A DNA stretch of 64,000 nucleotides, from positions 875 through 64,874 of the forward strand of contig DATJFF010000080.1 of NCBI GenBank assembly GCA_035495795.1, read 5' to 3'. The translations under genes were made by a program, and so were the position numbers. The notes beneath the pieces were generated by a model, which searched no databases, was not told the DNA's origin, and saw only the letters and a program-made list of their open reading frames with translations. Below are positions 1-64,000 of this stretch, piece after piece (positions within the stretch are counted from its first letter, which is position 1; the number at the start of each line of letters is the position of its first letter). The DNA comes from Vicinamibacterales bacterium (GTDB lineage: Bacteria; Acidobacteriota; Vicinamibacteria; Vicinamibacterales; UBA2999).

Positions 1-137
1 CTCCAGTAAGGACTCTTTCGAAGCGTGCTGGTGCCCGACCGACGCGCGATGCGGGCTGAACCGTTAGTGGCAATTCGCGACTCTATATAGTGGACACGTG
101 AGCGCGAACGGATGGGCTGCTCACGGCGGAGGCATGC

Positions 138-1658
138 ATGAGCGAGACGAAAGAGCGCGCGAAAGTGGACCTCTCACAGGGAATCGCTGCTTCGGCACTC
201 AGCGACGGCGGCATGATCCTCGGCCAGGTCGGCAAAGACGACGTGGTGCTCGCGCGATCGGGCAACGAGTTCTTCGCGGTCAGGGCGCAGTGTTCGCACT
301 ACCGCGGACCGCTGGTGGAAGGCATCGTCGTGGGAGACACGGTGCGCTGCCCCTGGCACCATGCCTGCTTCAGCCTGCGCACCGGCGAGGCGCTCCGGGC
401 GCCGGCTCTTGATCCAATCCCGTGCTGGAAGGTGGAGCGGCAGGGCGACCAGATTTTCGTCAGGGAGAAGCTTCCGCCGGCGCAACCTGCCTCGGCTCCG
501 ATCTCCGCGAGCGAGCCGCCAGCTTCGATCGTCATCGTCGGGGGCGGAGCCGCGGGAGTAGCGGCGGCCGAGATGCTGAGGCGCAAGGGGTACAGCGGGC
601 CGGTCACGATGATCAGTGCCGACGCCGACCTCCCCGTCGATCGTCCCAACCTGTCGAAGGACTACCTCGCCGGCAGCGCCCAGGAGGACTGGATTCCGCT
701 CTGGGGCAGCGACTTCTACGCCGAGAATCGCATCGACGTGATCCTGGGGCGACGCGTCTCGTCCATCGATCCGGCGAAGCACACCGTGCACCTCGACGAC
801 GGTTCGGTTCGGGAATTCGGAGCGCTGCTGATCGCGACTGGCGCGGATCCGGTGCGACTGCCCATCCCCGGCGCCCAGAACACGCAGATTTGCTATCTCC
901 GCAGCTTCGCCGACAGCCGGGCGATCGTCGAACGCGCCGTGCACTCCAAACACGTGGTCGTGGTTGGTGCCAGCTTCATCGGGCTGGAGGTTGCGGCGTC
1001 ACTGCGCGCCCGCGAGATTGCCGTCGACGTCGTCGGACCGGAGAGCACTCCGCTCGAGAAAGTGATGGGGCCGGAGATCGGCCGATTCATCCGGTCGCTG
1101 CACGAGGCGCACGGCGTCACGTTCCATCTCGGTCAGACCGTGGCGCGGGTCGACGGGCGGACCGTCACGCTCAGCGGCGGCGGCACCATCGACAGCGACT
1201 TCATCGTGCTCGGCGTCGGCGTCAAGCCGGCGGTGACCCTGGCCGAACAGGCGGGACTGGCCATGGATCGCGGTATTGCGGTGAACGAGTTCCTGGAAAC
1301 CAGCGTGCCCGGCATCTTCGCCGCGGGCGATGCCGCGCGATGGCCCGACCCTCATACCGGCGAGCGCATTCGCGTCGAGCACTGGGTGGTCGCCGAGCGG
1401 CAGGGGCAGGCCGCGGCGTGCAACATGCTGGGCGCACGCGAGCCGTTCGACGCGGTGCCGTTCTTCTGGAGCCAGCATTACGACATCGCGATCAACTACG
1501 TCGGCCACGCCGAACGCTGGGACGAGGTTCGCATCGACGGCTCGCTCGAGAAACAGGACTGCTCGGTCGAGTACCGCAGGGGCGGCCGGACCCTGGCGGT
1601 CGCGACCATCGGCCGCGATCGCACGAGCCTCGAGGCCGAAGCGCGCATGGAGCGCTGA
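138..1658 (+). CDS. Rieske [2Fe-2S] domain fused to FAD-dependent pyridine nucleotide-disulfide oxidoreductase (ferredoxin-reductase/AIF-like)
   Basis: 506-aa ORF; Rieske ligands CSHYRGPL...CPWHHACF at the N-terminus; two Rossmann motifs IVIVGGGAAGVAAAE and VVVVGASFIGLEVA; GGAGG shortly before ATG 138. Confidence 0.85.
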   Translation: MSETKERAKVDLSQGIAASALSDGGMILGQVGKDDVVLARSGNEFFAVRAQCSHYRGPLVEGIVVGDTVRCPWHHACFSLRTGEALRAPALDPIPCWKVERQGDQIFVREKLPPAQPASAPISASEPPASIVIVGGGAAGVAAAEMLRRKGYSGPVTMISADADLPVDRPNLSKDYLAGSAQEDWIPLWGSDFYAENRIDVILGRRVSSIDPAKHTVHLDDGSVREFGALLIATGADPVRLPIPGAQNTQICYLRSFADSRAIVERAVHSKHVVVVGASFIGLEVAASLRAREIAVDVVGPESTPLEKVMGPEIGRFIRSLHEAHGVTFHLGQTVARVDGRTVTLSGGGTIDSDFIVLGVGVKPAVTLAEQAGLAMDRGIAVNEFLETSVPGIFAAGDAARWPDPHTGERIRVEHWVVAERQGQAAACNMLGAREPFDAVPFFWSQHYDIAINYVGHAERWDEVRIDGSLEKQDCSVEYRRGGRTLAVATIGRDRTSLEAEARMER

Positions 1659-1686
1659 CCTCCGGAACCGGTGCCGCCCCAGCGCC

Positions 1687-2169
1687 TCAGCTCGGCAACG
1701 CTCCGGTGAGTCTCAGGAACCACCGCATACACAGGTGTCCGAAGTCGGCGCCGTCGCCGTACATCATCGGACACGCACCCGCAATGACGGTGATGTCGTG
1801 TTGCCGGCAGTACTCGACGGCCGCCGGTGAAACGCTCGACCCCTTCTGTATCGACTGGTGCATCCAGACGCGGTGGACACCGGTGTCGTGACAGTCTCGA
1901 ACGATCTGCTCCGTGTCTTCAGGGCGCGTGACGATCACCACGCCGTCGACACCGCCCATGATCGACTGCAGATTCGGGTAGCAGCGATCGCCCTCGAACG
2001 TTTGCGTGCCCGGGTTCACTGCGAACACCTCGTGGCCGGTGCGCTTCAGACGCCGATAGATCAGGTTGGCAGCCGGATGCTGGCCGTCGTGGCGCGAGAC
2101 GCCCGCTACGGCAATGCGCTTCTGCGCGAGGAAGTCCAGCACCTTGGCATTCAGGGTTGCAGGAGTCAT
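1687..2169 (-). CDS. CoA-binding domain protein (YccU-like)
   Basis: 160-aa ORF; KRIAVAGVSRHDGQHPA...GHEVFAVNPG pattern typical of the CoA-binding fold; ATGA start/stop overlap with the upstream gene at 2166-2169. Confidence 0.75.
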   Translation of the reverse strand: MTPATLNAKVLDFLAQKRIAVAGVSRHDGQHPAANLIYRRLKRTGHEVFAVNPGTQTFEGDRCYPNLQSIMGGVDGVVIVTRPEDTEQIVRDCHDTGVHRVWMHQSIQKGSSVSPAAVEYCRQHDITVIAGACPMMYGDGADFGHLCMRWFLRLTGALPS

Positions 2170-2564
2170 ACACGCTCACGCATCGACGCCACCGGCAGCG
2201 GCGATTCCTCCAGGCCTTGAACGAACACGAACCACTTGAACCCGACCTGGTGGGCTTTCAGCAGGTCGAACAGTGCCCGGGATGGTTCTCCGTAGAAGGT
2301 CATGAAGTGATTGTCGGCGTAGTCCTCGAACAGCCTGGTCCGAGCCTCGAGGATGTGGCGATTGTGCTCGATCAAGCCTTCGGCGCCGGCGTATGCCTCG
2401 CGGACCTCGCATTCGGTCCCGTCGTTGCTCAGGAACCAGTCGTAGCGGAGCGTCTGCGTGTCCTTCTCCTTCGTAATCCGGATACACTCCGCCGCTTGTC
2501 GCTTGAAGCCGTCCAGACAACCGGGACGCACGGTCATATGCGCGCTCACCTCCAAGTAGCCCAT
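2166..2564 (-). CDS. ABM-like (antibiotic biosynthesis monooxygenase / quinol monooxygenase-type) small protein
   Basis: Track ORF 2166..2666 trimmed to Met35 (MGYLEV...), which is preceded by GGAGGGAG; size and sequence pattern look like a dimeric alpha+beta barrel (ABM) protein. Confidence 0.55.
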   Translation of the reverse strand: MGYLEVSAHMTVRPGCLDGFKRQAAECIRITKEKDTQTLRYDWFLSNDGTECEVREAYAGAEGLIEHNRHILEARTRLFEDYADNHFMTFYGEPSRALFDLLKAHQVGFKWFVFVQGLEESPLPVASMRERV

Positions 2565-2817
2565 GGCTCCCTCCTCGATCTCGGGTCGGATGACTCGCGT
2601 CGCCGGGCATCCGGCGCCCAATGCCGAATCGTCGGCACGTCTGGACATCTTGCACGGCCCGGTCAATGGCCGGACGTTGCGTTTGCCACGTGCCGCCCCC
2701 GCGCTTCACCGACGCGTGCATATTTCGCGCCGTAGACTAACCCCGACAGGGGCGTCTGGCAGCCCGCCTTCTTTCGCCACGGGCTGCCAGTAAAATGGTT
2801 TGAGCCGCTCGACCGCC

Positions 2818-3747
2818 ATGCCCAAGTTCCTCGAATCGCACCATCTCCGGCTGATCGCGCAGGTGGCGCGCACCGAAAGCGTGACCCGCGCCGCCGATCT
2901 CCTGAACGTCACGCAATCGGCGGTCAGCCACCAGCTGCGCGAGATCGAGGACAAGCTGGGGACGCCGATCTTCGTGCGGTCGGGCCGCCGGATGCTGTTG
3001 ACGCCGGCCGGGCGGCTCCTCGTCGAGGCGGCTGACGAGGTGCTCGGCGCAATAGCGCGGGTCGAATCGCAGGTCGGGCAGATCGCGCGTCATGCCGCCG
3101 GCGAACTGCGCGTCTGCACCCACTGCTACACCGGCTACTCATGGCTGCCAGCCATCGTCGCGGGGCTCCGTCACCGCTACCCCTCGTTCGGCTTGCAGAT
3201 CGTCCCCGAATACACCGTGGACCCGATCACCGCGCTGCTCGACGCGAAGCTCGATCTCGCGCTGATGAACGAGGAGATCGACGACCGGCGCCTCCGCTCC
3301 CGTGAGTTGTTCGACGACGAGCACGTCGCTGTCGTGCACGCGTCGCATCGCTGGGCGGCGCGGCCGTTCGTCACGCCGGAAGAGATCGCCGCCGAACCGC
3401 TTTACCTTTTCTCACGGTCGATCGAGAACAGCTTCTTCGTGCGCCAGGTGTTGCGCCCGGCCGGACTTCAGCCGGCCCACGTCACCTACCTCCAGCTGTC
3501 CGAGGGAATCATCGAGATGGTGAAGGCTGGCATGGGCGCCACGGTGCTGCCGAAATGGTCGCTCACCCACAGCCTGGCCTCGGGCGGCATCAGGGCCGTT
3601 CGCATCACGAAAGGCGGCCTCTTTCGCAAGTGGTATGCGGTGACCCTTCGGGATGCCGCGACCACGCCTTTCATCGAGGAGTTCCTCCGCCTGCTGATTG
3701 CCCAGGCACCGGACTCGCGCCGATCCGTTCGCCGCCGCCCGGCCTAG
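2818..3747 (+). CDS. LysR family transcriptional regulator
   Basis: N-terminal HTH LRLIAQVARTESVTRAADLLNVTQSAVSHQLREIE followed by a LysR-type substrate-binding region; divergent from the ABM/CoA-binding pair; start taken at MPKFLESHH. Confidence 0.85.
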   Translation: MPKFLESHHLRLIAQVARTESVTRAADLLNVTQSAVSHQLREIEDKLGTPIFVRSGRRMLLTPAGRLLVEAADEVLGAIARVESQVGQIARHAAGELRVCTHCYTGYSWLPAIVAGLRHRYPSFGLQIVPEYTVDPITALLDAKLDLALMNEEIDDRRLRSRELFDDEHVAVVHASHRWAARPFVTPEEIAAEPLYLFSRSIENSFFVRQVLRPAGLQPAHVTYLQLSEGIIEMVKAGMGATVLPKWSLTHSLASGGIRAVRITKGGLFRKWYAVTLRDAATTPFIEEFLRLLIAQAPDSRRSVRRRPA

Positions 3748-6143
3748 CCGCGGAGCACCTGCGCCGGCTCGACGCGCTTGACGCGCAGGGCAGGCACGAA
3801 CGCGGCGGCAAGACCCGTTGTCGCCATGACCGCCATCGCGATCGCCGTTGTCGTCATTTCCACGGGCGCGATGTTCTGAAGCCAGCGCGCCAGCAGGATG
3901 GCGAGCGCCACTCCACCAGCCAGTCCCGCAGCGGCGCCGATCGCCACGTCGCGGAGCGCTTCGACCAGTACCAGGCGAATCACCCTGCCCGGCTCGGAAC
4001 CGAGCGCCAGCCGCACGGCGAAATCCCTGGTACGATCCACCACGCTCCGATACGTCACTCCGGAAATGCCAACCGCGGCCAGCAGCACGCCCAGCATTGT
4101 GAGGATGCTCAGCACGAAGGCGCGAAACCGTTCCGGCGCAGTGGATTCGCTGACGAACACTGGCAGCGGTTGCGCCTTGCGCAGCGGCAGCGACGCGTCC
4201 ACCCGTTTCACGGTTTCACGCACCGCCGGCAGCAGCGACGAGGGCTCGACCGCAGTCCGGATGACGAAGGCGACCGGCACCGCCGGGGCGTTGTTCTGCG
4301 CCCACGCCACGTAGAAGGTGGGCTCGGCCGGCTCTGCGACCGTCACGTCGGACGCATCGTCGACGACGCCGACGATCGTGACCTCTGGAGGGTTGTTGCG
4401 GATCAAGGTGCGGCCGACCGGCTCGAGGCCGGGCATCAGCATCTCGGTGAAACGCCGGCTGACGATCGCAACCGGCGGGCGATCCGCGGTGTCGTCATCG
4501 CTGAAGACGCGTCCCGCGATTGTCCTGATCCGCATCGCCCGGAAGTAGTCGGGGCTGACGCGGCGGTACTGCACGGTGTGCGGCTGATCGTCCGGCGTCG
4601 GGCGGTCTTTGACCTTGATCAGCGTCTGATAGGAGAACTTCGGAAGAAAGGCATTCTGGGTGATGCCGACCGACGTCACGCCGGGAAGGACGCGAATCTC
4701 GTCGAGCAGGCGCCTGACCACGGTCGCGCGGAGTTCCGGTGACGGATAGGCGGCCTCCGGCAGGCGAATCTGCGCTGTCAACACGCCGCTCGCCTCGAAG
4801 CCCGGGCTTCGGCGCGACAGGTCGCGCAGCCCCTGGACGACGACGGTTCCGGCAATCAGCAGCGCGACGCACAGCGCCACTTCGATCGAGACGAGCGCAC
4901 GCTGCAGGCGTGTTGCGTCGGCGGAACCGGTGGACCGGGTGGTCGCCGTCGCCAGCGCCGCCGACGCTTCACCTCGCATCGCGCGGACGGCCGGCAATGC
5001 GGCAGCCACGATCGCCGTGAGCAGGGCGAGCAGCCCGCTGAACAGCTGGACGCGCCAGTCGAGCGTAATCGTACCCAGGGACTGCGCGACTGTTGGATTG
5101 ATCGCCAGCAGCGCCGGCACCGCGGCGCGAGCGAGCAGCAGGCCGGGGACCAGCCCGGCGCCGCAGACGATCAGCAGCTCAGCGAAGTGGAGCCGCAGCA
5201 GGTCGCCCTTGGAGGCACCGAGCGCAAGCCGGAGCGACAGCTCGCCGGCACGCGCGACCGCGTGTGCCGACGTGAGATTGCCGATGTTCACGCAGGCAAT
5301 CATCAGAACCACCGCCGTCGCCGCCAGCAGCATCAGCAGCGGCGCGCGGAGCGGCCCGTACTGCCATTCGCGCGCATCCTGGGCGCCAATGGTCCAATGC
5401 GTATGGGTGCGCGGGAACTCCTGCGCGAACTGGCCGTAGATGGTCGTCAGCTCGTCGCGGGCCTGCTCGAGCGAGATCCCGGGCGCGAGCTCGGCCAGCG
5501 CGACCACGGAGAGAGTCGGCGTGCGCGGCTTCGGCTCGGCGTTCAGGAACAGCGGTGTGAAGACCTGCGCGTCGAGAAACGGGACGGTGAAGCCTGGCGA
5601 CAGCACTCCCACAATAGTGTGCGGCTGGTCGTCGAGAATCAGGGTGGTGCCCAGCACCGGCTGCCCGCCGAGCGTGTCGCGCCAGTAGCGATCGGTGATG
5701 ACCGCGACGAAGTGACCGGGCTCGCCCTCGCCAGGCATGAACGCCCGGCCGAGCGCGATCGGCGCGTCCAGCATCGCCAGCAGGCCGGGCGTGACCGCCG
5801 CGCCTCGCGCGACACCGGGCTCCCCGCCAATCGTGACCACGCGTTCCGACGGATAAAACCCCTCGAGCCGGGCGAGGGTTCGGGCCCGTTCGCGCAGCCG
5901 CGGCACCTCCATCTGCTGCAAGGGGTTGCGTTGCAATATCGAGGTGGTTCCGGGCGGCTGGGCGAACAGCTGCACCACGAGACCCCGAGCCGCGAACGGC
6001 ATGGGCCGGACCAGCGTGGCATTGACGACCGCGAAGATCGCGGCGTTGGCGCCGAGCACCAGCGCCAGCGTGATCGCGCAGGTGAGAACGTAGGCCGGGC
6101 TCCGCTGCAGCGATCGCCACGCGTGCTTGAGCTCGGATCTCAT
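3744..6143 (-). CDS. ADOP-family duplicated FtsX/MacB-like permease
   Basis: 799 aa; N-terminus MRSELKHAWRSLQRSPAYVLTCAITLALVLGANAAIFAVV typical of MacB/FtsX permeases; two FtsX-type membrane modules separated by large periplasmic domains; no adjacent ATPase. Confidence 0.85.
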   Translation of the reverse strand: MRSELKHAWRSLQRSPAYVLTCAITLALVLGANAAIFAVVNATLVRPMPFAARGLVVQLFAQPPGTTSILQRNPLQQMEVPRLRERARTLARLEGFYPSERVVTIGGEPGVARGAAVTPGLLAMLDAPIALGRAFMPGEGEPGHFVAVITDRYWRDTLGGQPVLGTTLILDDQPHTIVGVLSPGFTVPFLDAQVFTPLFLNAEPKPRTPTLSVVALAELAPGISLEQARDELTTIYGQFAQEFPRTHTHWTIGAQDAREWQYGPLRAPLLMLLAATAVVLMIACVNIGNLTSAHAVARAGELSLRLALGASKGDLLRLHFAELLIVCGAGLVPGLLLARAAVPALLAINPTVAQSLGTITLDWRVQLFSGLLALLTAIVAAALPAVRAMRGEASAALATATTRSTGSADATRLQRALVSIEVALCVALLIAGTVVVQGLRDLSRRSPGFEASGVLTAQIRLPEAAYPSPELRATVVRRLLDEIRVLPGVTSVGITQNAFLPKFSYQTLIKVKDRPTPDDQPHTVQYRRVSPDYFRAMRIRTIAGRVFSDDDTADRPPVAIVSRRFTEMLMPGLEPVGRTLIRNNPPEVTIVGVVDDASDVTVAEPAEPTFYVAWAQNNAPAVPVAFVIRTAVEPSSLLPAVRETVKRVDASLPLRKAQPLPVFVSESTAPERFRAFVLSILTMLGVLLAAVGISGVTYRSVVDRTRDFAVRLALGSEPGRVIRLVLVEALRDVAIGAAAGLAGGVALAILLARWLQNIAPVEMTTTAIAMAVMATTGLAAAFVPALRVKRVEPAQVLRG

Positions 6144-6151
6144 GCAGTGCC

Positions 6152-6949
6152 TCAGACGATTGCGGGCGCGTCGGCGGTCGTGCCTGCGGCCCGGAGGATG
6201 GCGTCGATATGGATGCGCGCGCAGTCGAGATGCGGGAAGGGCGTGTTCGACGCGTCGAACATCAGCGCGAAGTCGGTTCCGGCCAGGAGTATCGCATCGA
6301 CGCCCTCGCGCTTCTCCAGCGTCCCGGCCAGATCCGTCAACTGCCGGCGATCGTCGTCGGAGACCGATGCGCTATGCGCGAGGTGGGTATACGCGCGATG
6401 GACGAAGTCGACTTCGTCCGGGCGCGGCCGCACGACGTCCACACCGGCGAGGCGGCCGTACAAGTCGGACTCGATCACGAAGCGGGTGCCGAACAACGCG
6501 ACCTTCGACAGCTTCCGCTCGCGCACCGCTGAGGCGACAGCCTCGGTGATGTCGATCACCGGGAGTGGTGTGATCCGTTTCAACTCGTCGATGCAGAGAT
6601 GGGGGGTGACCGCTGGAATCACGCCGAACGTCGCGCCCGCGGACTTGAGCCGCGACAGGAACCCGGCGAGGTAGACGGCGAGGCCGTGGCGATCGCCCTT
6701 CGACGCGTACTCGGTCGCTCGTGAAATGGACGCATGGTCCATCACGAGCCTCAGCGGCCGGAGCCCATCGTCGTGGGCCGCAGCCAGGGCGCGGTAGTAG
6801 TGAATGGCGGCGCCGACTCCCAAGCCGCCGACCAGGCCGATCAACGGATCAACAGGCTGTGTCTTGCTTGTCGTCACGCTCTCGACTGTAGCGTTCGTGC
6901 TTCGACGCGCCCAGTGCGGAGTTTTCATCGAATCGTGAGCCGAACTCAC
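6152..6949 (-). CDS. Asp/Glu/hydantoin racemase family protein
   Basis: LIGLVGGLGVGAAIHYYRAL N-terminal motif and ILLAGTDFAL C-terminal motif resemble aspartate racemase-type folds; canonical catalytic Cys positions not obvious; start uncertain. Confidence 0.55.
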   Translation of the reverse strand: MSSAHDSMKTPHWARRSTNATVESVTTSKTQPVDPLIGLVGGLGVGAAIHYYRALAAAHDDGLRPLRLVMDHASISRATEYASKGDRHGLAVYLAGFLSRLKSAGATFGVIPAVTPHLCIDELKRITPLPVIDITEAVASAVRERKLSKVALFGTRFVIESDLYGRLAGVDVVRPRPDEVDFVHRAYTHLAHSASVSDDDRRQLTDLAGTLEKREGVDAILLAGTDFALMFDASNTPFPHLDCARIHIDAILRAAGTTADAPAIV

Positions 6950-6979
6950 GATTGGGACGAGAGGACCCGGGGTTCGCGA

Positions 6980-8140
6980 TCAGGGCCTGACGATCTCGAG
7001 CCGGAGAATGGCGTTGTTCGTCGAGGATTGATCCGGATCCTCGCTCGACGCCACCACCAGTAGCTCGAGGCTGCTCCCTGCCGTGTCAATGGTCCGGGTC
7101 GGCAGCCACACTGTCACGCGCTGCTCGCTGTTCGGGGCGAGATCGACGACTGGCGGTTCGATATGCGTCAGGACCTGCCCGCCGACCGTCGCGGTCAACC
7201 TGTAACGTGCCGAGCCACCGTAGTTCCTGAGGATGAAGGCGAGAGGCCTGTCGGCGCCGGCCGAGACCTCGTTCACGGGGGGAGGCACGACCTCTACCGT
7301 CTCGCCGTGAAACATCCGTCCGCTCATGCGCTGGTACCGGTCGCCATCTGGATCCGCGCCGCGCACGCCGACCCGGAACGGCACTTTCGGAAGCTCGATC
7401 TCCCCGACGAACTCGTCATCTCCGACCTTGTCGAGCGCGACACGCGCAATCGACCTGCCCTGCGCCGAGAACAGCTCGAACACCGGCAATGGCTCTTCCG
7501 GCTCGGAGAGCGCGATCCGGAGGGTGGCGGGCCGCCCGGCGATGGGCGATCCGTTGATCCGGAAGAGCCCCTCGTGGCCCGGCCGGCCGCCGGCACGCAC
7601 GAACTCGGCGGTCAGTAGATCGCGATCGCTCCGCGCGTGCACCGCCATCCAGAAGCGTGACGAAGGAGCCAGCGTCACCCGCCAGGGTCCGGCTTCCGGC
7701 GCGTCGATGCTGAGGATTCGCCCGCAATTGAGGATCGTGTCGCCAGAGACCGCGCCGGCTCGTACTACAGCGCCGTTCGGCGTCACGATCTCGGCGCTGC
7801 CCCCCGTACCATCGAAGGTAATCGCGAACGTGAGCCGCTTCGCTGACTGATCGACCGGGACGACGAAGCCGGCCTGCGCGTCGGCGGCGGTGCCGCCCGC
7901 CCACAGGATCATCGCGGAATCGCTGCGCGACGACTCCGCCATGAACACGCCCATCTGCGCGATCTCCGACGGCGCCATCGGGAAGGGCTGGCCGCCGGTT
8001 GCAGTCGAGATGCGGACGTAAGCCGGGTCGATCGGCCCGCACCGGCCTGGCCCGAACGGTCGCGGCGTCTGGCGCGGTTGGATTGCGCCGACGACTGTCG
8101 CAATGAGGACTGCGGCGAGCGCGGCTGTTGACGGGGTCAC
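6980..8140 (-). CDS. hypothetical exported protein (predicted all-beta, Ig-like modules)
   Basis: 386-aa ORF with GTG start and hydrophobic N-terminus AALAAVLIATVVGAI; high-GC3 coding signal; no family recognised. Confidence 0.55.
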   Translation of the reverse strand: MTPSTAALAAVLIATVVGAIQPRQTPRPFGPGRCGPIDPAYVRISTATGGQPFPMAPSEIAQMGVFMAESSRSDSAMILWAGGTAADAQAGFVVPVDQSAKRLTFAITFDGTGGSAEIVTPNGAVVRAGAVSGDTILNCGRILSIDAPEAGPWRVTLAPSSRFWMAVHARSDRDLLTAEFVRAGGRPGHEGLFRINGSPIAGRPATLRIALSEPEEPLPVFELFSAQGRSIARVALDKVGDDEFVGEIELPKVPFRVGVRGADPDGDRYQRMSGRMFHGETVEVVPPPVNEVSAGADRPLAFILRNYGGSARYRLTATVGGQVLTHIEPPVVDLAPNSEQRVTVWLPTRTIDTAGSSLELLVVASSEDPDQSSTNNAILRLEIVRP

Positions 8141-8220
8141 GGCGTAGTTTCTGTGCCCGGCGCTTCACAGGCAGCGGCGCAACTGCCTGGGAAGCGCGCG
8201 AACCGGACGGTGGCGGCGAA

Positions 8221-8787
8221 TTACGGCGCCGGTGCCGTGCAGAACGCCGGCCGCGGGTTGATGGAGGGGATGGCGCTCAGGTACTCGTAGATCGCCTCGA
8301 TCTCACGATCCGACATCTCGCCGTAGACGGGCCACGGCATCACCTGGAGGATCGGGGTGCCGTCAGGGGGAGACCGGAAATCGGTGCCGTGGTGCAGGAT
8401 GTCCTTGAACTGCGCCAGCGTCCTGCCCGCCGGCATGCCGTTGGCCCGGGGCGTGATGTTGCGTGAGACGAACGGCCCGAACACCGCGCCGCCGGCGAGG
8501 TAGCAGGGCGCGTTGATCAGCTTCGGCTGACCGGCGAATGGGTCTCCGCCGGCTGCATACGACGGCACGGTATGACAGTCGTTGCAACCGCCCTGTGCGT
8601 TGACGATGTAACTGCCCTCACGGACCAGGGCCGGGTTGAGCCCGCTCATGTCGAGCGGCACCGGCGCGATGTCGGCGCCTCGCTGAATCTTGCTTCCCTG
8701 CGCCGTCAACGCCACCGCAGCCAACGTCACGCCGAAACCGACGACGACCGTTGTCACCAACAGGTGTCTCTTCATGCCTGTGCTCAT
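8221..8787 (-). CDS. exported mono-haem c-type cytochrome
   Basis: Signal peptide MKRHLLVTTVVVGFGVTLAAVALTAQG; single CNDCH haem-binding motif. Confidence 0.75.
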   Translation of the reverse strand: MSTGMKRHLLVTTVVVGFGVTLAAVALTAQGSKIQRGADIAPVPLDMSGLNPALVREGSYIVNAQGGCNDCHTVPSYAAGGDPFAGQPKLINAPCYLAGGAVFGPFVSRNITPRANGMPAGRTLAQFKDILHHGTDFRSPPDGTPILQVMPWPVYGEMSDREIEAIYEYLSAIPSINPRPAFCTAPAP

Positions 8788-8842
8788 GTCATCCTCGCTG
8801 GGGAAAGGCTTGCGTGAGACGGCCAGTCTAGCTCACCCCTCC

Positions 8843-8990
8843 TCATTTGAGGCCATTGAACAGGACGATGTCGTTGGTCTGGCTGGATCGGGTCAACGCC
8901 AGGCGCTTGCCATCGCACGACCAGGCTACCTCGCGCGCGGCGGGCGCGGCGTCGACGCCGTTCGCCTTGCGATGCGCCCGGCCTTCAGAC
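8843..8990 (-). pseudogene. possible 3-prime remnant of a PD40/TolB-like beta-propeller repeat gene
   Basis: Minus-strand translation ends ...REVAWSCDGKRLALTRSSQTNDIVLFNGLK*, resembling the last PD40 blade (WSPDGKRLAF-type) of acidobacterial propeller proteins; lies in the 314-nt gap between the cytochrome c and sulfatase starts, and upstream it continues only as antisense of the sulfatase. Confidence 0.3.
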
Positions 8991-9100
8991 GATAGTAACG
9001 GCTCCCAAAGGCACCGCTGGGAGGTGAGGTCATGGTCAAGGCAGCCAGTTGTCGAGGGAACGTGTCGCTGAGCGAGCTGCGTGGACGCGAACGTGACCCG

Positions 9101-10426
9101 ATGAAGAGTGTCATGGCCGGTTTGGTGCTGGGCGCCGTACTCCTTGGCGCTCATGGAGTGTCGGCACAAGCGACACAGCGGCCGACACGGCCCAACTTCG
9201 TGATCATTGTCGTCGACAGCATGGGCTATGGCGACAGCGAACCGTTTGGCGTGCAGGACATTCGCACGCCTGCGCTGAATCGCCTCGCTCGAGAGGGCGT
9301 GCGGCTCACCGACGGTTACTCGAACGGACCCGTTTGCACGCCGACGCGGGCGGCATTCATGACCGGACGTTATCAACAGCGGATCGGGCTCGAGTGGGCC
9401 CTCTTGAAGGACCGCAAGGACGCAGGATTGTCCGCATCCGAGATCTCCATCGCGACCGTCCTGAAGGACGCGGGCTATGCCACCGGCATCTTTGGCAAGT
9501 GGCATCTCGGCTACACGCCCTCGTTCAGCCCCAACGCGAATGGGTTCGCCGAGTTCTTCGGCATTCTCGACTTCAGCGTCGACTATTACTCGCACAAGAA
9601 CATCGACGGCGAACCCGATCTGCACGAGAACGGCCGGCTGATCGATCAGCCTGGCTACATGACCGATCTGATCACCGAACGCGCCATCCGATTCATCCAG
9701 GCGCACGCGGCGGAGCCCTTTTTCGCCTACGTGCCGTACAACGCGATGGTCTTGCCCATTCAACCGCCCGATCGGCCCGACGATATCCGGACGCGTGAAA
9801 CCTGGGATCGCGCGACGCGGAAGGACTATACCGCCATGGTCGAGCGCGTGGACCAGGGTGTCGGACGCATCCTGGAGACGCTCGACACAGCGGGCGTGTC
9901 GCAGAACACGCTCGTCGTCTTCACGAACGATCACGGCGGGCAGTGGTATTCGCGGCGCGAACCGATGTTCCACGAATTCGGTACGGTCTGGGAGGGCGGC
10001 ATCCGCGTCCCGTACCTGCTTCGTTGGCCGGGACGCCTCCCTGCAGGTCAGGTCTCGAGTCAGGTGGTCCTGACCATGGACTTGACCGCGTCGATTCTGG
10101 CCGCCTCAGGGGCAAGAATGCCGGATGGCCGCACGCTGGACGGGGTCGACGTCCTGCCGGTGCTGCGCGGTGAGCGGCCACAGATCGAACGAGCGGTCTT
10201 CTGGCGCGTGGATCATCAGGGCCGCCGCCAGAAAGCGGCCCGCAAGGGCAACTGGAAGTACATCACGGACAACGGTCCTGAACTGCTGTTCGACATGGCC
10301 ACCGACCCGTCCGAGCGTCGCGACCTCGCCTACGAGCGGCGCGACCTGTTGCTGGAGATGAGGGCGCTCGTCGCTGAATGGGAAGCGGAGATCGATCGCG
10401 TGACGCCGCCGTTCGTGGTCAAGTAA
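9101..10426 (+). CDS. arylsulfatase A-family sulfatase
   Basis: Signal peptide MKSVMAGLVLGAVLLGAHGVSAQ; NFVIIVVDSMGYGD and the formylglycine motif CTPTRAAFMTGRY; start trimmed from 9032. Confidence 0.85.
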   Translation: MKSVMAGLVLGAVLLGAHGVSAQATQRPTRPNFVIIVVDSMGYGDSEPFGVQDIRTPALNRLAREGVRLTDGYSNGPVCTPTRAAFMTGRYQQRIGLEWALLKDRKDAGLSASEISIATVLKDAGYATGIFGKWHLGYTPSFSPNANGFAEFFGILDFSVDYYSHKNIDGEPDLHENGRLIDQPGYMTDLITERAIRFIQAHAAEPFFAYVPYNAMVLPIQPPDRPDDIRTRETWDRATRKDYTAMVERVDQGVGRILETLDTAGVSQNTLVVFTNDHGGQWYSRREPMFHEFGTVWEGGIRVPYLLRWPGRLPAGQVSSQVVLTMDLTASILAASGARMPDGRTLDGVDVLPVLRGERPQIERAVFWRVDHQGRRQKAARKGNWKYITDNGPELLFDMATDPSERRDLAYERRDLLLEMRALVAEWEAEIDRVTPPFVVK

Positions 10427-10528
10427 CCCTCCTCTCTCACCCGGCACCGACCGCGGCCGGATCGTCGGGGTGGTACAGCCACGGCACGCATCGCGACGAC
10501 GACCTCGCATGCCGTGCATCCCAGCCGA

Positions 10529-10993
10529 CTACTGGCTGATTGCGCCGTTCGCCGAGACCGTCAGCGCATAGCCCGGCTCGTCGCCATTGCCGGGCGTCGT
10601 CGCGTTCTGGGCCAGGCGAATGCCGTTCGCGAAGACGTTGCGCGTCACGGCGCCGGTCGGGTTCTCGTCGCACGAGTTCTGGTCGTTGATTCTGAACGAC
10701 ACGCGAGTGCCGGTGGGCACGTCGGTGAAGGTCATCTCGTATCGATCCGGCGGGACCGGGGTCAGCGGAATGCCGTCGAAGCTCCGCCAGCTTGGATGGA
10801 TGTGCGTGGCGCCGACGCCGCTGACACAGCCCTGCGCGGACGCCGGCAGATCGGAACGCCGCTCGGTCGATCCCATGAACACGATCCGGACGGTCGCGTT
10901 CGTTGGCGGTGTCGGCGACGACGGCATGTCGTCGCAGGCTGCGAGCGTGAGGCCGGCGAGGACGGCGATGATGATGTACCACCGCGGCACCAT
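10529..10993 (-). CDS. hypothetical lipoprotein
   Basis: 154 aa; lipobox LAGLTLAAC followed by a Pro/Ser/Thr linker. Confidence 0.55.
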   Translation of the reverse strand: MVPRWYIIIAVLAGLTLAACDDMPSSPTPPTNATVRIVFMGSTERRSDLPASAQGCVSGVGATHIHPSWRSFDGIPLTPVPPDRYEMTFTDVPTGTRVSFRINDQNSCDENPTGAVTRNVFANGIRLAQNATTPGNGDEPGYALTVSANGAISQ

Positions 10994-11020
10994 GGCGCGC
11001 TCAGGCTCGGCGAATCAGCC

Positions 11021-11869
11021 TCACGATACGGATGATGACGACATGGTGACCGCGATCGTTGCGGTCGGCGGTGCCACACCTTCCGCCTTCAGGCGCTTCC
11101 AGACATCGAAGTTCAGGTCGCTCTTCAGTCTCCCCGCCGTTTTCAGGTGAACGTTGCTCCAGACCTGCAGCCGGAAGCTCAGGCTCGCCGGGCCGATCTC
11201 GACGAACTCGACTTCGGCGGCAGGCTCGCCACGAACGTCGGCATGAGCAGCGGCGGCGGCGAGCAGCACGCGGCGCACCAGCTCGGGATCCGACGCCGGC
11301 GCGACGTGGAACGTCAGCACGTAGCCGGTCAGCACGTTCGGCCGGCTCCAGTTCGTGACCGGCTCGGCGATGAACTGCGAGTTCGGCACGATCACGGCCA
11401 CATTCTCGTCGGTGACCAGCGTCGTGGCACGCGCGGCAATCTCGCGCACCTCGCCCACGGCGCCGGCGATCTCAATCCGCTGGCCAATCTTGATCGGCCG
11501 CTCGAACAGGATGATGAGACCGCTGAAGAAGTTGCTGGTGACCGCCTGGAGACCGAAGCCAAGCCCGACGCCGATGGCACCAATCAGGACGTTCAAGGAC
11601 GTCAGGTCGATGCCAGCCCCCTGCAGGATGACCAACGCGCCAATCGCGATCAGTCCGTAACGGAGGATGGTGCCCAGCGCCTCGCGGAGGCTGACTTCGA
11701 CGCCCCGTCGCGCGAGCACGTGGTCCACGAACCAATGCGTGATTCGGCGCGTGGCCCAAAGCAGGGCCGACATCAGCACCACGACCACCAGCAGGCGAAG
11801 CGGTGTGATCTGGCTTCCGGCGATGCCGGCGTTCAGAAATCGCACGATCGAATCGAAGATGGATGGCAT
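11021..11869 (-). CDS. mechanosensitive ion channel (MscS family)
   Basis: Three N-terminal TM helices followed by IGQRIEIAGAVGEVREIAARATTLVTDENVAVIVPNSQFI, the typical MscS beta-domain signature. Confidence 0.85.
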   Translation of the reverse strand: MPSIFDSIVRFLNAGIAGSQITPLRLLVVVVLMSALLWATRRITHWFVDHVLARRGVEVSLREALGTILRYGLIAIGALVILQGAGIDLTSLNVLIGAIGVGLGFGLQAVTSNFFSGLIILFERPIKIGQRIEIAGAVGEVREIAARATTLVTDENVAVIVPNSQFIAEPVTNWSRPNVLTGYVLTFHVAPASDPELVRRVLLAAAAAHADVRGEPAAEVEFVEIGPASLSFRLQVWSNVHLKTAGRLKSDLNFDVWKRLKAEGVAPPTATIAVTMSSSSVS

Positions 11870-11925
11870 GGAACGCTCGAGCCGGCGCGAGGGAAGGCGC
11901 CTCTATTGTGGCATCGAAGGCACAA

Positions 11926-11998
11926 GGGAAAGGCCAAAGGCCAAAGGCAAAAGGCAAAAGGCAGAAGGCAAAACAAAAAGCAGAAGGCAGAAGGCAGA
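11926..11998 (+). repeat. tandem heptamer array AAGGCAR, about 10 units
   Basis: gggaaaggccaaaggccaaaggcaaaaggcaaaaggcagaaggcaaaacaaaaagcagaaggcagaaggcag between the divergent MscS and AraC genes. Confidence 0.9.
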
Positions 11999-12048
11999 AC
12001 CTGTGCCTTGACGTTGCTGCCGGTCGCGCGACCTGTTAACGTCCAGCC

Positions 12049-12927
12049 GTGCCGCAGGCGATCAAGCCGAAGCGTTCGGATCCGGATCGGCTCCTCCTCG
12101 ACACCGGCGTCGTGTCAGCCGGCGAGTTCCGCTGCCCTGTCGATCACCCGCGCTTCGAAGACACCGGGCCGACCCGGCAGTACTGTTTCGTCTTTCCGCG
12201 AAACGCCTGCTGGATCGAGCACGAGGGCTCGCGGCCATTCGTCGCGGACTCCACGATCGTACCGCTCTACAACCAGGGTCATCCGTACCGCCGCGGCGTC
12301 ATCAGCGACGAAGGCGACCACACGGACTGGTTCGGCGTCGCGCCGTCAGTGCTTCGCGACATGGTCGCCGCACACGATCCGCTTCGCTCCGACCAGACTG
12401 AGGTCCTGTTTCCGACCTCCTTCGTGGCGGCGTCGGCGGAATCGTTTCTCGCGCAGCGGGTCGTGTTCCACCATCTGCGCTCGGGCATCACACCGGACTG
12501 GTTGTACCTCGAGGAGGTCGTGCTGACGCTGCTCGGCGACGTGCTCGAGCGCGCGTTTGGGAAGTCGGCGGCGCAGCCGCTCCCGCAAGCGCACACGGAA
12601 CTCGTCGAGCGCAGCCGCGAGCACCTGAATCGCACCTACTTGAAGAAGGAAGGCATCGCCGATGTCGCGGCCGCCGTGGGCACGTCCGAGTTCCATCTCT
12701 GCCGCATCTTCCGGCGCGCCACCGGTTCCAGCCTGCACGGCTATCGCACGGCTCTCCGCCTCCGACGCTCGCTCGAGTGGTTGCACGATGGAGGCGACAT
12801 CCTCACCGTCGCGCTCGAGGCCGGCTTCTCGCACCACAGCCACTTCACGGCTGCCTTCCACCGCGCCTTTGGCGTTGCGCCGTCGGCGTTCCGGACCGTC
12901 ATCTCGTCCCAGTTCCACCCCAGCTGA
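12049..12927 (+). CDS. AraC family transcriptional regulator
   Basis: C-terminal double HTH: HLCRIFRRATGSSLHGYRTALRLRRSLEWL ... GFSHHSHFTAAFHRAFGVAPSAFR; GTG start. Confidence 0.8.
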   Translation: MPQAIKPKRSDPDRLLLDTGVVSAGEFRCPVDHPRFEDTGPTRQYCFVFPRNACWIEHEGSRPFVADSTIVPLYNQGHPYRRGVISDEGDHTDWFGVAPSVLRDMVAAHDPLRSDQTEVLFPTSFVAASAESFLAQRVVFHHLRSGITPDWLYLEEVVLTLLGDVLERAFGKSAAQPLPQAHTELVERSREHLNRTYLKKEGIADVAAAVGTSEFHLCRIFRRATGSSLHGYRTALRLRRSLEWLHDGGDILTVALEAGFSHHSHFTAAFHRAFGVAPSAFRTVISSQFHPS

Positions 12928-12969
12928 GCACGATTCCGACAGCGGGCCGCGGCGGGCACGTGCTACTCC

Positions 12970-13494
12970 ATGCCGATGCGACTCCTGCTGCTGCTCGCTC
13001 TCTTGCAGACGCCGGCAACACCGGCCACTGCCGATGGTCCCTGTACCGCGGCCGAACATCACCAGTTCGATTTCTGGGTTGGCGACTGGGACGTGCGCGC
13101 CGCCACTGGACAGGCGCTGGGGACCAATCACATCACGTCCATCCTCGGCGGCTGTGCGCTGCAGGAGAACTGGTCCAGCGCCAACGGCAAGTCGCGTGGG
13201 GTTTCCATCAACGCCTTCGATCCGGCGGACCACCGCTGGCACCAGGAGTGGGTGGACAATTCCCCGTCGCGTCTCACGCTGACCGGTGGACTGGTCAGCG
13301 GACGGATGGTCATGGAACAGCGCGAGCCACCTTCAGCCGACGGCAAGGTCCAGGTCCAGCGGATCACCTGGACGCCGCTCGAGGACGGCCGGGTTCGGCA
13401 ACACTGGGAGGTCTCCGGCGATGGCGGCGCGACCTGGAAGACGTCGTTCGACGGTTATTACTCGCGCCGTCCGGCCGGGCCACCCGGGGTCTGA
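12970..13494 (+). CDS. hypothetical exported protein
   Basis: 174 aa; signal peptide MPMRLLLLLALLQTPATPATA; conserved-looking FDFWVGDWDV motif; family not confidently recognised. Confidence 0.55.
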   Translation: MPMRLLLLLALLQTPATPATADGPCTAAEHHQFDFWVGDWDVRAATGQALGTNHITSILGGCALQENWSSANGKSRGVSINAFDPADHRWHQEWVDNSPSRLTLTGGLVSGRMVMEQREPPSADGKVQVQRITWTPLEDGRVRQHWEVSGDGGATWKTSFDGYYSRRPAGPPGV

Positions 13495-13500
13495 CGGTGT

Positions 13501-13566
13501 CAAGGCAAAAGGCAGAAGGCAAAAGGCAGAAGAAGTCGAAACCAATTCCGCCATTTGCCTGCTGCC
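13501..13566 (+). repeat. AAGGCAR heptamer array (about 5 units) plus inverted partial copy
   Basis: caaggcaaaaggcagaaggcaaaaggcagaagaag, then tttgcctgctgcc at 13554-13566, which is the reverse complement of 13511-13523 with one mismatch. Confidence 0.85.
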
Positions 13567-13577
13567 TGACGCCTATC

Positions 13578-16500
13578 TCATCGCAAGCGGAAGTTCGCTG
13601 AGAGTGTCGAGCCGTCCGTCGTCGTCACGGCGACAACGTAACAGTAGCCGGCCCTCTTAGGCGTCTGCCAGTTGTAAACGAACTGCCCGGCCGCCGTGTC
13701 GTACCTCAACACAGTGCCGCCCGTGGCGACGAGTTCGACGTCGTCGGTCTGTCCGCCCGTGCACGATACTTCGGTGGCTCTGAGCTGGTTGACGATGCCG
13801 ATGTCGGTCAGTTCGGTCGATCCGGCGAACACCTCGAACTTGAGCGGGACGGTCGATCCGCCCTTCAAGACGTTCCACACACCCGCCATATCCACCGGGT
13901 CGTAGAAGCCGCTGAGGGTCCAAGCTGTCGCAACCGAGGAAACCGTGTACGTCACTGACGCCGTGCCAGCATTGCCGGCGCGGTCGACTGCGGAAGCGGT
14001 GACCGTGTGAGTTCCCAGCGCCGCGCTGTATCCCGAAACAACGCACGCGCCCTCCAGACCGGAGAGTGCGTCCAATGCGGAGCAGCCTGGAGCAGGCGGT
14101 ACGGACCCAAAGTTGTACGTCTGTCCGTCAGAAGGCCCTGCCACGAGCGACACGCTCGGCGAAGTCTTGTCCACCTTCACGGACGCGGTTGACAGCGCGC
14201 TGTTCCCAGCCCGATCCGCGCAGGTCGCGCTCACCGCGATCGCGCCGCCTTCACCCGACGACGTGCGGGAGTTCGTGCATTGGACCGCATCTACACCCGA
14301 GGCGGCATCGCCCCAGGTCCAGGTGACGGCCACGTCGCTATTGTTCCAGCCAGCCGCGTTTGGCAGCGGCAGCTGCGTGATTGCCGACGGGGCCGGCGCA
14401 GTCTTGTCGACACGAACCGAGTAAGGCGTCGACGCAGTGTTCCCTGCTACATCGGTGCATATCCCGGTCACCGTCAACGGGTTGCCCACGCCACTCGAGA
14501 CGCTCGTCGTCGGGCAGTGCACAGTATCGACGCCGGAGCCGCCAGCGTCGCCCCAGTTCCAAGTCACTGTCACGTCGCTGTTGTTCCACCCTGCGGCATT
14601 CGCTAGCGGCGACTGCACCGGCGACGCGGCCGGCCGTGTCTTGTCTACCTTTAGGGAGTAGGTATCGCTGGCAGTGTTCCCCGCCAGATCCGTGCAACTC
14701 GCCGGGACCGCAACCGCGGTGCCCTCGCCTGACGACGTACCAGCCGTCGTGCAACGGGCCGCGTCCACACCGGAGGTCGCGTCAGCCCACGTCCAGGTGA
14801 CGGTCACGTCGCCGTTGTTCCAGCCAGCTCCGTTCGCCAGCGGCAGCTGAGTGACGGCCGACCTGGTCGGCGCGGTCTTGTCTACCCGCACCGAGTACGA
14901 CGCGGTGGCGGGGTTCCCGGCCCGGTCGGTGCACGTAGCGGTCACGTTAACCGCGCTGCCCACGCCGGTCGACATGCGGGATGCAGCACAACTCACGGCG
15001 TCGATGCCGGACCCGCTGCCATCAGCCCAATTCCACTCCACGTTCACGTCGGTGTTGTTCCAGCCCGCGGCGTTGGCAAGCGGTGACTGCGCGGGCGAGG
15101 CGACGGGGCTGGTCTTGTCCAACCTTGCCGAGTACATCTCGCTGGCGACGTTCCCCGCCACGTCCTGGCACGTCGCGGTCGCCGATACGGGGTTCCCTTC
15201 TGCAGTCAACGTGCTGCTGGCCTGACAGTGGGTAAGATCCAGGCCAGATCCGGCCGCTTCGTCGGTCCAGTTCCAGGTGACTGTCACGTCGCTGTTGTTC
15301 CACCCAGCGGCATTGGCTCCCGGCGACTGGCTGATCGCCGATCCAGGGGCTGTCTTGTCCACCTTGACTGTGTAGGATGCGGTCCCCAGGTTCCCGGCGT
15401 AATCCCGGCAATCAGCCGTCAACGTAATGGCGCTGCCTTCACCGTTCGACGTCGATTCGAACGTGCAGCTCTCCTCGTCGACGCCGGTGCCGGCGCTATC
15501 GTCGCTCCAGTTCCAATGCACGACGACGTTCGTATTGTTCCATCCTGTGGCATTTGCAGGAGGCGTTTGCGTTGGTGCTGCCCTCGGCTCGATGCCGTCG
15601 GGCGGACGGCGATACTCCAGGACGCGGTGGTGGAAGACGTCGGCAACATAGAGGTTCCCCTGACGGTCCACGGACACGCTCTTCACCGCATTGAGCGTCG
15701 TGACGCTGGCCGGTTTTGGTGTGCCATCGGTGAAGGTGGACTGACCGTAGACCTGACTTGCCGTCGTGGCAGCGTCTGGAAAGAAGAGCACCCGATTGTT
15801 GCCCCGGTCGGCTACCCACAGATTGCCCTGACGATCCAGGCCGACACCCTCAGGCCCTCCCAGCTTGTCGGCCGCGGTTCCCGCGTTCCTGGTCGTGAAG
15901 TTGCCTGCCTGACCGTAGACGCGCGTGGCCGTAGTATTGCCATTCTCAAAGAACAACACCCGAACGTTGTCGCGATCGGCAACGTAGAGATTGCCGGCCT
16001 TGTCTACCGCCACTCCATAAGGGGCGTTCAGACTGGTGGCGGTCGGAGGTTGCGGGGGCAGACCGCTGATGGGCGAATCGAAGTCGGGCTGACCGTACTG
16101 GCGCTCCGCCTCGCTGTTGTTTCCCGCGCGATAGAACACCACACGGTGGTTGCCACGGTCGGCGATATACAAGTTGTCGTGCTGATCGAGCGCCACGGCG
16201 AAGGGCGCCGAGAGACCATTTTGTGTGGCGTGCAAGCTGCCGCGGTTGGCGGCGCGTCCTGAAAAACTTCCCTGACCGTAGACTATCGTGGCGGTCGTGC
16301 TGCTAGCCTCATAGACCAGCACCCGGTTGTTTCCTCTGTCGGCGACGTAAAGTCTGCCGAGGCTGTCCAGGGCCACGCCTTCGGGGCTGGACAGGCTGTT
16401 TGCGGTGGGCGTGCCGAACGAGTCATTGGCGGTAAGGCTGCCGTTCTGTCCGTACACGCGCGTCGCCACCGGGCTGCAAGGCACCTGATGGCAATCCTCG

Positions 16501-16808
16501 TTGGGGTCGCGAGCCTCGTAGAACAGCACGCGATGGTTTCCTGTATCCGCAACATAAACGTTGCCGAACTTATCCACCGTCACCCCGCCGGGCACGGCGA
16601 GACTCTGGTCGCTGGCGTTGCCCGCTGTAGCGCCTTTGTTCAAATCCGCGGTAGTAAAACTGCCGAGCTGGCCGTAGACGACGTCTGCCGTGCCATCTGG
16701 CGGCGTGCCGAGACCAACGATCGTTGCCGCGGCCAACAGGATCGCGAGAACGACTAACATCGAGGTCCTTGCGGTGAGGAGCTGATGCCTGGCTCGGTGT
16801 GGCGTCAT
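13578..16808 (-). CDS. giant exported protein: NHL-repeat beta-propeller + six tandem ~80-aa Cys-containing beta-sandwich repeats + Ig-like module + C-terminal PxKF-like domain
   Basis: Start trimmed to MTPHRARHQLL (TM/signal LVVLAILLAAATIV); six NHL-type blades (GNHRVLFYEA, GNNRVLVYEA, GNHRVVFYRA, DNVRVLFFEN, GNNRVLFFPD, FHHRVLEYRR); six repeats with AAGWNNSDVTVTWNW...C...C.D.AGN...V.VDKT.P; C-terminus GFYDPVDM...GSTVPLKFEV. Confidence 0.85.
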   Translation of the reverse strand: MTPHRARHQLLTARTSMLVVLAILLAAATIVGLGTPPDGTADVVYGQLGSFTTADLNKGATAGNASDQSLAVPGGVTVDKFGNVYVADTGNHRVLFYEARDPNEDCHQVPCSPVATRVYGQNGSLTANDSFGTPTANSLSSPEGVALDSLGRLYVADRGNNRVLVYEASSTTATIVYGQGSFSGRAANRGSLHATQNGLSAPFAVALDQHDNLYIADRGNHRVVFYRAGNNSEAERQYGQPDFDSPISGLPPQPPTATSLNAPYGVAVDKAGNLYVADRDNVRVLFFENGNTTATRVYGQAGNFTTRNAGTAADKLGGPEGVGLDRQGNLWVADRGNNRVLFFPDAATTASQVYGQSTFTDGTPKPASVTTLNAVKSVSVDRQGNLYVADVFHHRVLEYRRPPDGIEPRAAPTQTPPANATGWNNTNVVVHWNWSDDSAGTGVDEESCTFESTSNGEGSAITLTADCRDYAGNLGTASYTVKVDKTAPGSAISQSPGANAAGWNNSDVTVTWNWTDEAAGSGLDLTHCQASSTLTAEGNPVSATATCQDVAGNVASEMYSARLDKTSPVASPAQSPLANAAGWNNTDVNVEWNWADGSGSGIDAVSCAASRMSTGVGSAVNVTATCTDRAGNPATASYSVRVDKTAPTRSAVTQLPLANGAGWNNGDVTVTWTWADATSGVDAARCTTAGTSSGEGTAVAVPASCTDLAGNTASDTYSLKVDKTRPAASPVQSPLANAAGWNNSDVTVTWNWGDAGGSGVDTVHCPTTSVSSGVGNPLTVTGICTDVAGNTASTPYSVRVDKTAPAPSAITQLPLPNAAGWNNSDVAVTWTWGDAASGVDAVQCTNSRTSSGEGGAIAVSATCADRAGNSALSTASVKVDKTSPSVSLVAGPSDGQTYNFGSVPPAPGCSALDALSGLEGACVVSGYSAALGTHTVTASAVDRAGNAGTASVTYTVSSVATAWTLSGFYDPVDMAGVWNVLKGGSTVPLKFEVFAGSTELTDIGIVNQLRATEVSCTGGQTDDVELVATGGTVLRYDTAAGQFVYNWQTPKRAGYCYVVAVTTTDGSTLSANFRLR
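14142..15575 (-). repeat. in-frame tandem coding repeat, 6 copies of about 240 bp
   Basis: GWNN motifs at residues 451, 531, 611, 691, 769 and 849 of the track ORF give a period of 78-80 aa. Confidence 0.85.
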
Positions 16809-17069
16809 GGGACTGTCCTCGGATTCGCAGTAACCGTGGTGGTGACCGTTCCGGTCCTCGGCTGATCCCCCGCGGCCCGCACGCGCCCATTCCAATGTGG
16901 TCGGTTTGTGCCACCGGCATCGGCCGATTACGGACCCGATCTGGTACGCGCCATTCGGTTTTCGACTGGCTCACGACTGCCGTGTCTGGCCTTTACGGCG
17001 AACGGAGGTCGTGTTTAACTGTGGCCCGCCGCTGGGAAATGCCCAGCCCGGATGGTCGGAGGCCAGCCG

Positions 17070-19670
17070 ATGACGCGCGATGACTGGCAGCGCATCAAAC
17101 GTATTGCCGGCGAAGCCACCGAACGGCTTGCGCCCGAACGACCAGCGTTCATCGCCGAGGCGTGTGGCACCGACGCCGCGCTGCAGCGTGAGGTCGAAGC
17201 GCTGCTGAAGTCGATCGACGCTTCCGAGCACCTCTACGAAACGCCGGCGGTATCGATCGACGGCCGCTCCTTCGTTGACGCGTTTGGCCGACAGGCATTG
17301 GTGCCTGGCTCGATGGTCGGCTCATACCGGATCGTGCGCGAGATCGGCCGCGGCGGCATGGGCCGCGTCTTTCTGGGGGAACGGGCCGACGCGCTCTTCG
17401 AACGCCAGGTGGCCATCAAGATCGTCCGCCTCGGCGCCGATCCCGAGCTGCTCGTCGAGCACTTCACGCGCGAACGGCACATTCTCGCGGCGCTCGAGCA
17501 CCCGAATATTGCCCGACTGCTCGACGCCGGCGCCACCGACGACGGCCTGCCCTATGTCGTCATGGACTATGTGGCCGGCGTGCCAATTGACGAATATTGC
17601 GACGCCAATCATCTGGATCTTCGAGCGCGTCTCGAACTGTTTTGCCGCGTATGCGCGATCGTCGAGGCGGCGCACGAGCGGGCCATCGTCCACCGCGATC
17701 TGAAACCCGGCAACATCCTGGTCACCGCGGACGGCACGCCAAAGCTGCTGGACTTTGGTATCGCGAAGAATCTGGACGCCATGCCTGGAGGCACCGTCAC
17801 GCAGACGGCGCAGCGGTTACTCACGCCGATGAGCGCCGCGCCCGAACAGCTGTCCGGTGGCCCGACCACCCCGGCGATCGACGTGTACGCGCTCGGCGTT
17901 CTCCTCTATCAGCTCGTCGCGGGCGAGCATCCGTTCGCGGCGCAGGCCAACAACGCCGCGGCGCTCGAGCGCGCCATCCTCCGCGGCAGTCCGCGGCCGC
18001 CATCGTCCGTGAAGGTGACGACTGGTGATCTGCGGCCGATCAGCACGCAGCTTGGCGCCGCCACCGCGCTGGCCATCGATACCGTCACGCTTACCGCGCT
18101 TCGCAAGGAGCCCGCCGAGCGTTATCGCTCGGTCCGGGCCCTCGCCGACGACGTGCGCAGCGTTCGCGCCGGCGCGCGGCCGATCGGCGCGGGCGCGTTG
18201 GCGTTCGCGCCCTTGTCGGTCGTCAGTCGATACCGACGCGTTCTCTTGTTGAGCGCTGCGGTGATCGCGACGACGGCGGCGGCAGCCTGGTGGCTGGCCG
18301 AACCGGCTCCGGCCGTAGCGAAGGCGCCAGCAATGCAAACGGTCGCGGTGCGGCCGTTCCGTGACACTCCGGATGATGACAACAAGCTCGGTTGGGGGAT
18401 GGCGGATGCGCTGGTCACGCGACTGGGGGCCGTCCACGGACTCCGGGTGCGCGTGATCGTCGATGGCAGTCAGTCGCAGGACGCGGACCTGCCGGTGGCC
18501 GCCGGCGCAGGAGACATCGACGCTTTCATCGACGGCACGATCGAGCGCGCGGGTGGCCGGGTTCGCGTCCACTCGCGTCTGGTCGATGCGCGCAGCCGGG
18601 CCGCGATGTGGAGCTCACAATCCGAGGGAGACAGCGCGGAGCTCTTTGCGATTCAGGATCGGCTGAGCCTCGACATTGCGCGGAGACTCCTGCCGCAATT
18701 CGACGGATCCGGAATGCGGGCGAGATCGGGCACCGGCAGCGAGCAGGCCTACGATGCCTTCGTGCAGGGCCGCTACTACCTGAGCCTCGGAACACCGGAT
18801 TCCGTTCGCACGGCGCTCTGGCACTTCGAACGCTCGGCCGCCGCGGATCCCTTGTTTGCCTCGGCCCAGGCCGAATTGGCAACAACCTACGCCTGGCTGC
18901 GAAACCTGTCGCCGCTCTCTCCTCCCGACCAGTCGAGGCGCGGCCGCGAAGCCGCGACCCGCGCCCTGGGTCTCGATCCATTGCTCGGCGAGGCGCACGC
19001 GGCGCTCGGTGTCTTCATGCTCATCGACGACTGGAACTGGCCGGAGGCCGAGAGGGAGCTGCGCCGCGCGATCGAGCTCAGCCCCAATGAACAGCAGGCG
19101 GTGGTGTTCTACGCCGCCGGATTAGCCGCTCACCACAGGTTCGACGAAGCGCTGGAACACCTGCGCCGGGCCGCCGACAACGACCCGGTTTCGCGATCGC
19201 TGCCCAACCAGCTCGTGCGCGTGCTGTACATGTCCCGGCGCTTTCACGAGGCCGTCGACGAATGCGACCGGGTGCTGGCCACCGAGCCATCGTTCCGCAT
19301 GTCGTTTTGCGGACTCTCCCGCATCGAGGCTGGCGCCGGGCAGGATGGATTCGCGGAACTCGAGATGATCGCTCGCCAAGCGCGGCGGGCGGGGAATCTG
19401 AGCGCACTCGGCTACGCGTACGCTCGGGCTGGCAGAACCGCCGAGGCGCTGTCGCTGGCCGACGATATCGAACATCTGGCCGAGGAAGAGGGCTGCGTCC
19501 CGTACTATGTCGCGGAAGTGAAGGCGGGCCTCGGCGACCGCGAAGGAGCTGCGGCGCAACTCGAGCGAGCCCGCCAGGCTCACTGTCCCACCGTCATGAT
19601 GCGAATCCAGGTCGATCCCAAGTTCGATCTATTTACCGCTCAGGAACGCGCTCGGTTCCTGACGCCGTGA
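17070..19670 (+). CDS. Ser/Thr protein kinase with TM segment and C-terminal TPR region
   Basis: Start at MTRDDWQRIKRI, preceded by GGAGG; kinase motifs GRGGMGRVFLG, VAIK, HRDLKPGNIL, DFGIAK; TM VLLLSAAVIATTAAAAWWL; TPR-like helical repeats to the C-terminus. Confidence 0.85.
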   Translation: MTRDDWQRIKRIAGEATERLAPERPAFIAEACGTDAALQREVEALLKSIDASEHLYETPAVSIDGRSFVDAFGRQALVPGSMVGSYRIVREIGRGGMGRVFLGERADALFERQVAIKIVRLGADPELLVEHFTRERHILAALEHPNIARLLDAGATDDGLPYVVMDYVAGVPIDEYCDANHLDLRARLELFCRVCAIVEAAHERAIVHRDLKPGNILVTADGTPKLLDFGIAKNLDAMPGGTVTQTAQRLLTPMSAAPEQLSGGPTTPAIDVYALGVLLYQLVAGEHPFAAQANNAAALERAILRGSPRPPSSVKVTTGDLRPISTQLGAATALAIDTVTLTALRKEPAERYRSVRALADDVRSVRAGARPIGAGALAFAPLSVVSRYRRVLLLSAAVIATTAAAAWWLAEPAPAVAKAPAMQTVAVRPFRDTPDDDNKLGWGMADALVTRLGAVHGLRVRVIVDGSQSQDADLPVAAGAGDIDAFIDGTIERAGGRVRVHSRLVDARSRAAMWSSQSEGDSAELFAIQDRLSLDIARRLLPQFDGSGMRARSGTGSEQAYDAFVQGRYYLSLGTPDSVRTALWHFERSAAADPLFASAQAELATTYAWLRNLSPLSPPDQSRRGREAATRALGLDPLLGEAHAALGVFMLIDDWNWPEAERELRRAIELSPNEQQAVVFYAAGLAAHHRFDEALEHLRRAADNDPVSRSLPNQLVRVLYMSRRFHEAVDECDRVLATEPSFRMSFCGLSRIEAGAGQDGFAELEMIARQARRAGNLSALGYAYARAGRTAEALSLADDIEHLAEEEGCVPYYVAEVKAGLGDREGAAAQLERARQAHCPTVMMRIQVDPKFDLFTAQERARFLTP

Positions 19671-19734
19671 GACGCTCTCCATGTCCGGCGCGTCTTTGAC
19701 CCTCAGCCGCGATCGTGCTTAACTCACTCGCGCG

Positions 19735-20316
19735 ATGGACGACCCGCGGGAATTCGACATCACGCGGCTCCTACAGAGCTGGCAGCATGGCGATCGCGAG
19801 GCGTTCGACCAACTTGTCCCCCTGGTGTACGAGGAGCTGCGGCTGCTGGCGTCCCGGCAGCTGGCCCGCGAGTGGCGGGCCAATCGGCTGCAGACGACCG
19901 CCATCGTCAGCGAAGCCTACATGAAGCTGTTCGGGCAGCGCGAGGTGGACTGGCAGAACCGAGGCCATTTCTTTGCGATAGCCGCGCAGATGATGCGGCG
20001 AATCCTGGTCGATCATGCTCGACGCGAACGGCGGCACAAGCGTGGCGGCGGAGTGATGCACGTGGAGGTCACGGAGGCGGCGAACGTCGCGGAGCCCGCG
20101 GCCGTCGATGCGGTGGATGCGCTGGCATTGGACCGGGCATTGGAGAAGCTCGAGGAACTGGATCCCGAGCAGGCCAGGATTGTCGAGCTGCGGTTCTTCG
20201 GCGGCCTCTCGATCGACGAGACGGCAGCCACCCTCCAGGTCTCACCATCAACGGTCAAGCGCGATTGGGCGGTGGCCAGGGGCTGGCTCTACGCGGAGCT
20301 GACGGCAACCTCCTGA
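19735..20316 (+). CDS. ECF-type RNA polymerase sigma factor (Sigma70_ECF / TIGR02999-like)
   Basis: ITRLLQSWQHGDREAFDQLVPLVYEELRLLASRQL...HFFAIAAQMMRRILVDHARR...LSIDETAATLQVSPSTVKRDW, characteristic of this ECF subfamily. Confidence 0.85.
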   Translation: MDDPREFDITRLLQSWQHGDREAFDQLVPLVYEELRLLASRQLAREWRANRLQTTAIVSEAYMKLFGQREVDWQNRGHFFAIAAQMMRRILVDHARRERRHKRGGGVMHVEVTEAANVAEPAAVDAVDALALDRALEKLEELDPEQARIVELRFFGGLSIDETAATLQVSPSTVKRDWAVARGWLYAELTATS

Positions 20317-20331
20317 CACCTCCCTACTTCC

Positions 20332-20380
20332 GCCTTCTGCCTTCTGCCTTTTGCCTTCTGCCTTTTGCCTTCTGCCTTCC
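20332..20380 (-). repeat. CTGCCTT/CCTTYTG heptamer array (reverse complement of AAGGCAR), about 7 units
   Basis: gccttctgccttctgccttttgccttctgccttttgccttctgccttcc fills most of the 66-nt gap between the convergent sigma and CotH genes. Confidence 0.9.
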
Positions 20381-20382
20381 CC

Positions 20383-21645
20383 TCAGGGACACCCTGCCGG
20401 TTCCGGCTGGCCCACCGCCGCTGGAATCGCACACCTGATGTACGCCGCCCGCTCAGGGCCGTAGGCTACGACGTGGGCGAAGGCCGCGTCCACTTCCTCA
20501 TTCGTGAACGGCTTGACCGTATCCTGGTGCATTGCATCTGAGATGAGCTCCGTTTCGCGGCGTGCCTCCCGCTCGAACCAGCCCAGGCCATCGTCGCCGA
20601 CTTCGTTCGCGGAATCGGAGGCCTGCCGCAGCGTGTCGTAGTAGAGCAGCTGGAATCGCGGCACCTGCATCAGGCTGCGCATCAGCACGTTGTCCTCGAG
20701 CCGTTCGGCCACCGGGAAGTCCGACTGCAGCAGAGCGTTGTCTTCGTCCCACGGGATCAGGATGTGACGGTCCGTGCCGCCGACTCGATAGAAATAGAAA
20801 TTGTTCGTCCCGTCGTAACCGAGCACGCCGTCGTTCTCGGCGAGGAAGTTCTGGATCGCGGCAAAGCGGACGAACTGCTCGAGGTCGAGCCGGCTGCCGA
20901 CCGCTTCTTCGAGGCGCTCCGGCGGCGTGTCGTTGATCAGCCGGATCAGCTCTTCGATCGGCCGCCACGTTGCCTCCTGCGCGTCGGTGTCGTGCGTGAT
21001 CGGCTGAAAGCGGTCGATGTAAGGCTCGAGCGCCGAGCCGAGATAGTCGAACTCCCACCGATCCACCCACTGGAAATCGAACAGGTATCCCTGATCGGCA
21101 ATGCCGTCGTCGCCGGGACCGAACACCCTCGTCAGCATCTTCTGATCCACCGCTTCGACGATGGCGTAGACACCGGCGTAGTCGCCGTTGACGAACAGCC
21201 GCGTGTGCGCCTCACGCGGCGCCGCGATGCCAAGCCGATTGTGTGTCTGCATCGCCAGCGTTTCGCGCACGCCCGATGGGTCCTGGTACAGGTTGTCGAG
21301 CACGAACGAGTGCAGGTAGGGGAACTGCGGGCCGGAATGATAGTGCTCCAGGTCCACCCGCAATCCCGGCTTGGTTCCGTTGCGCGTGCCGCCGCCGCGC
21401 GAATGGACCGCCGCGTCGTAGATGACCACGCCGTCCCATTCGAGCCGGGCCGGGTACTTCGTGTCGTCCTCGTAGTGGACCTTCAGATCCTCCCAGTCCG
21501 AGGAGTGAATCCAGATGTCCATGCGGTGCAGGGTTGCCGGATTGAAGAAATCGTCGGTCGTTTGCGCGCGTGACGCCGTTGACACGAGCGCGACGAGCAG
21601 CGTGGCGAGCGCCGGCACCCACGCGGAACGGAAGAGCGGGGACAT
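20383..21645 (-). CDS. CotH-family (atypical kinase fold) exported protein
   Basis: Signal peptide MSPLFRSAWVPALATLLVALVSTASRAQ; FFNPATLHRMDIWIHSSDWEDL, AVHSRGGGTRNGTKPGLRVDL and DNLYQDPSGVRE match the CotH pattern. Confidence 0.75.
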   Translation of the reverse strand: MSPLFRSAWVPALATLLVALVSTASRAQTTDDFFNPATLHRMDIWIHSSDWEDLKVHYEDDTKYPARLEWDGVVIYDAAVHSRGGGTRNGTKPGLRVDLEHYHSGPQFPYLHSFVLDNLYQDPSGVRETLAMQTHNRLGIAAPREAHTRLFVNGDYAGVYAIVEAVDQKMLTRVFGPGDDGIADQGYLFDFQWVDRWEFDYLGSALEPYIDRFQPITHDTDAQEATWRPIEELIRLINDTPPERLEEAVGSRLDLEQFVRFAAIQNFLAENDGVLGYDGTNNFYFYRVGGTDRHILIPWDEDNALLQSDFPVAERLEDNVLMRSLMQVPRFQLLYYDTLRQASDSANEVGDDGLGWFEREARRETELISDAMHQDTVKPFTNEEVDAAFAHVVAYGPERAAYIRCAIPAAVGQPEPAGCP

Positions 21646-21652
21646 GGGGCTC

Positions 21653-22966
21653 CTACAGGGCAAGCTGAATTCGGAACAGGCCGGTCCAGTAGCCTTGAGC
21701 AGGGGGCACTGGAGTGCGGGCCGGATCGTCGATGTGTTCGTGGACCGCGTTGCCGAGCAGCCGGACCCAGCGGTTCAAGTACCAGTTCGCGCCGACCGTC
21801 CACACGCGATCCTGGTTCGGGTAGAGGTTGGTGCCGCGAGGATTCCGCTCGGGATATCCCTCGTCGGTGGCGCTCTCGAACTGGAGCCGCTCGTAGCGGG
21901 CGCCGAACTCCACGGCCCCCCAGCCGCCGCGCCCGAGCGGATGCGCCGGGTGCAGGTTGGCCGCTTCCTTTTTCTCGCCGGTCATCACCCACGTGCCGGC
22001 GACGTACCACGACGTGCTGAGAAGGTCCGGCAGGTCCTCGTCCTGGAATCCCTGGCCCTCGCGTGATTCGTAGGCGCGCATCCATTCGGAAGAGATGCCG
22101 AACGGACCGGGCGTCCAGTGGAGCTCGGTCCCGACCCGCCGGCGGTGGCCCTTGACGTACACCCGCTTGAAAAACGACTGGTCCCCGAATCGAGGGTCGC
22201 TGTGCAGGCTGTTGAGGCCTTCGGGCACGTGGCTCGCCGTCGCGGCCAGACCGACGCGGAACGTGTCGAGCACCGGCTGCTTCGTCCACCGGAGCGGCAG
22301 CACCGTCACCCTGCCGGCCACCGAAGGGCCGCTCAGGTCCGCGTCGGGCACGGTCACCCCAGTCACCAACTTGGGATCGGTGTTGTCGCCGTCGTGCCTG
22401 AACACGCCGGCTTCGTAGCTGAGCGCGCGTTTGTGGAACCGGCCCGACGCCATGACGCCGGTGTCGCGGTTGGGCGTAATCGCGTTCGACCCGAGCGTCC
22501 GGTAGGCGAAATCGATGTCGAAGAGCGGCGTGTTCTGCTCCAGCCCGAACGGCATCTTGAAGCGTCCGGCGCGGACGGTGAGCTGCCGGTACGACTTCCA
22601 CTCGCCGTAGACGTCCCGCCACTTGTGCGTCTTCTGGGTGTCGTACTCGACCTGGAATTCGACGTCGTTGCGATACTCGCCAGCGACACCGAACCGCGCC
22701 GCCGGCACGTCGAAGGTGTTTTCACCGACGTCAGGAGAGAACCCGCGCCAGTCGAGCTGGGTTCGCGCCCGCACGTCGATGCGCGTGTGCTTGCCGATCC
22801 GTATCTGCGGCCGGTTGCGCCATACGACGCCGACGTCCTGCGAGGCGGCATCGGCATCGGTCGAAGAATGGCGCGCGTCGGCGGGATGGCCGGCTAGATC
22901 CTGGGCACGCACCGAAGTCGCGGCTGCCAGTATCACGCAGGCCGCGGCGAGCCGGAACCGAACCAT
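21653..22966 (-). CDS. phosphate-selective porin O/P-like outer-membrane porin
   Basis: Signal peptide MVRFRLAAACVILAAATSVRAQ; FGVAGEYRNDVEFQVEYD...LTVRAGRFKMPFGLEQ typical of the Porin_O_P family; alternating beta-strand pattern. Confidence 0.7.
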   Translation of the reverse strand: MVRFRLAAACVILAAATSVRAQDLAGHPADARHSSTDADAASQDVGVVWRNRPQIRIGKHTRIDVRARTQLDWRGFSPDVGENTFDVPAARFGVAGEYRNDVEFQVEYDTQKTHKWRDVYGEWKSYRQLTVRAGRFKMPFGLEQNTPLFDIDFAYRTLGSNAITPNRDTGVMASGRFHKRALSYEAGVFRHDGDNTDPKLVTGVTVPDADLSGPSVAGRVTVLPLRWTKQPVLDTFRVGLAATASHVPEGLNSLHSDPRFGDQSFFKRVYVKGHRRRVGTELHWTPGPFGISSEWMRAYESREGQGFQDEDLPDLLSTSWYVAGTWVMTGEKKEAANLHPAHPLGRGGWGAVEFGARYERLQFESATDEGYPERNPRGTNLYPNQDRVWTVGANWYLNRWVRLLGNAVHEHIDDPARTPVPPAQGYWTGLFRIQLAL

Positions 22967-23089
22967 AAGAACGATCTAACCCCTAGTTCGCGTCACTGAA
23001 ACATAAATCCGCTCGCTGATCGGACTGGGACCGGCGTGATGCCGGGGGAGTTCGAACAGGTGGCATACGCACCGAAGCGATCTGTGGGG

Positions 23090-24364
23090 CTAACGTCCAG
23101 GGGACCCTGGTAGTGGCTGCACGACGGCGTTGGAGAGCGCGCCACCGAACTCGGTCATCTCTCCCACGCCCCGCCCGGGCGCCGGCAGGAGCCGGACCGC
23201 GAGTGGCTTGTTCCATCTGACCGCCAGGGTCGCAACGTCGCCGACGATTCCGGCAATCGCGGCTTCGCTGGTGTCGCCGGGGAGCGGAACGGTGTCCACG
23301 CCGGCCGCGCAGACCGCCGAATACGCGAGGATCGCATCGAGGCCGTAGGTTCGTTCCGTCCAGCGGCGCGTCAGGACGGTCTCCTCGAGCACGGGAATCA
23401 TCAGGCCCGAGTAGCCGGTGTGGGTCACGGGCACCGCCCTGACCGCCTGGGTGATGATGCCGGCGGCCGTTTCGGTTCCCGGCGCGCCAAATGGCAGACC
23501 GGTGAACGACTCGATGGCAGCACCTATCGACGACGCGCCGCCCGGCGCCGGCGTGGGATCGATGCCGGCGTAGGTCCACTCGGTGCCTGCCACCGCCTTT
23601 TTCACGACGTCTTCGATGGCGCGATCGTGCACGGTCAGCGCCTCCGTCAGCGCCTTGGCGGCCGTTCGCGGATCGCGGTTGCGGCTGAACACGTCCATCA
23701 CGACGTTGGCCGCTTCGAGGCCGACCGCGACGCGACGCGGGCCGCCGCCCGGGTGCCACGCGCCGGGATAGAACGGGCCGTAGGGCTGCATCATGGCGAT
23801 CGCGCCGAAGTTGAAGTTGCCCTGCCCGTGCGGGCTCCGTTCCCCTATCGCCTTGATCGCGCGCGCCGCCTGGCCGACGGCGTTCCACTGAATCCCGCGC
23901 TCGTTGGCGACGATGATGTTGGCGGTCAGCGGGTTGTTGGGCTCCGACAGCACGGCGATCAGCAGATCGACGGGATCGACAGGGTCATCGTCCAAACGCA
24001 TCGCGGTCCCGATGCTCGGCGAGAAGCGGAGGGTCCGCGACAGTTCAGCGATGCCATGCAGCAGCGCCAGCGCGGCGGGACGCTCGAGGCCTCGGGTGTA
24101 CTCCGGAAACGGCTGCGTCGCGATCCGGATCGTCTGGACCTGGTAGCCCGCCGCGGTCACTGCGGACCGCACGTTGCCGAGGAAGGCGGCGGCATCAGCG
24201 ATCTGGGTCCGATACGTCGCAGGATCGATCGTCACGAAGGCGGTGATCGCGCGCACCTTGGGCCGAGGCGTCTCGGCGGCGCGCACAGATAGCGCAATCG
24301 CCGCGGACAGAAGGCCGCACGCAAGGACTGCCGCGACGACGCGCCGCACCAGCGGGTGAGACAA
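23090..24364 (-). CDS. DUF711 (UPF0210)-family protein with N-terminal signal peptide
   Basis: VRAITAFVTID near the N-terminus and AGVDTVPLPGDTSEAAIAGIVGDVATLAVRWNKPLAVRLLP...FGG at the C-terminus match the UPF0210 pattern; hydrophobic leader VVAAVLACGLLSAAIALSVRAAE; start (TTG 24364 or GTG 24349) uncertain. Confidence 0.65.
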   Translation of the reverse strand: MSHPLVRRVVAAVLACGLLSAAIALSVRAAETPRPKVRAITAFVTIDPATYRTQIADAAAFLGNVRSAVTAAGYQVQTIRIATQPFPEYTRGLERPAALALLHGIAELSRTLRFSPSIGTAMRLDDDPVDPVDLLIAVLSEPNNPLTANIIVANERGIQWNAVGQAARAIKAIGERSPHGQGNFNFGAIAMMQPYGPFYPGAWHPGGGPRRVAVGLEAANVVMDVFSRNRDPRTAAKALTEALTVHDRAIEDVVKKAVAGTEWTYAGIDPTPAPGGASSIGAAIESFTGLPFGAPGTETAAGIITQAVRAVPVTHTGYSGLMIPVLEETVLTRRWTERTYGLDAILAYSAVCAAGVDTVPLPGDTSEAAIAGIVGDVATLAVRWNKPLAVRLLPAPGRGVGEMTEFGGALSNAVVQPLPGSPGR

Positions 24365-24374
24365 GGTGTGAGGC

Positions 24375-26198
24375 TCAGTAGCCCATCGCGTAGCCGGTGC
24401 GCCGCGGATCCGCGCCGGCGGTCCGTGCCCCCGTCTTCTGATCGATGCGAATCACCTGCATGTGGCCGAGGCTCCCCCAACCTGGGAGCACCTCCACGGT
24501 GTGGCCCATCGCCTTGAGCGCGGCGATGGTCGCGGCCGGGGCACGGCCCTCGATCTGCACCTTGATCTCGGCGCCCGGCTTGTAGAAATTCGGCGATGCG
24601 TCCAGCACCAGCCGCGGCGCTTCGATCGCCGGCTGCACCGGCATCTCGAAGTCGATCAGGTTGACGAGCACCTGGAACTCGGTCTGGCCGATGGTCTCCC
24701 CGCCGGGAGTGCCGAATACGAAGGCCAGCGCGCCGTCCTTCAGCACCACGACCGGCGAGTTGTTGAGGATCGGGATCTTGCCCGCGCCGACGTAGTTGAC
24801 GTCGGTGGGGTAGGGCGAGGTCGATCCGAGGCGCATGCCGTTGTTGAGCAGCAGACCGGTGTTGCCGACGACCACGTTGTTGCCGAAGAGGCCGCCGAGC
24901 GTCGGCGTGCAGCCGACTGCGTTGCCAAATCGATCGACGATCGAGAACGACGTCGTGTGCAGCTCGCCGTCGTAGCGGTCGTCGAACACGGGACCGTCGC
25001 CGCGCGGCATCGAGGTCGGGCCGCCGTCAGGCGCACCGGCCGGCGGATAGGGGATCGCCTTGCTCGGGTCGAACAGCGCACGGCGCGTCGCCGCGAAGTC
25101 GCGTGAGATCAATCCAGCCGTCGGGACCTTCACGAAGGCCGGATCGGCCACGTAGCGGTAGATGTCAGCTTTGGAGATCTTGATCGACTCGATGATCGCG
25201 TGCAGTGCCGCCGGAGAGCCGGGGCCGGCGGCCTTGAGATCGACTGGCTCGACGAGGTTCGCGGCCATCAGCACTTCGAAGCCGCCGCGCGAGGTCGCCG
25301 GATTGCTGTAGACGTCGTGGCCGCGGTACTTGATGTGCAGCGGCTCCTGCCATTCCGGCTTGTAGGCCGCGAGGTCGGCGGCGGTCAGCACGCCGCCGTT
25401 TTCCTTGAAGAAGCGATCGAACTCCTCCGCGATGTCGCCCTTGTAGAAGCGGTCGTAGGCGGCCTGGATGGCCGCGGCGCGCGTCGCGCCCTTGGCTTTC
25501 GCCTGGGCCTCTGCTTCGACCAGCTTGCGCAGCGTGCTGGCGTAGTCGGGATTCTTCAGCAGATCGCCGGCTTTCAACGGCTCGCCGTTGGGCAGGAAGA
25601 TCTTCGCCGAGGTCGGGTACTTCGAGAGGTTGTTGCGGCCGCGCGCGATCGACTGGGCCAGCATCGCATCAATCGGATAGCCCTTCTCCGCGTACTCGAT
25701 CGCCGGCCCGAACACCTCGGCGAGGCTCATCGTGCCGAAGCGCTGGAGCTGCACGAGATAACCGCCCAGGTTCCCCGGCACGATGCCGGCCTTCATCCCC
25801 GCGTTGAGCGTTTCAGGCGTCATCGCCGATGGGACCAGCGCCTTCGGCGCGGCGCCGGCCATCGACAGCGACATCACCTTCCCGGACTCCTTGTGGAAGA
25901 TGGTCATGAAGCCGTTGCCGCCGATGCCGTTCATCTCCGGCTCGCCGAGCGGCGCCATCGCGCCGACCGCGGCCGCCGCGTCGAAGGCATTGCCGCCTTT
26001 CAGCAGCATCTGCAGCCCTGCCGACGAGGCGATCGGATGGCCGGTCGTGACCAGGCCGTTGAGGCCGGCGACCGCCGGCCGCGTCAGCCCCGGGCGGGCC
26101 GAGGCCGGTGCTTCGGCTGCCTGCTGCTGGCGGGCAATGGCCGCGGTACCGATACTCACGATCGCAATGGAGGCGATGAGCAGGCGGCGAAGGCGCAT
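24375..26198 (-). CDS. ggt: gamma-glutamyltransferase
   Basis: Start trimmed to MRLRRLLIASIAIVSIGTAAIA (GGAG upstream); VTTGHPIASSAGLQMLLKGGNAFDAAAAV and the autoprocessing/catalytic Thr region GELHTTSFSIVDRFGNAV. Confidence 0.9.
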   Translation of the reverse strand: MRLRRLLIASIAIVSIGTAAIARQQQAAEAPASARPGLTRPAVAGLNGLVTTGHPIASSAGLQMLLKGGNAFDAAAAVGAMAPLGEPEMNGIGGNGFMTIFHKESGKVMSLSMAGAAPKALVPSAMTPETLNAGMKAGIVPGNLGGYLVQLQRFGTMSLAEVFGPAIEYAEKGYPIDAMLAQSIARGRNNLSKYPTSAKIFLPNGEPLKAGDLLKNPDYASTLRKLVEAEAQAKAKGATRAAAIQAAYDRFYKGDIAEEFDRFFKENGGVLTAADLAAYKPEWQEPLHIKYRGHDVYSNPATSRGGFEVLMAANLVEPVDLKAAGPGSPAALHAIIESIKISKADIYRYVADPAFVKVPTAGLISRDFAATRRALFDPSKAIPYPPAGAPDGGPTSMPRGDGPVFDDRYDGELHTTSFSIVDRFGNAVGCTPTLGGLFGNNVVVGNTGLLLNNGMRLGSTSPYPTDVNYVGAGKIPILNNSPVVVLKDGALAFVFGTPGGETIGQTEFQVLVNLIDFEMPVQPAIEAPRLVLDASPNFYKPGAEIKVQIEGRAPAATIAALKAMGHTVEVLPGWGSLGHMQVIRIDQKTGARTAGADPRRTGYAMGY

Positions 26199-26287
26199 TG
26201 GAGACTCCCTCTGAGAAAGGCTGGTGGAGTATAGCCCGCCCGCGGCGGCGGGGCGTATCCTCTCGGGTGACGGGAAGGGACACATCA

Positions 26288-26854
26288 ATGGCCGCGCGCA
26301 TTGCTGACCTCGACATTCCACGCGCTGTCGTGCCCGTGTTCCAGCACGCGCTCGACACCTACGCGAGCGAGACGAACAAGACCGCGGACGTGTGGAACCG
26401 GTTCGAGGACCGTCACCTGGGGTATCGCCCGCACGAGCGGTCGACGACGGTAGAGGGGATCTTCCGTCATCAACTGCTGTCGGAACGGCGGTTCTTCGGC
26501 GAGTTCCTCGGGCTGGCGGAGCTACCCGCGGACGAGGTCCTCCCGGCGCCGCCGATAACGGTCGCCTTGGCGACGGCTCGGCTGGTTGAATTGGCGCGGC
26601 ACCGGCTCCCCGGGCTGGCGGTCCAGCCGGAGGCGTGGTGGCTGACCGTCGTTCCCTTCTTCGACGTCGAGCGCCAGCGCGCCTGGATCTTCTGGCGACG
26701 GGTGCTCCACTCCGCGCACCATCGCACGCAGCTGACCGTGTATCTGAGGCTGCTCGACCAGCCGGTCCCGGCGGTGTACGGTCCGAGCGCCGACCAGACC
26801 TGGGCCGGCGCCGATCCGACGACGAGCGTTGAGGCGGCCCGCCGGCGAGGGTAG
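26288..26854 (+). CDS. DinB-family (four-helix bundle, metal-binding) protein
   Basis: Start trimmed to MAARIADLD; FRHQLLSERRFF and RVLHSAHHRTQLTVYLRLL are typical of the DinB superfamily. Confidence 0.65.
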   Translation: MAARIADLDIPRAVVPVFQHALDTYASETNKTADVWNRFEDRHLGYRPHERSTTVEGIFRHQLLSERRFFGEFLGLAELPADEVLPAPPITVALATARLVELARHRLPGLAVQPEAWWLTVVPFFDVERQRAWIFWRRVLHSAHHRTQLTVYLRLLDQPVPAVYGPSADQTWAGADPTTSVEAARRRG

Positions 26855-26856
26855 AA

Positions 26857-26924
26857 GGGGACAGTCCCTTTTCAAAATCGTCAGGGGACTGTCCCCGTTC
26901 CAGATTCGTCAGGGGACTGTCCCC
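26857..26924 (+). repeat. three copies of the palindrome GGGGAC(A/T)GTCCC(C) at 27-28 bp spacing
   Basis: ggggacagtccc (26857), tcgtcaggggactgtcccc (26878-26896) and an identical 19-mer (26906-26924); located between the DinB stop and the aminotransferase start. Confidence 0.85.
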
Positions 26925-26991
26925 TGCCGCGAATTGTCAGCGCGCGGATTCTGCGTACAATCGGCCGTCACCTTACAAAGGGGGGGCTCCA

Positions 26992-28245
26992 ATGATCGTA
27001 GGTCGTCGCGAATTTCTAGCCGGTGCGGGCACGTTGGCGCTGACATCACGATCGCTGTTCGCCGCCGGCGAGCAGGCGGCCGCCACGCGCGCGCCGGGCG
27101 TCTTCCCGGCGTCCGTGCGCGCCGACTTCCCCTCCGTGCTGCGCGAGACCTATCTCAACTCCGCGGCGCTGCACCCCGTTGGCACGTTCACCGCCAAGGG
27201 TATGCAGCGGGTGATCGACTTCCGCGTGCAGGGACCGGGTGAAGGGCGCGCCGATTTCGGCGCCAAGGAGCAGCAGGCGCTCAAGGAGAAATACGGCAGC
27301 CTGATCAACGCCACCGCCGGGGAGATCGCCTACACCGGCAGTACCTCCGACGGCGAGAACATCGTCGTCATGGGACTGGATCTGCCGAAGAAGAAAGGCA
27401 ACGTCGTCATCGACGAGTTGCACTTCACCACCTCGCTCTACATGTACAAGGAGCTCGAGAAGCAGGGCGTCGAGCTCAGGATCGTCAAGCATCGCGACTG
27501 GAAGATCGATCCGAACGACATGGACAAGGCGATCGATCGCAACACCAGGCTCGTGTCGCTGGCGCTCGTCTCGAACGTCAACGGCTTCATGCACGACTGC
27601 AAGGCCGTGAGCGCGCTGGCTCACGCGCGCGGCGCGCTGGTGTTCGCCGACATCATCCAGGCGGTCGGCTCGGTGCCGGTGGACGTCAAGGCGCTCGGCA
27701 TCGACTTCGCGTCGGCTGGCACCTACAAATGGCTGATGGGCGAACGCGGCCTCGGCTTCCTCTACGTCAGGCAGGACCTGCAGGGCACGGCGCTGCCGAC
27801 AACGCGGTACGGGCACCGGCAGGTGACGAACTTCAATCGCGCCGAGTTGACGTGGGAGCCGCTGCCGGGCGCGGCGAAGTACGAGACCGGCGGCATTGCG
27901 ATCATCCTTGCCGCCGCGGTGTCGGCGGGCATCGATTACGTGAACGGCCTCGGCATCGACAAGATCCGGTCGCACGCGCGGACGCTCACCGATCGCCTGC
28001 AGGCGGAGCTGCCGCCGCTCGGATACACGCCGCTCACGCCGCGCGGCACCGAGACGCCGATTGTCGCGTTCGGGCTGAAGGACAACGCGGCGGCGAACAA
28101 GGCACTGCACGACGGCAAGATTGTCGGGACGATCATCGGCAACGAAAACCGCCTGCGGCTGTCGGTGTCGGTATTCAACACGCACGAGGACATCGATCGC
28201 GCGGTCGCCGCACTCGGGGGGCGTTCCAGCTCGTCGGCGCGCTGA
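26992..28245 (+). CDS. class V aminotransferase-fold PLP enzyme with twin-arginine signal
   Basis: MIVGRREFLAGAGTLALTSRSLFAAG is Tat-like; fold-type I pattern with FASAGTYKWLMG (candidate PLP lysine). Confidence 0.75.
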   Translation: MIVGRREFLAGAGTLALTSRSLFAAGEQAAATRAPGVFPASVRADFPSVLRETYLNSAALHPVGTFTAKGMQRVIDFRVQGPGEGRADFGAKEQQALKEKYGSLINATAGEIAYTGSTSDGENIVVMGLDLPKKKGNVVIDELHFTTSLYMYKELEKQGVELRIVKHRDWKIDPNDMDKAIDRNTRLVSLALVSNVNGFMHDCKAVSALAHARGALVFADIIQAVGSVPVDVKALGIDFASAGTYKWLMGERGLGFLYVRQDLQGTALPTTRYGHRQVTNFNRAELTWEPLPGAAKYETGGIAIILAAAVSAGIDYVNGLGIDKIRSHARTLTDRLQAELPPLGYTPLTPRGTETPIVAFGLKDNAAANKALHDGKIVGTIIGNENRLRLSVSVFNTHEDIDRAVAALGGRSSSSAR

Positions 28246-28266
28246 TCCGCACTCGACTGGATCACG

Positions 28267-31200
28267 TCACCGCCAGTCGCCGGCCGCGACGAAGGCCGCC
28301 CAGAAGAACGGATGCGTGCTCAAGCCGCGGGCGCGGCGATCCCGGAGCACGCTCAGGCTGGCCTGGTGTACCGCGTCGGCGGTGGAGAGGTGGCGCTGGA
28401 AGCGGCCCTCGTACAACGCGCGCATCCAGGCGCGGGTCGACTGATCCTCGACCGACCACAGGCTCATGATCACGGTCCGCGCGCCGGCGACCTGGAACGC
28501 GCGGCGGAGCCCGAAGACCCCCTCGCCGGCTTTGATTTCGCCGACGCCGGTGTCGCAGGCGGAGAGGACCGCCCACTGTACACCTCGAAGATCGAGCGAC
28601 GAGACCTCTTCGGCAGTGAGAATTCCGTCGTCCTGATCAGGAGATGCCTGCGCGCGTAAATTGGCGCCAGCAAGCGCCAGGCCCGAGAGCCGCAGCGGAT
28701 TCTGCACCGGCACAGATGACGACAGTCCTCCGACGCCCCTTCGTCCCGAAGGCGCAGGTGTCGTCGCCGAGCACATGTCCTCAACGAAGAAACCATGAGT
28801 GGCAAGGTGCAAGACGAGATGGTTGCCGGCTGAGCCCTTGACGGCGCGCTCGGTGGCGTCGACTCCGGTGAGCAGTAGGGCCGACTTGCTCTCGAGGCCA
28901 GCATTGGCCCAGATGCGAGCGAGGTCTCGGACTTCGTCGAGCGTGGCTGCCAGTGGCTCGAAGCGGTGTTGCCGCAATCCATCACATGAAGATGGCGCTG
29001 TGCGCAACGCGGAGGGCCGTGGGGTTTCACGAGACGCCGGTAATGGCGCTGCGGAGGCAGTTCCCAATCGATCGAAGGCCGGACCGCCGACCGCAAGCAG
29101 ACCTTCGGGTGCACGGTACGGCTGGACAGGCGCCAACACAACGTCGCGCTCAGCGGTCAGGTAATGAATCGGAGGTCCTTGCTCGAGCAGGTAGACGCCG
29201 GAACCGGCGGGGAGCGCCGCGAACGGAACCAGTCCGAGAACTCCGTCCGCGACCACCAGAACCGTCGACGCCCCCGACAGGTGAGCACTCACCGGGTCCC
29301 AGACAAGGGATCTCAATGCGAGACCGGAATTTTGAGACGAGAGGGAAGGTTGTCCAGAGTTGGGCGACGCGGAGAGTGCCTCGGCGGCGACATCGGAGCG
29401 CCACCGGGCCACACGAGCCTCGACCTCTGCTGCATTTCCAATCCTGACCGCGATCGGCGTCCCTGACGAACGAAGGACGAACGCCATGTAGGAAGGCGTT
29501 TCCATCTCGTCGCTCTTCTCGTCGCCCTGTTCGTGATGAGGTGTCGCACGCAGGCGCAGCTGCTGATAGCGAACGAAGGAGACGAGGACGACTCCAGCTG
29601 GTAGCGCTTTCGCCACATCGCCGAGCCCTGTCTGAGCACGGTCGCGCTCTACCCGAAACTCCGCATTGGCCTCGGCCAACCGGCGCTCAGTGCGCTCGCG
29701 ATCCTCTCGTGCGGCGGTCAGCAATTGTTCATAGCGCTGACGCGGCATGGCGCCGGCCCCCTGCACGATCAGGCCAGCAATGCGTTGCTGGGCCTTCGCC
29801 AGGTCGGAGGCCAGAGTCACCATCGCCGGGCCCGCCGCCGGCGATAATCGAAGCCGCGTCGAGATTTCGTCCAGCACAAGGGCGCGTCCGCGAATCACGG
29901 CATCGAAGCTGTCGGTGATCTCGGCCCGGTTTGCGCCAGCCAACGAGAGCATGACGTCGAGTCCGCGGGGTCGAACCGAGGCATAGGCGAGCGCCTGGCG
30001 TTCCGGGAGCGCCCGAAGCATCAGCCGCAGGTGTTCTCGGCCGACTGCTTCCGTCTTGCGAGCCGCGGTGATGGCTTCGGACCGTCGCGCCGATCGAGCT
30101 AGGGTGCGAGCCAAAGATAGTTGGATTTGTGCGGTTTCCGGATGAGTCGTTCCCAGAACACGCTCATCGATCGCCAGCGCCAGGTGATAGTCGCGCGTTG
30201 ATGCCGACAGATCGCCGCGCCCGGCTTCGAGCTCGGCGGCGAGAGCGAGTGTCGCGGCGTGCCGTTGGTCGTCCGGACTTCCAGCCGCAGTCCAGATTCG
30301 TCGGGCCTGACCGGACAGCTCAGCCGCCTCGATGCTTTTCCCGAGCTGCAGGTAACACTGTGCTAATTCCGTCAGCGTTTCGGCTATGGCCCCGCCTTCA
30401 GTGGTCGAGCTCTGCTGGTATGTGGACAAAACGCGCTCGAGTAGCGGAACGGCGTCGCTCGGCGACCCCTGGTGGCGGATGACAATCGCCTGGGCGAGCA
30501 GCGCCTGTGCAACAAAGGGATGGCTCGGGCCGCGGAGGGATTCCCAGACGCGCGCGGCGCGGTCGTACTCGCCGCGAGAGGATTCGTAGTCCCCAAGGCT
30601 GGCATCGACAAGAGCCAGGTTGTAGGCGGCGGTCGCGACCGCATCGTGGTTCGGGCCAAATTGCCCTTCGCGAATGGTCAGATAGCGATCGTAGAGGCGA
30701 CGTGCCTCGGTGTAGTCGCCGAGCAGGAATGTGGCATTGGCGAGGTCGTTGAGGTGCTCGGCGATGGCTGGATGGGAAGCTCCCAAGGCCCGCTGTGCGA
30801 GATCCAGGGATCGAGCGCCGAGATCGTGTGCGGTCTGTATGTCCCAAAGCTCGAGGTGAGCCGCGGCCAGCCGACGAAGACACTCAGCAATCGCCGGATG
30901 CTCTGTCCTCAGGGAGCGTTCGGCCAAAGCCAACGCACGATCGGCATTGTCTTTCGCCTCGACAAACCGACCGTTGGCCCAGTCGTTGTCCGAGAGGAGA
31001 GAGAGCGTGCCGATGTAGTCGGGATGTTCTTCGTCGCGGCCGCGACGAAGTTGCAATACTCGATCAACTACAGGTCCTGCGTCACCGACTCGACCCCGAC
31101 GCAACAACGCGAGTGCAAGCACTTCGTGGCTGCGAGCCTGCTCTCGCCGTTCCGCCGCGCCTTCTTTGACTGCCACCGCTCGGTTTGCGGTCTCAACCGC

Positions 31201-31722
31201 TTCGTCGTATCGGCTCGCCTCGCGCAAGGCAGTGCTGAGGCGATCGAGGGCACGGCCCCGCAGGACCCGATCTATTCCACTCGATTGGTCCTGGAGTTCT
31301 GTGACCCGGGTAAAGACTTCGATCGCGCGTAGCGGCTGGCCTTGCGCCCGAAGCACCTCACCAAGGGTTTGCAGAGAGGAAATCGAGTCCGGGTGCCGCT
31401 CACCGAGACGGCTCGTCCTCGCGTTCAGCGACCGCTCCGCGATCACCAGGGTTTCCGGTGACGCGCCCATACCATTGGCGATCAGTGCCTGAACCAGAAC
31501 GTCGCTTGCCTTGGCGAGGTCCAATGCTCCGCCGGATTGGCTCTGCAAGGAATCGACCAGCGACCGCGCCGCGCCGGTCGCCGCGTTGAACTGTCCCTGA
31601 TCGAGAAGCGCGGCCACGTCGTCCAAACCGCGACGCAGTTCGGGCGCACGACTGCCGCTCGGCGTCCCGCAGGCGGCCACCGCACATGTGAGCCAGAGGA
31701 CAACAGCGAAACGCTTCCGCAC
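28267..31722 (-). CDS. lipoprotein with long TPR region and C-terminal CHAT (caspase-like) protease domain
   Basis: GTG start; lipobox WLTCAVAACG; about 600 aa of TPR-like repeats (LGEVLRAQGQPLRAIEVF, LSLLSDNDWANGRFVEAKDNADRALAL and others); C-terminal LVLHLATHGFF ... WAVLSACDTGVGE ... HPFFWAAFVAAGDWR. Confidence 0.85.
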   Translation of the reverse strand: MRKRFAVVLWLTCAVAACGTPSGSRAPELRRGLDDVAALLDQGQFNAATGAARSLVDSLQSQSGGALDLAKASDVLVQALIANGMGASPETLVIAERSLNARTSRLGERHPDSISSLQTLGEVLRAQGQPLRAIEVFTRVTELQDQSSGIDRVLRGRALDRLSTALREASRYDEAVETANRAVAVKEGAAERREQARSHEVLALALLRRGRVGDAGPVVDRVLQLRRGRDEEHPDYIGTLSLLSDNDWANGRFVEAKDNADRALALAERSLRTEHPAIAECLRRLAAAHLELWDIQTAHDLGARSLDLAQRALGASHPAIAEHLNDLANATFLLGDYTEARRLYDRYLTIREGQFGPNHDAVATAAYNLALVDASLGDYESSRGEYDRAARVWESLRGPSHPFVAQALLAQAIVIRHQGSPSDAVPLLERVLSTYQQSSTTEGGAIAETLTELAQCYLQLGKSIEAAELSGQARRIWTAAGSPDDQRHAATLALAAELEAGRGDLSASTRDYHLALAIDERVLGTTHPETAQIQLSLARTLARSARRSEAITAARKTEAVGREHLRLMLRALPERQALAYASVRPRGLDVMLSLAGANRAEITDSFDAVIRGRALVLDEISTRLRLSPAAGPAMVTLASDLAKAQQRIAGLIVQGAGAMPRQRYEQLLTAAREDRERTERRLAEANAEFRVERDRAQTGLGDVAKALPAGVVLVSFVRYQQLRLRATPHHEQGDEKSDEMETPSYMAFVLRSSGTPIAVRIGNAAEVEARVARWRSDVAAEALSASPNSGQPSLSSQNSGLALRSLVWDPVSAHLSGASTVLVVADGVLGLVPFAALPAGSGVYLLEQGPPIHYLTAERDVVLAPVQPYRAPEGLLAVGGPAFDRLGTASAAPLPASRETPRPSALRTAPSSCDGLRQHRFEPLAATLDEVRDLARIWANAGLESKSALLLTGVDATERAVKGSAGNHLVLHLATHGFFVEDMCSATTPAPSGRRGVGGLSSSVPVQNPLRLSGLALAGANLRAQASPDQDDGILTAEEVSSLDLRGVQWAVLSACDTGVGEIKAGEGVFGLRRAFQVAGARTVIMSLWSVEDQSTRAWMRALYEGRFQRHLSTADAVHQASLSVLRDRRARGLSTHPFFWAAFVAAGDWR

Positions 31723-31776
31723 GTCATTCGGCCGGCGTTCTCACGCTGGCCACCTTGTGAGGCCGAACCTAACCGG

Positions 31777-32139
31777 CTATCTGCGAGGCGGCTTCCCTCC
31801 AGAGGGTGAGTTCGACTCCGCCGGAACTTGCGTTCCCGCGTCCCCGCTCGCGGCCCGTGGTTCTTCCTTGTTTGTCTGCTGTTTCTTCGAGCGCTCCTGC
31901 TGCTGTCGTTGGTCAACGAGGCGCCGGAGTTCTGCCATTGCCAGCCGCTGGCCCTGGCATGCTCCGGACCGCGCCGATCCATCTCCGCACAGTGGAGCGA
32001 CGACAGCCACGACAAGCATGCCGCACAGATTGGAGGCGCTCTGCAGGATGCCGCTGGCGACATCGGCGCAGTGTCCCTGCTGAGCGGCAGGAGGTGCCGC
32101 ACCCGCGAAACCCTTCTCCCCAGACTTCGGTCCCGGCAT
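31777..32139 (-). CDS. hypothetical 120-aa Cys-rich protein
   Basis: ATG preceded by AAAGGGAG 8 nt upstream; sits 39 nt after the C11 gene and 54 nt before the CHAT gene on the same strand; four Cys (HCADV..NLCGMLVVAVVAPLCGDGSARSGAC), then a charged tail ELRRLVDQRQQQERSKKQQ; no family recognised. Confidence 0.4.
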   Translation of the reverse strand: MPGPKSGEKGFAGAAPPAAQQGHCADVASGILQSASNLCGMLVVAVVAPLCGDGSARSGACQGQRLAMAELRRLVDQRQQQERSKKQQTNKEEPRAASGDAGTQVPAESNSPSGGKPPRR

Positions 32140-32178
32140 TGTCCGCTCCCTTTCAATCCGTTGGATGTTTCGTTGGAC

Positions 32179-33354
32179 TCAATTCGTCAACGCAAGCGCT
32201 CGCACCAGCTGAGGCCAAACCGTTCGATCGGCAAACGAGAATTTCCCGTAGAAGGATGCCGCCGCAACGACATCGTGATCGTCGGCGACATTGGGAGCGT
32301 ACAGGCTGACGCCGTGCAGACCGGCGCACTCACAGGAGTTGCGGCCGTTTTCAACGATGAAGGGTTGGTAGAGGCCCTGGGCGCTCGCCTTTGGCCCTTC
32401 ACCCGTTGGGCTCAGCAAGCTGTCTCCGAGCGCCAGGGCGGCAGCTCTGACTTCGTCCGAGCAACTATCCCTGACAAGTTGAGCGCAAAGATCGAGCACG
32501 TCCACAAACGGCTGACCTGGCGCGGTCTGGGCAGACCGGAACAGCTGATTGATCGTTGAGATTTCATCCGCGTTGTCGTCCATGCTGACGATCAGTTCGC
32601 GGGCGAGTCGGTCAGTCAATTGCACGAGATCGTCGGCATGACTCAACTCGAGATGGGTCAGCGTGACCGGGCGTTCCAGCGCTCGATAGTGTTCGCAGTA
32701 CCGGCGAACCGCGTAAGCGCCCAACTCCGCCGGTCCCATGATGCGATCGCCTTCAGGCTTTGCCAGGCGGCCGAGAATCGCTGTGTACGGCCAGCCGGGC
32801 AAGGGCACGCCAATCTGCGATGCGAGCAGGAATCTGGCGAAGGGCTCGAGTTGACAGGCGACCTCGATGGTGGCCAGCGCGCACGCATCGAAGGCCACGA
32901 TATCCAGCTTGTGACTCTTCGACTTGGGCTTTCGCTCCTTCGAGCCCTTGAGGACGTTGGCCAGTTCGGCGAAGTCCAGCGCATCGATGCCGAATCGAGT
33001 CTCGACCGGCGCGAACGCGAAATCGTAGGCGTGACCCCACAACACCAGCATGGTGTAGTGATCGGGCTCACCGCGGTAGGTGCTCGTCGCGGCGTGGATG
33101 AACGACTCCAGCGCCGCACCGCTGGCGAACGATTCGGGAGCGAACGCGGGCTGCTCCTCTGGCACCAGGTTGTTCTTTTCCACCCGGAATCGATCGGCAA
33201 CGCCTGCACCGTGACGTTCGACCCATATCTCCAGATCGCTGCTGGAAGGTATCTGCTTCAGTTCGGCGATGTCGGCGTCGGCCTCCCGCTCGAGCGAGAG
33301 ATTGCCCTCGACGCCTTCGGCGCCCATGAAGATCATCACAGTCCACTTCGCCAC
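32179..33354 (-). CDS. clostripain-like (peptidase C11 family) cysteine protease, no signal peptide
   Basis: GTG start with GGAGGG upstream; N-terminus AKWTVMIFMGAEG, candidate catalytic His in MLVLWGHAYDF and Cys in LDIVAFDACALATIE, as in C11 peptidases. Confidence 0.7.
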   Translation of the reverse strand: MAKWTVMIFMGAEGVEGNLSLEREADADIAELKQIPSSSDLEIWVERHGAGVADRFRVEKNNLVPEEQPAFAPESFASGAALESFIHAATSTYRGEPDHYTMLVLWGHAYDFAFAPVETRFGIDALDFAELANVLKGSKERKPKSKSHKLDIVAFDACALATIEVACQLEPFARFLLASQIGVPLPGWPYTAILGRLAKPEGDRIMGPAELGAYAVRRYCEHYRALERPVTLTHLELSHADDLVQLTDRLARELIVSMDDNADEISTINQLFRSAQTAPGQPFVDVLDLCAQLVRDSCSDEVRAAALALGDSLLSPTGEGPKASAQGLYQPFIVENGRNSCECAGLHGVSLYAPNVADDHDVVAAASFYGKFSFADRTVWPQLVRALALTN

Positions 33355-33552
33355 GGTTCCCTCCAGTCGACTGAAGCCGAACGCGAATCACCACGGCGGG
33401 CGACCGCCGGCGCGGGGTCTGGAGTCTAGCTCAGGCCTTCCACCAACGAAAGGCGAACCCCAAGCGTAAAGAACGTCTGGGGCAGATGGATCGAACAGAC
33501 CGTGCCGGTTCGATTACCACCGGTCCGACGTTTGTGACTGAGTAGGCGTATT

Positions 33553-34227
33553 ATGAGCACCGCTACCCTCTCCTTCGGCCGACTGCCCTATATGGACGAC
33601 GCCAGCTCGGCTGGCCATCGTGTCGTTCGACCCTCGCCCGACCCGCCGTCGGCGGCAGAGGCCACGTACGATCTGGTCCAGAGGGTCCGCGCCGGTGACG
33701 CCACCGCGGCCGACATCCTCTTCGGCCGCTATGAGACCCGCCTCCGCCGCTGGGCCCACGGCCGGCTCCCCGCCCAGGCCCGCGGCGCCCACGACACCCA
33801 GGACCTCGTCCAGGAAACGCTCGTTCGCGTGTTCAACCGGCTCCCGAAGTTCGAGCCCCGCCACCCCGGCGCCTTCCGCGACTACGTCTGGACCACCATG
33901 TGGAACGCCGTCCGCGACCTGGCGCGCAAATACAAACGGCGCGGACCGGCCGATCCCCTCGACGCGCATGAGCTGGCTGCCGCCGATCCCTCGCCCCTCG
34001 AGGAGGCCATCGGCGCCGAGGCCCTGGACCGCTACGACACCGCCATGGAGCGACTTCGCCCCGAGGATCGCGAGGCCATCATCATGCGGATCGAGCTGGG
34101 CCTGTCACACGCTGAGATCATGGAGGCCCTGGGCAAGCCGAGCGTCGCCGCCGCCCACATGGCCGTCAGCCGCGCGCTCGTCCGGCTGGCACAGGAGATG
34201 GCCCATGCCCACGTCCAGCCGCGCTGA
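33553..34227 (+). CDS. ECF sigma-70 family RNA polymerase sigma factor
   Basis: Region 2: DTQDLVQETLVRVFNRLPKFEP...FRDYVWTTMWNAVRDLARK; region 4: LRPEDREAIIMRIELGLSHAEIMEALGKPSVAAAHMAVSRALVRL. Confidence 0.8.
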   Translation: MSTATLSFGRLPYMDDASSAGHRVVRPSPDPPSAAEATYDLVQRVRAGDATAADILFGRYETRLRRWAHGRLPAQARGAHDTQDLVQETLVRVFNRLPKFEPRHPGAFRDYVWTTMWNAVRDLARKYKRRGPADPLDAHELAAADPSPLEEAIGAEALDRYDTAMERLRPEDREAIIMRIELGLSHAEIMEALGKPSVAAAHMAVSRALVRLAQEMAHAHVQPR

Positions 34228-35935
34228 CGAGAACGGCGTGCTCTCCGTCGCCAACGCCATCGCGCTCGGAGAGGGCGTGGACTGGGATGCTGCCAATCGC
34301 ACCACCGCCGAACCGGACCTCGTCAGCCAGCTGCGCGTCATCGACACCGTCGCGCAGCTCGGCGATCGCATCCCCGACACCTGGGGCCGCCTGACCATCG
34401 CCGGCGAGCTCGGTCGCGGATCGCACGGCACCGTCTATCGAGCCCACGACCCGCATCTCGGCATCGACATCGCGCTCAAGGTCGTCAAGCCCGGCGGTCA
34501 CGGCGGCAGCGCGATCGTCGCCCGCGCCTTGAACGAAGCGCGAATGCTGGCGCAGATCAACCATCAGAACGTGGTCCGCGTCTTCTGGGCCGAGCCGCTC
34601 GGCGACGAGGTCGGCGTGGCCATGGAGATCGTCGACGGCCGCACCCTGCGCGACATCGTTCGCCAGCGCTTCCCGCTGCCGGTGAACGAGGTGGTTTCAA
34701 TTGGCTTGGACGTGTGCCGGGCGCTTACCGCAGTGCACGGCCAGCGCATGCTTCACGGCGACATCAAGGCCGGCAACGTCATGCGGACCGCCGAGGGACG
34801 CACGGTGCTGATGGACTTCGGCGTCGGCCAGGATCTCAAGGTCGAGGACCCGCCGTCGCTGAGAACCGCCGGCACCCCGTTATACCTGGCGCCCGAGCTC
34901 TTCGAAGGACACCCGCGCACGCCGCAGGCCGACATCTACAGCACTGGCGTCCTCCTCTATCACCTCGCCACCGACGCGTACCCGGTGGACGCGCACGACG
35001 CCATCGGGGTCGAACGGCACCACGCTGAGCGCCGGCCGATGCGGCCGATCCGAGAGCTGAGGCCCGATCTCCCCAGGACATTCGTCGCCGCGGTCGAACG
35101 TGCAATCGCGCGCCGTCCCGCCGATCGCCACCAGTCGGCCGTCGAGTTCGCGGACGCGCTGGAGAAGGTCATCAGGCCACAGCAATCCTGGCAGACGCAT
35201 GTCAAAGAGCTGCTTCCCGCGGTTGCCGCGGTGCTGGTGGCGGTGGCTGCTTTTCTCGCCTGGCCACGCGGCGGCGCCAATACCGCGGCCAGCAACGCCC
35301 CGAGCACAGCGACGGGTTCAGCGGCCGTGGCACCTGCGTCGCCAGCGCCCCCGACGGCCGCGGACGGTTACCGCATCGATGCCGCGTTCTATCGGCTCCA
35401 GGGCGAAACCGACGTGCGGCTGGAGCCTGGCGCCCGCGTGTCGGAAGGCGACGCCATCTCGCTGAAGATCCAGAGCTCGGTCCCCGTCTACGCCTATGTC
35501 GTCAACGAAGATGAGCAGGGCGAGTCGTACCTGCTGTTTCCGCTGCCCGATCAGCCTGTGGCCAACCCGCTGCCCGCCGGCAAGACCCACGTAATTCCCG
35601 GCGTCATCGGCCGCGAACAGGTCCGGTGGGTTGTGTCGAGCGCCGGCGGCCGCGAGCACTTCCTCATCTTCGTGATGCCCGACAAACCGGCGCCGATGTT
35701 CGACAAGATGTTCGCCAGCCTGCCGGCACCGAGCTACGGGGCACGCACGCTGGCCCGAAAGCTGTCCGGTGACCAGCTGGTGGCGCTCCGCGGCGTCGGT
35801 GGTCTCACCAAATCGCCGTCGCCGGCCGCCGCCGCCAGGCTCTCGGAGCAGTTCTCCGTGCCGCTGGCCCAGGGCGAGGAAACCGCTCGCGGCGTCTGGA
35901 TTCGCCAGCTCACCGTCGACAATCCACAGAAATAG
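34205..35935 (+). CDS. Ser/Thr protein kinase with TM segment and extracytoplasmic DUF4384-like domain
   Basis: ATG 34205 preceded by AGGAG and overlapping the sigma gene by 23 nt; GRGSHGTVYRA, IALKVV, HGDIKAGNVM, DFGVGQ; TM LLPAVAAVLVAVAAFLAW; GYRIDAAFYRL...GDAISLKIQSSVPVYAYVVNEDEQGESYLLFPLP. Confidence 0.85.
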   Translation: MPTSSRADENGVLSVANAIALGEGVDWDAANRTTAEPDLVSQLRVIDTVAQLGDRIPDTWGRLTIAGELGRGSHGTVYRAHDPHLGIDIALKVVKPGGHGGSAIVARALNEARMLAQINHQNVVRVFWAEPLGDEVGVAMEIVDGRTLRDIVRQRFPLPVNEVVSIGLDVCRALTAVHGQRMLHGDIKAGNVMRTAEGRTVLMDFGVGQDLKVEDPPSLRTAGTPLYLAPELFEGHPRTPQADIYSTGVLLYHLATDAYPVDAHDAIGVERHHAERRPMRPIRELRPDLPRTFVAAVERAIARRPADRHQSAVEFADALEKVIRPQQSWQTHVKELLPAVAAVLVAVAAFLAWPRGGANTAASNAPSTATGSAAVAPASPAPPTAADGYRIDAAFYRLQGETDVRLEPGARVSEGDAISLKIQSSVPVYAYVVNEDEQGESYLLFPLPDQPVANPLPAGKTHVIPGVIGREQVRWVVSSAGGREHFLIFVMPDKPAPMFDKMFASLPAPSYGARTLARKLSGDQLVALRGVGGLTKSPSPAAAARLSEQFSVPLAQGEETARGVWIRQLTVDNPQK

Positions 35936-36014
35936 CCCGGCTCCGCGCGCAACCTTTCGCGCTTCGCCTCCGTCATATGCTTAGACTCTCTAGGCATAGA
36001 CGATCGAGGCATCG

Positions 36015-36347
36015 ATGAGCCGGGACCCTGTCGACTACCTGCACGGCACCCTCGAAACCCTGATTCTCAAGACGCTCACCCGCGGGCCCAACCACGGCTA
36101 CGCGATCGCTCGATGGATTGAAGACGCCATCGACGATGCCTTCCCCGTGGAGGAAGGGTCGCTCTACCCCGCCTTGTACCGAATGGAGAAGAAGGCGTGG
36201 GTCGAGGCGGAATGGGGCACCTCGGAGCTGGGGCGAAGGGTGAAGCTCTATCGCCTCACCCGCGAAGGGCGGCGGCAGCTGGCCAGCGACACCGTCGCAT
36301 GGGCGGCGTTCTCGACCGCGATCACGCGGGTCCTGGCTCGGGGGTAG
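36015..36347 (+). CDS. PadR family transcriptional regulator
   Basis: LHGTLETLILKTLTRGPNHGYAIARWIE...EEGSLYPALYRMEKKAWVEAEWG...VKLYRLTREGRRQL. Confidence 0.9.
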   Translation: MSRDPVDYLHGTLETLILKTLTRGPNHGYAIARWIEDAIDDAFPVEEGSLYPALYRMEKKAWVEAEWGTSELGRRVKLYRLTREGRRQLASDTVAWAAFSTAITRVLARG

Positions 36348-36351
36348 CGTC

Positions 36352-39015
36352 ATGAAGAAGCTTCTCAGATCGTGGCTGTGGCACGTGCCCGTGGACCGCG
36401 AGGTCCAGGAGGAGCTCGCCCACCACACCGAGCTCCGGGCCCGCGAGCTCGCGGAACAGGGCATGGAGCCGGCCGCCGCCCGTGCCGAGGCCGAGCGGCG
36501 TCTGGGCGATCGTGCGGCCCTGGCGAAACGCCTCCAGCATCTCGGCGAAGAGCGCGACCGGGCCCGCCGGCGCGCCCAGTGGCTCTCGGATCTCCGGCTC
36601 GATCTCGGCGTGGCGATTCGGCATGCGCGCCGGAATCCGGGTTTCACCGCCGGCGTGGTGTTGACGCTGGCGCTCGGACTCGGCGCGACCACCAGCATCT
36701 TCAGCGTCGTGCACGCAGTGGTCCTGGCGCCTTTCCCCTACGCGGCGCCGGAACGCGTGCTCTCGGTTTACACGACGTGGAAGGGCAGCAACGGTGGCAC
36801 CTCGGCCGGCAACTTCGACTACCTGCGACAGCGCGTGACCACCATCGCGCCACTCTCGGCGGCGGCTTTTTCGAGCTTCAACCTCGCCGGCGACGATCAG
36901 CCGGAGCGGATCCTCGGACTGCGCGCCACTGCAAGCTGGTTCGATGTGTTCGAGATTCCGCCGCTCATCGGCCGGACCTTCACGGCCACCGAGGATCAGC
37001 CGGGGCACGAGCACGTCGCAGTGCTCAGTCACGGACTGTGGAAGCGGCGCTTCGGTGGACGCGCAGACGCGATCGGCGCGACGCTGCGCCTCAACAACGA
37101 GCCGTACACGGTGATCGGCGTGATGCCTCCGGCCTTCGCGTCTATCACCGACGAGGCGAGCGTCATCCTGCCAATCGCGTTCACGCCCGAGCGGCTGGCG
37201 ATGTACGACGAGCACTATCTCGAGATGTACGGGCGCCGGCGTCCGGACGTGAGCCAGGCCCAGGTCAACGACGAACTGGCGCGGGTCGCCGCGGACCTCC
37301 GCCGCGATCATCCGGAGCAGAACGTGGATCGCAGCGCCACCAGCGAACGCCTCGACGAGGCCATCGTCGGCGACTTCCGGCTGCGCCTGGTGGTGCTGCT
37401 CCTGGCGGTGTCGATGGTGCTCGTGATCGCCTGCGGCAACGCCGCGCACCTCCTTCTGGCCAGGCTGGCGGCGCGGTCGCGCGAACTCTCGATCCGAGCC
37501 GCGCTCGGCGCCGGCCGCGGACGGATCGTCCGACAGGTGCTGGCCGAGAGCCTGGTGCTGGCACTGCTCGGCGGCATCGCCGGGGTGGTCGCCGCGTGGT
37601 GGGCCCTGCCCGCTCTGATTGCGGCGGCCCCGGACGGCGTGCCGCGGCTGGCCGATGCGTCGCTGAACGGGCGGGTCCTGTTCGTCGCGGTGCTGCTGGC
37701 AATCGCGAGCGCAGTCATTGTCGGCGTCCTCCCGTCATGGTCGGCGACGAACCGCAACCTGCGCCAGGATCTCGGCGACGGAAAAGGGACGGTCTCGGGC
37801 ACGCTGGTGCCATGGCTCCGCCAGGCGTTGATTGCGGCGCAGGCAGCGATCGTGGTGATCGTCCTCGCCGGGGCGGCCCTCCTGATCCGCAGCGCGATCA
37901 ATCTGCAGGAGGTGCCGCTCGGGTTCGACACGACCGGCGTGTTGCGGGCGCGCGTTGGGCTGCAGGGCGATCGCTTCCGCTCATCCGAGGCGGTCAAGAA
38001 CGCGTTCGCGTCGCTCGAAGCGCGGTTATCGGCATCGCCAGGGGTTTCCGTGTCGGCGCTCGACTCGCAGGCACCGCTGGTCGGCAGCAACGGCTCGAAC
38101 GGATTGATACCGGAGGGTCGTCCGATCGACATGGCGAGCATCATCAACAGCCGAAGCCACTTCGTCACCCCGGGCTACTTCAGGCTCCTGCGTCAGCCGC
38201 TCCGCGCCGGCCGCGAGTTCGCGGCGGCCGACCTGCGCTCCGCGCCGCTGGTGATGATCATCAACGAGACGCTGGCCCGGCAGGCGTTCGGCACCCTCGA
38301 TCCGATCGGCCGCCGGATCTCGTGTTGCGAGGGCAAGCCGGGAGAACCGTCCTGGAAGATCGTCGTCGGCGTAGTCGGCGACGTGCGGTCGCGCGGGCCC
38401 GCTCAGGATCCGCTGCCGGAGTTCTACCTGCCGCTCGCCCAGATCCCCGAGGTCGCATGGTCGTGGATCAACAACACCCTGGACGTTATGGTCCGTGCTG
38501 CCGAGGGTGATCCGATCGCGCTGGCCGGCACGATTCGGAGCGCTGTCGCTGAGCTCGATCCGACGCTGCCGGTCTACGCGATTCGAACCATGGACGAGGG
38601 GCTGCGCCGCAGCACGGCGCAAGCGCGTTTCAACACGGTGCTGATGACGCTGCTGGCCTTGACCGGGCTGATCCTCGCGGCGCTTGGCATCTACAGTCTC
38701 ATCGCCTGGCTCGTCGCCCAGCGAACGCGTGAGATCGGCGTCCGGATGGCACTCGGCGCCGCGCCCTCCCGGGTCGTCCGCCAGGTGGTAGCGCACGGCC
38801 TGCGGCCCTTCGTTGTCGGGCTGCTGAGTGGTGTCGCGGCTGCGATGGCCACCGGCCGGCTGCTGCAAGGTCAGCTATTCATGGTCGGCCCTCGCGACCC
38901 GGCCACTCTCATGGTCGTCGTCGCAGTGTTGCTCGTCGTCGCTGCGCTGGCCGCCCTCGTGCCCGCCCGCCGCGCGACGAGAATCGACCCCGCCCAAGCT
39001 CTGCACGAGGCATGA
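36352..39015 (+). CDS. ADOP-family duplicated FtsX/MacB-like permease (PadR-associated)
   Basis: 887 aa, starts 5 nt after the PadR stop; N-terminal helical extension, then RHARRNPGFTAGVVLTLALGLGATTSIFSVV and two FtsX modules. Confidence 0.9.
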   Translation: MKKLLRSWLWHVPVDREVQEELAHHTELRARELAEQGMEPAAARAEAERRLGDRAALAKRLQHLGEERDRARRRAQWLSDLRLDLGVAIRHARRNPGFTAGVVLTLALGLGATTSIFSVVHAVVLAPFPYAAPERVLSVYTTWKGSNGGTSAGNFDYLRQRVTTIAPLSAAAFSSFNLAGDDQPERILGLRATASWFDVFEIPPLIGRTFTATEDQPGHEHVAVLSHGLWKRRFGGRADAIGATLRLNNEPYTVIGVMPPAFASITDEASVILPIAFTPERLAMYDEHYLEMYGRRRPDVSQAQVNDELARVAADLRRDHPEQNVDRSATSERLDEAIVGDFRLRLVVLLLAVSMVLVIACGNAAHLLLARLAARSRELSIRAALGAGRGRIVRQVLAESLVLALLGGIAGVVAAWWALPALIAAAPDGVPRLADASLNGRVLFVAVLLAIASAVIVGVLPSWSATNRNLRQDLGDGKGTVSGTLVPWLRQALIAAQAAIVVIVLAGAALLIRSAINLQEVPLGFDTTGVLRARVGLQGDRFRSSEAVKNAFASLEARLSASPGVSVSALDSQAPLVGSNGSNGLIPEGRPIDMASIINSRSHFVTPGYFRLLRQPLRAGREFAAADLRSAPLVMIINETLARQAFGTLDPIGRRISCCEGKPGEPSWKIVVGVVGDVRSRGPAQDPLPEFYLPLAQIPEVAWSWINNTLDVMVRAAEGDPIALAGTIRSAVAELDPTLPVYAIRTMDEGLRRSTAQARFNTVLMTLLALTGLILAALGIYSLIAWLVAQRTREIGVRMALGAAPSRVVRQVVAHGLRPFVVGLLSGVAAAMATGRLLQGQLFMVGPRDPATLMVVVAVLLVVAALAALVPARRATRIDPAQALHEA

Positions 39016-39018
39016 CGA

Positions 39019-39088
39019 GCGGGTGCGACGGGTGCGACGGGTGCCGCATGTGCGACGGGTGCGGTGCGACAAGTCCGACGGGTGCGCC
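39019..39088 (+). repeat. degenerate tandem nonamer array GGGTGCGAC, about 7 units
   Basis: gcgggtgcgacgggtgcgacgggtgccgcatgtgcgacgggtgcggtgcgacaagtccgacgggtgcgcc immediately after the ADOP stop codon. Confidence 0.85.
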
Positions 39089-39184
39089 GCCCTTGCTCTG
39101 TCGCCCCGCACGTGCCGCACTAGGCGCACCGGCTTCTACGACCCTTGGTAGTAGTCGAGCGCGCCCGGTACACTTCGCCGCACC

Positions 39185-39904
39185 GTGTCAGCTGGTTCGG
39201 TCGAGGTTCGCCACCTGGCGAAGGCGTACGGTTCCGTACGCGCGCTGGCGGACGTGTCCCTCACAATCCGCGGTGGCGAAGTCCTCGGCCTGATCGGGCC
39301 TAATGGGGCCGGGAAGACCACGCTTTTCGAGTGCCTTGCCGGGCAGCTGCCGGCCGACGGGGGCGAAGTCCTCCGGAATGGACACCGCCTGAGTCCGCTG
39401 GAACGCGCCGAATTGCTCTTCTACCTGCCAGATGCCATCACGCCCTGGCCGTCTGAAACGCTGGCCTGGTGTCTGGACTTCGCGGACGGCTATTTCGGGG
39501 CGACTCCCGGCCGCCGCGACCAGGTCATCGAGGAGCTGCAGCTCGAACCACTGCTGCGCGTTCGCATGGGCGCGCTCTCGAAGGGACAGCGGAAGCGGGC
39601 CGTACTCGCCATCGGATGGATCGCGCCGCAGCCGCTGCTGCTCGTGGACGAGCCGTTCGATGGGCTCGATCTTCGGCAGACCCGGGAGGTCGGCGACGCC
39701 CTGCAGCGCCATGCGGCCGCCGGCCGCACGCTCTTCCTCTCGATTCATCAAATCGGCGATGCCGCCCGCGTGTGCGATCGCTTCGTGCTGCTGAGCGGCG
39801 GCCGGGTCCGCGGTCACGGTACGCGTCACGAGCTCTGCGCGCAGGCCGGTGACATCGGGGCGGCCGCATCCGACCTCGAGGAGGCGGTGCTTGCGCTCAC
39901 GTAA
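39185..39904 (+). CDS. ABC transporter ATP-binding protein
   Basis: Walker A GPNGAGKTTL, signature LSKGQRKR, Walker B LLLVDEPFDGLD; GTG start. Confidence 0.85.
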   Translation: MSAGSVEVRHLAKAYGSVRALADVSLTIRGGEVLGLIGPNGAGKTTLFECLAGQLPADGGEVLRNGHRLSPLERAELLFYLPDAITPWPSETLAWCLDFADGYFGATPGRRDQVIEELQLEPLLRVRMGALSKGQRKRAVLAIGWIAPQPLLLVDEPFDGLDLRQTREVGDALQRHAAAGRTLFLSIHQIGDAARVCDRFVLLSGGRVRGHGTRHELCAQAGDIGAAASDLEEAVLALT

Positions 39905-41213
39905 CGCCGTCGTCTGGCTCCTCGTGAAGGACTGGCGCGAGCTGCTCGCGTCGCGGGCCTGGTGGCTGATGCTCGCGCTCATCGGTCCGCTGGTCGGCAT
40001 CTCGTTCATCAGCGCCGTGCGGACCTACGCGGAGCTGAGCGCGGCCGGAGGCACCGGATCCGGTGTCGGCGAGGCGTTCTCGCCGCTGGTTGGCATCTGG
40101 GCGCCTACCTTCAGCGCCTGCGAGCTGGCGGCCGCGTTCCTGCTCCCGTTCGTCGCTATCCGCGTCGTCGCCGGCGACCGCCAAAGCGGCGCCCTCAAGC
40201 TCGAACTGCAGCATTGGTTGCCGCCGTGGGTGCGCGTGGTCTCGAAGGCCACGGTCCTGCTGGCGGCGTGGATTGTCGCCTCCGCTGCGCCGCTTCTCGC
40301 CGTACTGCTCTGGCGGTCGTATGGCGGCACGGTCTACGGCCCGGAGCTGGCCAGCGTCTTCCTCGGCCATCTCCTCAACGCCGGGCTCACCATCTCGCTG
40401 GCGGCTGCCGCGGCGATGATGGCCGACCACCCGGCAACCGCGGCCATTCTCACGCTCGCGGTCACCGTCGGTACGTGGGTGCTGGCCTTTGTCGCCGCGG
40501 TGCACGGCGGTATCTGGGAGCAAGCGGCCCAGTTCACGCCGACCGCGATGGTCGCGGAGTTCCAGCACGGGCTCATTCGCCTCGACGCAACGCTGATCGC
40601 TGCCATCCTCATCGCCGCCGGGCTCGCGCTGGCCGCCATCTGGACGCAAATCGGAGTGCCGGAGCGGATCCGGGCGCTCCACTCCACCGGCGTCCTGGTT
40701 GTCGCCGCGCTGCTGATCGTCGTCTGCGCGACGATGCGCGGGAGCTGGGACGTGTCCGAGAATCGGATGAATTCCTTCCCGGTGTCCGATGAGGCGGCGC
40801 TCGAGCGAATCGCGGCGCCGCTGAAGATCGAGGCGCATCTCGCGCCGGAAGATCCGCGCCGATCGGATCTCGAGCGCCGGACCTTGTCCAAGCTGCGGCG
40901 GGTGCTGCCCAACCTGGACGTCGCCTACGCCTCGGAGAGCTCGACCGGCCTCTTCGAACAGGCGCGCGAGGACTACGGCGAGATTCGTTATTCGCTCGAC
41001 GGCCGGACGGCGACGAGCCGCGCGACAACCGTCGAAGGCGTGCTCGACACGATCTACGACCTGGCCGGCGTGGCGCCGGCTTCGGACGAAGACGAGGGCT
41101 TCCGCGGGCATCCGTTGAACACGGAACCCTACGGCGCCGCTCAGTTGTTCTACCTCGCCTGGCCCGCGGCAATTGCCGCGGCCGCATTGGCTCATGCAAG
41201 GAGGCAGTCGTGA
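39849..41213 (+). CDS. ABC-2-type membrane permease fused to a GldG-like extracytoplasmic segment
   Basis: About 270 aa with six hydrophobic helices, then a soluble C-terminal region (VSENRMNSFPVSDEAALERIAAPLKIEAHLAPEDPRRSDLE...) resembling the N-terminal part of GldG-type ABC accessory proteins; true start may be TTG 39891 (GAGGAGG upstream) rather than GTG 39849. Confidence 0.6.
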   Translation: MTSGRPHPTSRRRCLRSRNAVVWLLVKDWRELLASRAWWLMLALIGPLVGISFISAVRTYAELSAAGGTGSGVGEAFSPLVGIWAPTFSACELAAAFLLPFVAIRVVAGDRQSGALKLELQHWLPPWVRVVSKATVLLAAWIVASAAPLLAVLLWRSYGGTVYGPELASVFLGHLLNAGLTISLAAAAAMMADHPATAAILTLAVTVGTWVLAFVAAVHGGIWEQAAQFTPTAMVAEFQHGLIRLDATLIAAILIAAGLALAAIWTQIGVPERIRALHSTGVLVVAALLIVVCATMRGSWDVSENRMNSFPVSDEAALERIAAPLKIEAHLAPEDPRRSDLERRTLSKLRRVLPNLDVAYASESSTGLFEQAREDYGEIRYSLDGRTATSRATTVEGVLDTIYDLAGVAPASDEDEGFRGHPLNTEPYGAAQLFYLAWPAAIAAAALAHARRQS

Positions 41214-42007
41214 AGGTTCAGCGGTGGACGGTGGCGATCGGACTCATGGTGGGAACGGGATTGATGGTCGCGGCGGCGCCGCAGAAGATCGATCTCTCCA
41301 AGGAGCGCGCCGGACGTGCGCCGGACACCTTCGAGCCGATCGTCGGCTCGTGGGTGATTGCGCAGGACGGCGGCGACAACGTCGTGATGGTGGACGGACG
41401 GCCGTGGGTCGCGAGCAAGGACAACCCGACCAAGCTGCTCGTCCAGAGCGCGCGCAAGCTGTATGGCACGTCCAACGAGGAGCTGATGGACAACGCCAAG
41501 CAGTTCGCCTACTACCCGGTGGCGCTGCTGCGCAGCGTCCAGACGTTCTCGAACGGCACGATCAGCGTGAAGTTCAAGACCGTCGCCGGTGACGCCGATC
41601 GCGCCTCCGGCATTCTCTTCAACGTCAAGCCGAACGGCGACTGGCTGGCGATCCGCTACAACGACACCGAGAACAACGTTGCGCTCTGGGAGTTCCACAA
41701 CGGGATGCGGCGGCCGATCAAGTTCAGCGATCGCACCAAGCCGTTCATGCTCGATCGCGCCGCCTATCACGAGCTGAAGATGACGGTGGACGGCACGAAG
41801 TTCAACGCCTGGGTCGACGGCGTCGAGGCGCTGGACTACACGCTCGGCAGCGAGCCCGGACCGGGACGCAACGGCGCCGCGCCGCACCCCGACATGTTCC
41901 CCGCCAACAACCCGGTGCTGCGGCCGCCGGTCTCCGGCCGCATCGGGCTGTGGGCCAAGACCGACAGCACCAGCTACTTCAAGGACTACATCGTCGAGGC
42001 GAAGTGA
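41210..42007 (+). CDS. DUF1080 (3-keto-disaccharide hydrolase / LamG-like jelly-roll) exported protein
   Basis: GTG start preceded by AAGGAGG, 4-nt overlap with the permease stop; signal peptide; SVKFKTVAGDADRASGILFNVKPNGDWLAIRYND ... HELKMTVDGTKFNAWVDG. Confidence 0.65.
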   Translation: MKVQRWTVAIGLMVGTGLMVAAAPQKIDLSKERAGRAPDTFEPIVGSWVIAQDGGDNVVMVDGRPWVASKDNPTKLLVQSARKLYGTSNEELMDNAKQFAYYPVALLRSVQTFSNGTISVKFKTVAGDADRASGILFNVKPNGDWLAIRYNDTENNVALWEFHNGMRRPIKFSDRTKPFMLDRAAYHELKMTVDGTKFNAWVDGVEALDYTLGSEPGPGRNGAAPHPDMFPANNPVLRPPVSGRIGLWAKTDSTSYFKDYIVEAK

Positions 42008-42009
42008 TC

Positions 42010-45003
42010 ATGAACGGACGTTCCTCACCCGCGCGGTTTGCTGCCGCACTGATCGTGTTCTCCGCCCTGGCCGGGGCTGCGATCGGGGCCCAATCGCCAA
42101 GTACGGCGGGCCTCGTGGTGCTGGTCGTCGACCAGAGCGGCGGGGTCGTCAGCGACGCCGCGGTGACCATCACCAATGCGGCCACCGGCGCCACGCGCGA
42201 AGCGTCGTCCGGTCCGGACGGCGTGGTGACGGCCCCGGCTCTGTCGCTCACCGGCACCTACACCGTGCACGTCACCAAGACCGGCTTCACCGCCGAAGAC
42301 GCCAACGATCTCGCCCTGCGCAATGGCGAGACAGCCACGGTAAAGGTCACGCTGAGGGCCAGCGGCGGCCAGACCGCAGTGGTCGTCTACGGCACCAACC
42401 AGGGCGTCCGCGCCGACGCGCAGATCGGCCGGCGCCTCGAGAGCGAGACCATCGACGAGATTCCAATCCTCGGTCGCAAGGTCACGACGGTGCCGCTCTT
42501 CAACTCGGCGTTCCGCCAGGGCAAGGGGACGGGCGACCTCTTCGTGAACGCCACCTACTTCATCACCGCGTCGGGCAGCCGCCGGACGACCACCTACATG
42601 CTCGACGGCGCAAGCAACGACGAGGCGTGGGGCCGGCAGACGATGCAGGCGACGGTGCCGGTTGGCGCGGTCCAGGAGATCTCGGTGCTGGCCAATGCGT
42701 TCTCGTCCGAGTACGGCTGGACCGCAGGACCGGCGATGAACATCGTCACCAAGACCGGCACGAACGCGATGAGCGGCGAGGTCCTGTACCTCGGGCGGCC
42801 GGCGGGCTCCCAGGCGACCTCGTTCTCGACCGACGGCTTCTGTCCGCCCTCAGTACCAAGCTGCACCACGCCCGGCACGCTGAACGCGATCAATCCGGCC
42901 GATACTCCCGACGAGCTCAGCCAGATCTCCGGAACAATCGGCGGTCCGGTGGTCAAGGACAAGACCTTCTTCTTCGCCAGCGCGGACTACACGCACCAGG
43001 ATCGGACGACGTACCTGTCGCCCACGCTTCCCTCCTTCGTGCTTCCCTCAGACGGCAGCCTGAGCTACGTCGGCAACTACCGCCAGAAGCTCCTGAACGC
43101 GCGCGTCGATCACAAGCTCACGCCGACCCAGACGTTGATGGGCCGGTTCAACTACGACCACTTCTTCGACACCAACCCCAACGACGCCGTGGTCGGTACC
43201 AGCGCCCCGACCGTCGCCCGCCGTTACACGCGAGGAGCGTGGACAACCCAACTCAATCACACGACAGTGCTGGGACCGACGCTGCTCAACGAGGCCCGGT
43301 TCGGCTATCTGCATGGAGGCCCCGTCACGTTGTGGGAGCCGCAGGAGCTGTCCACGACCTACACGCGTGCGGGGTCGGTGCCGTTCACGATCGGCGAATC
43401 GCGGTCGTCGGACATCTACGGCCGCCAGTGGCAGTTTGCCGACACGATCTCGTGGTCGAAGGGTATCCACACGCTGCGGATGGGCGGGAGCATCGTCCAT
43501 CACACCTCCGGCGGTACCGGCAGCGAACCGGGCCAGGCGGTGCTTGGCACCTTCACGTTCCTCAGCACTTCGACCGCCCCGTTCGAGCAGCTGACGCTGG
43601 CCGACGTGCAGCAGTACTCGGAGCCGGTCAGCTACGGCATCACCAGCTACGAGCTGAAGCAGTGGATGTCGGTGGCGTTCGTGCAGGACAGCATTCGCCT
43701 GCACGACGACCTCACCATCGACGCGGGCCTCCGTTACGACCGGCAGACGCTGACCGACGCGACCACCAACTTCGCGCCACGTGTTGGATTCGGCTGGCAC
43801 CCCAACGGCGACGCCCGTCTGGCGATCCGCGGCGGCTATGGGATGTACTACACGCAGGTTCGTGCCAACGCGCTCGCCAGCGCCCTGACCGGCGGCCTCG
43901 ACGGTATCGTCACCTACACGGCCAACCCAGGACAGACCGGGTTCCCGACCTGCCTGACCTGCGTCCCGCTGGCCCTCGACCCCCGCACGCTGCCGGTCTC
44001 GCAGCAGCCGGCCCGCAACATCACCGTCCGCGCCGGGCAGCGCGATTTCTACGAGCAGCAGTTTGCCAGCTATGGCCTGAACTTCGACCTGCTGCCGAAC
44101 TATCCCGACGAGTTCGTGAACCCGCGCAGCCAGGTCGTCTCGATCGGCGCCGAGCGAGAAGTGATCCGCGGGCTGTTCGCCGGTGCGGACTACGTCCACC
44201 AGCACTGGACCAACCTCGATCGGACGGTGGACCTGAATGCGCCCACCCCGTTCGATCGCACCTCAACCGGGCAGACGCGGAGCGTCGCCGCGGCAAATGC
44301 CACCCGTCCGATCCTGCCGGTCAACGGCGGCGTGCGCTCGGTCAACGTGCTGATGAACCTCGGCGTCGCCGACTACGACGGCCTGCAGACGCAGATCAGC
44401 TATCGCGGCAACCCGAAGATGTACGCGAACGTCAGCTACACGCTGTCGAAGGCAACCAACACCACTGAGCCGGACGGCAACGGCATCGCGCCGACCGAGT
44501 CGAACATTTCGCAGCTCGGCGAGCAGGAGCGCGGCCCGAGCGTCGTGGATCAGCGTCACCGCGCCGTGATCTCGTTCTGGTACGCGCTGCCGTTCAACCT
44601 CACGGCCGGCACCGTGACGCAGCTGGCTTCGGCGCGGCCGTTCAACTCGACGACCGGCATCGACAACAACGGTGACGGCGCCAACAACGATCGGCCGGTG
44701 GTCAACGGCGCCGTCATCTCCAAGTCGGCGTTCCGCGGCACCGGGACGCAGGACGTATCCGTGTTCGCGGAGGAGCGTCTGCGTTTCGGGAAGCGGACGG
44801 TTCTCCTCCGCGCCGAAGTATTCAATCTCTTCAACCACGGGAACATTCTCGGCCGCGCGCAGACGGTCTACGGCGATACCGATGTGATCAACCCGACGTT
44901 CGGGCAAGTGGTGGCAGCGGGCACGGCGACCAACGCGCTGCCGTCACTCGCCAACATCGACCCGCCCCGGATGCTTCAACTCCAGGTGCGGTTCCAGTTC
45001 TAA
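42010..45003 (+). CDS. CarboxypepD_reg-domain TonB-dependent-receptor-like outer-membrane barrel
   Basis: ATG 2 nt after the previous stop; signal peptide; N-terminal GLVVLVVDQSGGVVSDAAVTITNAATGATREASSGPDGVV; about 1000 aa beta-rich; C-terminal ...QLQVRFQF ending in Phe. Confidence 0.8.
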   Translation: MNGRSSPARFAAALIVFSALAGAAIGAQSPSTAGLVVLVVDQSGGVVSDAAVTITNAATGATREASSGPDGVVTAPALSLTGTYTVHVTKTGFTAEDANDLALRNGETATVKVTLRASGGQTAVVVYGTNQGVRADAQIGRRLESETIDEIPILGRKVTTVPLFNSAFRQGKGTGDLFVNATYFITASGSRRTTTYMLDGASNDEAWGRQTMQATVPVGAVQEISVLANAFSSEYGWTAGPAMNIVTKTGTNAMSGEVLYLGRPAGSQATSFSTDGFCPPSVPSCTTPGTLNAINPADTPDELSQISGTIGGPVVKDKTFFFASADYTHQDRTTYLSPTLPSFVLPSDGSLSYVGNYRQKLLNARVDHKLTPTQTLMGRFNYDHFFDTNPNDAVVGTSAPTVARRYTRGAWTTQLNHTTVLGPTLLNEARFGYLHGGPVTLWEPQELSTTYTRAGSVPFTIGESRSSDIYGRQWQFADTISWSKGIHTLRMGGSIVHHTSGGTGSEPGQAVLGTFTFLSTSTAPFEQLTLADVQQYSEPVSYGITSYELKQWMSVAFVQDSIRLHDDLTIDAGLRYDRQTLTDATTNFAPRVGFGWHPNGDARLAIRGGYGMYYTQVRANALASALTGGLDGIVTYTANPGQTGFPTCLTCVPLALDPRTLPVSQQPARNITVRAGQRDFYEQQFASYGLNFDLLPNYPDEFVNPRSQVVSIGAEREVIRGLFAGADYVHQHWTNLDRTVDLNAPTPFDRTSTGQTRSVAAANATRPILPVNGGVRSVNVLMNLGVADYDGLQTQISYRGNPKMYANVSYTLSKATNTTEPDGNGIAPTESNISQLGEQERGPSVVDQRHRAVISFWYALPFNLTAGTVTQLASARPFNSTTGIDNNGDGANNDRPVVNGAVISKSAFRGTGTQDVSVFAEERLRFGKRTVLLRAEVFNLFNHGNILGRAQTVYGDTDVINPTFGQVVAAGTATNALPSLANIDPPRMLQLQVRFQF

Positions 45004-45007
45004 CTGA

Positions 45008-47260
45008 TCAGAATTCGATCAGCACGCCGGCAGACGGCAGGAACGGGAACAGCGATTGGGTGAGCCCGGTGACGACGCCGCCGGGCAGGCGGATGGTCGG
45101 CGCGTCGGGGCCGTAGTTGCCGCGTGCGGTGGTGTTCACGATCTCCGTGAAGAGCGTGAGCCGGCTTCGCCGGTAGGTGAACGCCCAGTCGGCGCGCAAA
45201 TCGAGCCGGCGGTAGGCTGGGAGCCGCGCCTGGTTGCGTTGCTCGGCCAGCGTCCACACCTGATCGGAGACGGGCTCGTAGTAGCCGGCGAGCGGAAAAT
45301 TCGATCCATACCGGTACCGGGCGCTGAGCGAGATCTGCCGGGCGGTACGGTAGATCGCATACGCGTTCAAGGTCCGCGCCTGGTCGTAGTCGCTGCCGAA
45401 CTGCTCGCCGGTGAGCGTGTCCTGCAAGTTGGTGCGCGCGGCGGCGAACGAGATCCATCCTGAAAGTCCGTTGGCCTGCCGCCGTTCCAGGGTGATCACG
45501 CCACCTGATGCGCTGCCGTCGAGTGAGTTCGTCCAGAACGGGTTGCCAGGCCGGATGATCAGGTTGCCGCTCCGCCGAAACTCCGATCGCTCGAAGCGAA
45601 GCCGGTCGCTTTCACGCCGATAGTAACCGTCGACCCTGATCTGCCAGACCAAGCCAGGTTGCCACGCAACCCCGGCGTCCGCACTCCAGGCCTGCTCGGG
45701 ATCGAGATCTTCGCGAGCGGCCTCGCTCCCGCCGAACTTCTGATCCAGGGTCGCGAACTGGTGCTGGCGCCCGATGCCTCCACGCAGCCGCCACCTGGGA
45801 GCCGCTTGCCACTCGCTCAGGACATAAGGCGAGACGGCGGAGTCGTGCGTCAGCCCCGACCAGTCTGCACGGATGCCAGGTGCAAGACTGATGGAGGGGG
45901 TCGCCGCCCAACGGTAATTGAGCCAGGCCCCCGCGCCGCCCCACGAGTCGCGGGCATCGGTCGCGACCGGCGACGCAAAGGCGCTGAAGGGCCGGCCGGT
46001 TCGCCAGCCGTGCAGCCACTGCGCCTGGCCGCCTGCCTCGAGCGACCGCTTCTGATCGAGGGTGATCAGCGCCGAGCCGCGCCACGTGAGATCGCGATCG
46101 CCGCCCTCTTCGCGCGTGCGGCCGTCGGTCACCGTGTTGCGATACGCCGCATCGACGAGATACGCCTGCTGGTGCAGGACCAGGCGCGGCGACGCCGCCA
46201 GCCGCCACTGCAGGTTCGCGATCACCGAGCGGTTGTGCGCATGGTCCAGCGTGTCGGGGCCCGGGTTGGGATCGTTCTCCGTCCACGTCGATCGGCCTGC
46301 GATCACCGTCGCGCGCAGAGACTGCGAGGCGGTAAGGTCCCAGGCCGCCGTGGCCTGGCCGTCAGTGAACCCGAACGCGCCGTCGATGTCCGAGTCGATC
46401 TGTCGCAGAAGCCAGTCGAGATAGCTCCGGCGAAGGGCGACGAGCCACGAGCCTCGGGCCGTGCGCGAGCCGCCGGCGGCCGTGCCACTGCTCGATCCGA
46501 GCGGACCTTCCACGACGCCGGTAACGGCGGTGACGCCAAGCATCGTGCGCGCGCGCAGGCGATCGCGCGCCCCGTCTCTGGTGGTGAAGTCGAGCCGGGC
46601 GCCGAGATGCGCATTCGCGCGTTGGGGATAGCTCCCTGCGAGCAGGGTTGCCGACTCGAGCACGTCGGTGTTGATCAACGCCAGCGAGCCGGTGTCGTTG
46701 ACGCCGCGCACGGTGTGGAACAGCAGCGGCGTATCGACGCCGTCGATCGCGATGCCGGTGTGCTCAGGACCGAGGCCGCGCACCGCGAACTCGGCGCTGA
46801 AATCGTCGCCGTTCGCCACTTCGGGCAGGGCCTGCACCGCGCGAAACGGATCGTCGGCGATCACGCCGCGGAGGGCGAGCAGGTCGCGGCTGCCGAGGAC
46901 CGCCTGCCCGTTGACCCCGGCCTCCGCCTCGCGGAACACCGGCGCGCTGACGACGACGGATTCGACGTAGGTGCTGGCTCCCTCCGATACGGCCAGGGTC
47001 ACCTCCACCGTCTCGCCGTCCGTAACGTCCACCGCGCGCCGCGTGAGACCGTAGCCGACGACCGACACCAGCAGGGTATGCGAGCCCGCCGGCAGGCCGT
47101 CGATCTCGAAGTGACCTTCGGCATCCGAGATCGCCTGCTGGCCTGTTTCCGATACGCGGACGAGGACCGCGGCCAGCGGCTGCTGCGTGCGCGCTTCGAC
47201 GATGGTGCCGCGAATCGTGCCGGTCGCGAGGGAGAGGACCAGCGCGGCAACGAGAAGCAT
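45008..47260 (-). CDS. TonB-dependent receptor with CarboxypepD_reg N-terminal domain
   Basis: TIRGTIVEARTQQPLAAVLVRVSETGQQAISDAEGHFEIDGLPAGSHTLLVS, plug-like region, beta-barrel, C-terminal ...AGVLIEF. Confidence 0.8.
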   Translation of the reverse strand: MLLVAALVLSLATGTIRGTIVEARTQQPLAAVLVRVSETGQQAISDAEGHFEIDGLPAGSHTLLVSVVGYGLTRRAVDVTDGETVEVTLAVSEGASTYVESVVVSAPVFREAEAGVNGQAVLGSRDLLALRGVIADDPFRAVQALPEVANGDDFSAEFAVRGLGPEHTGIAIDGVDTPLLFHTVRGVNDTGSLALINTDVLESATLLAGSYPQRANAHLGARLDFTTRDGARDRLRARTMLGVTAVTGVVEGPLGSSSGTAAGGSRTARGSWLVALRRSYLDWLLRQIDSDIDGAFGFTDGQATAAWDLTASQSLRATVIAGRSTWTENDPNPGPDTLDHAHNRSVIANLQWRLAASPRLVLHQQAYLVDAAYRNTVTDGRTREEGGDRDLTWRGSALITLDQKRSLEAGGQAQWLHGWRTGRPFSAFASPVATDARDSWGGAGAWLNYRWAATPSISLAPGIRADWSGLTHDSAVSPYVLSEWQAAPRWRLRGGIGRQHQFATLDQKFGGSEAAREDLDPEQAWSADAGVAWQPGLVWQIRVDGYYRRESDRLRFERSEFRRSGNLIIRPGNPFWTNSLDGSASGGVITLERRQANGLSGWISFAAARTNLQDTLTGEQFGSDYDQARTLNAYAIYRTARQISLSARYRYGSNFPLAGYYEPVSDQVWTLAEQRNQARLPAYRRLDLRADWAFTYRRSRLTLFTEIVNTTARGNYGPDAPTIRLPGGVVTGLTQSLFPFLPSAGVLIEF

Positions 47261-47278
47261 GCTGTCGGCGGCGGCCGG

Positions 47279-48241
47279 TCAGGGCTGCGGCGGGAACTGG
47301 ACCATCACCGTGACGGTCACCGGATCCGGCCGTCCGTCCGAGCCGGCTGGCTCGAAGCGCCATTGGCGAACGGCCTCGACGGCCGCGGCATCGAGCATCG
47401 GGACTCCGCGGAGCACCCTGACATCGCGCACGGTGCCGTCAGTGGTGACGTCCGCCTGGAGGATGACCATGCCTCGCACATCCGCGTCGCGAGCCGCCTG
47501 CGGCCACACCGGCGGTACGCGCTGGACGATGCGCGGCATCGCCTGCAGAACCGGGCCGGCGCCCGCTGGTGCCCGTCGTCCGGGCGCAGGCACGGCCGCC
47601 TCGAAGGTCTCGACCAGCTGCCCGGTGCCGAAACCGGCGCCGCCACCCGATCCGAACGACATCGTCGAGACCGAGGTCATGAAGTTGGGCGAGAGCGCTT
47701 CGCGCTCGGCCTCGTCGAAGGTCGCTCCTTCGCGGCCTCCACTTGACATGCTGCTGTAACGGAGGATCACGGTCGCGTCCGCTACCGGTCGCGGCGGGCC
47801 GCCGATGAAGGCGATGACGCCGGCACTGGTTTCCAGCGACAATGCCGGTCCGGCGAACACCGGCGGCTTGTCCGGCACAAACATCACCGCATCCGCTTCC
47901 CAGCGGCTCTCGAGCGGCCAACGGCCGTCCACACCAGCGAACCGCCAGGTTCTGTTGACGCGACCGTCCGGTTGCGCCGACTCGCGGGTGCCCCAGTCGG
48001 CAATCACCAGCACGGTGCCCGCGGTCTCGTCGACGACAACGCGCACGTGCGCCTGGCGGCGTCGAACGAGGCTCACGCGATCGTCGCCGTCCACGACAAC
48101 GGTGTCGCCGTCGGCGGCCTGGAGTTGCCGTCCGCTCGGGGTGAACGGTGCGCCGACCTGCGCCGAGGCCGCATCGCGGTCGGCGAGCGTCAGCATCAGC
48201 GCTACACAGGCAACCGCGGCCGTTCGCGACGGGTGACTCAT
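47279..48241 (-). CDS. exported protein with C-terminal TonB-like domain
   Basis: Cleavable-looking signal AAVACVALMLTLADRDAASA; C-terminus PRIVQRVPPVWPQAARDADVRGMVILQADVTTDGTVRDVRVLRGVPMLDAAAVEAVRQWRFEPA is TonB_C-type; 18 nt upstream of the receptor gene. Confidence 0.7.
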   Translation of the reverse strand: MSHPSRTAAVACVALMLTLADRDAASAQVGAPFTPSGRQLQAADGDTVVVDGDDRVSLVRRRQAHVRVVVDETAGTVLVIADWGTRESAQPDGRVNRTWRFAGVDGRWPLESRWEADAVMFVPDKPPVFAGPALSLETSAGVIAFIGGPPRPVADATVILRYSSMSSGGREGATFDEAEREALSPNFMTSVSTMSFGSGGGAGFGTGQLVETFEAAVPAPGRRAPAGAGPVLQAMPRIVQRVPPVWPQAARDADVRGMVILQADVTTDGTVRDVRVLRGVPMLDAAAVEAVRQWRFEPAGSDGRPDPVTVTVMVQFPPQP

Positions 48242-48387
48242 GGGGGAAGTTTAGCTCCGAACCGGTGCCGGTGACGTCGATGGCGTGTCGGATGACACCC
48301 GTCCCTGACTGGGATGAGCCGGGTGACGGGTGATGCGTCCGAACGCGCGAGAATGACGTCTGACCGCGCAAAAGGAGCCCTGACAAC

Positions 48388-48900
48388 GTGGCCACGATTT
48401 CCCTGACGGTGAACGGCCGGTCCATCTCGCTCGGCGCTGATCCGGAGATGCCGCTGCTCTGGGCGCTGCGTGATTCGCTCGGCCTGGTGGGCACGAAGTT
48501 CGGGTGCGGCGGTGGCTTCTGCGGCGCCTGCACGGTGCACGTGGACGGCGCCGCGACGCGGTCGTGCACGCTGCCGCTGAGTCGTGCTGCGGGTCATGCG
48601 ATCGTCACGATCGAAGGGCTCGCGAACGCGCCGGCAGTCGGCAGGCGGGAGCCGGGAGTCGAAAATGCGCTCCACCCCGTGCAGCGGGCGTGGGTCGATC
48701 TCGACGTTCCGCAGTGCGGCTATTGCCAGGCCGGGCAGATCATGACCGCAGCGGCGCTCCTCGCGCGCACGCCGAACCCGAGCGACGAGCAGATCGCGTC
48801 GGCAATGCAGGGAAACCTATGCCGCTGCGGCACCTACATGCGGATTCGTGAGGCGGTCAAACGCGCGGCTGCGCAAACCAACTCCGGAGGTGCGCGATGA
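48388..48900 (+). CDS. (2Fe-2S)-binding small subunit of a molybdopterin hydroxylase (IorA/aldehyde oxidoreductase-like)
   Basis: GTG start with AAGGAG; [29 protein letters not shown] cluster motifs. Confidence 0.9.
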
Positions 48901-51170
48901 GCGCGGTGTCGCGGCGGATGTTCCTGCGCGCCAGCACTCTCGCCGGAGGCGGCGCGCTTTTCAGTTTCGGATGGATCGCGGATGCGCTCGCCGTGCAGGC
49001 AGACCCTGGCGCGCCGGCCTCCGCAGGCTTTCGGCCGAACGGGTTCGTGCGCATCGACGCCGACGGCGCCATCACCATCTGGTCGAAGAACCCCGACATG
49101 GGCCAGGGCGTCAAGACGGCGCTCCCGATGATTCTTGCCGACGAAATGGACGCGGACTGGGCGCGGATCAAGGTCATCGACGCGGAGCTCGATCGCGCGA
49201 AGTTCGGCGGCCAGGGCTCCGGCGGCAGCGACAGCATTCGCTCCGAGTGGGACCTCTATCGAAACGCCGGCGCCGCCGCGCGCGAGATGCTGGCGAGCGC
49301 AGCCGCCGAGCAGTGGGGCGTGCCGCGAGACGCCTGCCGCACCGAACAGAGTGCGGTCATCCACAGCGGATCGAACCGGCGCCTCTCGTATGGGCAACTG
49401 GCCGCGAGCGCGGCAACGCGCGCCGTGCCCGACAAGCCGGCATGGAAGCAGGTGTCGGCCTTCACGCTGATGGGCACTCGCGTCGGCGGTGTGGACAATG
49501 ACGCGATCGTTAGCGGCCGCCCGCTCTACGGCATCGATACACGCCTGGGGGGAATGCGGTTCGCCGCCATTTCCAAGTGCCCGGTGTTCGGCGGCCGGCC
49601 GGCGCGTGTGGACGAGCGCGCCGCCCGCCAGGTACCTGGCGTGCTGGATGTGGTCCGGATCGACGGCCATGCCAATCCGACGTTCCTGCAGCCCGGCGTA
49701 GCGGTAGTCGCCGAGTCGACGTGGGCGGCTTTCAAGGGGCGCGATGCGCTCGAGCTCGAGTGGGACGAGGGCCCGTATCGCGACGAGAGCAGCGCCTCGC
49801 TGTCCCGCCAATTCACGGAACTGGCCGCCGGCGACGGAACCAGTGTGAGGCAGGTTGGCGACGTGGCCAGGGCGCTCGACGGCGCCGCGCGTGTCGTGGA
49901 GGCCTATTACGAGGCGCCGTTTCTCGCCCACGCAACGCTGGAGCCGGTCAATTGCACGGCTGATGTTCGCGACGGGCACTGCTACATCACCGGACCGCTA
50001 CAGATGCAGACGTCGGGCGCGGGCGTCGTCGCGGCGGTCACGGGCCTGCCGGTCGATCGCGTGCACGTGCAGATGACACGGCTCGGCGGCGGCTTCGGAC
50101 GCCGGCTGCTGTCGGACTACGCCGCCGAGGCCGCGGTGGTATCGCAACGGATCAAGGCGCCGGTGCAGGTGGTCGGAACACGCGAGGACGACTTGCGGCA
50201 CGACTACTACCGCCCTGCCGGGGCGCGGCAGTTCCGCATCGGGCTCGACGCGGGCGGCCGCATCGTCGCGTGGGACTGCCATCTCGTGAACCTCTCGCGC
50301 AACGCATATCGCCGGGGGGCTACGCCGGCGTGGAGCACGGAAACATACGGCATGGTGGCCGGCGTCTCCGACGATCTCGAGCCCGACCTCGACCTCGATC
50401 TCGTGCCATGGCACATCCCGAACGTCCGGCTTCGATTCTCCGAGCCGCGGTCCGGCGTCTCCACTGGTGCGTGGCGGGCGCCGGCGCACGTGGCGAACGG
50501 CTTTGCCATCGAGACGCTGCTCGACGAAGTCGCGCAGCTGGCCGGGCGCAGCCCGGTGGATCTCCGCCTGGGTCTGTACGGCGCAGCCCGCGATCTGCGT
50601 ATTCCCGGTGACGAACCATCGCCCTACAACCCGGATCGCATGGCGGCAGTACTCCGGCTGGCCGCCGATCGTGGCGGCTTCGGTGAGCATCCTCCAGAAG
50701 GACGCGTGCGAGGCCTTGCCGCCCACTACACGTTCGGCTCGTACTGCGCACAGGTGGTGGAACTGTCGCTGGAGGGTGGAAACGGGGCCGGGCCCGCCGC
50801 GCGCCGGACGGTCCGCCTGCACAAGGTCACCTGCGCGCTCGACTGCGGAATCGTCGTGAACCGCTCGGGCGTCGAGGCACAGGCGCAGGGCGGCATCATC
50901 GATGGTCTCGGCCATGCGTTCTACGGCGAAATCACGATCGACAAGGGACGCGCCGTCGAAGGGAACTTCGATCGCTATCGGCTGATCCGGCATCGCGAGG
51001 CGCCGGCGGCGATCGAGGTTCATATCGTGCCGTCCACGATGCGGCCGACCGGGTTCGGGGAAATCGCCGTGCCGGTGATCGCGCCGGCAGTGGCAAACGC
51101 GATCGCCGCCGCGACCGGCCAGCGATTGCGCCGGACGCCGTTCAGCCGCGAAGGTTTCGTGCTCGGGTGA
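48897..51170 (+). CDS. molybdopterin-binding large subunit (IorB-like) with Tat signal
   Basis: ATGA overlap with the small subunit gene; [21 protein letters not shown]; [25 protein letters not shown] and aldehyde oxidase/xanthine dehydrogenase-type regions. Confidence 0.85.
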
Positions 51171-51175
51171 CAGAA

Positions 51176-51224
51176 GGTCTTGGGGTCTTAGGGTCTTGGG
51201 TCTTGGGGTCTTGAGGTCTTGAGG
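51176..51224 (+). repeat. tandem octamer array GGTCTTGR, about 6 units
   Basis: ggtcttggggtcttagggtcttgggtcttggggtcttgaggtcttgagg fills the 56-nt gap between convergent genes. Confidence 0.9.
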
Positions 51225-51226
51225 TT

Positions 51227-51844
51227 TCAACCAGCCGCCAACAGGTACTGGATGTCTTTCACGACGGAATCGACGCCGGCGTCGTAATCGATGAGCAAAC
51301 GCGTCCGCCCCTTTGCGTCCAGGCCGAAGACCGAGACGGTGTGCGACATGAGGTAACCGGCGGCGGTCTGGTCACCTGTCTTCTCGAAGTGCGCGCCGAA
51401 TTGCGCGGCGACCCTCGTGATGTCGTCGACGCTGCCCGTGAGACCAGTTGCGTCAACGCTGAAGTAGCTCAGGTGCTCCTTCATCACGGCGGGCGTATCG
51501 CGTTCCGGGTCGATGGTGATGTAGAGCACCTTCACGCGCTGCCGCTCGGCGCCGGACAGCTTGGCCGTCGCAGTGCTGAGCTTCGACAGCGTCGTCGGAC
51601 AGGCATCCGGGCACATCGTGTAACCGAAGAAGATCAGGACCGCCTGCCCCTCGAGTGACGACAAGGAGAACGGCCGGCCGTTTTGATCCGTGAGCGTGAA
51701 GTCGCCGCCGATCGGCAGGATTGGAAGCTCGGTCGACGCATCCGGATTCGGCAGCGGCCGCCCGGCTTCGCCTTCGTCGCCTTTGCCCGCGCACGCGCCG
51801 GCAAGCGCGAGCATCAGCGCCACACCAATCACACGACTCGTCAT
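51227..51844 (-). CDS. SCO1/SenC-family copper chaperone (thioredoxin fold)
   Basis: Start MTSRVIGVALMLALAGACAG (lipobox) with ATGA overlap on the upstream stop; FFGYTMCPDACPTTL CxxxC motif. Confidence 0.85.
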   Translation of the reverse strand: MTSRVIGVALMLALAGACAGKGDEGEAGRPLPNPDASTELPILPIGGDFTLTDQNGRPFSLSSLEGQAVLIFFGYTMCPDACPTTLSKLSTATAKLSGAERQRVKVLYITIDPERDTPAVMKEHLSYFSVDATGLTGSVDDITRVAAQFGAHFEKTGDQTAAGYLMSHTVSVFGLDAKGRTRLLIDYDAGVDSVVKDIQYLLAAG

Positions 51845-52599
51845 TCCTGCGTCTGCGCTTTCTTCACCGCCGCCGTTGCCGTCACCCTGCTGCCGGTGCT
51901 GACCGTGAACGTGAGCGTGACGTGATCGCCTTCCTTGAGCGGTTGCTTCACGTCGAACAGCATCAGGTGCATCCCGCCCGGCTTGAACGCAAAGGCTCCG
52001 TGTGCGGGGATGGTCACGATCTTCATCGGCGCCATCTTCATCATGTCGCCGGTTCGCGTCATTTCGTGGATCTCGACGGAGCCGGCCACGTCGGCGGTGA
52101 TACCGACAATCCGCAATTCCGTCGTGCCGGGGTTCTCCACGACTGCGTAGGCGGAGGTGACTCCGCGACTGCCCATCGGCTCGCGAACCCACGCGTCGGA
52201 CACCTTCAACTCGCTTTGGGTCACTCCGATTGGCGCGGATTCGCGGAGCGAGATGACGAACCGGGCCAACAGGAACCGCTCCCGGTCGGACAGGTGGAAG
52301 TAGGACTGCATCTGGCCGCCGTCGCGGGTCAGCCCGGTCGCTATGGTGTTGGCCACTGACGTGGGATCGGCGCCGTTCTTGAACGCCGACGCATCCCGGA
52401 AATCCCGCGGCGGCGGGCTCAGCGTCCTGGCTACAGGGCCATCGCCACTGCCGGTCGCGCCGTGACAGGTGCCGCACCCGTTCGCGGCATACAGCTCCTT
52501 CCCCTGCTCGATCTCGGCCGCGCGCACCGCGGTCTGGTCCCTGCCGCACGCCGTGGCGAACAGGGCCGCCAACAGGACGGCTCGGGCGCGCAATCTCAT
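51841..52599 (-). CDS. fusion of a mono-haem cytochrome c domain and a PCuAC (DUF461) copper chaperone domain
   Basis: Start trimmed to MRLRARAVLLAALFATACG; CGTCH haem motif; then VSDAWVREP...VEIHEMTRTGDMMKMAPM...PGGMHLMLFDVKQPLKEGDHVTLTF, typical of PCuAC. Confidence 0.75.
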   Translation of the reverse strand: MRLRARAVLLAALFATACGRDQTAVRAAEIEQGKELYAANGCGTCHGATGSGDGPVARTLSPPPRDFRDASAFKNGADPTSVANTIATGLTRDGGQMQSYFHLSDRERFLLARFVISLRESAPIGVTQSELKVSDAWVREPMGSRGVTSAYAVVENPGTTELRIVGITADVAGSVEIHEMTRTGDMMKMAPMKIVTIPAHGAFAFKPGGMHLMLFDVKQPLKEGDHVTLTFTVSTGSRVTATAAVKKAQTQE

Positions 52600-52928
52600 C
52601 CTGCTAGCGTAGCAATGTTGATCCGCACCCGTCTGCCGGAGCAAGCCGCCACAAATCCGCGTGCAGAAGGCCCTGGTTCGAGACGTGCCGGGAAACGAGG
52701 GCGAACCCCGCTCTGGAAAGCGAGGCATCCGGAGGAGAGACCGCCCGAGCAGAGATGCGGGGGACGTATCTGAACGCCGTGTACATCACAGGGTAATCAA
52801 GCAGGGTCGGGCGCGGAGGAGCGGTATGAAGACTTTCGAACGATTTCACGATCCTTCGATCATAGAGTTCAATCGTTCCAGTCTCAAGCCGGCAGCACCG
52901 GGCCGCTCCTGCCGCTGGCGAGAGCCGA

Positions 52929-53867
52929 TCACTTCGTGCCGAGTTCGACGATCGCAATCGCGTTCCAGTCGTTCATCGGGATCACGAGCCGGTTGCGCTT
53001 CGAGTCGTACATCATCGACGCGGCGCTGGGAATGCCCGACGCGACGATCTCCGCCTTCTGTCCTGGCCGAATCCGCGACACCGTTCCCTGGCGCACGCTG
53101 CTCACGTACTTGGTGCCATCGGCGAGCACGACCAGCCCATCGTTGCCGGCATCAACGGCCTGTTCGGTGTTGAGCAGCTTCCCGTCCGGCGCGAACGTCA
53201 ACACGTCGCGGGTGCCGATATTGACGACGACGATGTTGCCTTTGGCGTCGAAGGCGATGCCGTTCGGCAAGTTGAGCGGCGCGCCGCTGACGAACACCGA
53301 CGACTCACCCTGCGCCGTCACTTTGTAGACCTTCCAGTTCGCCGGGCTCTGATCGCCGGTCTGCGTTGCGTAGATTGTGCCGTCGGCGGCCACTTCCAGA
53401 TCGTTCAGTCGTGTGGCGCCGGTGACTTGGGCGCTGCCGAGCGGCTGCCCTGTCTTCATGTCGAACCACCGCACGGTATCGATGTCCACCACGTAGAGCC
53501 GGCCGTTGGCAATGTCGCTGCCGAGCGGGTGATTGAGCGTCAGCCCCGCTCGCGATACTCCGATCCACTTGAGCGTGTGCACCGAGCCGTCCGGGTTGAC
53601 GAGCGACACGTAACCATCGTTCGGCGCCATCTCCTGCGGCATCCCGGCGTTGACCGAGACATACAGGTCGCGCGCCTCGTCGTACGACAGGCTCTCCGAG
53701 AAGCGGAAGCTGCCATACACCTTGGTGTTCGGCATCAGCTTCAGCGGCTCGCCAGCGACGAACGGGCCCGACGCCGCGGGCGCGGCCGGCGCCGTCTGCG
53801 CGACGGCAAAGGTGCCGCAGCCGAGCAAGGCTGCAGCGGTAACGGTGGCTACGAAACGGCGACGCAT
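52929..53867 (-). CDS. exported six-bladed beta-propeller protein (SMP-30/gluconolactonase/NHL-like)
   Basis: Start trimmed to MRRRFVATVTAAALLGCGTFAVAQ with AAGGAG upstream; repeated blade-like motifs (DLYVSVN, RLYVVDI, TIYATQTG, PNGIAFDAKGNIVVVN). Confidence 0.65.
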   Translation of the reverse strand: MRRRFVATVTAAALLGCGTFAVAQTAPAAPAASGPFVAGEPLKLMPNTKVYGSFRFSESLSYDEARDLYVSVNAGMPQEMAPNDGYVSLVNPDGSVHTLKWIGVSRAGLTLNHPLGSDIANGRLYVVDIDTVRWFDMKTGQPLGSAQVTGATRLNDLEVAADGTIYATQTGDQSPANWKVYKVTAQGESSVFVSGAPLNLPNGIAFDAKGNIVVVNIGTRDVLTFAPDGKLLNTEQAVDAGNDGLVVLADGTKYVSSVRQGTVSRIRPGQKAEIVASGIPSAASMMYDSKRNRLVIPMNDWNAIAIVELGTK

Positions 53868-53878
53868 TGAGTCTCCTT

Positions 53879-53957
53879 GGGGTCTTGAGGTCTCGAGGTC
53901 TTCGGGTCTTGAAGTCTCGAGGTCTTGGGGTCTTGGGGTCTTGGGGTCTTGGGGCTT
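53879..53957 (+). repeat. tandem octamer array GGTCTTGR, about 10 units, ending in four GGGG runs
   Basis: ggggtcttgaggtctcgaggtcttcgggtcttgaagtctcgaggtcttggggtcttggggtcttggggtcttggggc. Confidence 0.9.
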
Positions 53958-53990
53958 TCCTATCTCCTGTCTCCTATCTCCTGCCTCCTG
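53958..53990 (+). repeat. tandem CTCCTRY heptamer/octamer array
   Basis: tttcctatctcctgtctcctatctcctgcctcctg; shares the 17-mer cctatctcctgtctcct with the array at 62117-62133. Confidence 0.9.
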
Positions 53991-54011
53991 TTCTACGATA
54001 CCGCACCGACC

Positions 54012-56489
54012 ATGCGTATCACCCGACACCTCTTGTCCGCGATGGTGATCGCGATCCTGATGACCGTCACCTCGCGCGCGGTCACGAAGCTGCCATCGGC
54101 TGACGGCCAGTTCTGGGACATCCAGGACACCTCGCCGTGGGCCCAGGACAGTGGCGGAATCGCGACCGGCGGACGGGCGAACCCGTTCAACGGGTTCGGC
54201 TACCTGAAGCTGCAAGTGGAGCGTCCAGGCGGGACGCCCCCAGTGCGGAACCTGTACCTGCGCGGTTTCGGTCTCGCCCACGACGGCGGGGAGCGCTTCG
54301 ACAGCATCACCCCCGTCCTGAACGATGGCATCGTCGTCTCGCGCGCCATCTACGCGCCGAAGGAAGCCGACTACCTGCGCTACTTCGACACCTTCTTCAA
54401 CAGCACCAGCGAGCCGCGAACGATACGCGTAGCCTGGGGCGGCGCGGCGGGTGCGTTCGAGGACGGCGGACGGGTGGCGGTCGCGACAACCTCGAGCGGC
54501 GATCGACGCATCGATCCGGCCGACCAGTTCGTGACCGTGATGCAGAACGCTCGAAGCGTTGCCGATCCAATGCAGGGGCCCTCAGGCCACGGGCCCTCCG
54601 CGCACGTGCTCGGCACCGCGCGCAGCGTGCTCACTTCAACGGGCGACATGTACGCCGACCCGTTTACGGATGCCTATCCCGGCTACGATCCCGCGCACAT
54701 CGGCTACGTGTTCACCTTGCGCCTCGAGCCGGGGCAAACCTCGGCGCTGATGACGTTTGCCGTGAAGGGGCTGAGCGAGGTGTACGACCCGCGCGGCGGA
54801 TACCCGATCGCCAGGCGTGATGCCCTGCTCTCCTCGTGGTCCGAGGCGCCCTATAGTGGCGCCGACCGCAAGGTGCCAACGGCCGGCAGCGAGATCGCGC
54901 GTGTGACCGCGATCGCCAAGCGCCTCGTCGCCGAGCCGGACGTGCGCGGGCTCACCCCCCGCCAGCGGGCCCAGCTCGCCAACTGGAACCTGCCGACACA
55001 GGCGCCGCCGGCGCCATTTACCGTGTTCGAGAAAACGGTCACGGATCTGCAGGACGCGATGACGCGCGGCGGCGTGACCAGCGAGGACATCGTCCGCGAC
55101 TACCTCACGCGCTTGACGCTCTACGATCGCAACGGTCCAACCTTCCGCGCGGTGCTGGCCCTGAACCCGCACGCCATCGCCGACGCTCGTGCCCGCGATG
55201 CGGAGCGCGCGGCGGGACGCGTCCGCAGCCCGTATCACGGCGTGCCGATCGTGCTGAAGGACAACATCGACGCGACCGAGCTCCCCACTACGGGTGGCGC
55301 GAAGGCACTCATCGATCATCGCCCGCGGCTCGATTCCCGGGTCGCCGCCGGGATGAAGGCCGGCGGCGCGATCATCCTCGGCAAGGCGAATCTCGACGAG
55401 TTCCCGTTCGGCGACTTCGGCATCAGCACCGTCGGCGGCACCGTCGGCAACGCCTACGACCCGTCGCTCAGCACCGCCGGCTCGAGCGGCGGAAGCGCGA
55501 CCTCGGTCGCCGCCAGCCTCGCTGCACTGGGTTTCGGCACCGACACCTGCAACTCGCTCTCGAACCCGAGCGGGTTTGCGTCGCTGGCAACGATTCGCAC
55601 CACTCGCGGGCTGACCAGCCGGGCCGGCGTGATGCCGCTGAGAACCTACAACGACGCGGTCGGTCCGATGGGCAAGACCGTACGCGACATCGCACTCGCC
55701 CTGGACCTCGTGACCGGCAGCGACCCGGAGGATCCGGACACGGCGGACGCCAACGCCCACAAGGCCGAGTCGTTCGCGGCGAGCTTCACCACGGCGACGC
55801 TCAAGGGCAAAAGGATTGGCGTGTTCCGCCAGCGCAGCATCGGCATCACCGGCGAGCGCGAGGCGGCGGAGATTCTCGACCGTGTCGTGAGGGAGCTGCA
55901 GACGGCCGGCGCCACCGTTGTCGACGTCGCGATCCCGGATTACGACGCGAAGTACGCGGCGGCGCTTCGCTCCGCACCGGGATCGTTGAAGGCGGGCTGG
56001 ACCGCATACCTGTCGCGCGGCGTAAAGCCGGGAGAGAAGGTGATCACGGTCGAAGAGCTTATCGCGTCCGGCGAGATGGCGCCGGCGGGTCGGCGGGTGC
56101 TCGAAGGTGCGCTCGCTCCCACAGCGGCGGGCGCCGAACTGGAAGCGGCGACGAAGCGCTTCTACGCCAGCCGCGAGACATTCCGTCAGTTGTTCGTCGA
56201 CTTGATGGACCGAGAGCAGCTCGACGCGATGCTCTATCCTGCCAACCAGGCGCGGCCTCACACGCACGAAGGCGGCGCGGAGCGGTACGGCAGCGAGCCC
56301 GGCACGTGCCAGGAGAGTGCGGTTACGGGATTGCCCCAGGTCACGGTTCCGGCTGGCTACATGGGCGGGCGATACCCGGCGGGGATCTCGTTCCTGGGCC
56401 GGATGTGGGACGACCGGAAACTGCTCGACATCGCCTACGCCTACGAGCAGGCCACGAAGCACCGCCGGCCGCCGACGACGGTGAAGTAG
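54012..56489 (+). CDS. exported amidase-signature enzyme with about 330-aa unrecognised N-terminal domain
   Basis: Start trimmed to MRITRHLLSAMVIAILMTVTSRA; C-terminal half has KDNIDATELPTTGG and the amidase signature AGSSGGSATSVAASLAALGFGTDTCNS. Confidence 0.85.
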   Translation: MRITRHLLSAMVIAILMTVTSRAVTKLPSADGQFWDIQDTSPWAQDSGGIATGGRANPFNGFGYLKLQVERPGGTPPVRNLYLRGFGLAHDGGERFDSITPVLNDGIVVSRAIYAPKEADYLRYFDTFFNSTSEPRTIRVAWGGAAGAFEDGGRVAVATTSSGDRRIDPADQFVTVMQNARSVADPMQGPSGHGPSAHVLGTARSVLTSTGDMYADPFTDAYPGYDPAHIGYVFTLRLEPGQTSALMTFAVKGLSEVYDPRGGYPIARRDALLSSWSEAPYSGADRKVPTAGSEIARVTAIAKRLVAEPDVRGLTPRQRAQLANWNLPTQAPPAPFTVFEKTVTDLQDAMTRGGVTSEDIVRDYLTRLTLYDRNGPTFRAVLALNPHAIADARARDAERAAGRVRSPYHGVPIVLKDNIDATELPTTGGAKALIDHRPRLDSRVAAGMKAGGAIILGKANLDEFPFGDFGISTVGGTVGNAYDPSLSTAGSSGGSATSVAASLAALGFGTDTCNSLSNPSGFASLATIRTTRGLTSRAGVMPLRTYNDAVGPMGKTVRDIALALDLVTGSDPEDPDTADANAHKAESFAASFTTATLKGKRIGVFRQRSIGITGEREAAEILDRVVRELQTAGATVVDVAIPDYDAKYAAALRSAPGSLKAGWTAYLSRGVKPGEKVITVEELIASGEMAPAGRRVLEGALAPTAAGAELEAATKRFYASRETFRQLFVDLMDREQLDAMLYPANQARPHTHEGGAERYGSEPGTCQESAVTGLPQVTVPAGYMGGRYPAGISFLGRMWDDRKLLDIAYAYEQATKHRRPPTTVK

Positions 56490-56490
56490 C

Positions 56491-56528
56491 GGGGCTTGGG
56501 GCTTGGGGCTTGGGGCTTGGGGCTTGGG
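56491..56528 (+). repeat. GGGGCTT heptamer x5
   Basis: ggggcttggggcttggggcttggggcttggggcttggg, starting 2 nt after the amidase stop. Confidence 0.95.
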
Positions 56529-56550
56529 ATTGCAGCGTGACACGAGCCTT

Positions 56551-56587
56551 TGGGGTCTGAAGCCTGGAGCCTGAAGTCTGGAGCCTG
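56551..56587 (+). repeat. short octamer array GAAGYCTG/GAGCCTGA
   Basis: ggggtctgaagcctggagcctgaagtctggagcctg. Confidence 0.8.
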
Positions 56588-56653
56588 CCCGCGGCGCCCT
56601 AAGGTCGCCCGCGGCAGCGGTCGATACAGGGAAGAGCCCCTGGAGCCGCACTG

Positions 56654-57757
56654 ATGAAGTTCCGCCCCTACCTGATTGCGTTCTCGGTCGTCTTCGGCGC
56701 ATGGGCGGCGGTGCCCTTGATCGCGGCACAGGGCGACCAGGCCCGGCTCACCGGCCGTGTCACCGACGAATCCGGCGCTGCGCTCCCGGGCGCCACCGTG
56801 ATGGTGACGCCCGAAAAATCGTCGAAGCCGATTGTCGTGGTGACCGACAACGTCGGCCAGTACAAGACGCCACCCCTCGCGCCGGGCACCTACGCAGTGA
56901 CGTTCGAGATGCCTGGGTTCGAGAGCCGGACGAATCCGTCGGTGGTGCTCGGCCCGGGCGAGGTCTTCGTGCTCGACCGGCAGCTCGGACTGGCGCAGCT
57001 CACCGAGACGGTCACCGTCACCGGCGAGGTGCCCAAGCCGCCGCCGGTTGCGCCGCTGCCGCCGCTCCGCAAGCAGCCGAAGACCGTGCCGGTGCCCAAG
57101 CCGCTGCTCGCCTCGGTGTGCGGACCGGACAAGCCTGGAGTCGAGGACGTCACCGTCGGCCACATCGTCGGGCATCGCGACGAGGCGCGCCGTGAGCTGT
57201 TCGGACCCGGCGACGTGCTGGTGCTCGACGTCGGCGCCGACATGGGCATGCGGCAGGGGGACAACTACGTCGTTCGCCACCGGTTCAAGTACGGCGACAA
57301 GTCGCTGTCGCTGAAGCAGGCGACTTTCGGCGGCCAGAACGCGGGCCTGGTGCAGGTGGTGGAAACGACCTCTGAATCGGCTGTGGTCGTGGTCGTCTAC
57401 GCGTGCGGCGAGTTCATGGCCGGCGACGCGCTGGCCCCGTTCGAACCGCTACCCTTGGTCATGGCGGATGTGGCTGGCGAACCGCAGTACGAGGATCCCG
57501 CTCAGGTGGTGTTCGGCGAGCTCGGGCGCGTCACCGGTACGGCCAACCAGCTGATGGTGATCGATCGCGGCTACAGCCAGGGCGTGGTCCGCGGCCAGCA
57601 CATCACGCTGTTCCGGCGCTCGCTGCCCGATCGCGGCCCGGTGGTCCGCATCGGAGACGGCATCATCATCGCCGTCCGCCCGCAGTCGGCCACGATCCGG
57701 ATCGAGCGGTCGAACGACGTCGTCGAGGTCGGCACGCTGGTCGCGCTGCACCGCTGA
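56654..57757 (+). CDS. exported CarboxypepD_reg-domain protein with Pro-rich linker and unassigned C-terminal beta domains
   Basis: Signal peptide; RLTGRVTDESGAALPGATVMVTPEKSS...GQYKTPPLAPGTYAVTFEMPGFES; linker PKPPPVAPLPPLRKQPKTVPVPKP. Confidence 0.65.
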   Translation: MKFRPYLIAFSVVFGAWAAVPLIAAQGDQARLTGRVTDESGAALPGATVMVTPEKSSKPIVVVTDNVGQYKTPPLAPGTYAVTFEMPGFESRTNPSVVLGPGEVFVLDRQLGLAQLTETVTVTGEVPKPPPVAPLPPLRKQPKTVPVPKPLLASVCGPDKPGVEDVTVGHIVGHRDEARRELFGPGDVLVLDVGADMGMRQGDNYVVRHRFKYGDKSLSLKQATFGGQNAGLVQVVETTSESAVVVVVYACGEFMAGDALAPFEPLPLVMADVAGEPQYEDPAQVVFGELGRVTGTANQLMVIDRGYSQGVVRGQHITLFRRSLPDRGPVVRIGDGIIIAVRPQSATIRIERSNDVVEVGTLVALHR

Positions 57758-57761
57758 GGGC

Positions 57762-57837
57762 GGGGTCTCGAGGTCTTGAGGTCTTGAGGTCTTGAGGTCT
57801 TGAGGTCTTGAGGTCTTGAGGTCTTGAGGTCTTGGGG
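57762..57837 (+). repeat. tandem octamer array GGTCTTGA, about 9 units
   Basis: ggggtctcgaggtcttgaggtcttgaggtcttgaggtcttgaggtcttgaggtcttgaggtcttgaggtcttgggg. Confidence 0.95.
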
Positions 57838-57847
57838 CGAGCAAATC

Positions 57848-57967
57848 GCAGATCACAGATAGATCACTAGATCAATCGATAGATCACCAGATCGCGAGAT
57901 AGATCTCCAGATCTCGAGATCGCCAGGTTGATCACGAGATCACCAGCTCTCCAGATCATCAGATTCG
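57848..57967 (+). repeat. GATC-dense 8-bp periodic array (AGATCNNN)
   Basis: 11 GATC tetramers counted by hand in 120 nt, mostly spaced 8 or 16 nt apart. Confidence 0.9.
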
Positions 57968-58016
57968 CCGGCGCCGGAGCGGAACAACCCCGCCCACCTC
58001 AGCGTCTAGGGACGCT

Positions 58017-60530
58017 ATGGGCGATCTGAAGGTCTCGATCCGGCGCCTCTCCAAGACTCCCGGATTCAGCGCCGCCGCCATCGTTGTCCTGGCGCTGGGC
58101 ATCGGACTGAACGCGGCGATGTTCAGCATCGTGTATGCGATGACTCTTGCCGGGCGCGGCTTTCCGGATCCAGACCGCCTCGTCCAGCTCTACGCGCGAG
58201 ACGCGCGCACCGGCGATTACCGGGCGTTCTCCTACCCGGTCTACCAGGAGGTTGCCTCCGGCGCGGAGATGTTCAGCGGCGTTCTCGCGCACGCTCCCAC
58301 TCTCGTTGGAATCGGGACGGGAACGGAGTCCAGGCGCGCGCTCGCGGCCATCGTCAGCGCCAACTACTTCACCGTCCTCGGCGTGCCGCTATTGAAGGGA
58401 CGGACCTTCACCGAGCAGGAAGATCACCCGGGGCAGGATCTGCCGGTCGTCGTCGCGAGCTACGCGTACTGGCAGCGGACCGGCTTCGATCCGGAGCTGG
58501 TTGGCGGCCAGATCCGCGTCAACGAGCGCGCCTTCACGATCATCGGGATCACGCCTCGAGGTTTCAGCGGGACGATGAGCGTGGTCGGGCCGGAGCTGTT
58601 CTTGCCACTGGGCGTCTTCCATTCGCTGGCGACCGAGTTCATGGAAGGTGCCGACCGTTCGCTGCTGCGTGCGAATGCGTACAACCTGTTTCTGGTCGGC
58701 CGCTTGAAGGACGGCATCAGCGAAGCGGCCGCCGGCAAAGGCGTCGAGCTGTTCGGCCAAAGCCTGGCGCGGAGCTTCCCCGCGGAGCACGAGCATCACA
58801 CGCTGTCGCTGACGGCGCTGCCGAAGTTCGGCACCAGCACGTCGCCCTCCGACGAGAGCGTGATCAAGATGCTCGGCGTCGTGATGATGGGGATGACGAC
58901 CGCGGTCCTGCTCACCGTGTGCCTCAATCTGGCGTCGATGCTGCTGGCGCGCGGCCGCGCCCGCCGCAAGGAGTTCGCCGTGCGGCTGGCGATCGGCAGC
59001 AGCCGGGCCCGCATCGTCCGGCAGTTGCTGGTGGAAGGACTGCTGCTCTCGACAGTCGGCGGCGTCTTTGGCATGGGTCTGGGCCTTTACGCCGTGGACG
59101 CACTCGTGGCGTCGCTGTCGGCCATCCTGCCGATCACGATCGTGCTGCAGGGCCTGACCACGCCGGTTCTTGTCGCCGGCGCCGCCGGCTTCTGCCTGCT
59201 CGCCACCCTCGGGTTCGCGCTCGGACCAGCGATGAAGCACTCCGGCGCGGACATCCTGTCGGACCTCAAGGTCCAGGCCGGCGACGATCCCGCGCCCCGC
59301 AAATGGCGGCTGGTGCCACGAAATCCACTCGTCGCGGCGCAGGTGGCCCTTTCGATGTGCCTGCTGATCGCTGCCGGTCTCTTCTTCCGCATGGCGCTCG
59401 GGTCGGCCAGCACGGAGCTCGGGTTCAACGCCAACGACACGGTGCTCGCGGAGGTGGACGCGCAGCTGGGTGGCCTCAGCGAGGCCCAGGCGCTCGCGAT
59501 CTACGAGCGGCTCGAACAACGGCTGGCGAAGCTGCCCGGCGTCGCATCGGCCAGCGTCGGCGCGCTCGTTCCGCTCGGCATGATCAACTTGAGCAAGGAC
59601 GTCCAACGGGCCGGCCTGAACCCTCTGCCCGGTGCGAAGCCGCCGACACCGGAGGAGGGACAGGCGTTCGACGCCCGGACCAATGCGATTGGCCCGGGCT
59701 ATTTCGATGCGATGGGCGTTCCTGTCCTGCGCGGACGCGCATTCACCGCTGGCGAGGCGTTCGGCGGCGGCCCATCGCGAGTCGCCATTCTCGACGAGGC
59801 GCTGGCGCGCAAACTCTGGCCAGACGGGTCGGCGCTGGGGCAGCAGATCCAGTGGGCGGCGCGGAGCGGGCGCGGGCCCAGCCAGCCGATGGAAGTGATC
59901 GGGATCGTCGCCGCGACGCGATCCGGTCTGTTCGAACGCGAGCCCGGAGGCGCGGTGTACTTGCCAATCGGCCAGGAATTCGTGAGCGACGTGCACCTGC
60001 ACGTTCGTCCGCTCCGATCAGACCCGGCGCTGGTCGACCTGGTGCGGCGAGAAGTCCGAGCCGAGGCGCCAGGAGTGCCGCTTTTCGGCGTCCGCACCTT
60101 TGCGACGCACCTCGAAACCGCAGCGGAGTACTGGCTGCTGCGGCTGTCCACGCTGATGTTTGCGTTCTTCGGCGCGATGGCGATGATCGTGGCGCTGGTT
60201 GGCATCTACGGTGTCACGGCCTACGCCGTGGTCCGCCGCACTCGCGAGATCGGCGTGCGGATTGCGGTCGGCGCCCGGCCTGCGGCAGTCCTGCGGCTCA
60301 TCCTCGTGGAGAATCTCGCGACGGCAGTCGCGGGCATCGCGGCGGGATGGCTGCTTGGGATCGGCGTGGGACGTGTCATGGCCAGCGTCTTCGTCGACGT
60401 CCCGGCTTTCGATCCCTGGATCTTCAGCCTCGTTCCCACGTGCTTCGTCCTTGCCGCCCTAGGCGCCACATGGACGCCGGCCCGGCGCGCCAGCGCCGTC
60501 AACCCCATCAGCGCGCTCCGCGCCGAGTAG
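58017..60530 (+). CDS. ADOP-family duplicated FtsX/MacB-like permease
   Basis: 837 aa; MGDLKVSIRRLSKTPGFSAAAIVVLALGIGLNAAMFSIV; two FtsX modules; no adjacent PadR or ATPase. Confidence 0.9.
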   Translation: MGDLKVSIRRLSKTPGFSAAAIVVLALGIGLNAAMFSIVYAMTLAGRGFPDPDRLVQLYARDARTGDYRAFSYPVYQEVASGAEMFSGVLAHAPTLVGIGTGTESRRALAAIVSANYFTVLGVPLLKGRTFTEQEDHPGQDLPVVVASYAYWQRTGFDPELVGGQIRVNERAFTIIGITPRGFSGTMSVVGPELFLPLGVFHSLATEFMEGADRSLLRANAYNLFLVGRLKDGISEAAAGKGVELFGQSLARSFPAEHEHHTLSLTALPKFGTSTSPSDESVIKMLGVVMMGMTTAVLLTVCLNLASMLLARGRARRKEFAVRLAIGSSRARIVRQLLVEGLLLSTVGGVFGMGLGLYAVDALVASLSAILPITIVLQGLTTPVLVAGAAGFCLLATLGFALGPAMKHSGADILSDLKVQAGDDPAPRKWRLVPRNPLVAAQVALSMCLLIAAGLFFRMALGSASTELGFNANDTVLAEVDAQLGGLSEAQALAIYERLEQRLAKLPGVASASVGALVPLGMINLSKDVQRAGLNPLPGAKPPTPEEGQAFDARTNAIGPGYFDAMGVPVLRGRAFTAGEAFGGGPSRVAILDEALARKLWPDGSALGQQIQWAARSGRGPSQPMEVIGIVAATRSGLFEREPGGAVYLPIGQEFVSDVHLHVRPLRSDPALVDLVRREVRAEAPGVPLFGVRTFATHLETAAEYWLLRLSTLMFAFFGAMAMIVALVGIYGVTAYAVVRRTREIGVRIAVGARPAAVLRLILVENLATAVAGIAAGWLLGIGVGRVMASVFVDVPAFDPWIFSLVPTCFVLAALGATWTPARRASAVNPISALRAE

Positions 60531-60580
60531 GAGCCAGGAGACAGGCAGGAGGCAGGAGGCAGGAGGCAGGAACTAGGAAG
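60531..60580 (+). repeat. tandem AGGAGRC array (Shine-Dalgarno-like units)
   Basis: gagccaggagacaggcaggaggcaggaggcaggaggcaggaactaggaag. Confidence 0.9.
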
Positions 60581-60680
60581 CAGATCAGAAGATAGATCGC
60601 CAGATCAAAAGATCGATCACCAGATCACGAGATCCGTAAGATTGATCACCAGATCACGAGATCACGAGATCGCCAGATTC
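60581..60680 (+). repeat. GATC-dense 8-bp periodic array (AGATCNNN)
   Basis: 11 GATC tetramers counted by hand in 100 nt; same unit family and orientation as 57848-57967. Confidence 0.9.
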
Positions 60681-60683
60681 GCG

Positions 60684-62042
60684 TTACTTGATCAAGTACC
60701 AGTTTTCCTGCCGCGGACGGAAGAAGCGCCAACCGTCCTCGTCGAGCCAGGCGACGTCTTCCATCATCACGAAGACTTTCTGACCGTCCCATTCGGGGAC
60801 GGCAGTCGCGGTGTTCAGCTCGATTGAAATATAGGAGCCGCCGCGCAGCCGGCGGCGGGCCTGCTGCGCGATGTCCTGGCGCTGCGACGACCGGAAATCG
60901 ATCGACGCACCCAGCCCGTGACCCTGGGCGCCAACCGGGTGGGAATAGATCATCGCTTCGATTTTCCGTTCTCCCATTTCCGCCATCGTGTCGAGATACA
61001 CGTCGCCGGCGAGCTTTCCGGGCTTCGAGTGGCGCCGCATCACCGCGTCCTGCAGGGCGTTGGTGTTGGCCATCGCACGCTTCAGGCCTTCCGGAACGTC
61101 GGTCTCGCCCTCGCGAAGGACGTAGGCCATCTTCTGCCAATCGGTGTCGAGTCCCATGTAGGTGAGGCCGAAGTCCACGTGCACGACATCGCCGCGCTCG
61201 ATCACGAGGCGCTCGGGCGCGACCGCGAGAAATCCGCGCGAGGTGGAATTGGTCCCGCCGCGGCGCTGCACCCGGAGATCGGGCTGGAACCATGTCCTCA
61301 CACCATGGGCGCCGAGCGCATCGTAGAGCCAGTTGCGGACGTCACCGACCGTCGTTCTGCCGGGCGTGATGACTTCGCTCGATAGCGCGCGCCGCGTCAG
61401 GTACTCGGTCAGCGCCACGGCCGTGGTGTAGTGCTCTTTCTCCTCCGGAAGGCGAGTGTCGAGGTATTCCTCGATTAGATCCGCCGCGCTCGTGAACCGG
61501 GCCACGTACTTCGGGCCGACCGCCTTGCTGATGAACGCGTGGGTTTCGTAGGTGAGCGACCGCGTCACGCCGCGGGGCCCGCCGATGCCCAGCGCGATCG
61601 TTTTTGGATCGTACTGCTCGACCAGCTGCGCCAGGCGCTTGTCGGCCGGGACCGGCTCGTCGGGGGACTCGAAGAACCGTTTGAGGTTGTCCTCTGAGTA
61701 CCCGGTGATGGCAATGCGCTTCAGTCCGTCGGCGCCCGTATCGACGAACACGAAGAAATCGCGGTTCCCCGCGTAAGGGCGCGGCGGCGCCACGTAGGCG
61801 GTGAGCGGGTCGTCGTGAAACTCTTCGTTCACGACGATCCACATGCTCACGCCGTGCTTGCGCATCAGCGGAAGCAGCATCGCGTGGCGCTGCTCCAGCC
61901 AGTCCTCGCGAACCGCAATCTGCCGCGAGAGCGCCAGCAGCTCAGGCGCATCGGCGGTTGGCTTCTGGGTCGAGACCGGCACCGCCGTCAAAGCGGCCAG
62001 CGCCAGCGCCAGCGGCGCGACGGCGTGTCGAGTCAGAAGCAT
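60684..62042 (-). CDS. exported M24-family metallopeptidase (Xaa-Pro aminopeptidase-like)
   Basis: Start trimmed to [26 protein letters not shown]; pita-bread fold motifs [45 protein letters not shown]. Confidence 0.85.
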
Positions 62043-62065
62043 GTTCGCATTGTAGAAGAGCCTTC

Positions 62066-62140
62066 CCAGTTCCTGATTCCTAGTTCCTGGGTTCCTGCTT
62101 TCCCCTGGCTCCTGCCTCCTATCTCCTGTCTCCTGCCTGC
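62066..62140 (-). repeat. tandem array of AGGARNN/AGGAGRC units (minus-strand reading) in the leader of the M24 peptidase gene
   Basis: Plus strand cagttcctgattcctagttcctgggttcctgctttcccctggctcctgcctcctatctcctgtctcctgcctgcc; overlaps the last 7 codons of the upstream gene. Confidence 0.9.
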
Positions 62141-63288
62141 CGCATCTGAGACACGAACTGGATCGCCGCGTCGACGTTGCGCTGCCGGATCTCCGGGTTG
62201 ACATCGAGCGACCAGACCCCTGGCTCCTGCGAGTTGCCAACCACGATCCCGTCGCTGCGCGGGTTGATGCCGACGTTGGTCCCGTCCGGCAGCCGGGCCG
62301 ACACGCGATAGTTGACCTCGGTTTGCGGCACCATGAACGTGAGCTGCCCCTTGATCGGCACGAGCTCCTCGTCGCCGAAGAGCTCGCGCGATCCAAGACC
62401 GGTGCAGTTGACGATCACCGCTTCGGCGAGCGACGCGAACTGCCGCGCGGAGTCGAAACGCCGGAAGACGAGGCGCCCGCCGTAGCGGACGAAGTCGTCG
62501 ACCAGCGACTGCAGGTAGATCGACGGTTCGATGGCGAGGTTCGAGGCACGGATCGCGTATCGCGTCGGAAAGGGATGCTCGCCGGGACCGAGCACCTCGC
62601 GATCGCGGCCGGCGCGAAGTTCCAGCGGAACGAGATCGGCGCCTGGTCCTGGAGGCGGCGGCTCGGGATCGTCGGTGGCGTTGTAGCTGTCGATCCAGTA
62701 CACGCCGTACCGCGGGCCGGTCATCAGCTGCAGCTGCCGGTAACTGATCTCCGCTGCGCGCCGGAACTGCGTGTCCCACTCCGGGGTGCGCCGCTCCGGC
62801 TCGATCAACGCCGTCGTCGGCGTATAGCCGGCCCATGACATGTTCGAGGTGGTCTCCGGCGGCATCGTCGCGGCGTAGATGGTGACGGCGTAGCCACGGC
62901 GCTGCAGCTGGATCGCGGTGCACAAGCCAGGCGAGCCGCAGCCGATCACGGCAATCCGCTCGGCATCAGCTGGCCGGGCCAGCTCCGAAACCAGCGTTCC
63001 GCAACCCCACGCCAGCGACATGCCGGCGCCGCCGTGACCGTAGTTGTGAATCAGCACCTTGTCATCGAGCTTGCCGGCGCGCAGGACGAAGCCGCCGTCG
63101 CGGTGCGGCCGCAGGCCCACGGTGGTTCGGATCACGCGCTCCCATGAGAGGCGCGGCCGGGCGAGCCGGATCGGGGCGCGGCGCGCGGTCGTGGCCGCTC
63201 TCGATGCGCCCGACGAGCCGCATCCGGCCAGCCCCAGGCCGACGAGCGCCGCGCCACCGGATCGAATCGCCGTTCGTCGGTCCATCAT
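62119..63288 (-). CDS. FAD-dependent oxidoreductase (D-amino-acid oxidase-like) with Tat signal
   Basis: Start chosen at [24 protein letters not shown] (GAGGA upstream); [30 protein letters not shown] dinucleotide fold; [17 protein letters not shown] typical of DAO-family enzymes. Confidence 0.8.
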
Positions 63289-63361
63289 CTGTGTCCTCAT
63301 TGCGACGGTCGTACGGAACATGCCGGGGATTTTACGCCGCGGCATCGCGTAACATCGCCCG

Positions 63362-64000
63362 ATGCCTCGACCTCTATCGTTCCTCCTCGTTCTGGCGCTG
63401 CTCTCTGCTGCGCCCCAGGCGCAGTCGCCGCGCTCGTTGCGACCGGAGGAGTACGGACGATGGGAACTGCTCGTCCCACAGCGCACACCGCTCTCCCCGG
63501 ACGGACGCTGGCTGGTGTACGGCATCCGCCGCGCCGACCGGCAGGATCAGCTGCGCGTGCAGCCCGCCACGGGCGGCGACGCGGTGACGCTGCCCTACGG
63601 TGAGCAGCCGGCGTTCTCCGACGATTCGCGCTGGCTCGCCTGCCTGACCGGCGTCTCGGAGGAACAGGAAGCCAAGCTGAAGAAAGATCAGAAGCCGGTC
63701 CACAAGTCCCTGGCGTTAATCGAGCTCGCGACGGGAAAGGTTCAGACGATCGAGGACGTGGAGTCGTTCGCGTTCAGCGCGACCGGCACGCACCTCGCTT
63801 TCCGCCGTTATGCGCCGGAGCCTGCCGCCGGGACGGCAGCCGCGGCGCCGGCAGGCGCCGACGAGACGCCAGCGGCCGGTACAGCGCTGACCGTGCGCGA
63901 AGTGATCACCGGCCGCGACACCACGTTCGCCAATGTGTCGGAGATGGCCTGGCAGGACCAGGGGGCGCGACTCGCCTTCGCGGTGACGGTCGAGGGCGGC
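63362..64000 (+). CDS. partial (3-prime truncated by window) exported protein, probably the PD40-type beta-propeller N-terminus of an S9-family peptidase
   Basis: My own translation from ATG 63362 runs open to the window end: MPRPLSFLLVLALLSAAPQAQS...LSPDGRWLVYGIRRAD...FSDDSRWLAC...FSATGTHLAFRR; not in the ORF track because no stop is reached. Confidence 0.5.
   Translation, partial: MPRPLSFLLVLALLSAAPQAQSPRSLRPEEYGRWELLVPQRTPLSPDGRWLVYGIRRADRQDQLRVQPATGGDAVTLPYGEQPAFSDDSRWLACLTGVSEEQEAKLKKDQKPVHKSLALIELATGKVQTIEDVESFAFSATGTHLAFRRYAPEPAAGTAAAAPAGADETPAAGTALTVREVITGRDTTFANVSEMAWQDQGARLAFAVTVEGG

Follow-up and report, generated by a model that had tools for sequence, protein, structure and literature searches.

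Tandem heptanucleotides of several families, the STRR sequences, were reportedly described by Mazel and colleagues in 1990 at dispersed non-coding loci within one genome in heterocystous cyanobacteria. The GGGAATC repeats of Xanthomonas and the GGGGAYT repeats of Nostoc are 89-93% intergenic and lie 28 nt from the ORF on their 5' side compared to 160 nt from the ORF on their 3' side, irrespective of orientation; they form convergent pairs, are located between divergent ORFs in 7-8% of cases, and vary in length across species (Rehm et al. 2015, PMC4692102). The TAACTGA repeats, scattered patchily over phyla (Beggiatoaceae, Cyanobacteria and Bacteroidetes), are present at over 100 intergenic loci and appear as sets of 2-6 copies of a single unit, mostly immediately upstream of starts (MacGregor 2015, PMC4679880).

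The arrays described here come from the window, that is, the whole 64-kb stretch of DNA that was analyzed; its gene content and shared repeats point to an Acidobacteriota-like, probably Vicinamibacteria-like, soil bacterium. With the GGGAATC and GGGGAYT repeats (PMC4692102) they share head-to-tail G-rich units of ~7 nt at many loci, ~90% of them intergenic, a position far closer to the ORF that flanks the G-rich strand at its 5' end, whichever way that ORF points, and frequent overlap with the stop codon. Convergent pairs of plus- and minus-strand arrays are likewise frequent and arrays between divergent ORFs rare; copy number and length differ among relatives, the neighbor genes are of all functional classes, and there is no link to mobile elements. 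On the other hand, the window belongs to another phylum, has units of 7, 8 and 9 nt from several unrelated families rather than one dominant heptamer, and usually pairs arrays of different families rather than simple inverted copies. It shows no preference for four units (4-12 copies per array), has a canonical G4 motif in only some arrays, carries arrays at a local density about six times greater (14 per 64 kb vs ~186 per 5 Mb), and differs by same-site unit replacement between strains 96.5% identical.

Several distinct tandem unit families spread over many non-coding sites within a single genome are a feature in common with STRR, while the unit sequences and the phylum are different. G-poor arrays on the sense strand just before start codons (AGATCNNN in the window and CAATCNN in relatives) are similar to TAACTGA, although most arrays of the window follow stop codons. 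Fast slippage-driven change in unit number is shared with the contingency SSRs of host-adapted pathogens (Haemophilus, Neisseria), whose units, however, are 1-7 nt long and are situated in surface or restriction-modification genes, inside the ORF or the core promoter. Repeats of the REP/BIME and BOX types are modular and intergenic too, are often found at the 3' ends of genes, and include some hairpin-forming pairs; still, a unit there is an imperfect palindrome or module of 20-45 bp as opposed to a head-to-tail 7-9 bp unit, and no RAYT-like gene was seen.

Arrays and unit families in the window

With one set of cut-offs throughout (period 6-10, three or more copies, score of 40 or more), TRF reported 14 arrays, 645 bp in total, compared to a mean of 0.08 and a maximum of 1 array in 50 dinucleotide-preserving shuffles of the window. 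The claim of the earlier note, a family with a few recurring unit types that take up most of the gaps in which they lie, is supported. TRF also recovered an array at every coordinate given there (Table 1), with AAGGCAR units at A1 and A2 and their complement at A3, GGTCTTGR at A5, A6a and A8a, GGGGCTT at A7a, AGGAGRC/CTCCTGY at A6b, A9a and A10, AGATCNNN at A8b and A9b, and CGGGTGCGA at A4.

Table 1. Tandem arrays of the window, their units and their positions relative to neighboring genes.
Array	Position	Strand	Units	Placement and remarks	Source
A1	11917..11996	+	(AAGGCAR) x ~12; G>C on + strand	between divergent genes, MscS 11021-11869(-) and AraC 12049-12927(+)	TRF; flanks, Pfam
A2, left arm	13502..13532	+	(AAGGCAR) x 4.4	begins 7 nt past stop of DUF1579 gene (12970-13494, +), convergent with NHL-repeat gene (13578-16895, -)	TRF
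A2, right arm	13554..13568	-	inverted partial copy TTTGCCTGCTGCCTG	hairpin with left arm	
A3	20327..20379	-	(CTTCTGC) x 7.6 on + = (GCAGAAG) on -	fills 66-bp gap between ECF sigma gene (stop 20316, +) and CotH gene (stop 20383, -)	TRF; flanks, Pfam
A4	39020..39063	+	(CGGGTGCGA) x 4.9	begins 4 nt past stop of MacB/FtsX-type permease gene 36352-39015(+)	TRF
A5	51176..51225	+	(GGTCTTGR/GGGTCTT) x 6.4; canonical G4 motif	fills 56-bp convergent gap between molybdopterin oxidoreductase (stop 51170, +) and SCO1 (stop 51227, -)	TRF
A6a	53876..53954	+	(GGGGTCTT/GAGGTCTY) x 9.9; canonical G4 motif	starts 8 nt (53868-53875) from ATG of SGL gene (52929-53867, -); last unit supplies part of the AAGGAG ribosome-binding site of that gene; with A6b, [G-rich][C-rich] pair between divergent genes	TRF
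A6b	53958..53991	-	(CTCCTRY) x 4.9 on +; C-rich on +	20 nt upstream of amidase ATG (54012)	TRF
A7a	56491..56528	+	(GGGGCTT) x 5.4, perfect copies; canonical G4 motif	begins 1 nt past amidase stop (56489)	TRF
A7b	56557..56587	+	(CTGRAGC) x 4.4	66 nt upstream of next ATG (56654); partial complement of A7a (GGCUU:AAGCC plus G-U pairs)	TRF
A8a	57764..57834	+	(GGTCTTGA) x 8.9	6 nt past stop at 57757; carries TGA in all three frames	TRF
A8b	57849..57964	+	degenerate (AGATCNNN) x ~14; C>G on +	52 nt upstream of permease gene ATG (58017); 11 GATC sites	TRF
A9a	60529..60583	+	(AGGAGRC/AGGCAGG)	overlaps TAG stop of permease gene 58017-60530(+)	TRF
A9b	60581..60678	+	degenerate (AGATCNNN) x ~12; C>G on +	ends 5 nt from stop of convergent M24 peptidase gene (60684-62042, -)	TRF
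A10	62063..62138	-	(TTCCYRG), (CTCCTGY) on +; G-rich on - (sense) strand	between M24 start (62042) and DAO oxidoreductase ORF; TAG stop of that ORF (62119-62121) falls within A10	TRF

Coding sequence makes up 93.1% of the window (6.9% is non-coding), and 13 of the 14 arrays had zero overlap with it; the fourteenth, A10, overlaps the final ~20 nt of an ORF. Array sequence amounted to at least 20 bp in 9 of 36 intergenic regions, or in 10 if A10 is counted (about a quarter), and gaps between genes were often filled end to end. As had been stated earlier, arrays were found in convergent, tandem and divergent gaps. Gene boundaries were taken from our own ORF/codon-score caller, with uncertain start codons. 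The flanking genes were ordinary chromosomal genes with metabolic, transport and regulatory functions (Pfam); mobile-element, reverse-transcriptase and transposase genes were absent among them, and no Rfam family fits the arrays.

The recurrence of the six unit types listed in the earlier note is real, but they collapse into fewer related families. One family unites GGGGTCTT, GAGGTCTT, GGGGCTT and GGGGCCT; a second one unites GCAGAAG, GCAGGAG and ACAGGAG, which are one substitution apart, and possibly includes the looser TAGGAAC-type units. In the AGATCNNN arrays, a 5-nt core is invariant and the 3-nt spacers are free. Exact recurrence at distant loci was confirmed for CCTATCTCCTGTCTCCT, identical at 53959 and 62118 (0 expected), and AAGGCARAAGGCAR had 15 matches over 3 loci compared to 0.03 expected. 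For GGTCTTGAGGTCTTGAGG, exact at 51207 and from 57772 onwards, the claim of three loci was slightly overstated because the copy at 53881 has one mismatch.

Variation between strains and occurrence in other genomes

An origin of the arrays in assembly errors is refuted by other, independent metagenome assemblies, made from several samples and two data sources, which span the same arrays in the same places and with the same flanks. Short-read contigs do often break in or beside arrays, and the DNA beyond the A3 junction in two other assemblies (L002 and L003) is unlike that of the window; given the spanning assemblies, however, we attach next to no credence to an artefact.

Between strains 97.5-99.9% identical, we counted 8 indel events per 850 aligned array bases compared to 4 per 31,272 elsewhere, a density 74-fold above that of the remaining DNA (Fisher p = 1e-10). 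SNPs were 3.4-fold denser within arrays. The inspected array indels comprised whole units (7, 8 or 21 bp). The earlier suggestion of slippage-prone loci is supported by whole-unit copy differences in arrays spanned by other assemblies, and the comparison across strains and MAGs shows that the copy number is not invariant. For example, A1 had one added 7-bp unit in strain contig L006; the left arm of A2 had three more units in L218, where the right arm was unchanged; unit order and number of A3 differed in L002 and L003; and a 7-bp unit of A5 was present or absent across strains. We also observed an indel of an 8-bp unit of A6a in L005 and another unit pattern in L117, extra GGTTCCTAGTTCCT units of A6b in L117 and L001, and one unit less of A8a in L001. 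A8b was nearly constant across strains, with one base different in L117. In an orthologous gap of two genomes 93% identical the array was kept with a changed copy number.

Strain L117, 96.5% identical, carried different G-rich units at two orthologous sites. At the A7a site, (GGGGTTCKC) x 6 took the place of (GGGGCTT)5, together with unrelated unique DNA, and at the A8a site (GGTCTTGA)9 was replaced by (GGGGCCT) x ~4. Both replacement arrays are again G-rich and again begin right at the stop codon, which could mean selection for a G-rich array at the site.

The arrays are also not confined to the window, as GGTCTTGR and GGGGCTT arrays were found at many loci in other genomes. In the genome scan, three-copy GGTCTTGR arrays had more than 109 loci among the matches listed, most of them in Vicinamibacterales, Thermoanaerobaculia and other Acidobacteriota MAGs, and a single MAG had at least 21; the loci of relatives were ascertained via one unit type. 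The GGGGCTT arrays co-occurred with GGTCTTGR arrays in Vicinamibacterales and Thermoanaerobaculia genomes. Pure neutral slippage does not account for such recurrence of exact units across many loci of two acidobacterial classes. The AAGGCAR and AGATCNNN arrays were absent from the ~0.8 Mb of related genomes searched. In relatives, CAATCNN units make up G-poor sense-strand arrays that closely precede start codons.

Placement and polarity

A positional bias does exist: the arrays are intergenic, abut the gene on the 5' side and are rare between divergent genes. The ratio of arrays nearer to the 5' neighbor of the G-rich strand to those nearer to the other neighbor was 84:16, and the bias was seen in all four gene arrangements, whatever the orientation of that gene. 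A canonical G4 motif did not affect it (41:8 without the motif vs 43:8). Arrays located after stop codons had G>C on the sense strand in a ratio of 56:16 (p = 2.4e-6), compared to 108:83 in controls, and the array start was -11 to +3 nt from the stop codon in ~24 of 34 cases, with the stop codon itself sometimes supplied by the array. Between divergent genes, arrays were depleted (4/28 vs 47/113, p = 0.008). For the two halves of gaps we observed 24 cases of (+,-) vs 0 of (-,+). Similarly, 24 neighboring array pairs had the order [G][C] and 0 had [C][G], a result independent of gene calls; the paired arrays were mostly of unrelated units. Pure neutral slippage leaves the 24:0 polarity unexplained.

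Folding and possible explanations

The arrays could be dedicated structural elements at gene ends, with G4s or hairpins after stop codons that would end transcription, favor R-loops or shield the 3' ends of mRNAs; a G-rich array would form a hairpin with the following C-rich array, and G-poor arrays before starts would act as unstructured translation leaders. The earlier idea of structure-forming DNA or RNA holds for some of the arrays only: three of ten regions fold well. The A2 hairpin is strong on both strands (RNA fold z = -6.1 on + and -5.8 on -), while A7 (z = -3.6) and A8a with A8b (z = -4.7) fold well only on the + strand, which is the transcribed one, with the help of G-U pairs. Hairpins of an array with an inverted array are present at several related loci, three of the four canonical G4 motifs of the window are within A5-A7, and for the Xanthomonas and Nostoc repeats both transcription and, with oligonucleotides, in vitro G4 formation are on record (PMC4692102). 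The sense-strand G-richness directly after stops also argues for such elements, as do the L117 replacements, which keep G-rich character and position. Hairpin-plus-U-tract terminators of canonical form were not enriched in the window; therefore, something else must end transcripts. On the other hand, gaps with arrays did not exceed gaps without arrays in structure (median min-z -1.52 vs -1.39; 27% vs 26% below -3). Moreover, the polarity was equally strong without a canonical G4 motif, one A2 arm gained three units without a compensating change in the other, and copy number and unit identity vary freely among close strains. The polarity is also independent of the orientation of the neighbor gene, so that this reading would need two distinct rules at the RNA level to agree. 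We regard dedicated structural elements as unlikely, if worth keeping in mind.

A footprint of mutation directed by DNA ends or strand structure, rather than of selection, appears improbable. G-rich units might be added to 3' ends at gap breaks and the ends joined head-to-head, like telomere fusions; or G-strand structure might block replication, so that one-directional deletions strip dispensable DNA on its 5' side, the outcome being arrays that abut genes and [G][C] pairs as the only stable ones. Consistent with this are the nearer-5'-neighbor rule in all four gene arrangements, the absence of [C][G] pairs, the array starts close to or overlapping stop codons, and the short, G-rich, telomeric-repeat-like units. 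In C. elegans dog-1 mutants, too, G4-induced deletions are one-directional. However, there was no gradient of unit perfection along the arrays (17 vs 18), and therefore nothing to suggest that one end grows or is trimmed; paired arrays are usually unrelated in unit, which argues against a single template; the polarity does not depend on the G4 motif; and no reverse transcriptase, primase-polymerase or Ku/LigD gene was found within the window, a small sample of 64 kb. It is quite improbable that the arrays are multivalent sites for a sequence-specific DNA- or RNA-binding protein, be it a nucleoid protein, an S1/Csp/CsrA-like protein or, for the AGATCNNN arrays, a GATC-binding or -methylating system. 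Exact units are conserved over many loci in Vicinamibacterales and Thermoanaerobaculia, the AGATCNNN arrays with their core and spacers are strain-stable and look like binding-site arrays, and a partner protein was proposed for TAACTGA and the Nostoc heptamers (PMC4679880; bioRxiv 10.1101/2022.06.06.494920), but one genome has many unit families, units are swapped at the same site among close strains, and the AAGGCAR and AGATCNNN arrays are missing from the related genomes searched. The contingency loci of the earlier note, with copy number toggling adjoining genes, are very improbable in the classical sense. The copy number is highly mutable, A1 and A6 are in divergent gaps, and A6 adds to a ribosome-binding site; still, most arrays are just past the stops of ordinary genes or between convergent genes, none would shift a frame inside an ORF or lies between -35 and -10, promoter-only gaps are depleted of arrays (p = 0.008), and the neighbors are metabolic, transport and regulatory rather than surface or restriction-modification genes. 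Rehm et al. likewise dismissed this explanation for their repeats (PMC4692102).

The arrays probably belong to the STRR/GGGAATC class of long-unit SSRs, here microsatellites of 7-9 bp; slippage would maintain them, and their placement would be filtered strand-asymmetrically. The whole-unit expansion and contraction, far faster than change in the flanks, is as expected from replication slippage. Unit variants originate by point mutation or 1-nt indel and then spread along the array, which is the reason that unit types intergrade and close strains differ at the same site. We infer that a lineage-specific slippage bias keeps regenerating the arrays, which would be mainly self-renewing and largely sequence-nonspecific filler, and that a strand-asymmetric process filters their position and orientation. 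The filter could be selection on the RNA ends of flanking genes, with a G-poor unstructured leader tolerated before start codons and G-rich sequence tolerated or useful after stops, or it could be a strand-asymmetric mutational process at the DNA level. Stop codons, the partial ribosome-binding site, G-quadruplex motifs and terminator-like hairpins would then be incidental gifts of single arrays, with presumably no single dedicated function and no on/off phase-variation switching.

The earlier note had called such arrays unusual for a bacterial chromosome, which has to be qualified, as earlier papers on Xanthomonas and Nostoc (PMC4692102) and on Beggiatoaceae (PMC4679880) describe the same phenomenon with the same rules of placement. 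Because the placement rules match those of the Xanthomonas and Nostoc heptamers, the arrays are a further example of a known, unexplained kind of repeat. The rules themselves were already known from GGGAATC and GGGGAYT (Rehm 2015); here the repeats occur in an Acidobacteriota-like soil bacterium.

Repeat arrays of the window and their variation between strains

With a TRF filter requiring a period of 6-10, at least 3 copies and a score of at least 40, we found 14 arrays (645 bp in all) in the 64-kb window, compared to a mean of 0.08 arrays and a maximum of one in 50 dinucleotide-preserving shuffles. The units had periods of 7, 8 or 9 nt and were arranged head-to-tail in 4-12 copies. TRF reported an array at every coordinate where the earlier note had placed one, and the sequences matched its description; thus, the claimed arrays do exist. 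All 14 arrays were non-coding in location, in a window where coding sequence makes up 93.1% and non-coding sequence 6.9%; the sole overlap with an ORF was at A10 (last ~20 nt; A-numbers designate the intergenic arrays of the window, with a and b for two arrays in one gap). Of the 36 intergenic regions, nine or ten had an array, and the gaps of A3 and A5 consisted almost entirely of array. Genes here are ORFs scored by a codon model whose training set was the Pfam-confirmed genes, and the start codons given by this caller of our own are uncertain.

The AAGGCAR, GGTCTTGR and AGGAGRC units occurred at three loci each within 64 kb, and AAGGCARAAGGCAR was also found at three window loci. The recurrence of strings at distant loci held for CCTATCTCCTGTCTCCT, with exact copies at 53959 and 62118. 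For GGTCTTGAGGTCTTGAGG, which had been placed at three loci, the copies were exact at two, while the third had one mismatch.

Contigs of related strains were collected by exact-protein look-ups and one metagenome scan and, at 96.5-99.9% identity to the window, represent several independent assemblies of soil metagenomes. The look-up for the M24 peptidase of the window gave no record. These assemblies carried the same arrays at the same places, so the arrays are not assembly artefacts. Across nine contigs we observed 8 indel events in 850 aligned array bases compared to 4 in 31,272 other bases (9.4 vs 0.13 per kb; Fisher p = 1e-10), and the SNP density in arrays was 3.4-fold that elsewhere. The suggestion that the arrays are slippage-prone is therefore borne out by a 74-fold higher density of indel events. 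Copy number varied between relatives, and the array indels that we inspected were whole units; the table lists these differences for the 97.5-99.9% identical set. In the degenerate AGATCNNN array, a single base differed between strains, and such near-invariance fits because slippage needs near-perfect repeats. Short-read contigs often ended within or beside arrays, as expected for multi-copy repeats.

Array differences between strains and other features of the window
Feature	Position	Strand	Observation
A1			plus one 7-bp unit
A2			plus three 7-bp units
A3			unit variants in other order and number
A5			presence of a 7-bp unit varies
A6			one 8-bp unit fewer
A8			one 8-bp unit fewer
A8, pure GGTCTTGA array	57764-57834
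AGATCNNN arrays	57849-57964; 60581-60678		11-12 GATC sites each, 8- or 12-bp spacing
Canonical terminator site	11884-11901		upstream of A1, in a divergent gap
Promoter-like TTGACG ... TGTTAAC	11997-12051		directly past A1
ECF sigma + Ser/Thr protein kinase gene pairs	17052-20316; 33553-35935		opposite gene order
A3 junction	20379-20383		window enters CotH gene
DinB-family gene	26267-26854	+
Palindrome GGGGACTGTCCCC	26856-26940		three copies at 28-bp spacing, ...TCGTC spacer after each
Class-V aminotransferase gene	26992-28245	+
SGL gene	start 53867	-
AAGGAG ribosome-binding site of SGL gene	53868-53880		formed in part by last A6 unit
DAO oxidoreductase ORF	62119-63525	-	TAG stop created within A10, last ~6 codons array-encoded
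Duplicated MacB/FtsX-type permeases			three in window
CarboxypepD_reg/TonB-type outer-membrane proteins			in window
CHAT/TPR and NHL-repeat proteins			in window
Ordinary metabolic enzymes			in window

A contig with ~96.5% DNA identity (L117), in which the protein of the gene between A7 and A8 is identical, showed different arrays at the same sites. It had (GGGGCCT)~4 in place of (GGTCTTGA)9, with the stop codon and flanks unchanged; (GGGGTTCKC)6 and unrelated DNA replaced (GGGGCTT)5, (CTGRAGC)4 and ~60 nt of unique DNA; and A6 had an additional run of GGTTCCTAGTTCCT units. Two MAGs 93% identical kept a composite array (G-rich, then CAATCNN) at the same gap with different copy numbers. In relatives with 63-70% protein identity, no arrays were seen beside the ortholog, and synteny was too poor for interpretation.

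We also observed, in the window and in related genomes, that single arrays mix GGGGTCTT, GAGGTCTT, GGGTCTT, GGGGCTT, GGGACTT, GGTCCTGR and GGGGCCT, while GCAGAAG (of AAGGCAR) and GCAGGAG (of AGGAGRC) are one base apart. Therefore, the six unit types distinguished by the earlier note, real as recurring units, reduce to fewer, evolving families.

At one array, the assemblies disagree. Beyond A3 the window enters a CotH gene; two contigs from different samples (L002:3929-5642 and L003:3771-4176) enter another gene, which has TTGACG...TACGAT ahead of it and a GTG start. The layout of this alternative junction is the same as that of A1 and its AraC-family gene, and the last array unit contributes to TTGAC. 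The sole other contig with the CotH gene stops inside the A3 array. Either the array was the site of a rearrangement or one of the assemblies is mis-joined there.

Distribution in other genomes

When 185,579 species-representative genomes were scanned for (GGTCTTGR)3, at least 109 loci were found, and most of the matches listed were in Acidobacteriota (Vicinamibacterales, Thermoanaerobaculia and unclassified MAGs). The arrays are, therefore, not confined to the window. The MAG SJ725 alone had at least 21 separate 8-kb GGTCTTGR loci. None of the 109 loci listed matched the flanks of the window. Among the matches listed, several Hymenobacter species also had multiple loci, and single matches occurred in many other taxa.

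For viral contigs, three copies of AAGGCAR were found in 44, two permuted control heptamers in 32 and 17, and three copies of GGTCTTGR in only 3. Given these counts for the permuted heptamers, we rejected the idea of AAGGCAR as a special unit shared across kingdoms. By the same control, isolated cross-phylum matches are background, and the multi-locus enrichment in Acidobacteriota exceeds this background.

In acidobacterial loci, GGGGCTT arrays accompany GGTCTTGR, and there are genome-specific unit families too, for example, CTTCGTGN, ACTCCCG, GTTCCCG and CAATCNN. No AAGGCAR or AGATCNNN arrays were found in ~0.8 Mb of related genomes; thus, these units are not shared in the way that GGTCTTGR and GGGGCTT are.

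Five loci of SJ725 and Vicinamibacterales TPBF_176 had a recurring composite, where a G-rich GGTCTTGR/GGGGCTT array is followed by (NCTTCGTG)n always ending in CTTCGTGGTTTCY. The composite adjoins the end of an opposite-strand gene, and its order and terminal motif are fixed. Two more MAGs with multiple loci were labelled 'Bifidobacteriaceae' (CAZLBU01, 69% G+C, at least four loci) and 'Cyanobacteriota' (JAIEMQ01, 65% G+C, at least six loci), and hold Acidobacteria-like GGTCTTGR, GGGGCTT, AAGGCAG and AGGGATC arrays. Both labels look doubtful and may be wrong, or else these repeats may be more widely shared than expected.

Placement, polarity and local signals

Placement statistics were pooled over the window and acidobacterial loci that had been found via one unit type (GGTCTTGR). 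Arrays were present in 15 of 30 convergent, 32 of 83 tandem and 4 of 28 divergent gaps, the last figure compared to 47 of 113 for the other gaps (Fisher p = 0.008). Arrays avoid promoter-only gaps. Overlap with coding sequence was seen for 4 of 66 classified arrays of related loci. The start of a GGTCTTGR array was located from -11 to +3 nt from the stop codon of the same-strand 5' gene in ~24 of 34 cases, and in the window the corresponding distances were 0-10 nt. TGA occurs in every reading frame of (GGTCTTGA)n, and in some cases (A9, A10) the array contains the end of an ORF.

Besides this proximity to stop codons, the arrays showed a strict polarity. Where the 30 nt past the stop codon were covered by an array, the sense strand had more G than C in 56 cases and more C than G in 16 (p = 2.4e-6), compared to 108 and 83 in array-free controls. 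On the top strand of array-rich gaps, a G-rich left half went with a C-rich right half in 24 cases and the opposite order was never seen (p = 1.2e-7), while in array-free gaps the two orders numbered 19 and 13. The rule held for each type of gap (convergent 9:0, tandem 13:0, divergent 2:0). A count that needs no gene calls gave the same picture: adjacent arrays of opposite skew were ordered [G-rich][C-rich] in 24 cases and [C-rich][G-rich] in none; in the window A2, A6, A8 and A9 were pairs of the first kind, and no pair was of the second. In other phyla the ratio was 7:1.

The arrays were nearer the 5' neighbour of the G-rich strand by 84:16, in all four gene arrangements. This preference was similar for GGTCTTG-type units (44:7) and other units (40:9). 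It was equally strong with a canonical G4 motif (43:8) and without (41:8), which argues against G4 as the basis of the polarity. No 5'/3' gradient of unit perfection was seen along arrays (17 vs 18); directional growth or trimming of arrays was rejected on this ground.

The proposal that the arrays form structures held for a minority of them. In folding with z-scores from mononucleotide shuffles, A2 gave a strong hairpin on either strand (z about -6), and A7 and A8 folded well on the transcribed strand only, via G-U pairs (z = -3.6 and -4.7); the remaining seven of the 10 window array regions did not fold. Among 141 gaps of related loci, those with and without arrays were equally structured, so a general role as hairpin or structured RNA was rejected despite the three folding regions. 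In the strain comparison, one arm of the A2 hairpin was longer by three units, and the other arm showed no compensation. Three of the four canonical G4 motifs of the window were in arrays, only in A5, A6 and A7, and the copy numbers (TRF, window) had no mode at four.

An intrinsic terminator is a GC-rich hairpin followed by a U-tract. A scan of the window for canonical terminators gave 7 sites, where 6.3-6.7 were expected, and at arrays no gene end was followed by one. Since the counts of canonical terminators and of sigma-70 promoters equalled the shuffle expectation, both were set aside.

Single arrays also touch local signals, as the table shows for the SGL and DAO oxidoreductase genes. The GTG start of the AraC-family gene lies ~10 nt past the promoter-like TGTTAAC at A1, which suggests a very short or absent leader. 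GATC, a motif frequent in the AGATCNNN arrays, is ~3-fold over-represented in the window as a whole (578 vs 196 expected from base composition). In related genomes, arrays that mix GGTCTTGA with GGTCTTGG units contain the 13-mer GGGTCTTGAGGGG, of which the A8 array of the window has only the core GGTCTTGAGG. In phage T7, the 13-mer is also present within the T-phi terminator, in the 3' arm, a match that is probably coincidental; arrays of this type could yield spurious matches in vector-contamination screens. The GGGGACTGTCCCC triplet between the DinB-family and aminotransferase genes is an operator- or REP-like repeat distinct from the 7-9 bp arrays.

Relation to known repeats and possible origin

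The window has a G+C content of 64-70% and a gene content typical of Acidobacteriota, a phylum where, as in Planctomycetota, pairing of ECF sigma and Ser/Thr kinase genes is common. Judging by this gene content and by the shared repeats, the window probably belongs to a Vicinamibacteria-like acidobacterium. Neighbours of the arrays were permeases, oxidoreductases, an amidase, a peptidase and regulators. The 64 kb contained no genes for a transposase, an integrase or a reverse transcriptase, and Rfam 15 (4227 covariance models, gathering score) gave 0 matches in the window.

Several familiar repeat classes could be dismissed. CRISPR repeats have 24-48 bp and unique spacers of similar length; the units described here have 7-9 bp and follow each other directly, without spacers. 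REP, BIME and MITE elements have as their unit an imperfect palindrome of 20-40 bp or terminal inverted repeats, often with a cognate RAYT or transposase. Here, the units were non-palindromic, inverted copies paired only in A2 and some related loci, and the window had no transposase-like gene. Contingency repeats are placed inside an ORF or between core promoter elements of a surface or restriction-modification gene. The earlier note had considered contingency loci, a reading that was not supported: the arrays are placed past stop codons or ahead of promoter-like elements, and their neighbours are ordinary genes, not surface or restriction-modification genes. Classical phase variation is therefore unlikely. 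As a whole, the earlier observation was confirmed, and its interpretation was supported in part.

A close counterpart is found among the GGGAATC repeats of Xanthomonas and the GGGGAYT repeats of Nostoc, where 89-93% of repeats are intergenic, only 7-8% are between divergent ORFs, stop codons are overlapped, length varies extensively between species, and neighbours belong to all functional classes, with no mobile-element link and no identified function (Rehm et al. 2015, PMC4692102). The placement rules seen in the window are, then, already published for these repeats. The three cyanobacterial STRR heptamers are credited to Mazel et al. 1990, as cited in PMC4692102. TAACTGA has 169 sets upstream of start codons and a patchy cross-phylum distribution (MacGregor, PMC4679880), and the Nostoc heptamer repeats had modest effects on reporter expression (preprint 10.1101/2022.06.06.494920). 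In the literature we found no description of such repeats for Vicinamibacteria or other Acidobacteriota.

With the STRR/GGGAATC class, the window arrays share the head-to-tail unit of 7 (6-9) nt, dispersed loci, the non-coding bias, the nearer ORF being 5' of the G-rich strand whatever its orientation, convergent plus/minus pairs, rarity between divergent ORFs and copy-number variation. The repeats of Rehm et al. prefer four units and form G4, whereas those of the window have 4-12 copies, with G4 motifs in A5-A7. The window arrays show every testable defining feature of the class except the four-unit preference and a general G4 motif. On the other hand, they are denser than the published cases, with several unit families side by side.

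We lean towards a reading in which the arrays belong to the STRR/GGGAATC class and are slippage products that renew themselves. Slippage would keep renewing them, a strand-asymmetric process would filter their position and orientation, and effects of single arrays on stop codons, on part of a ribosome-binding site (gene at 53867), on G4 motifs or through an occasional hairpin would be incidental and local. Neutral slippage by itself leaves unexplained the recurrence of the same units at many loci and across classes, the absolute polarity, and the fact that replacement arrays are G-rich again and start at the stop codon again. The filtering may come from two selections at the RNA level, one for G-poor leaders before start codons and the other for G-rich sequence after stop codons. 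A DNA-level process at repeats in several bacterial phyla, with the orientation-independent polarity as its footprint, would account for orientation independence more parsimoniously than RNA filters, and it is always the 5' end of the G-rich strand that faces the flanking gene, with pairs ordered [G-rich][C-rich] in 24 of 24 cases; still, the unit-perfection gradient test lent it no support, and we hold it to be quite improbable.

Such a process might add G-rich units to 3' ends at breaks and then join them, in the manner of head-to-head telomere fusions, or might delete DNA in one direction 5' of G-strand structures. Telomere-type fusions have short G-rich units, a G-strand running 5'->3' towards the junction and a templated reverse transcriptase. 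The polarity observed here matches, but the paired units differ, a gradient is absent and the window has no reverse-transcriptase gene. If either form of the DNA-level process were true, a specific repair or replication mechanism would have produced the STRR/GGGAATC-type repeats, and they would not be regulatory elements.

The strain-level and practical findings do not establish a function for the arrays. In practice, short-read assemblies break at the arrays and may be mis-joined there, and as strain markers the arrays would be highly discriminating. Intergenic hepta- and octamer repeats have been known in cyanobacteria since 1990 and in Xanthomonas and Beggiatoaceae since 2015, with their origin and function unexplained. 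The strain-level data, with the 74-fold indel excess and the same-site replacement of units, are new handles on mechanism. With the window, soil Acidobacteriota become the third lineage to show such repeats, one that is unrelated to the others and environmentally dominant, and the class is new for this phylum; since the same placement rules hold there, they look general and not like quirks of a lineage.

Follow-up and report, generated by a model that had tools for sequence, protein, structure and literature searches.

The window analysed here, a stretch of 64,000 nucleotides from a Vicinamibacterales bacterium, carries three co-directional minus-strand genes that lie in the same frame and are parted by gaps of 39 and 54 nt. 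The checked ORF coordinates agree with the original prediction, and terminator-like sites between the three genes were no more frequent than shuffling leads one to expect. The first gene (32179..33354; this and all features of the three genes on the minus strand) encodes a clostripain-family (C11, clan CD) cysteine protease of 391 aa that is predicted to be cytoplasmic. The protein matches Pfam PF03415 at 93.9 bits (cut-off 25.8; E=1.9e-26), and its AF2 model (pTM 0.82) has clostripain as best Foldseek match (9cip, E=5e-14). Alignment with solved C11 enzymes places the catalytic residues at H108 (33031..33033) and C158 (32881..32883), and these, together with the S1 specificity residue D156 (32887..32889), are invariant among 20 homologues. 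The fold begins right at the N-terminus of the polypeptide, with its first strand, so that there is no room for a signal peptide, in keeping with the clostripain-type cytoplasmic enzyme proposed originally. In clostripain and PmC11 the P1 determinant is an Asp two residues before the Cys, and clostripain owes its Arg specificity to the equivalent Asp229 (PMC11296011). The window enzyme shares the fold, the His/Cys dyad and the S1 Asp with the characterised C11 peptidases (clostripain, PmC11, thetapain/iotapain and fragipain), some of which are known to activate pro-proteins (the BcpT toxin paper mentions clostripain), but its subfamily differs from them in having no signal peptide. It is 14-23% identical to solved C11s and belongs to a clade of its own, which is small; among the matches listed, which are 50%-identity cluster representatives, no more than about 33 exceed 280 bits. 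Upstream, a -10-like hexamer TAGACT (33423..33428, minus strand) with a TTTAC-like -35 element at a spacing of 17-18 nt suggests a sigma-70-type promoter reading into the operon. A TAGACT-type element in like orientation stands 83-212 nt 5' of the conserved KW start in 18 of 32 loci, and also occurs where the kinase gene lies directly 5' of the C11 gene. No ECF-type promoter motif was recognised; the C11 and sigma genes both have apparent sigma-70-like promoters.

The second gene (31777..32139) encodes a protein of 120 aa, which had been described as an unassignable, Cys-rich ORF with a good RBS. Its length and its RBS (GGGAG, 7 nt 5' of the ATG) stood up to scrutiny. It has no family in Pfam, NCBIfam or PADLOC; it is nevertheless assignable, as its core is shared with homologues in a conserved but unannotated family, and the Cys-rich character is limited to one clade of that family. 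A recognisable core is encoded between the C11 and TPR-CHAT genes in about 29 of 30 loci, and ORFs of this kind also occur among independent JGI gene calls. The small ORF represents a real protein family and is probably the key component of the module. The family plan consists of a leader, tandem peptide repeats of 6-10 aa, the conserved core and a helical tail, in a protein that is largely disordered and has no signal peptide or other export signal. Just N-terminal of the core, 23 of 27 curated small proteins carry 2-8 tandem units of 6-10 aa whose sequence is lineage-specific. The junctions of distinct repeat units read [RK]-G in 17/19 cases, with an acidic residue before in 12/19, and of the codon variants between units of one gene, 99 are synonymous and 23 change the amino acid; judged from these sequences, purifying selection keeps the units identical in protein. 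Two loci (L011 and L041) both hold four copies of GEEPKR within small proteins that have otherwise diverged. In the window copy the core (aa 27-50, VASGILQSASNLCGMLVVAVVAPL; 31990..32061) and the tail helix are present, but in place of clean repeats there are only scattered K-G/K-S sites. Two further alleles, L001 and L002, likewise have no clean repeats, so the repeats may not be essential.

The third gene (28267..31722) encodes a TPR-CHAT protease of 1151 aa that is predicted to be an exported lipoprotein. A signal peptide with lipobox (aa 1-19, N-terminus MRKRFAVVLWLTCAVAAC, cut before G; 31666..31722) precedes a kinesin-light-chain-type TPR array (about aa 50-600, nine TPR_12 stretches; 29923..31575), of which the closest solved relatives are the peptide-binding TPRs of kinesin light chains, and a CHAT domain (aa 799-1149, PF12770, E=3e-62; 28276..29328). 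The catalytic dyad, H976 (28795..28797) and C1056 (28555..28557), is invariant among 13 full-length orthologues, and all intact orthologues have a signal peptide or lipobox. Conservation is uneven, at 85-91% over the last 100 aa versus 30-50% in the TPR region. The lipobox, the TPR repeats and the CHAT domain are thus as first read from the DNA. The invariant dyads in both alignments and a comparison of the export signals likewise uphold the claim that one operon encodes two catalytically intact clan-CD proteases, which the inner membrane is predicted to separate.

The operon was also rightly said to adjoin a sigma/kinase pair, as domain matches show. Divergent from the C11 gene lies that of a 224-aa ECF sigma factor (33553..34227, plus strand; Sigma70_r2, Sigma70_ECF and r4_2 matches), in which H-D-T-Q-D takes the place of the DAED found in region 2.2 of canonical ECFs. 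Thr or Ser at that position is conserved among the aligned sigma orthologues with an intact region 2.2. The sigma gene overlaps by 23 nt with that of a membrane Ser/Thr kinase of 576 aa (34205..35935, plus strand; Pkinase E=3e-36), which comprises a kinase domain with HGD and DFG (aa 66 to ~330), a transmembrane helix (aa 336-354; 35210..35266, plus strand) and an extracytoplasmic DUF4384 domain (aa 413-490, E=2e-10; 35441..35674, plus strand).

This arrangement recurs across a set of 33 loci, almost all from Vicinamibacteria MAGs, 31 of which are genome loci. The neighbourhood survey suggested at the outset found C11 and CHAT together, with the small ORF between them, in 30 of the 31 genome loci, namely all those whose sequence extends far enough. 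Within 10 kb of this triad, 29 of the 31 encode, side by side, an ECF sigma factor and a Ser/Thr kinase whose extracytoplasmic part holds DUF4384, so the idea of a self-contained operon did not hold. The linkage persists despite 37-55% protein divergence and three rearranged gene orders (pair divergent from the triad, co-directional upstream of it, or downstream of CHAT). The exceptions are L031 and L021, whose cassettes have no such pair, the latter adjoining a different ECF sigma. No gene beyond these five is conserved from locus to locus; the neighbourhood comparison found no conserved exporter gene and no conserved Cas gene. Metagenome contigs with independent gene calls show the same five-gene module. 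These five genes form a co-inherited functional unit conserved in soil Acidobacteria (Vicinamibacteria). That they merely adjoin and have independent roles is a reading to which we give next to no credence: each gene type is common alone, and the C11 and sigma genes have seemingly separate promoters, but the linkage, the lack of any other conserved gene nearby and the exchange of the triad as a block between close relatives already contradict it.

That exchange is seen most directly when the window is compared by blastn with a close relative (L003). The flanks are 90-95% identical, whereas a hypervariable cassette (28809..33541, no strand assigned), which spans the sigma/C11 intergenic region, the C11 gene, the small ORF and the TPR-CHAT gene until just short of the catalytic His, is replaced by a diverged allele. 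Within it identity is patchy at 64-75%, and three further pairs (L024/L030, L001/L030 and L011/L041) follow a like pattern. Synonymous divergence (dS) is 1.8-2.3 in the cassette versus 0.22-0.26 in the sigma/kinase pair, and the replacing allele is ancient. These dS values go with a dN/dS of 0.18-0.26, and dN/dS of 0.18-0.35 indicates purifying rather than positive selection. The GC-poor patch noted originally is borne out only in part: its total GC dips modestly (0.61-0.65 vs ~0.67 around it), and GC3 clearly (0.68-0.74 vs 0.83-0.89). One allelic cassette, which lineages exchange with one another, thus unites C11, the small repeat protein and the TPR portion of the CHAT protease.

The original prediction that no known system shares this architecture was sustained by a full-text literature search, which found neither a characterised equivalent nor a published description. 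Partial likenesses exist. DdvA/DdvS of Myxococcus xanthus also joins an extracytoplasmic TPR-CHAT protein with a His/Cys dyad genetically to an ECF sigma factor; this periplasmic TPR-CHAT controls DdvS and has been proposed to initiate the signal by acting as both sensor and protease. Here, in contrast, the TPR-CHAT protein is a separate lipoprotein without a zinc anti-sigma domain or transmembrane helix, the sigma partner is a Ser/Thr kinase and no anti-sigma, and a cytoplasmic C11 protease and a repeat protein are added. Craspase (type III-E Cas7-11 with the TPR-CHAT protein Csx29; PMC10028731; bioRxiv 10.1101/2022.08.17.504292) resembles the module in cleaving a partner that controls the ECF sigma RpoE; that partner, Csx30, binds the sigma factor, and DUF4384 is among its C-terminal domain types. 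Craspase is, however, cytoplasmic and RNA-activated through Cas7-11, whereas the CHAT protease here is exported and DUF4384 is the ectodomain of a kinase, not fused to the Csx30 N-terminal domain. For EcfP-PknT and EcfK-PknS, which are ECF43-type sigmas activated by kinase phosphorylation in region 2.2 (PMC8999054), the likeness lies in a sigma gene translationally coupled to a membrane Ser/Thr kinase without an anti-sigma and in a degenerate DAED, here D-T-x-D with the conserved Thr/Ser. Two acidic residues are retained here relative to the STTA of EcfP, and neither of those systems has been described with a cassette of proteases and a repeat protein.

From these sequence features we tentatively propose, as a reading that we hold plausible though somewhat short of probable, that C11 would cleave the repeats, that the peptides so released would determine what the TPR-CHAT sensor recognises, and that this sensor would signal through the kinase to the sigma factor. 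The small protein would be the precursor. C11, whose S1 pocket is acidic as in C11 enzymes specific for Arg/Lys, would cleave at [DE][RK]-G junctions before the Gly and free several copies of one lineage-specific peptide of 6-10 residues, the core beside the repeats possibly being a docking element. The peptide, or the processed small protein, may be the specificity ligand for the TPR array of the exported protease, and activated CHAT might then act on the DUF4384 ectodomain of the kinase, whereupon the kinase would switch the sigma factor on by phosphorylating the conserved Thr of its region 2.2. RRNPPA quorum-sensing systems of the Rap-Phr type whose pheromone propeptides are tandemly duplicated (PMC11343458) likewise use short hydrophilic peptides, several copies per small precursor, with protease release, a TPR receptor encoded beside the precursor and diversified peptide-receptor specificity; release, reading by the TPR protein and specificity are for the module here proposals. 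In those Bacillota systems, however, a propeptide with a Sec signal is processed extracellularly and read by a TPR receptor in the cytoplasm, whereas here it is the precursor and C11 that are cytoplasmic and the TPR protein, joined to a protease domain, that is exported; the sequences are unrelated.

Looser parallels lie further afield. In staphylococcal agr, conserved signalling genes flank a hypervariable block that takes in the precursor of the peptide, the protease that processes it and the sensing portion of its receptor. In yeast alpha-factor/Kex2 and cyanobactin PatE/PatA/PatG, one precursor carries several identical core peptides that dedicated proteases excise at defined junctions. 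To our knowledge AgrB/D/C, Kex2 and PatA/G have no homology to the module, which makes them analogies only, and we know of no thiolactone or heterocyclase chemistry encoded in it. Some observations weigh against the proposed peptide signal. The repeat peptides are highly charged and there is no conserved exporter, although the model needs them in the periplasm; peptide and TPR charges showed no complementarity (n=11). The alleles without clean repeats, the two cassettes without the sigma/kinase pair and the lack of a recognised ECF-type promoter motif also count against it. Separase, a CHAT-type enzyme, cuts after Arg, so the repeats might be assigned to the wrong protease.

The position of the small gene between two proteases on opposite membrane faces also suits an account akin to regulated intramembrane proteolysis (RIP), in which no free peptide ligands arise. 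The conserved hydrophobic core would be a membrane anchor that leaves the N-terminus of the small protein in the cytoplasm; TPR-CHAT, on the outside, would trim the periplasmic tail helix, after which cytoplasmic C11 would degrade or release the repeat region, and the small protein would act as a regulator of the kinase/sigma pair. DdvA offers a precedent of CHAT-initiated RIP of an ECF regulator; AF2 gives the core as a helix (18-47, low confidence) followed by a confident second one (60-90, pLDDT 71-92); and the window-clade core (KD19 1.76-1.93, Hessa sum +3 to +4.2) roughly equals a signal-peptide h-region in hydrophobicity, the CHAT signal peptide having a Hessa sum of +3.7. Across alleles, however, the core is mostly too polar for a transmembrane helix (median KD19 1.51, Hessa sum +6.3 vs +1.8 for the kinase helix), the flanking charges give no consistent topology, and the selected identity of the repeat units is left unaccounted for. 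The L003 sigma is moreover still 95% identical to that of the window despite the exchange of the small protein, an argument against direct binding of the sigma factor; we regard this account as unlikely. A pseudosubstrate role seems rather improbable as well. Securin occupies the active site of TPR-CHAT-like separase, and a disordered small protein always encoded between both proteases could similarly inhibit or chaperone one of them through Arg/Lys repeats in the active site, its destruction timing or gating the protease and the released peptides having no function. DdvA and craspase are built on the TPR-CHAT plan, as is separase, and many units (EPDR, EPKR, EAER, ELKR) match the separase site pattern E/D-x-x-R. 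Yet one site would be enough for a pseudosubstrate, against 2-8 identical sites under purifying selection; inhibition does not call for lineage-specific unit diversity; and only C11 could be the target of a protein without an export signal, the CHAT protease being exported.

The defence/death module foreseen in the original prediction fares little better; no defence signature was found, and we consider such a function quite doubtful. Here the exported TPR-CHAT would detect, in the periplasm, a protein from an invader or a competitor, as has been proposed for DdvA, the kinase and sigma factor would start a response, and C11 with the small protein would be the effectors, supplying a toxic fragment activated by proteolysis or else a decoy; an arms race would have diversified the cassette. 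The hydrophobic core behind a charged, cleavable N-terminus, the atypical codon composition, and TPR-CHAT/ECF pairs in M. xanthus phage defence and type III-E CRISPR systems are compatible with this, as is ancient-allele polymorphism with recombination at conserved flanks, which is also typical of conflict loci and is counted against the peptide-signal model. PADLOC, however, returned no match for C11, CHAT or the small protein and only generic kinase-domain matches for the kinase; the window neighbours are ordinary metabolic and transport genes rather than a defence island, with no CBASS or CRISPR genes near the locus; and no relatives were found on viral contigs, plasmids carrying only distant C11s of about 24-29% identity. 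Purifying selection on the cassette points the same way, and a toxin or decoy would hardly explain selection for identical units.

A signalling or recognition role, still putative, fits these data better than defence or death. The triad is the rapidly exchanged core of a previously undescribed five-gene module, and its role in these bacteria is likely to be that of an allele-specific signal, pherotype-like or kin-recognition-like, rather than bulk proteolysis.

The clostripain-like protease gene in the window belongs to a five-gene module, conserved but lineage-restricted, of which an allelic protease/repeat-peptide/TPR cassette is part. Three co-oriented minus-strand ORFs, placed here by the original prediction, encode a clostripain-family (C11) peptidase (32179..33354), a small protein (31777..32139) and a TPR-CHAT protein combining PF12770 with a TPR array (28267..31722); they are separated by 39 and 54 nt, share one common frame, and have no terminator-like sites between them beyond chance. 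Divergent from the C11 gene stand the genes of an ECF sigma factor (33553..34227) and a 576-aa Ser/Thr kinase, which has a single TM helix and a DUF4384 domain outside the cytoplasm (34205..35935); the two genes overlap by 23 nt and bear out the sigma/kinase pair noted beside the triad. The triad is real, but it is not self-contained, since the conserved unit comprises five genes. In a window of ~67% GC, the GC-poor patch reported earlier is seen as a GC3 of 0.68-0.74 in the three cassette genes vs 0.83-0.89 in their neighbours. Those neighbours include, besides sigma and kinase, PadR, permease, aminotransferase and similar genes; a PadR regulator and then a duplicated MacB_PCD/FtsX permease of 887 aa occupy 36015..39015, and a second MacB_PCD/FtsX-type permease lies 20 kb away at 58017..60530. 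Clustering of ORFs across loci found the PadR/ADOP permease genes to be common only to close relatives and outside the module.

A survey of C11-CHAT neighbourhoods, proposed with the original prediction and made by scanning one genome per species and then running tblastn with the window's proteins, recovered 31 loci with close C11 relatives (37-61% identity), almost all in Acidobacteriota/Vicinamibacterales MAGs. A TPR-CHAT gene follows the C11 gene in 30 of the 31, the remaining contig ending first, and the gap between the two is 430-770 nt in most loci and ~1.1-1.2 kb in two. Sigma and kinase genes lie within 10 kb in 29/31 loci, in three arrangements: 17 loci have them divergent and upstream, which is the window's layout; three have them co-directional and upstream (one more at 4.6 kb); and eight have them downstream of CHAT. 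That the genes stay linked through rearrangement and 40-60% protein divergence argues strongly for a functional unit, and we give a merely coincidental adjacency of the five genes a negligible probability. Clustering of all locus ORFs found only these five genes to be conserved and turned up neither a sixth shared gene nor a shared exporter. Two independently annotated metagenome contigs hold the same five, with a 122-aa gene called in the C11/TPR-CHAT gap. When metagenomes were scanned with the sigma factor for further cassette alleles beside near-identical sigma genes, only short contigs came back.

Several loci depart from this pattern or carry peculiarities of their own. Second cassette copies at L031:10001-15215 and L021:10001-14983 come without the module's kinase/sigma pair; the former adjoins rpoB/rpoC, and the latter adjoins another ECF sigma, of 175 aa, beyond which lie a 271-aa ORF without assignment and a DUF4097 protein. 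In many of the loci L004-L031, on MFD-prefixed MAG contigs, the C11, kinase or TPR-CHAT genes are frameshifted, as tblastn segments split between neighbouring frames show; the frameshifts could be assembly errors rather than marks of pseudogenes, and they limit per-gene identity estimates. A complete Vicinamibacteria-type module also occurs on CAYUAX010000047.1 (L018), labelled 'uncultured Bifidobacteriaceae bacterium', which is probably a binning or labelling error.

The identification of the first gene as a C11 protease holds, with PF03415 matching at 93.9 bits (gathering cut-off 25.8, E=1.9e-26). Residues H108 (LWGHAY) and C158 (FDAC) align with the LWSHG and FDAC motifs of solved C11 enzymes, and both are invariant, together with D156, among 20 homologues. 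D156 lies two residues before the catalytic Cys, at the position of the P1-specificity Asp that is Asp229 in Arg-specific clostripain and Asp177 in PmC11 (PMC11296011), and is predicted from this alignment to form an acidic S1 pocket for a basic P1 residue (Arg/Lys). The AlphaFold (AF2) model (pLDDT 76, pTM 0.82) shows the alpha/beta/alpha fold of clan CD together with a C-terminal domain of the C11 type, and its best ten Foldseek matches in the PDB are all C11 enzymes, clostripain included (E 5e-14 to 4e-5). The subfamily is small: a profile search matched 13,072 50%-identity representatives at E<=0.001, and among the matches listed only ~33 score >280 bits. Several orthologues in the C11 alignment (P0005, P0006, P0009, P0014 and P0020) end in ...VCC or ...ACC, for which lipidation or metal binding are possibilities; this double Cys is absent from the window's protein, which ends ...LALTN at 32182. 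A distant clostripain-related peptidase, not close to the window's C11, appears to form an operon with YcaO-like and TfuA-like genes on Skermanella sp. TT6 plasmid pTT6-1 (NZ_CP067421.1, 303309-315884; L043), a RiPP-type context which points to a possible role of cytoplasmic C11 relatives in peptide maturation.

The two proteases of the cassette are predicted to lie in opposite compartments. The C11 protein has no signal peptide and opens with the first beta-strand of its fold, and the TPR-CHAT protein begins with a 19-residue lipoprotein signal (MRKRFAVVLWLTCAVAAC↓G) directly followed by the TPRs, a signal peptide or lipobox being present in every intact orthologue. The lipobox, TPR and CHAT elements recognised at the outset are all confirmed: PF12770 matches aa 799-1149 (211 bits, E=3e-62), N-terminal to which the array comprises nine TPR_12 and four TPR_10 matches, and the catalytic H976 (ATHGFF) and C1056 (LSACDTG) are invariant among 13 full-length orthologues. 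A PDB sequence search returned TPR proteins only, with no solved CHAT protein at E<=0.001, and the closest solved relatives of the array are the peptide-binding TPRs of kinesin light chain. Two further cysteines of the exported CHAT domain, C913 and C984, are invariant in the 13 orthologues and could form a disulfide. At L019:15375-18776 the TPR-CHAT gene is followed immediately by a diverged paralogue that has a lipobox of its own and comes without an extra C11 gene or small ORF; the near-identical locus L009 is without it.

Region 2.2 of the sigma factor carries (D/E/Q)-(T/S)-x-D in place of DAED, leaving two acidic residues, and its Thr/Ser is conserved in aligned orthologues with an intact region 2.2; EcfP carries STTA at this position (PMC8999054). 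No anti-sigma factor domain was found among neighbours and conserved locus genes. The kinase is of the non-RD type, having HGD where RD kinases have HRD; its DFG motif is intact and a Gly-rich loop is present. A search for ECF-type promoters upstream of the C11 and sigma genes recognised no -35/-10 pair and only sigma-70-like elements, among them TTTAC-N17/18-TAGACT before C11. Upstream of the sigma gene, in a region that spans 33355..33552 in the window, a CGTTGAT(C) element recurs 60-100 nt before the start codon in ~14 loci (e.g. L001, L007, L022, L025 and L039) and looks like a sigma-70 -35 box; a conserved 'TATGAT' in the same region was rejected as a promoter, being start-codon context.

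The ORFs that other loci carry between C11 and CHAT share an architecture of leader, repeats, core and variable tail, and have no match among Pfam families. The leader is charged, lacks a signal peptide and often ends ...RLAERG; the repeat block holds 2-8 tandem copies of a unit of 6-10 residues, with at least two copies in 23 of 27 curated proteins; the core reads roughly VAxDIFRRAxxLGGHLVVAFVAPV, or ILQSAxxLCGxLVVAVVAP in the window's clade; and the tail carries an amphipathic helix. Units vary by lineage (GREPDR, GEDIER, GPKQADK, GDEEIRR, GDYSDPER, GEEPKR, GARTDR, GKLSDK, GEKAER, GIELKR, GYEEYDR, GGPDLLR and GAEPKEDRK; PKLSDKG occurs four times in L039, GEEPKR four times in L041, and REPDRG seven to eight times in the L006/L008 allele), and 17 of 19 distinct units join at [RK]-G, with Asp or Glu before the basic residue in 12 of the 19. 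Within one gene the copies are protein-identical and differ at synonymous sites, as in L006, where six different 18-nt strings encode the DRGREP copies, and they are therefore not recent slippage products. Summed over the repeats, 99 synonymous codon variants stand against 23 amino-acid variants (crude ratio 0.07, with the ascertainment caveat that repeats were defined at the protein level), and four identical GEEPKR units are retained in L011 and L041 despite diverged leader and tail. The peptide sequence of each repeat copy is kept by selection.

The window's own small protein has the core and four Cys, with no clean repeats and only scattered K-G/K-S sites; its sister allele in L003 carries 3x EPKEDRKGA. 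AF2 gives it two helices, the core helix at low confidence and the tail helix confidently. Searching a collection of 5.8 billion proteins with a core profile returned only seven matches, mostly truncated gene calls, and did not widen the family. A weak NCBIfam GspM match was dismissed (19 bits vs a cut-off of 60), and readings of the core (FRRAxxLGG↓H...) as a double-glycine leader or as a twin-arginine signal were set aside because the hydrophobic spacing and the residues after RR are off consensus.

Comparison of closely related loci revealed that the cassette is allelic. The genome with L003 is 90-95% identical to the window in the flanks on both sides, and from 28809 to 33541 identity is only patchy (64-75%); this block runs from the C11 promoter region through C11 and the small ORF into TPR-CHAT, stopping shortly before the catalytic His of the latter. 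At the protein level, sigma is 95% and the kinase ~87% identical, vs 54% for C11 and 52% for TPR-CHAT. The same pattern recurs in L024/L030 (flanks 95% and 88-97%, the variable block stopping at the end of the TPR array), in L001/L030, and in L011/L041 (flanks 93-96% vs cassette 77%). Synonymous divergence between the window and L003 is 1.8-2.3 in the cassette vs 0.22-0.26 in sigma and kinase, and 0.76-0.85 vs 0.14-0.17 in L011/L041. Excess synonymous divergence in a diverged cassette between similar flanks means that the alleles are much older than the genomes carrying them; they are exchanged by recombination in conserved arms, on one side the sigma gene and on the other the strongly conserved C-terminal part of CHAT, and this age and exchange account for the atypical GC3 of the cassette. 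With dN/dS of only 0.18-0.35, the alleles are under purifying selection.

How the module works can be outlined as a model that we hold tentatively, at rather less than even probability. The C11 protease, in the same compartment as the small protein and with its predicted acidic S1 pocket, would cut the [DE][RK]↓G junctions and free the same peptide in several copies; this peptide, or else the small protein once processed, would be the specificity-determining ligand for the TPR array of the exported CHAT protein; CHAT would act on the DUF4384 ectodomain of the kinase; and the kinase would phosphorylate the conserved Thr/Ser of the D-T-x-D motif of sigma, in parallel with EcfP-PknT. Against this model, the loci encode no exporter, and repeats are missing from some alleles, that of the window among them; the recognition of only sigma-70-like promoters is a further weak point, and peptide and TPR charge showed no complementarity (n=11, rho +0.46, p=0.15). 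A more far-reaching version, which as a joint claim we consider rather unlikely, is that a diderm soil phylum has a new type of peptide system for 'pherotype' or kin recognition, in which C11 would excise several identical copies of a lineage-specific oligopeptide from a ribosomal precursor, the periplasmic TPR-CHAT would read them and relay the signal by proteolysis of the kinase ectodomain, a phospho-activated ECF sigma would respond, and the protease-peptide-receptor triad would be maintained as ancient, recombining specificity alleles. Some clan-CD enzymes ligate or cyclise peptides, and by analogy C11 might possibly do so here as well.

Other roles for the small protein and for the module were weighed against this precursor model. 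The small protein could be anchored in the membrane and cut from both sides in a RIP-like manner, which we think unlikely; the hydrophobicity of its core is only borderline (median KD19 1.51). That it acts as a securin-like pseudosubstrate we judge improbable. The same grade applies to a defence or conflict system, one of the functions suggested by the original prediction, which speaks of a defence/death module: the polymorphism of the cassette and the precedents of DdvA and Craspase speak for it only indirectly, whereas PADLOC-DB has no match for C11, the small ORF, TPR-CHAT or sigma and only generic kinase-domain matches for the kinase, the neighbours are ordinary genes, viral contigs hold no close relatives and plasmids only distant C11s, and selection is purifying.

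The C11, CHAT, ECF sigma and Hanks-type kinase components all come from known families, and in its working the module is likest to DdvA-DdvS, to Craspase-Csx30-RpoE and to phospho-activated ECF/kinase pairs, being a member of neither of the first two and probably not of the third. As in DdvA-DdvS of M. xanthus, where a periplasmic TPR-CHAT protein controls an ECF sigma, an extracytoplasmic TPR-CHAT stands beside an ECF sigma, here linked in 29/31 loci; DdvA, however, has a cytoplasmic zinc anti-sigma domain and a TM helix, and the window's TPR-CHAT has neither, with no profile match to an anti-sigma domain. The substrate of the Craspase TPR-CHAT, Csx30, binds an ECF sigma, and DUF4384, one of its C-terminal domain types (PMC10028731), also forms the kinase ectodomain here, whereas no Cas7-11 (gRAMP), CRISPR array or Csx30/Csx31 occurs among neighbours or conserved genes. 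Like ECF43-type pairs, the ECF sigma adjoins a Ser/Thr kinase without an anti-sigma; unlike EcfP with its STTA, it has lost DAED only partly, keeping two acidic residues. The first two differences place the module outside the DdvA and Craspase classes, and the third makes it probably not a member of the phospho-activated pairs.

Functional parallels to a tandem-peptide precursor are found in alpha-factor/Kex2 and in the cyanobactin PatE. The tandemly duplicated Phr propeptides of RRNPPA systems are another (PMC11343458), although there a propeptide with a Sec signal meets a cytoplasmic TPR receptor, and here the precursor has no signal and the TPR protein is exported. None of Phr, alpha-factor/Kex2 and PatE is homologous to the module, in which the compartment logic is reversed. 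The agr specificity groups offer a comparison for block replacement beside constant signalling genes: here protease, precursor and TPR are replaced together while the signalling genes stay constant, which by this analogy suggests that the cassette mediates allele-specific recognition. Full-text literature searches returned no description of a C11-CHAT-ECF module or of the tandem-repeat small protein. The broad kind, protease-gated ECF sigma signalling, is known, and the cytoplasmic C11 with its tandem-peptide protein is, by these searches, without a described counterpart.

In summary, the original observation is real and the locus is more interesting than was reported. Even if the signalling model is wrong, the selection for identical tandem peptides and the cassette's eight-fold excess in synonymous divergence need explaining. 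Acidobacteria are among the most abundant soil bacteria and, to our knowledge, almost nothing is known of their signalling or mutual recognition. The module unites caspase-fold proteases, multi-copy peptide precursors, Ser/Thr-kinase-activated ECF sigmas and allelic specificity cassettes, each studied separately before. If the model is true, it would provide a concrete substrate and ligand for the widespread, poorly understood bacterial TPR-CHAT and cytoplasmic C11 proteins, its natural alleles would be ready-made orthogonal protease/peptide/receptor sets, and it would constitute a new way for a ribosomal peptide to act on gene expression in a cell of the Gram-negative type.
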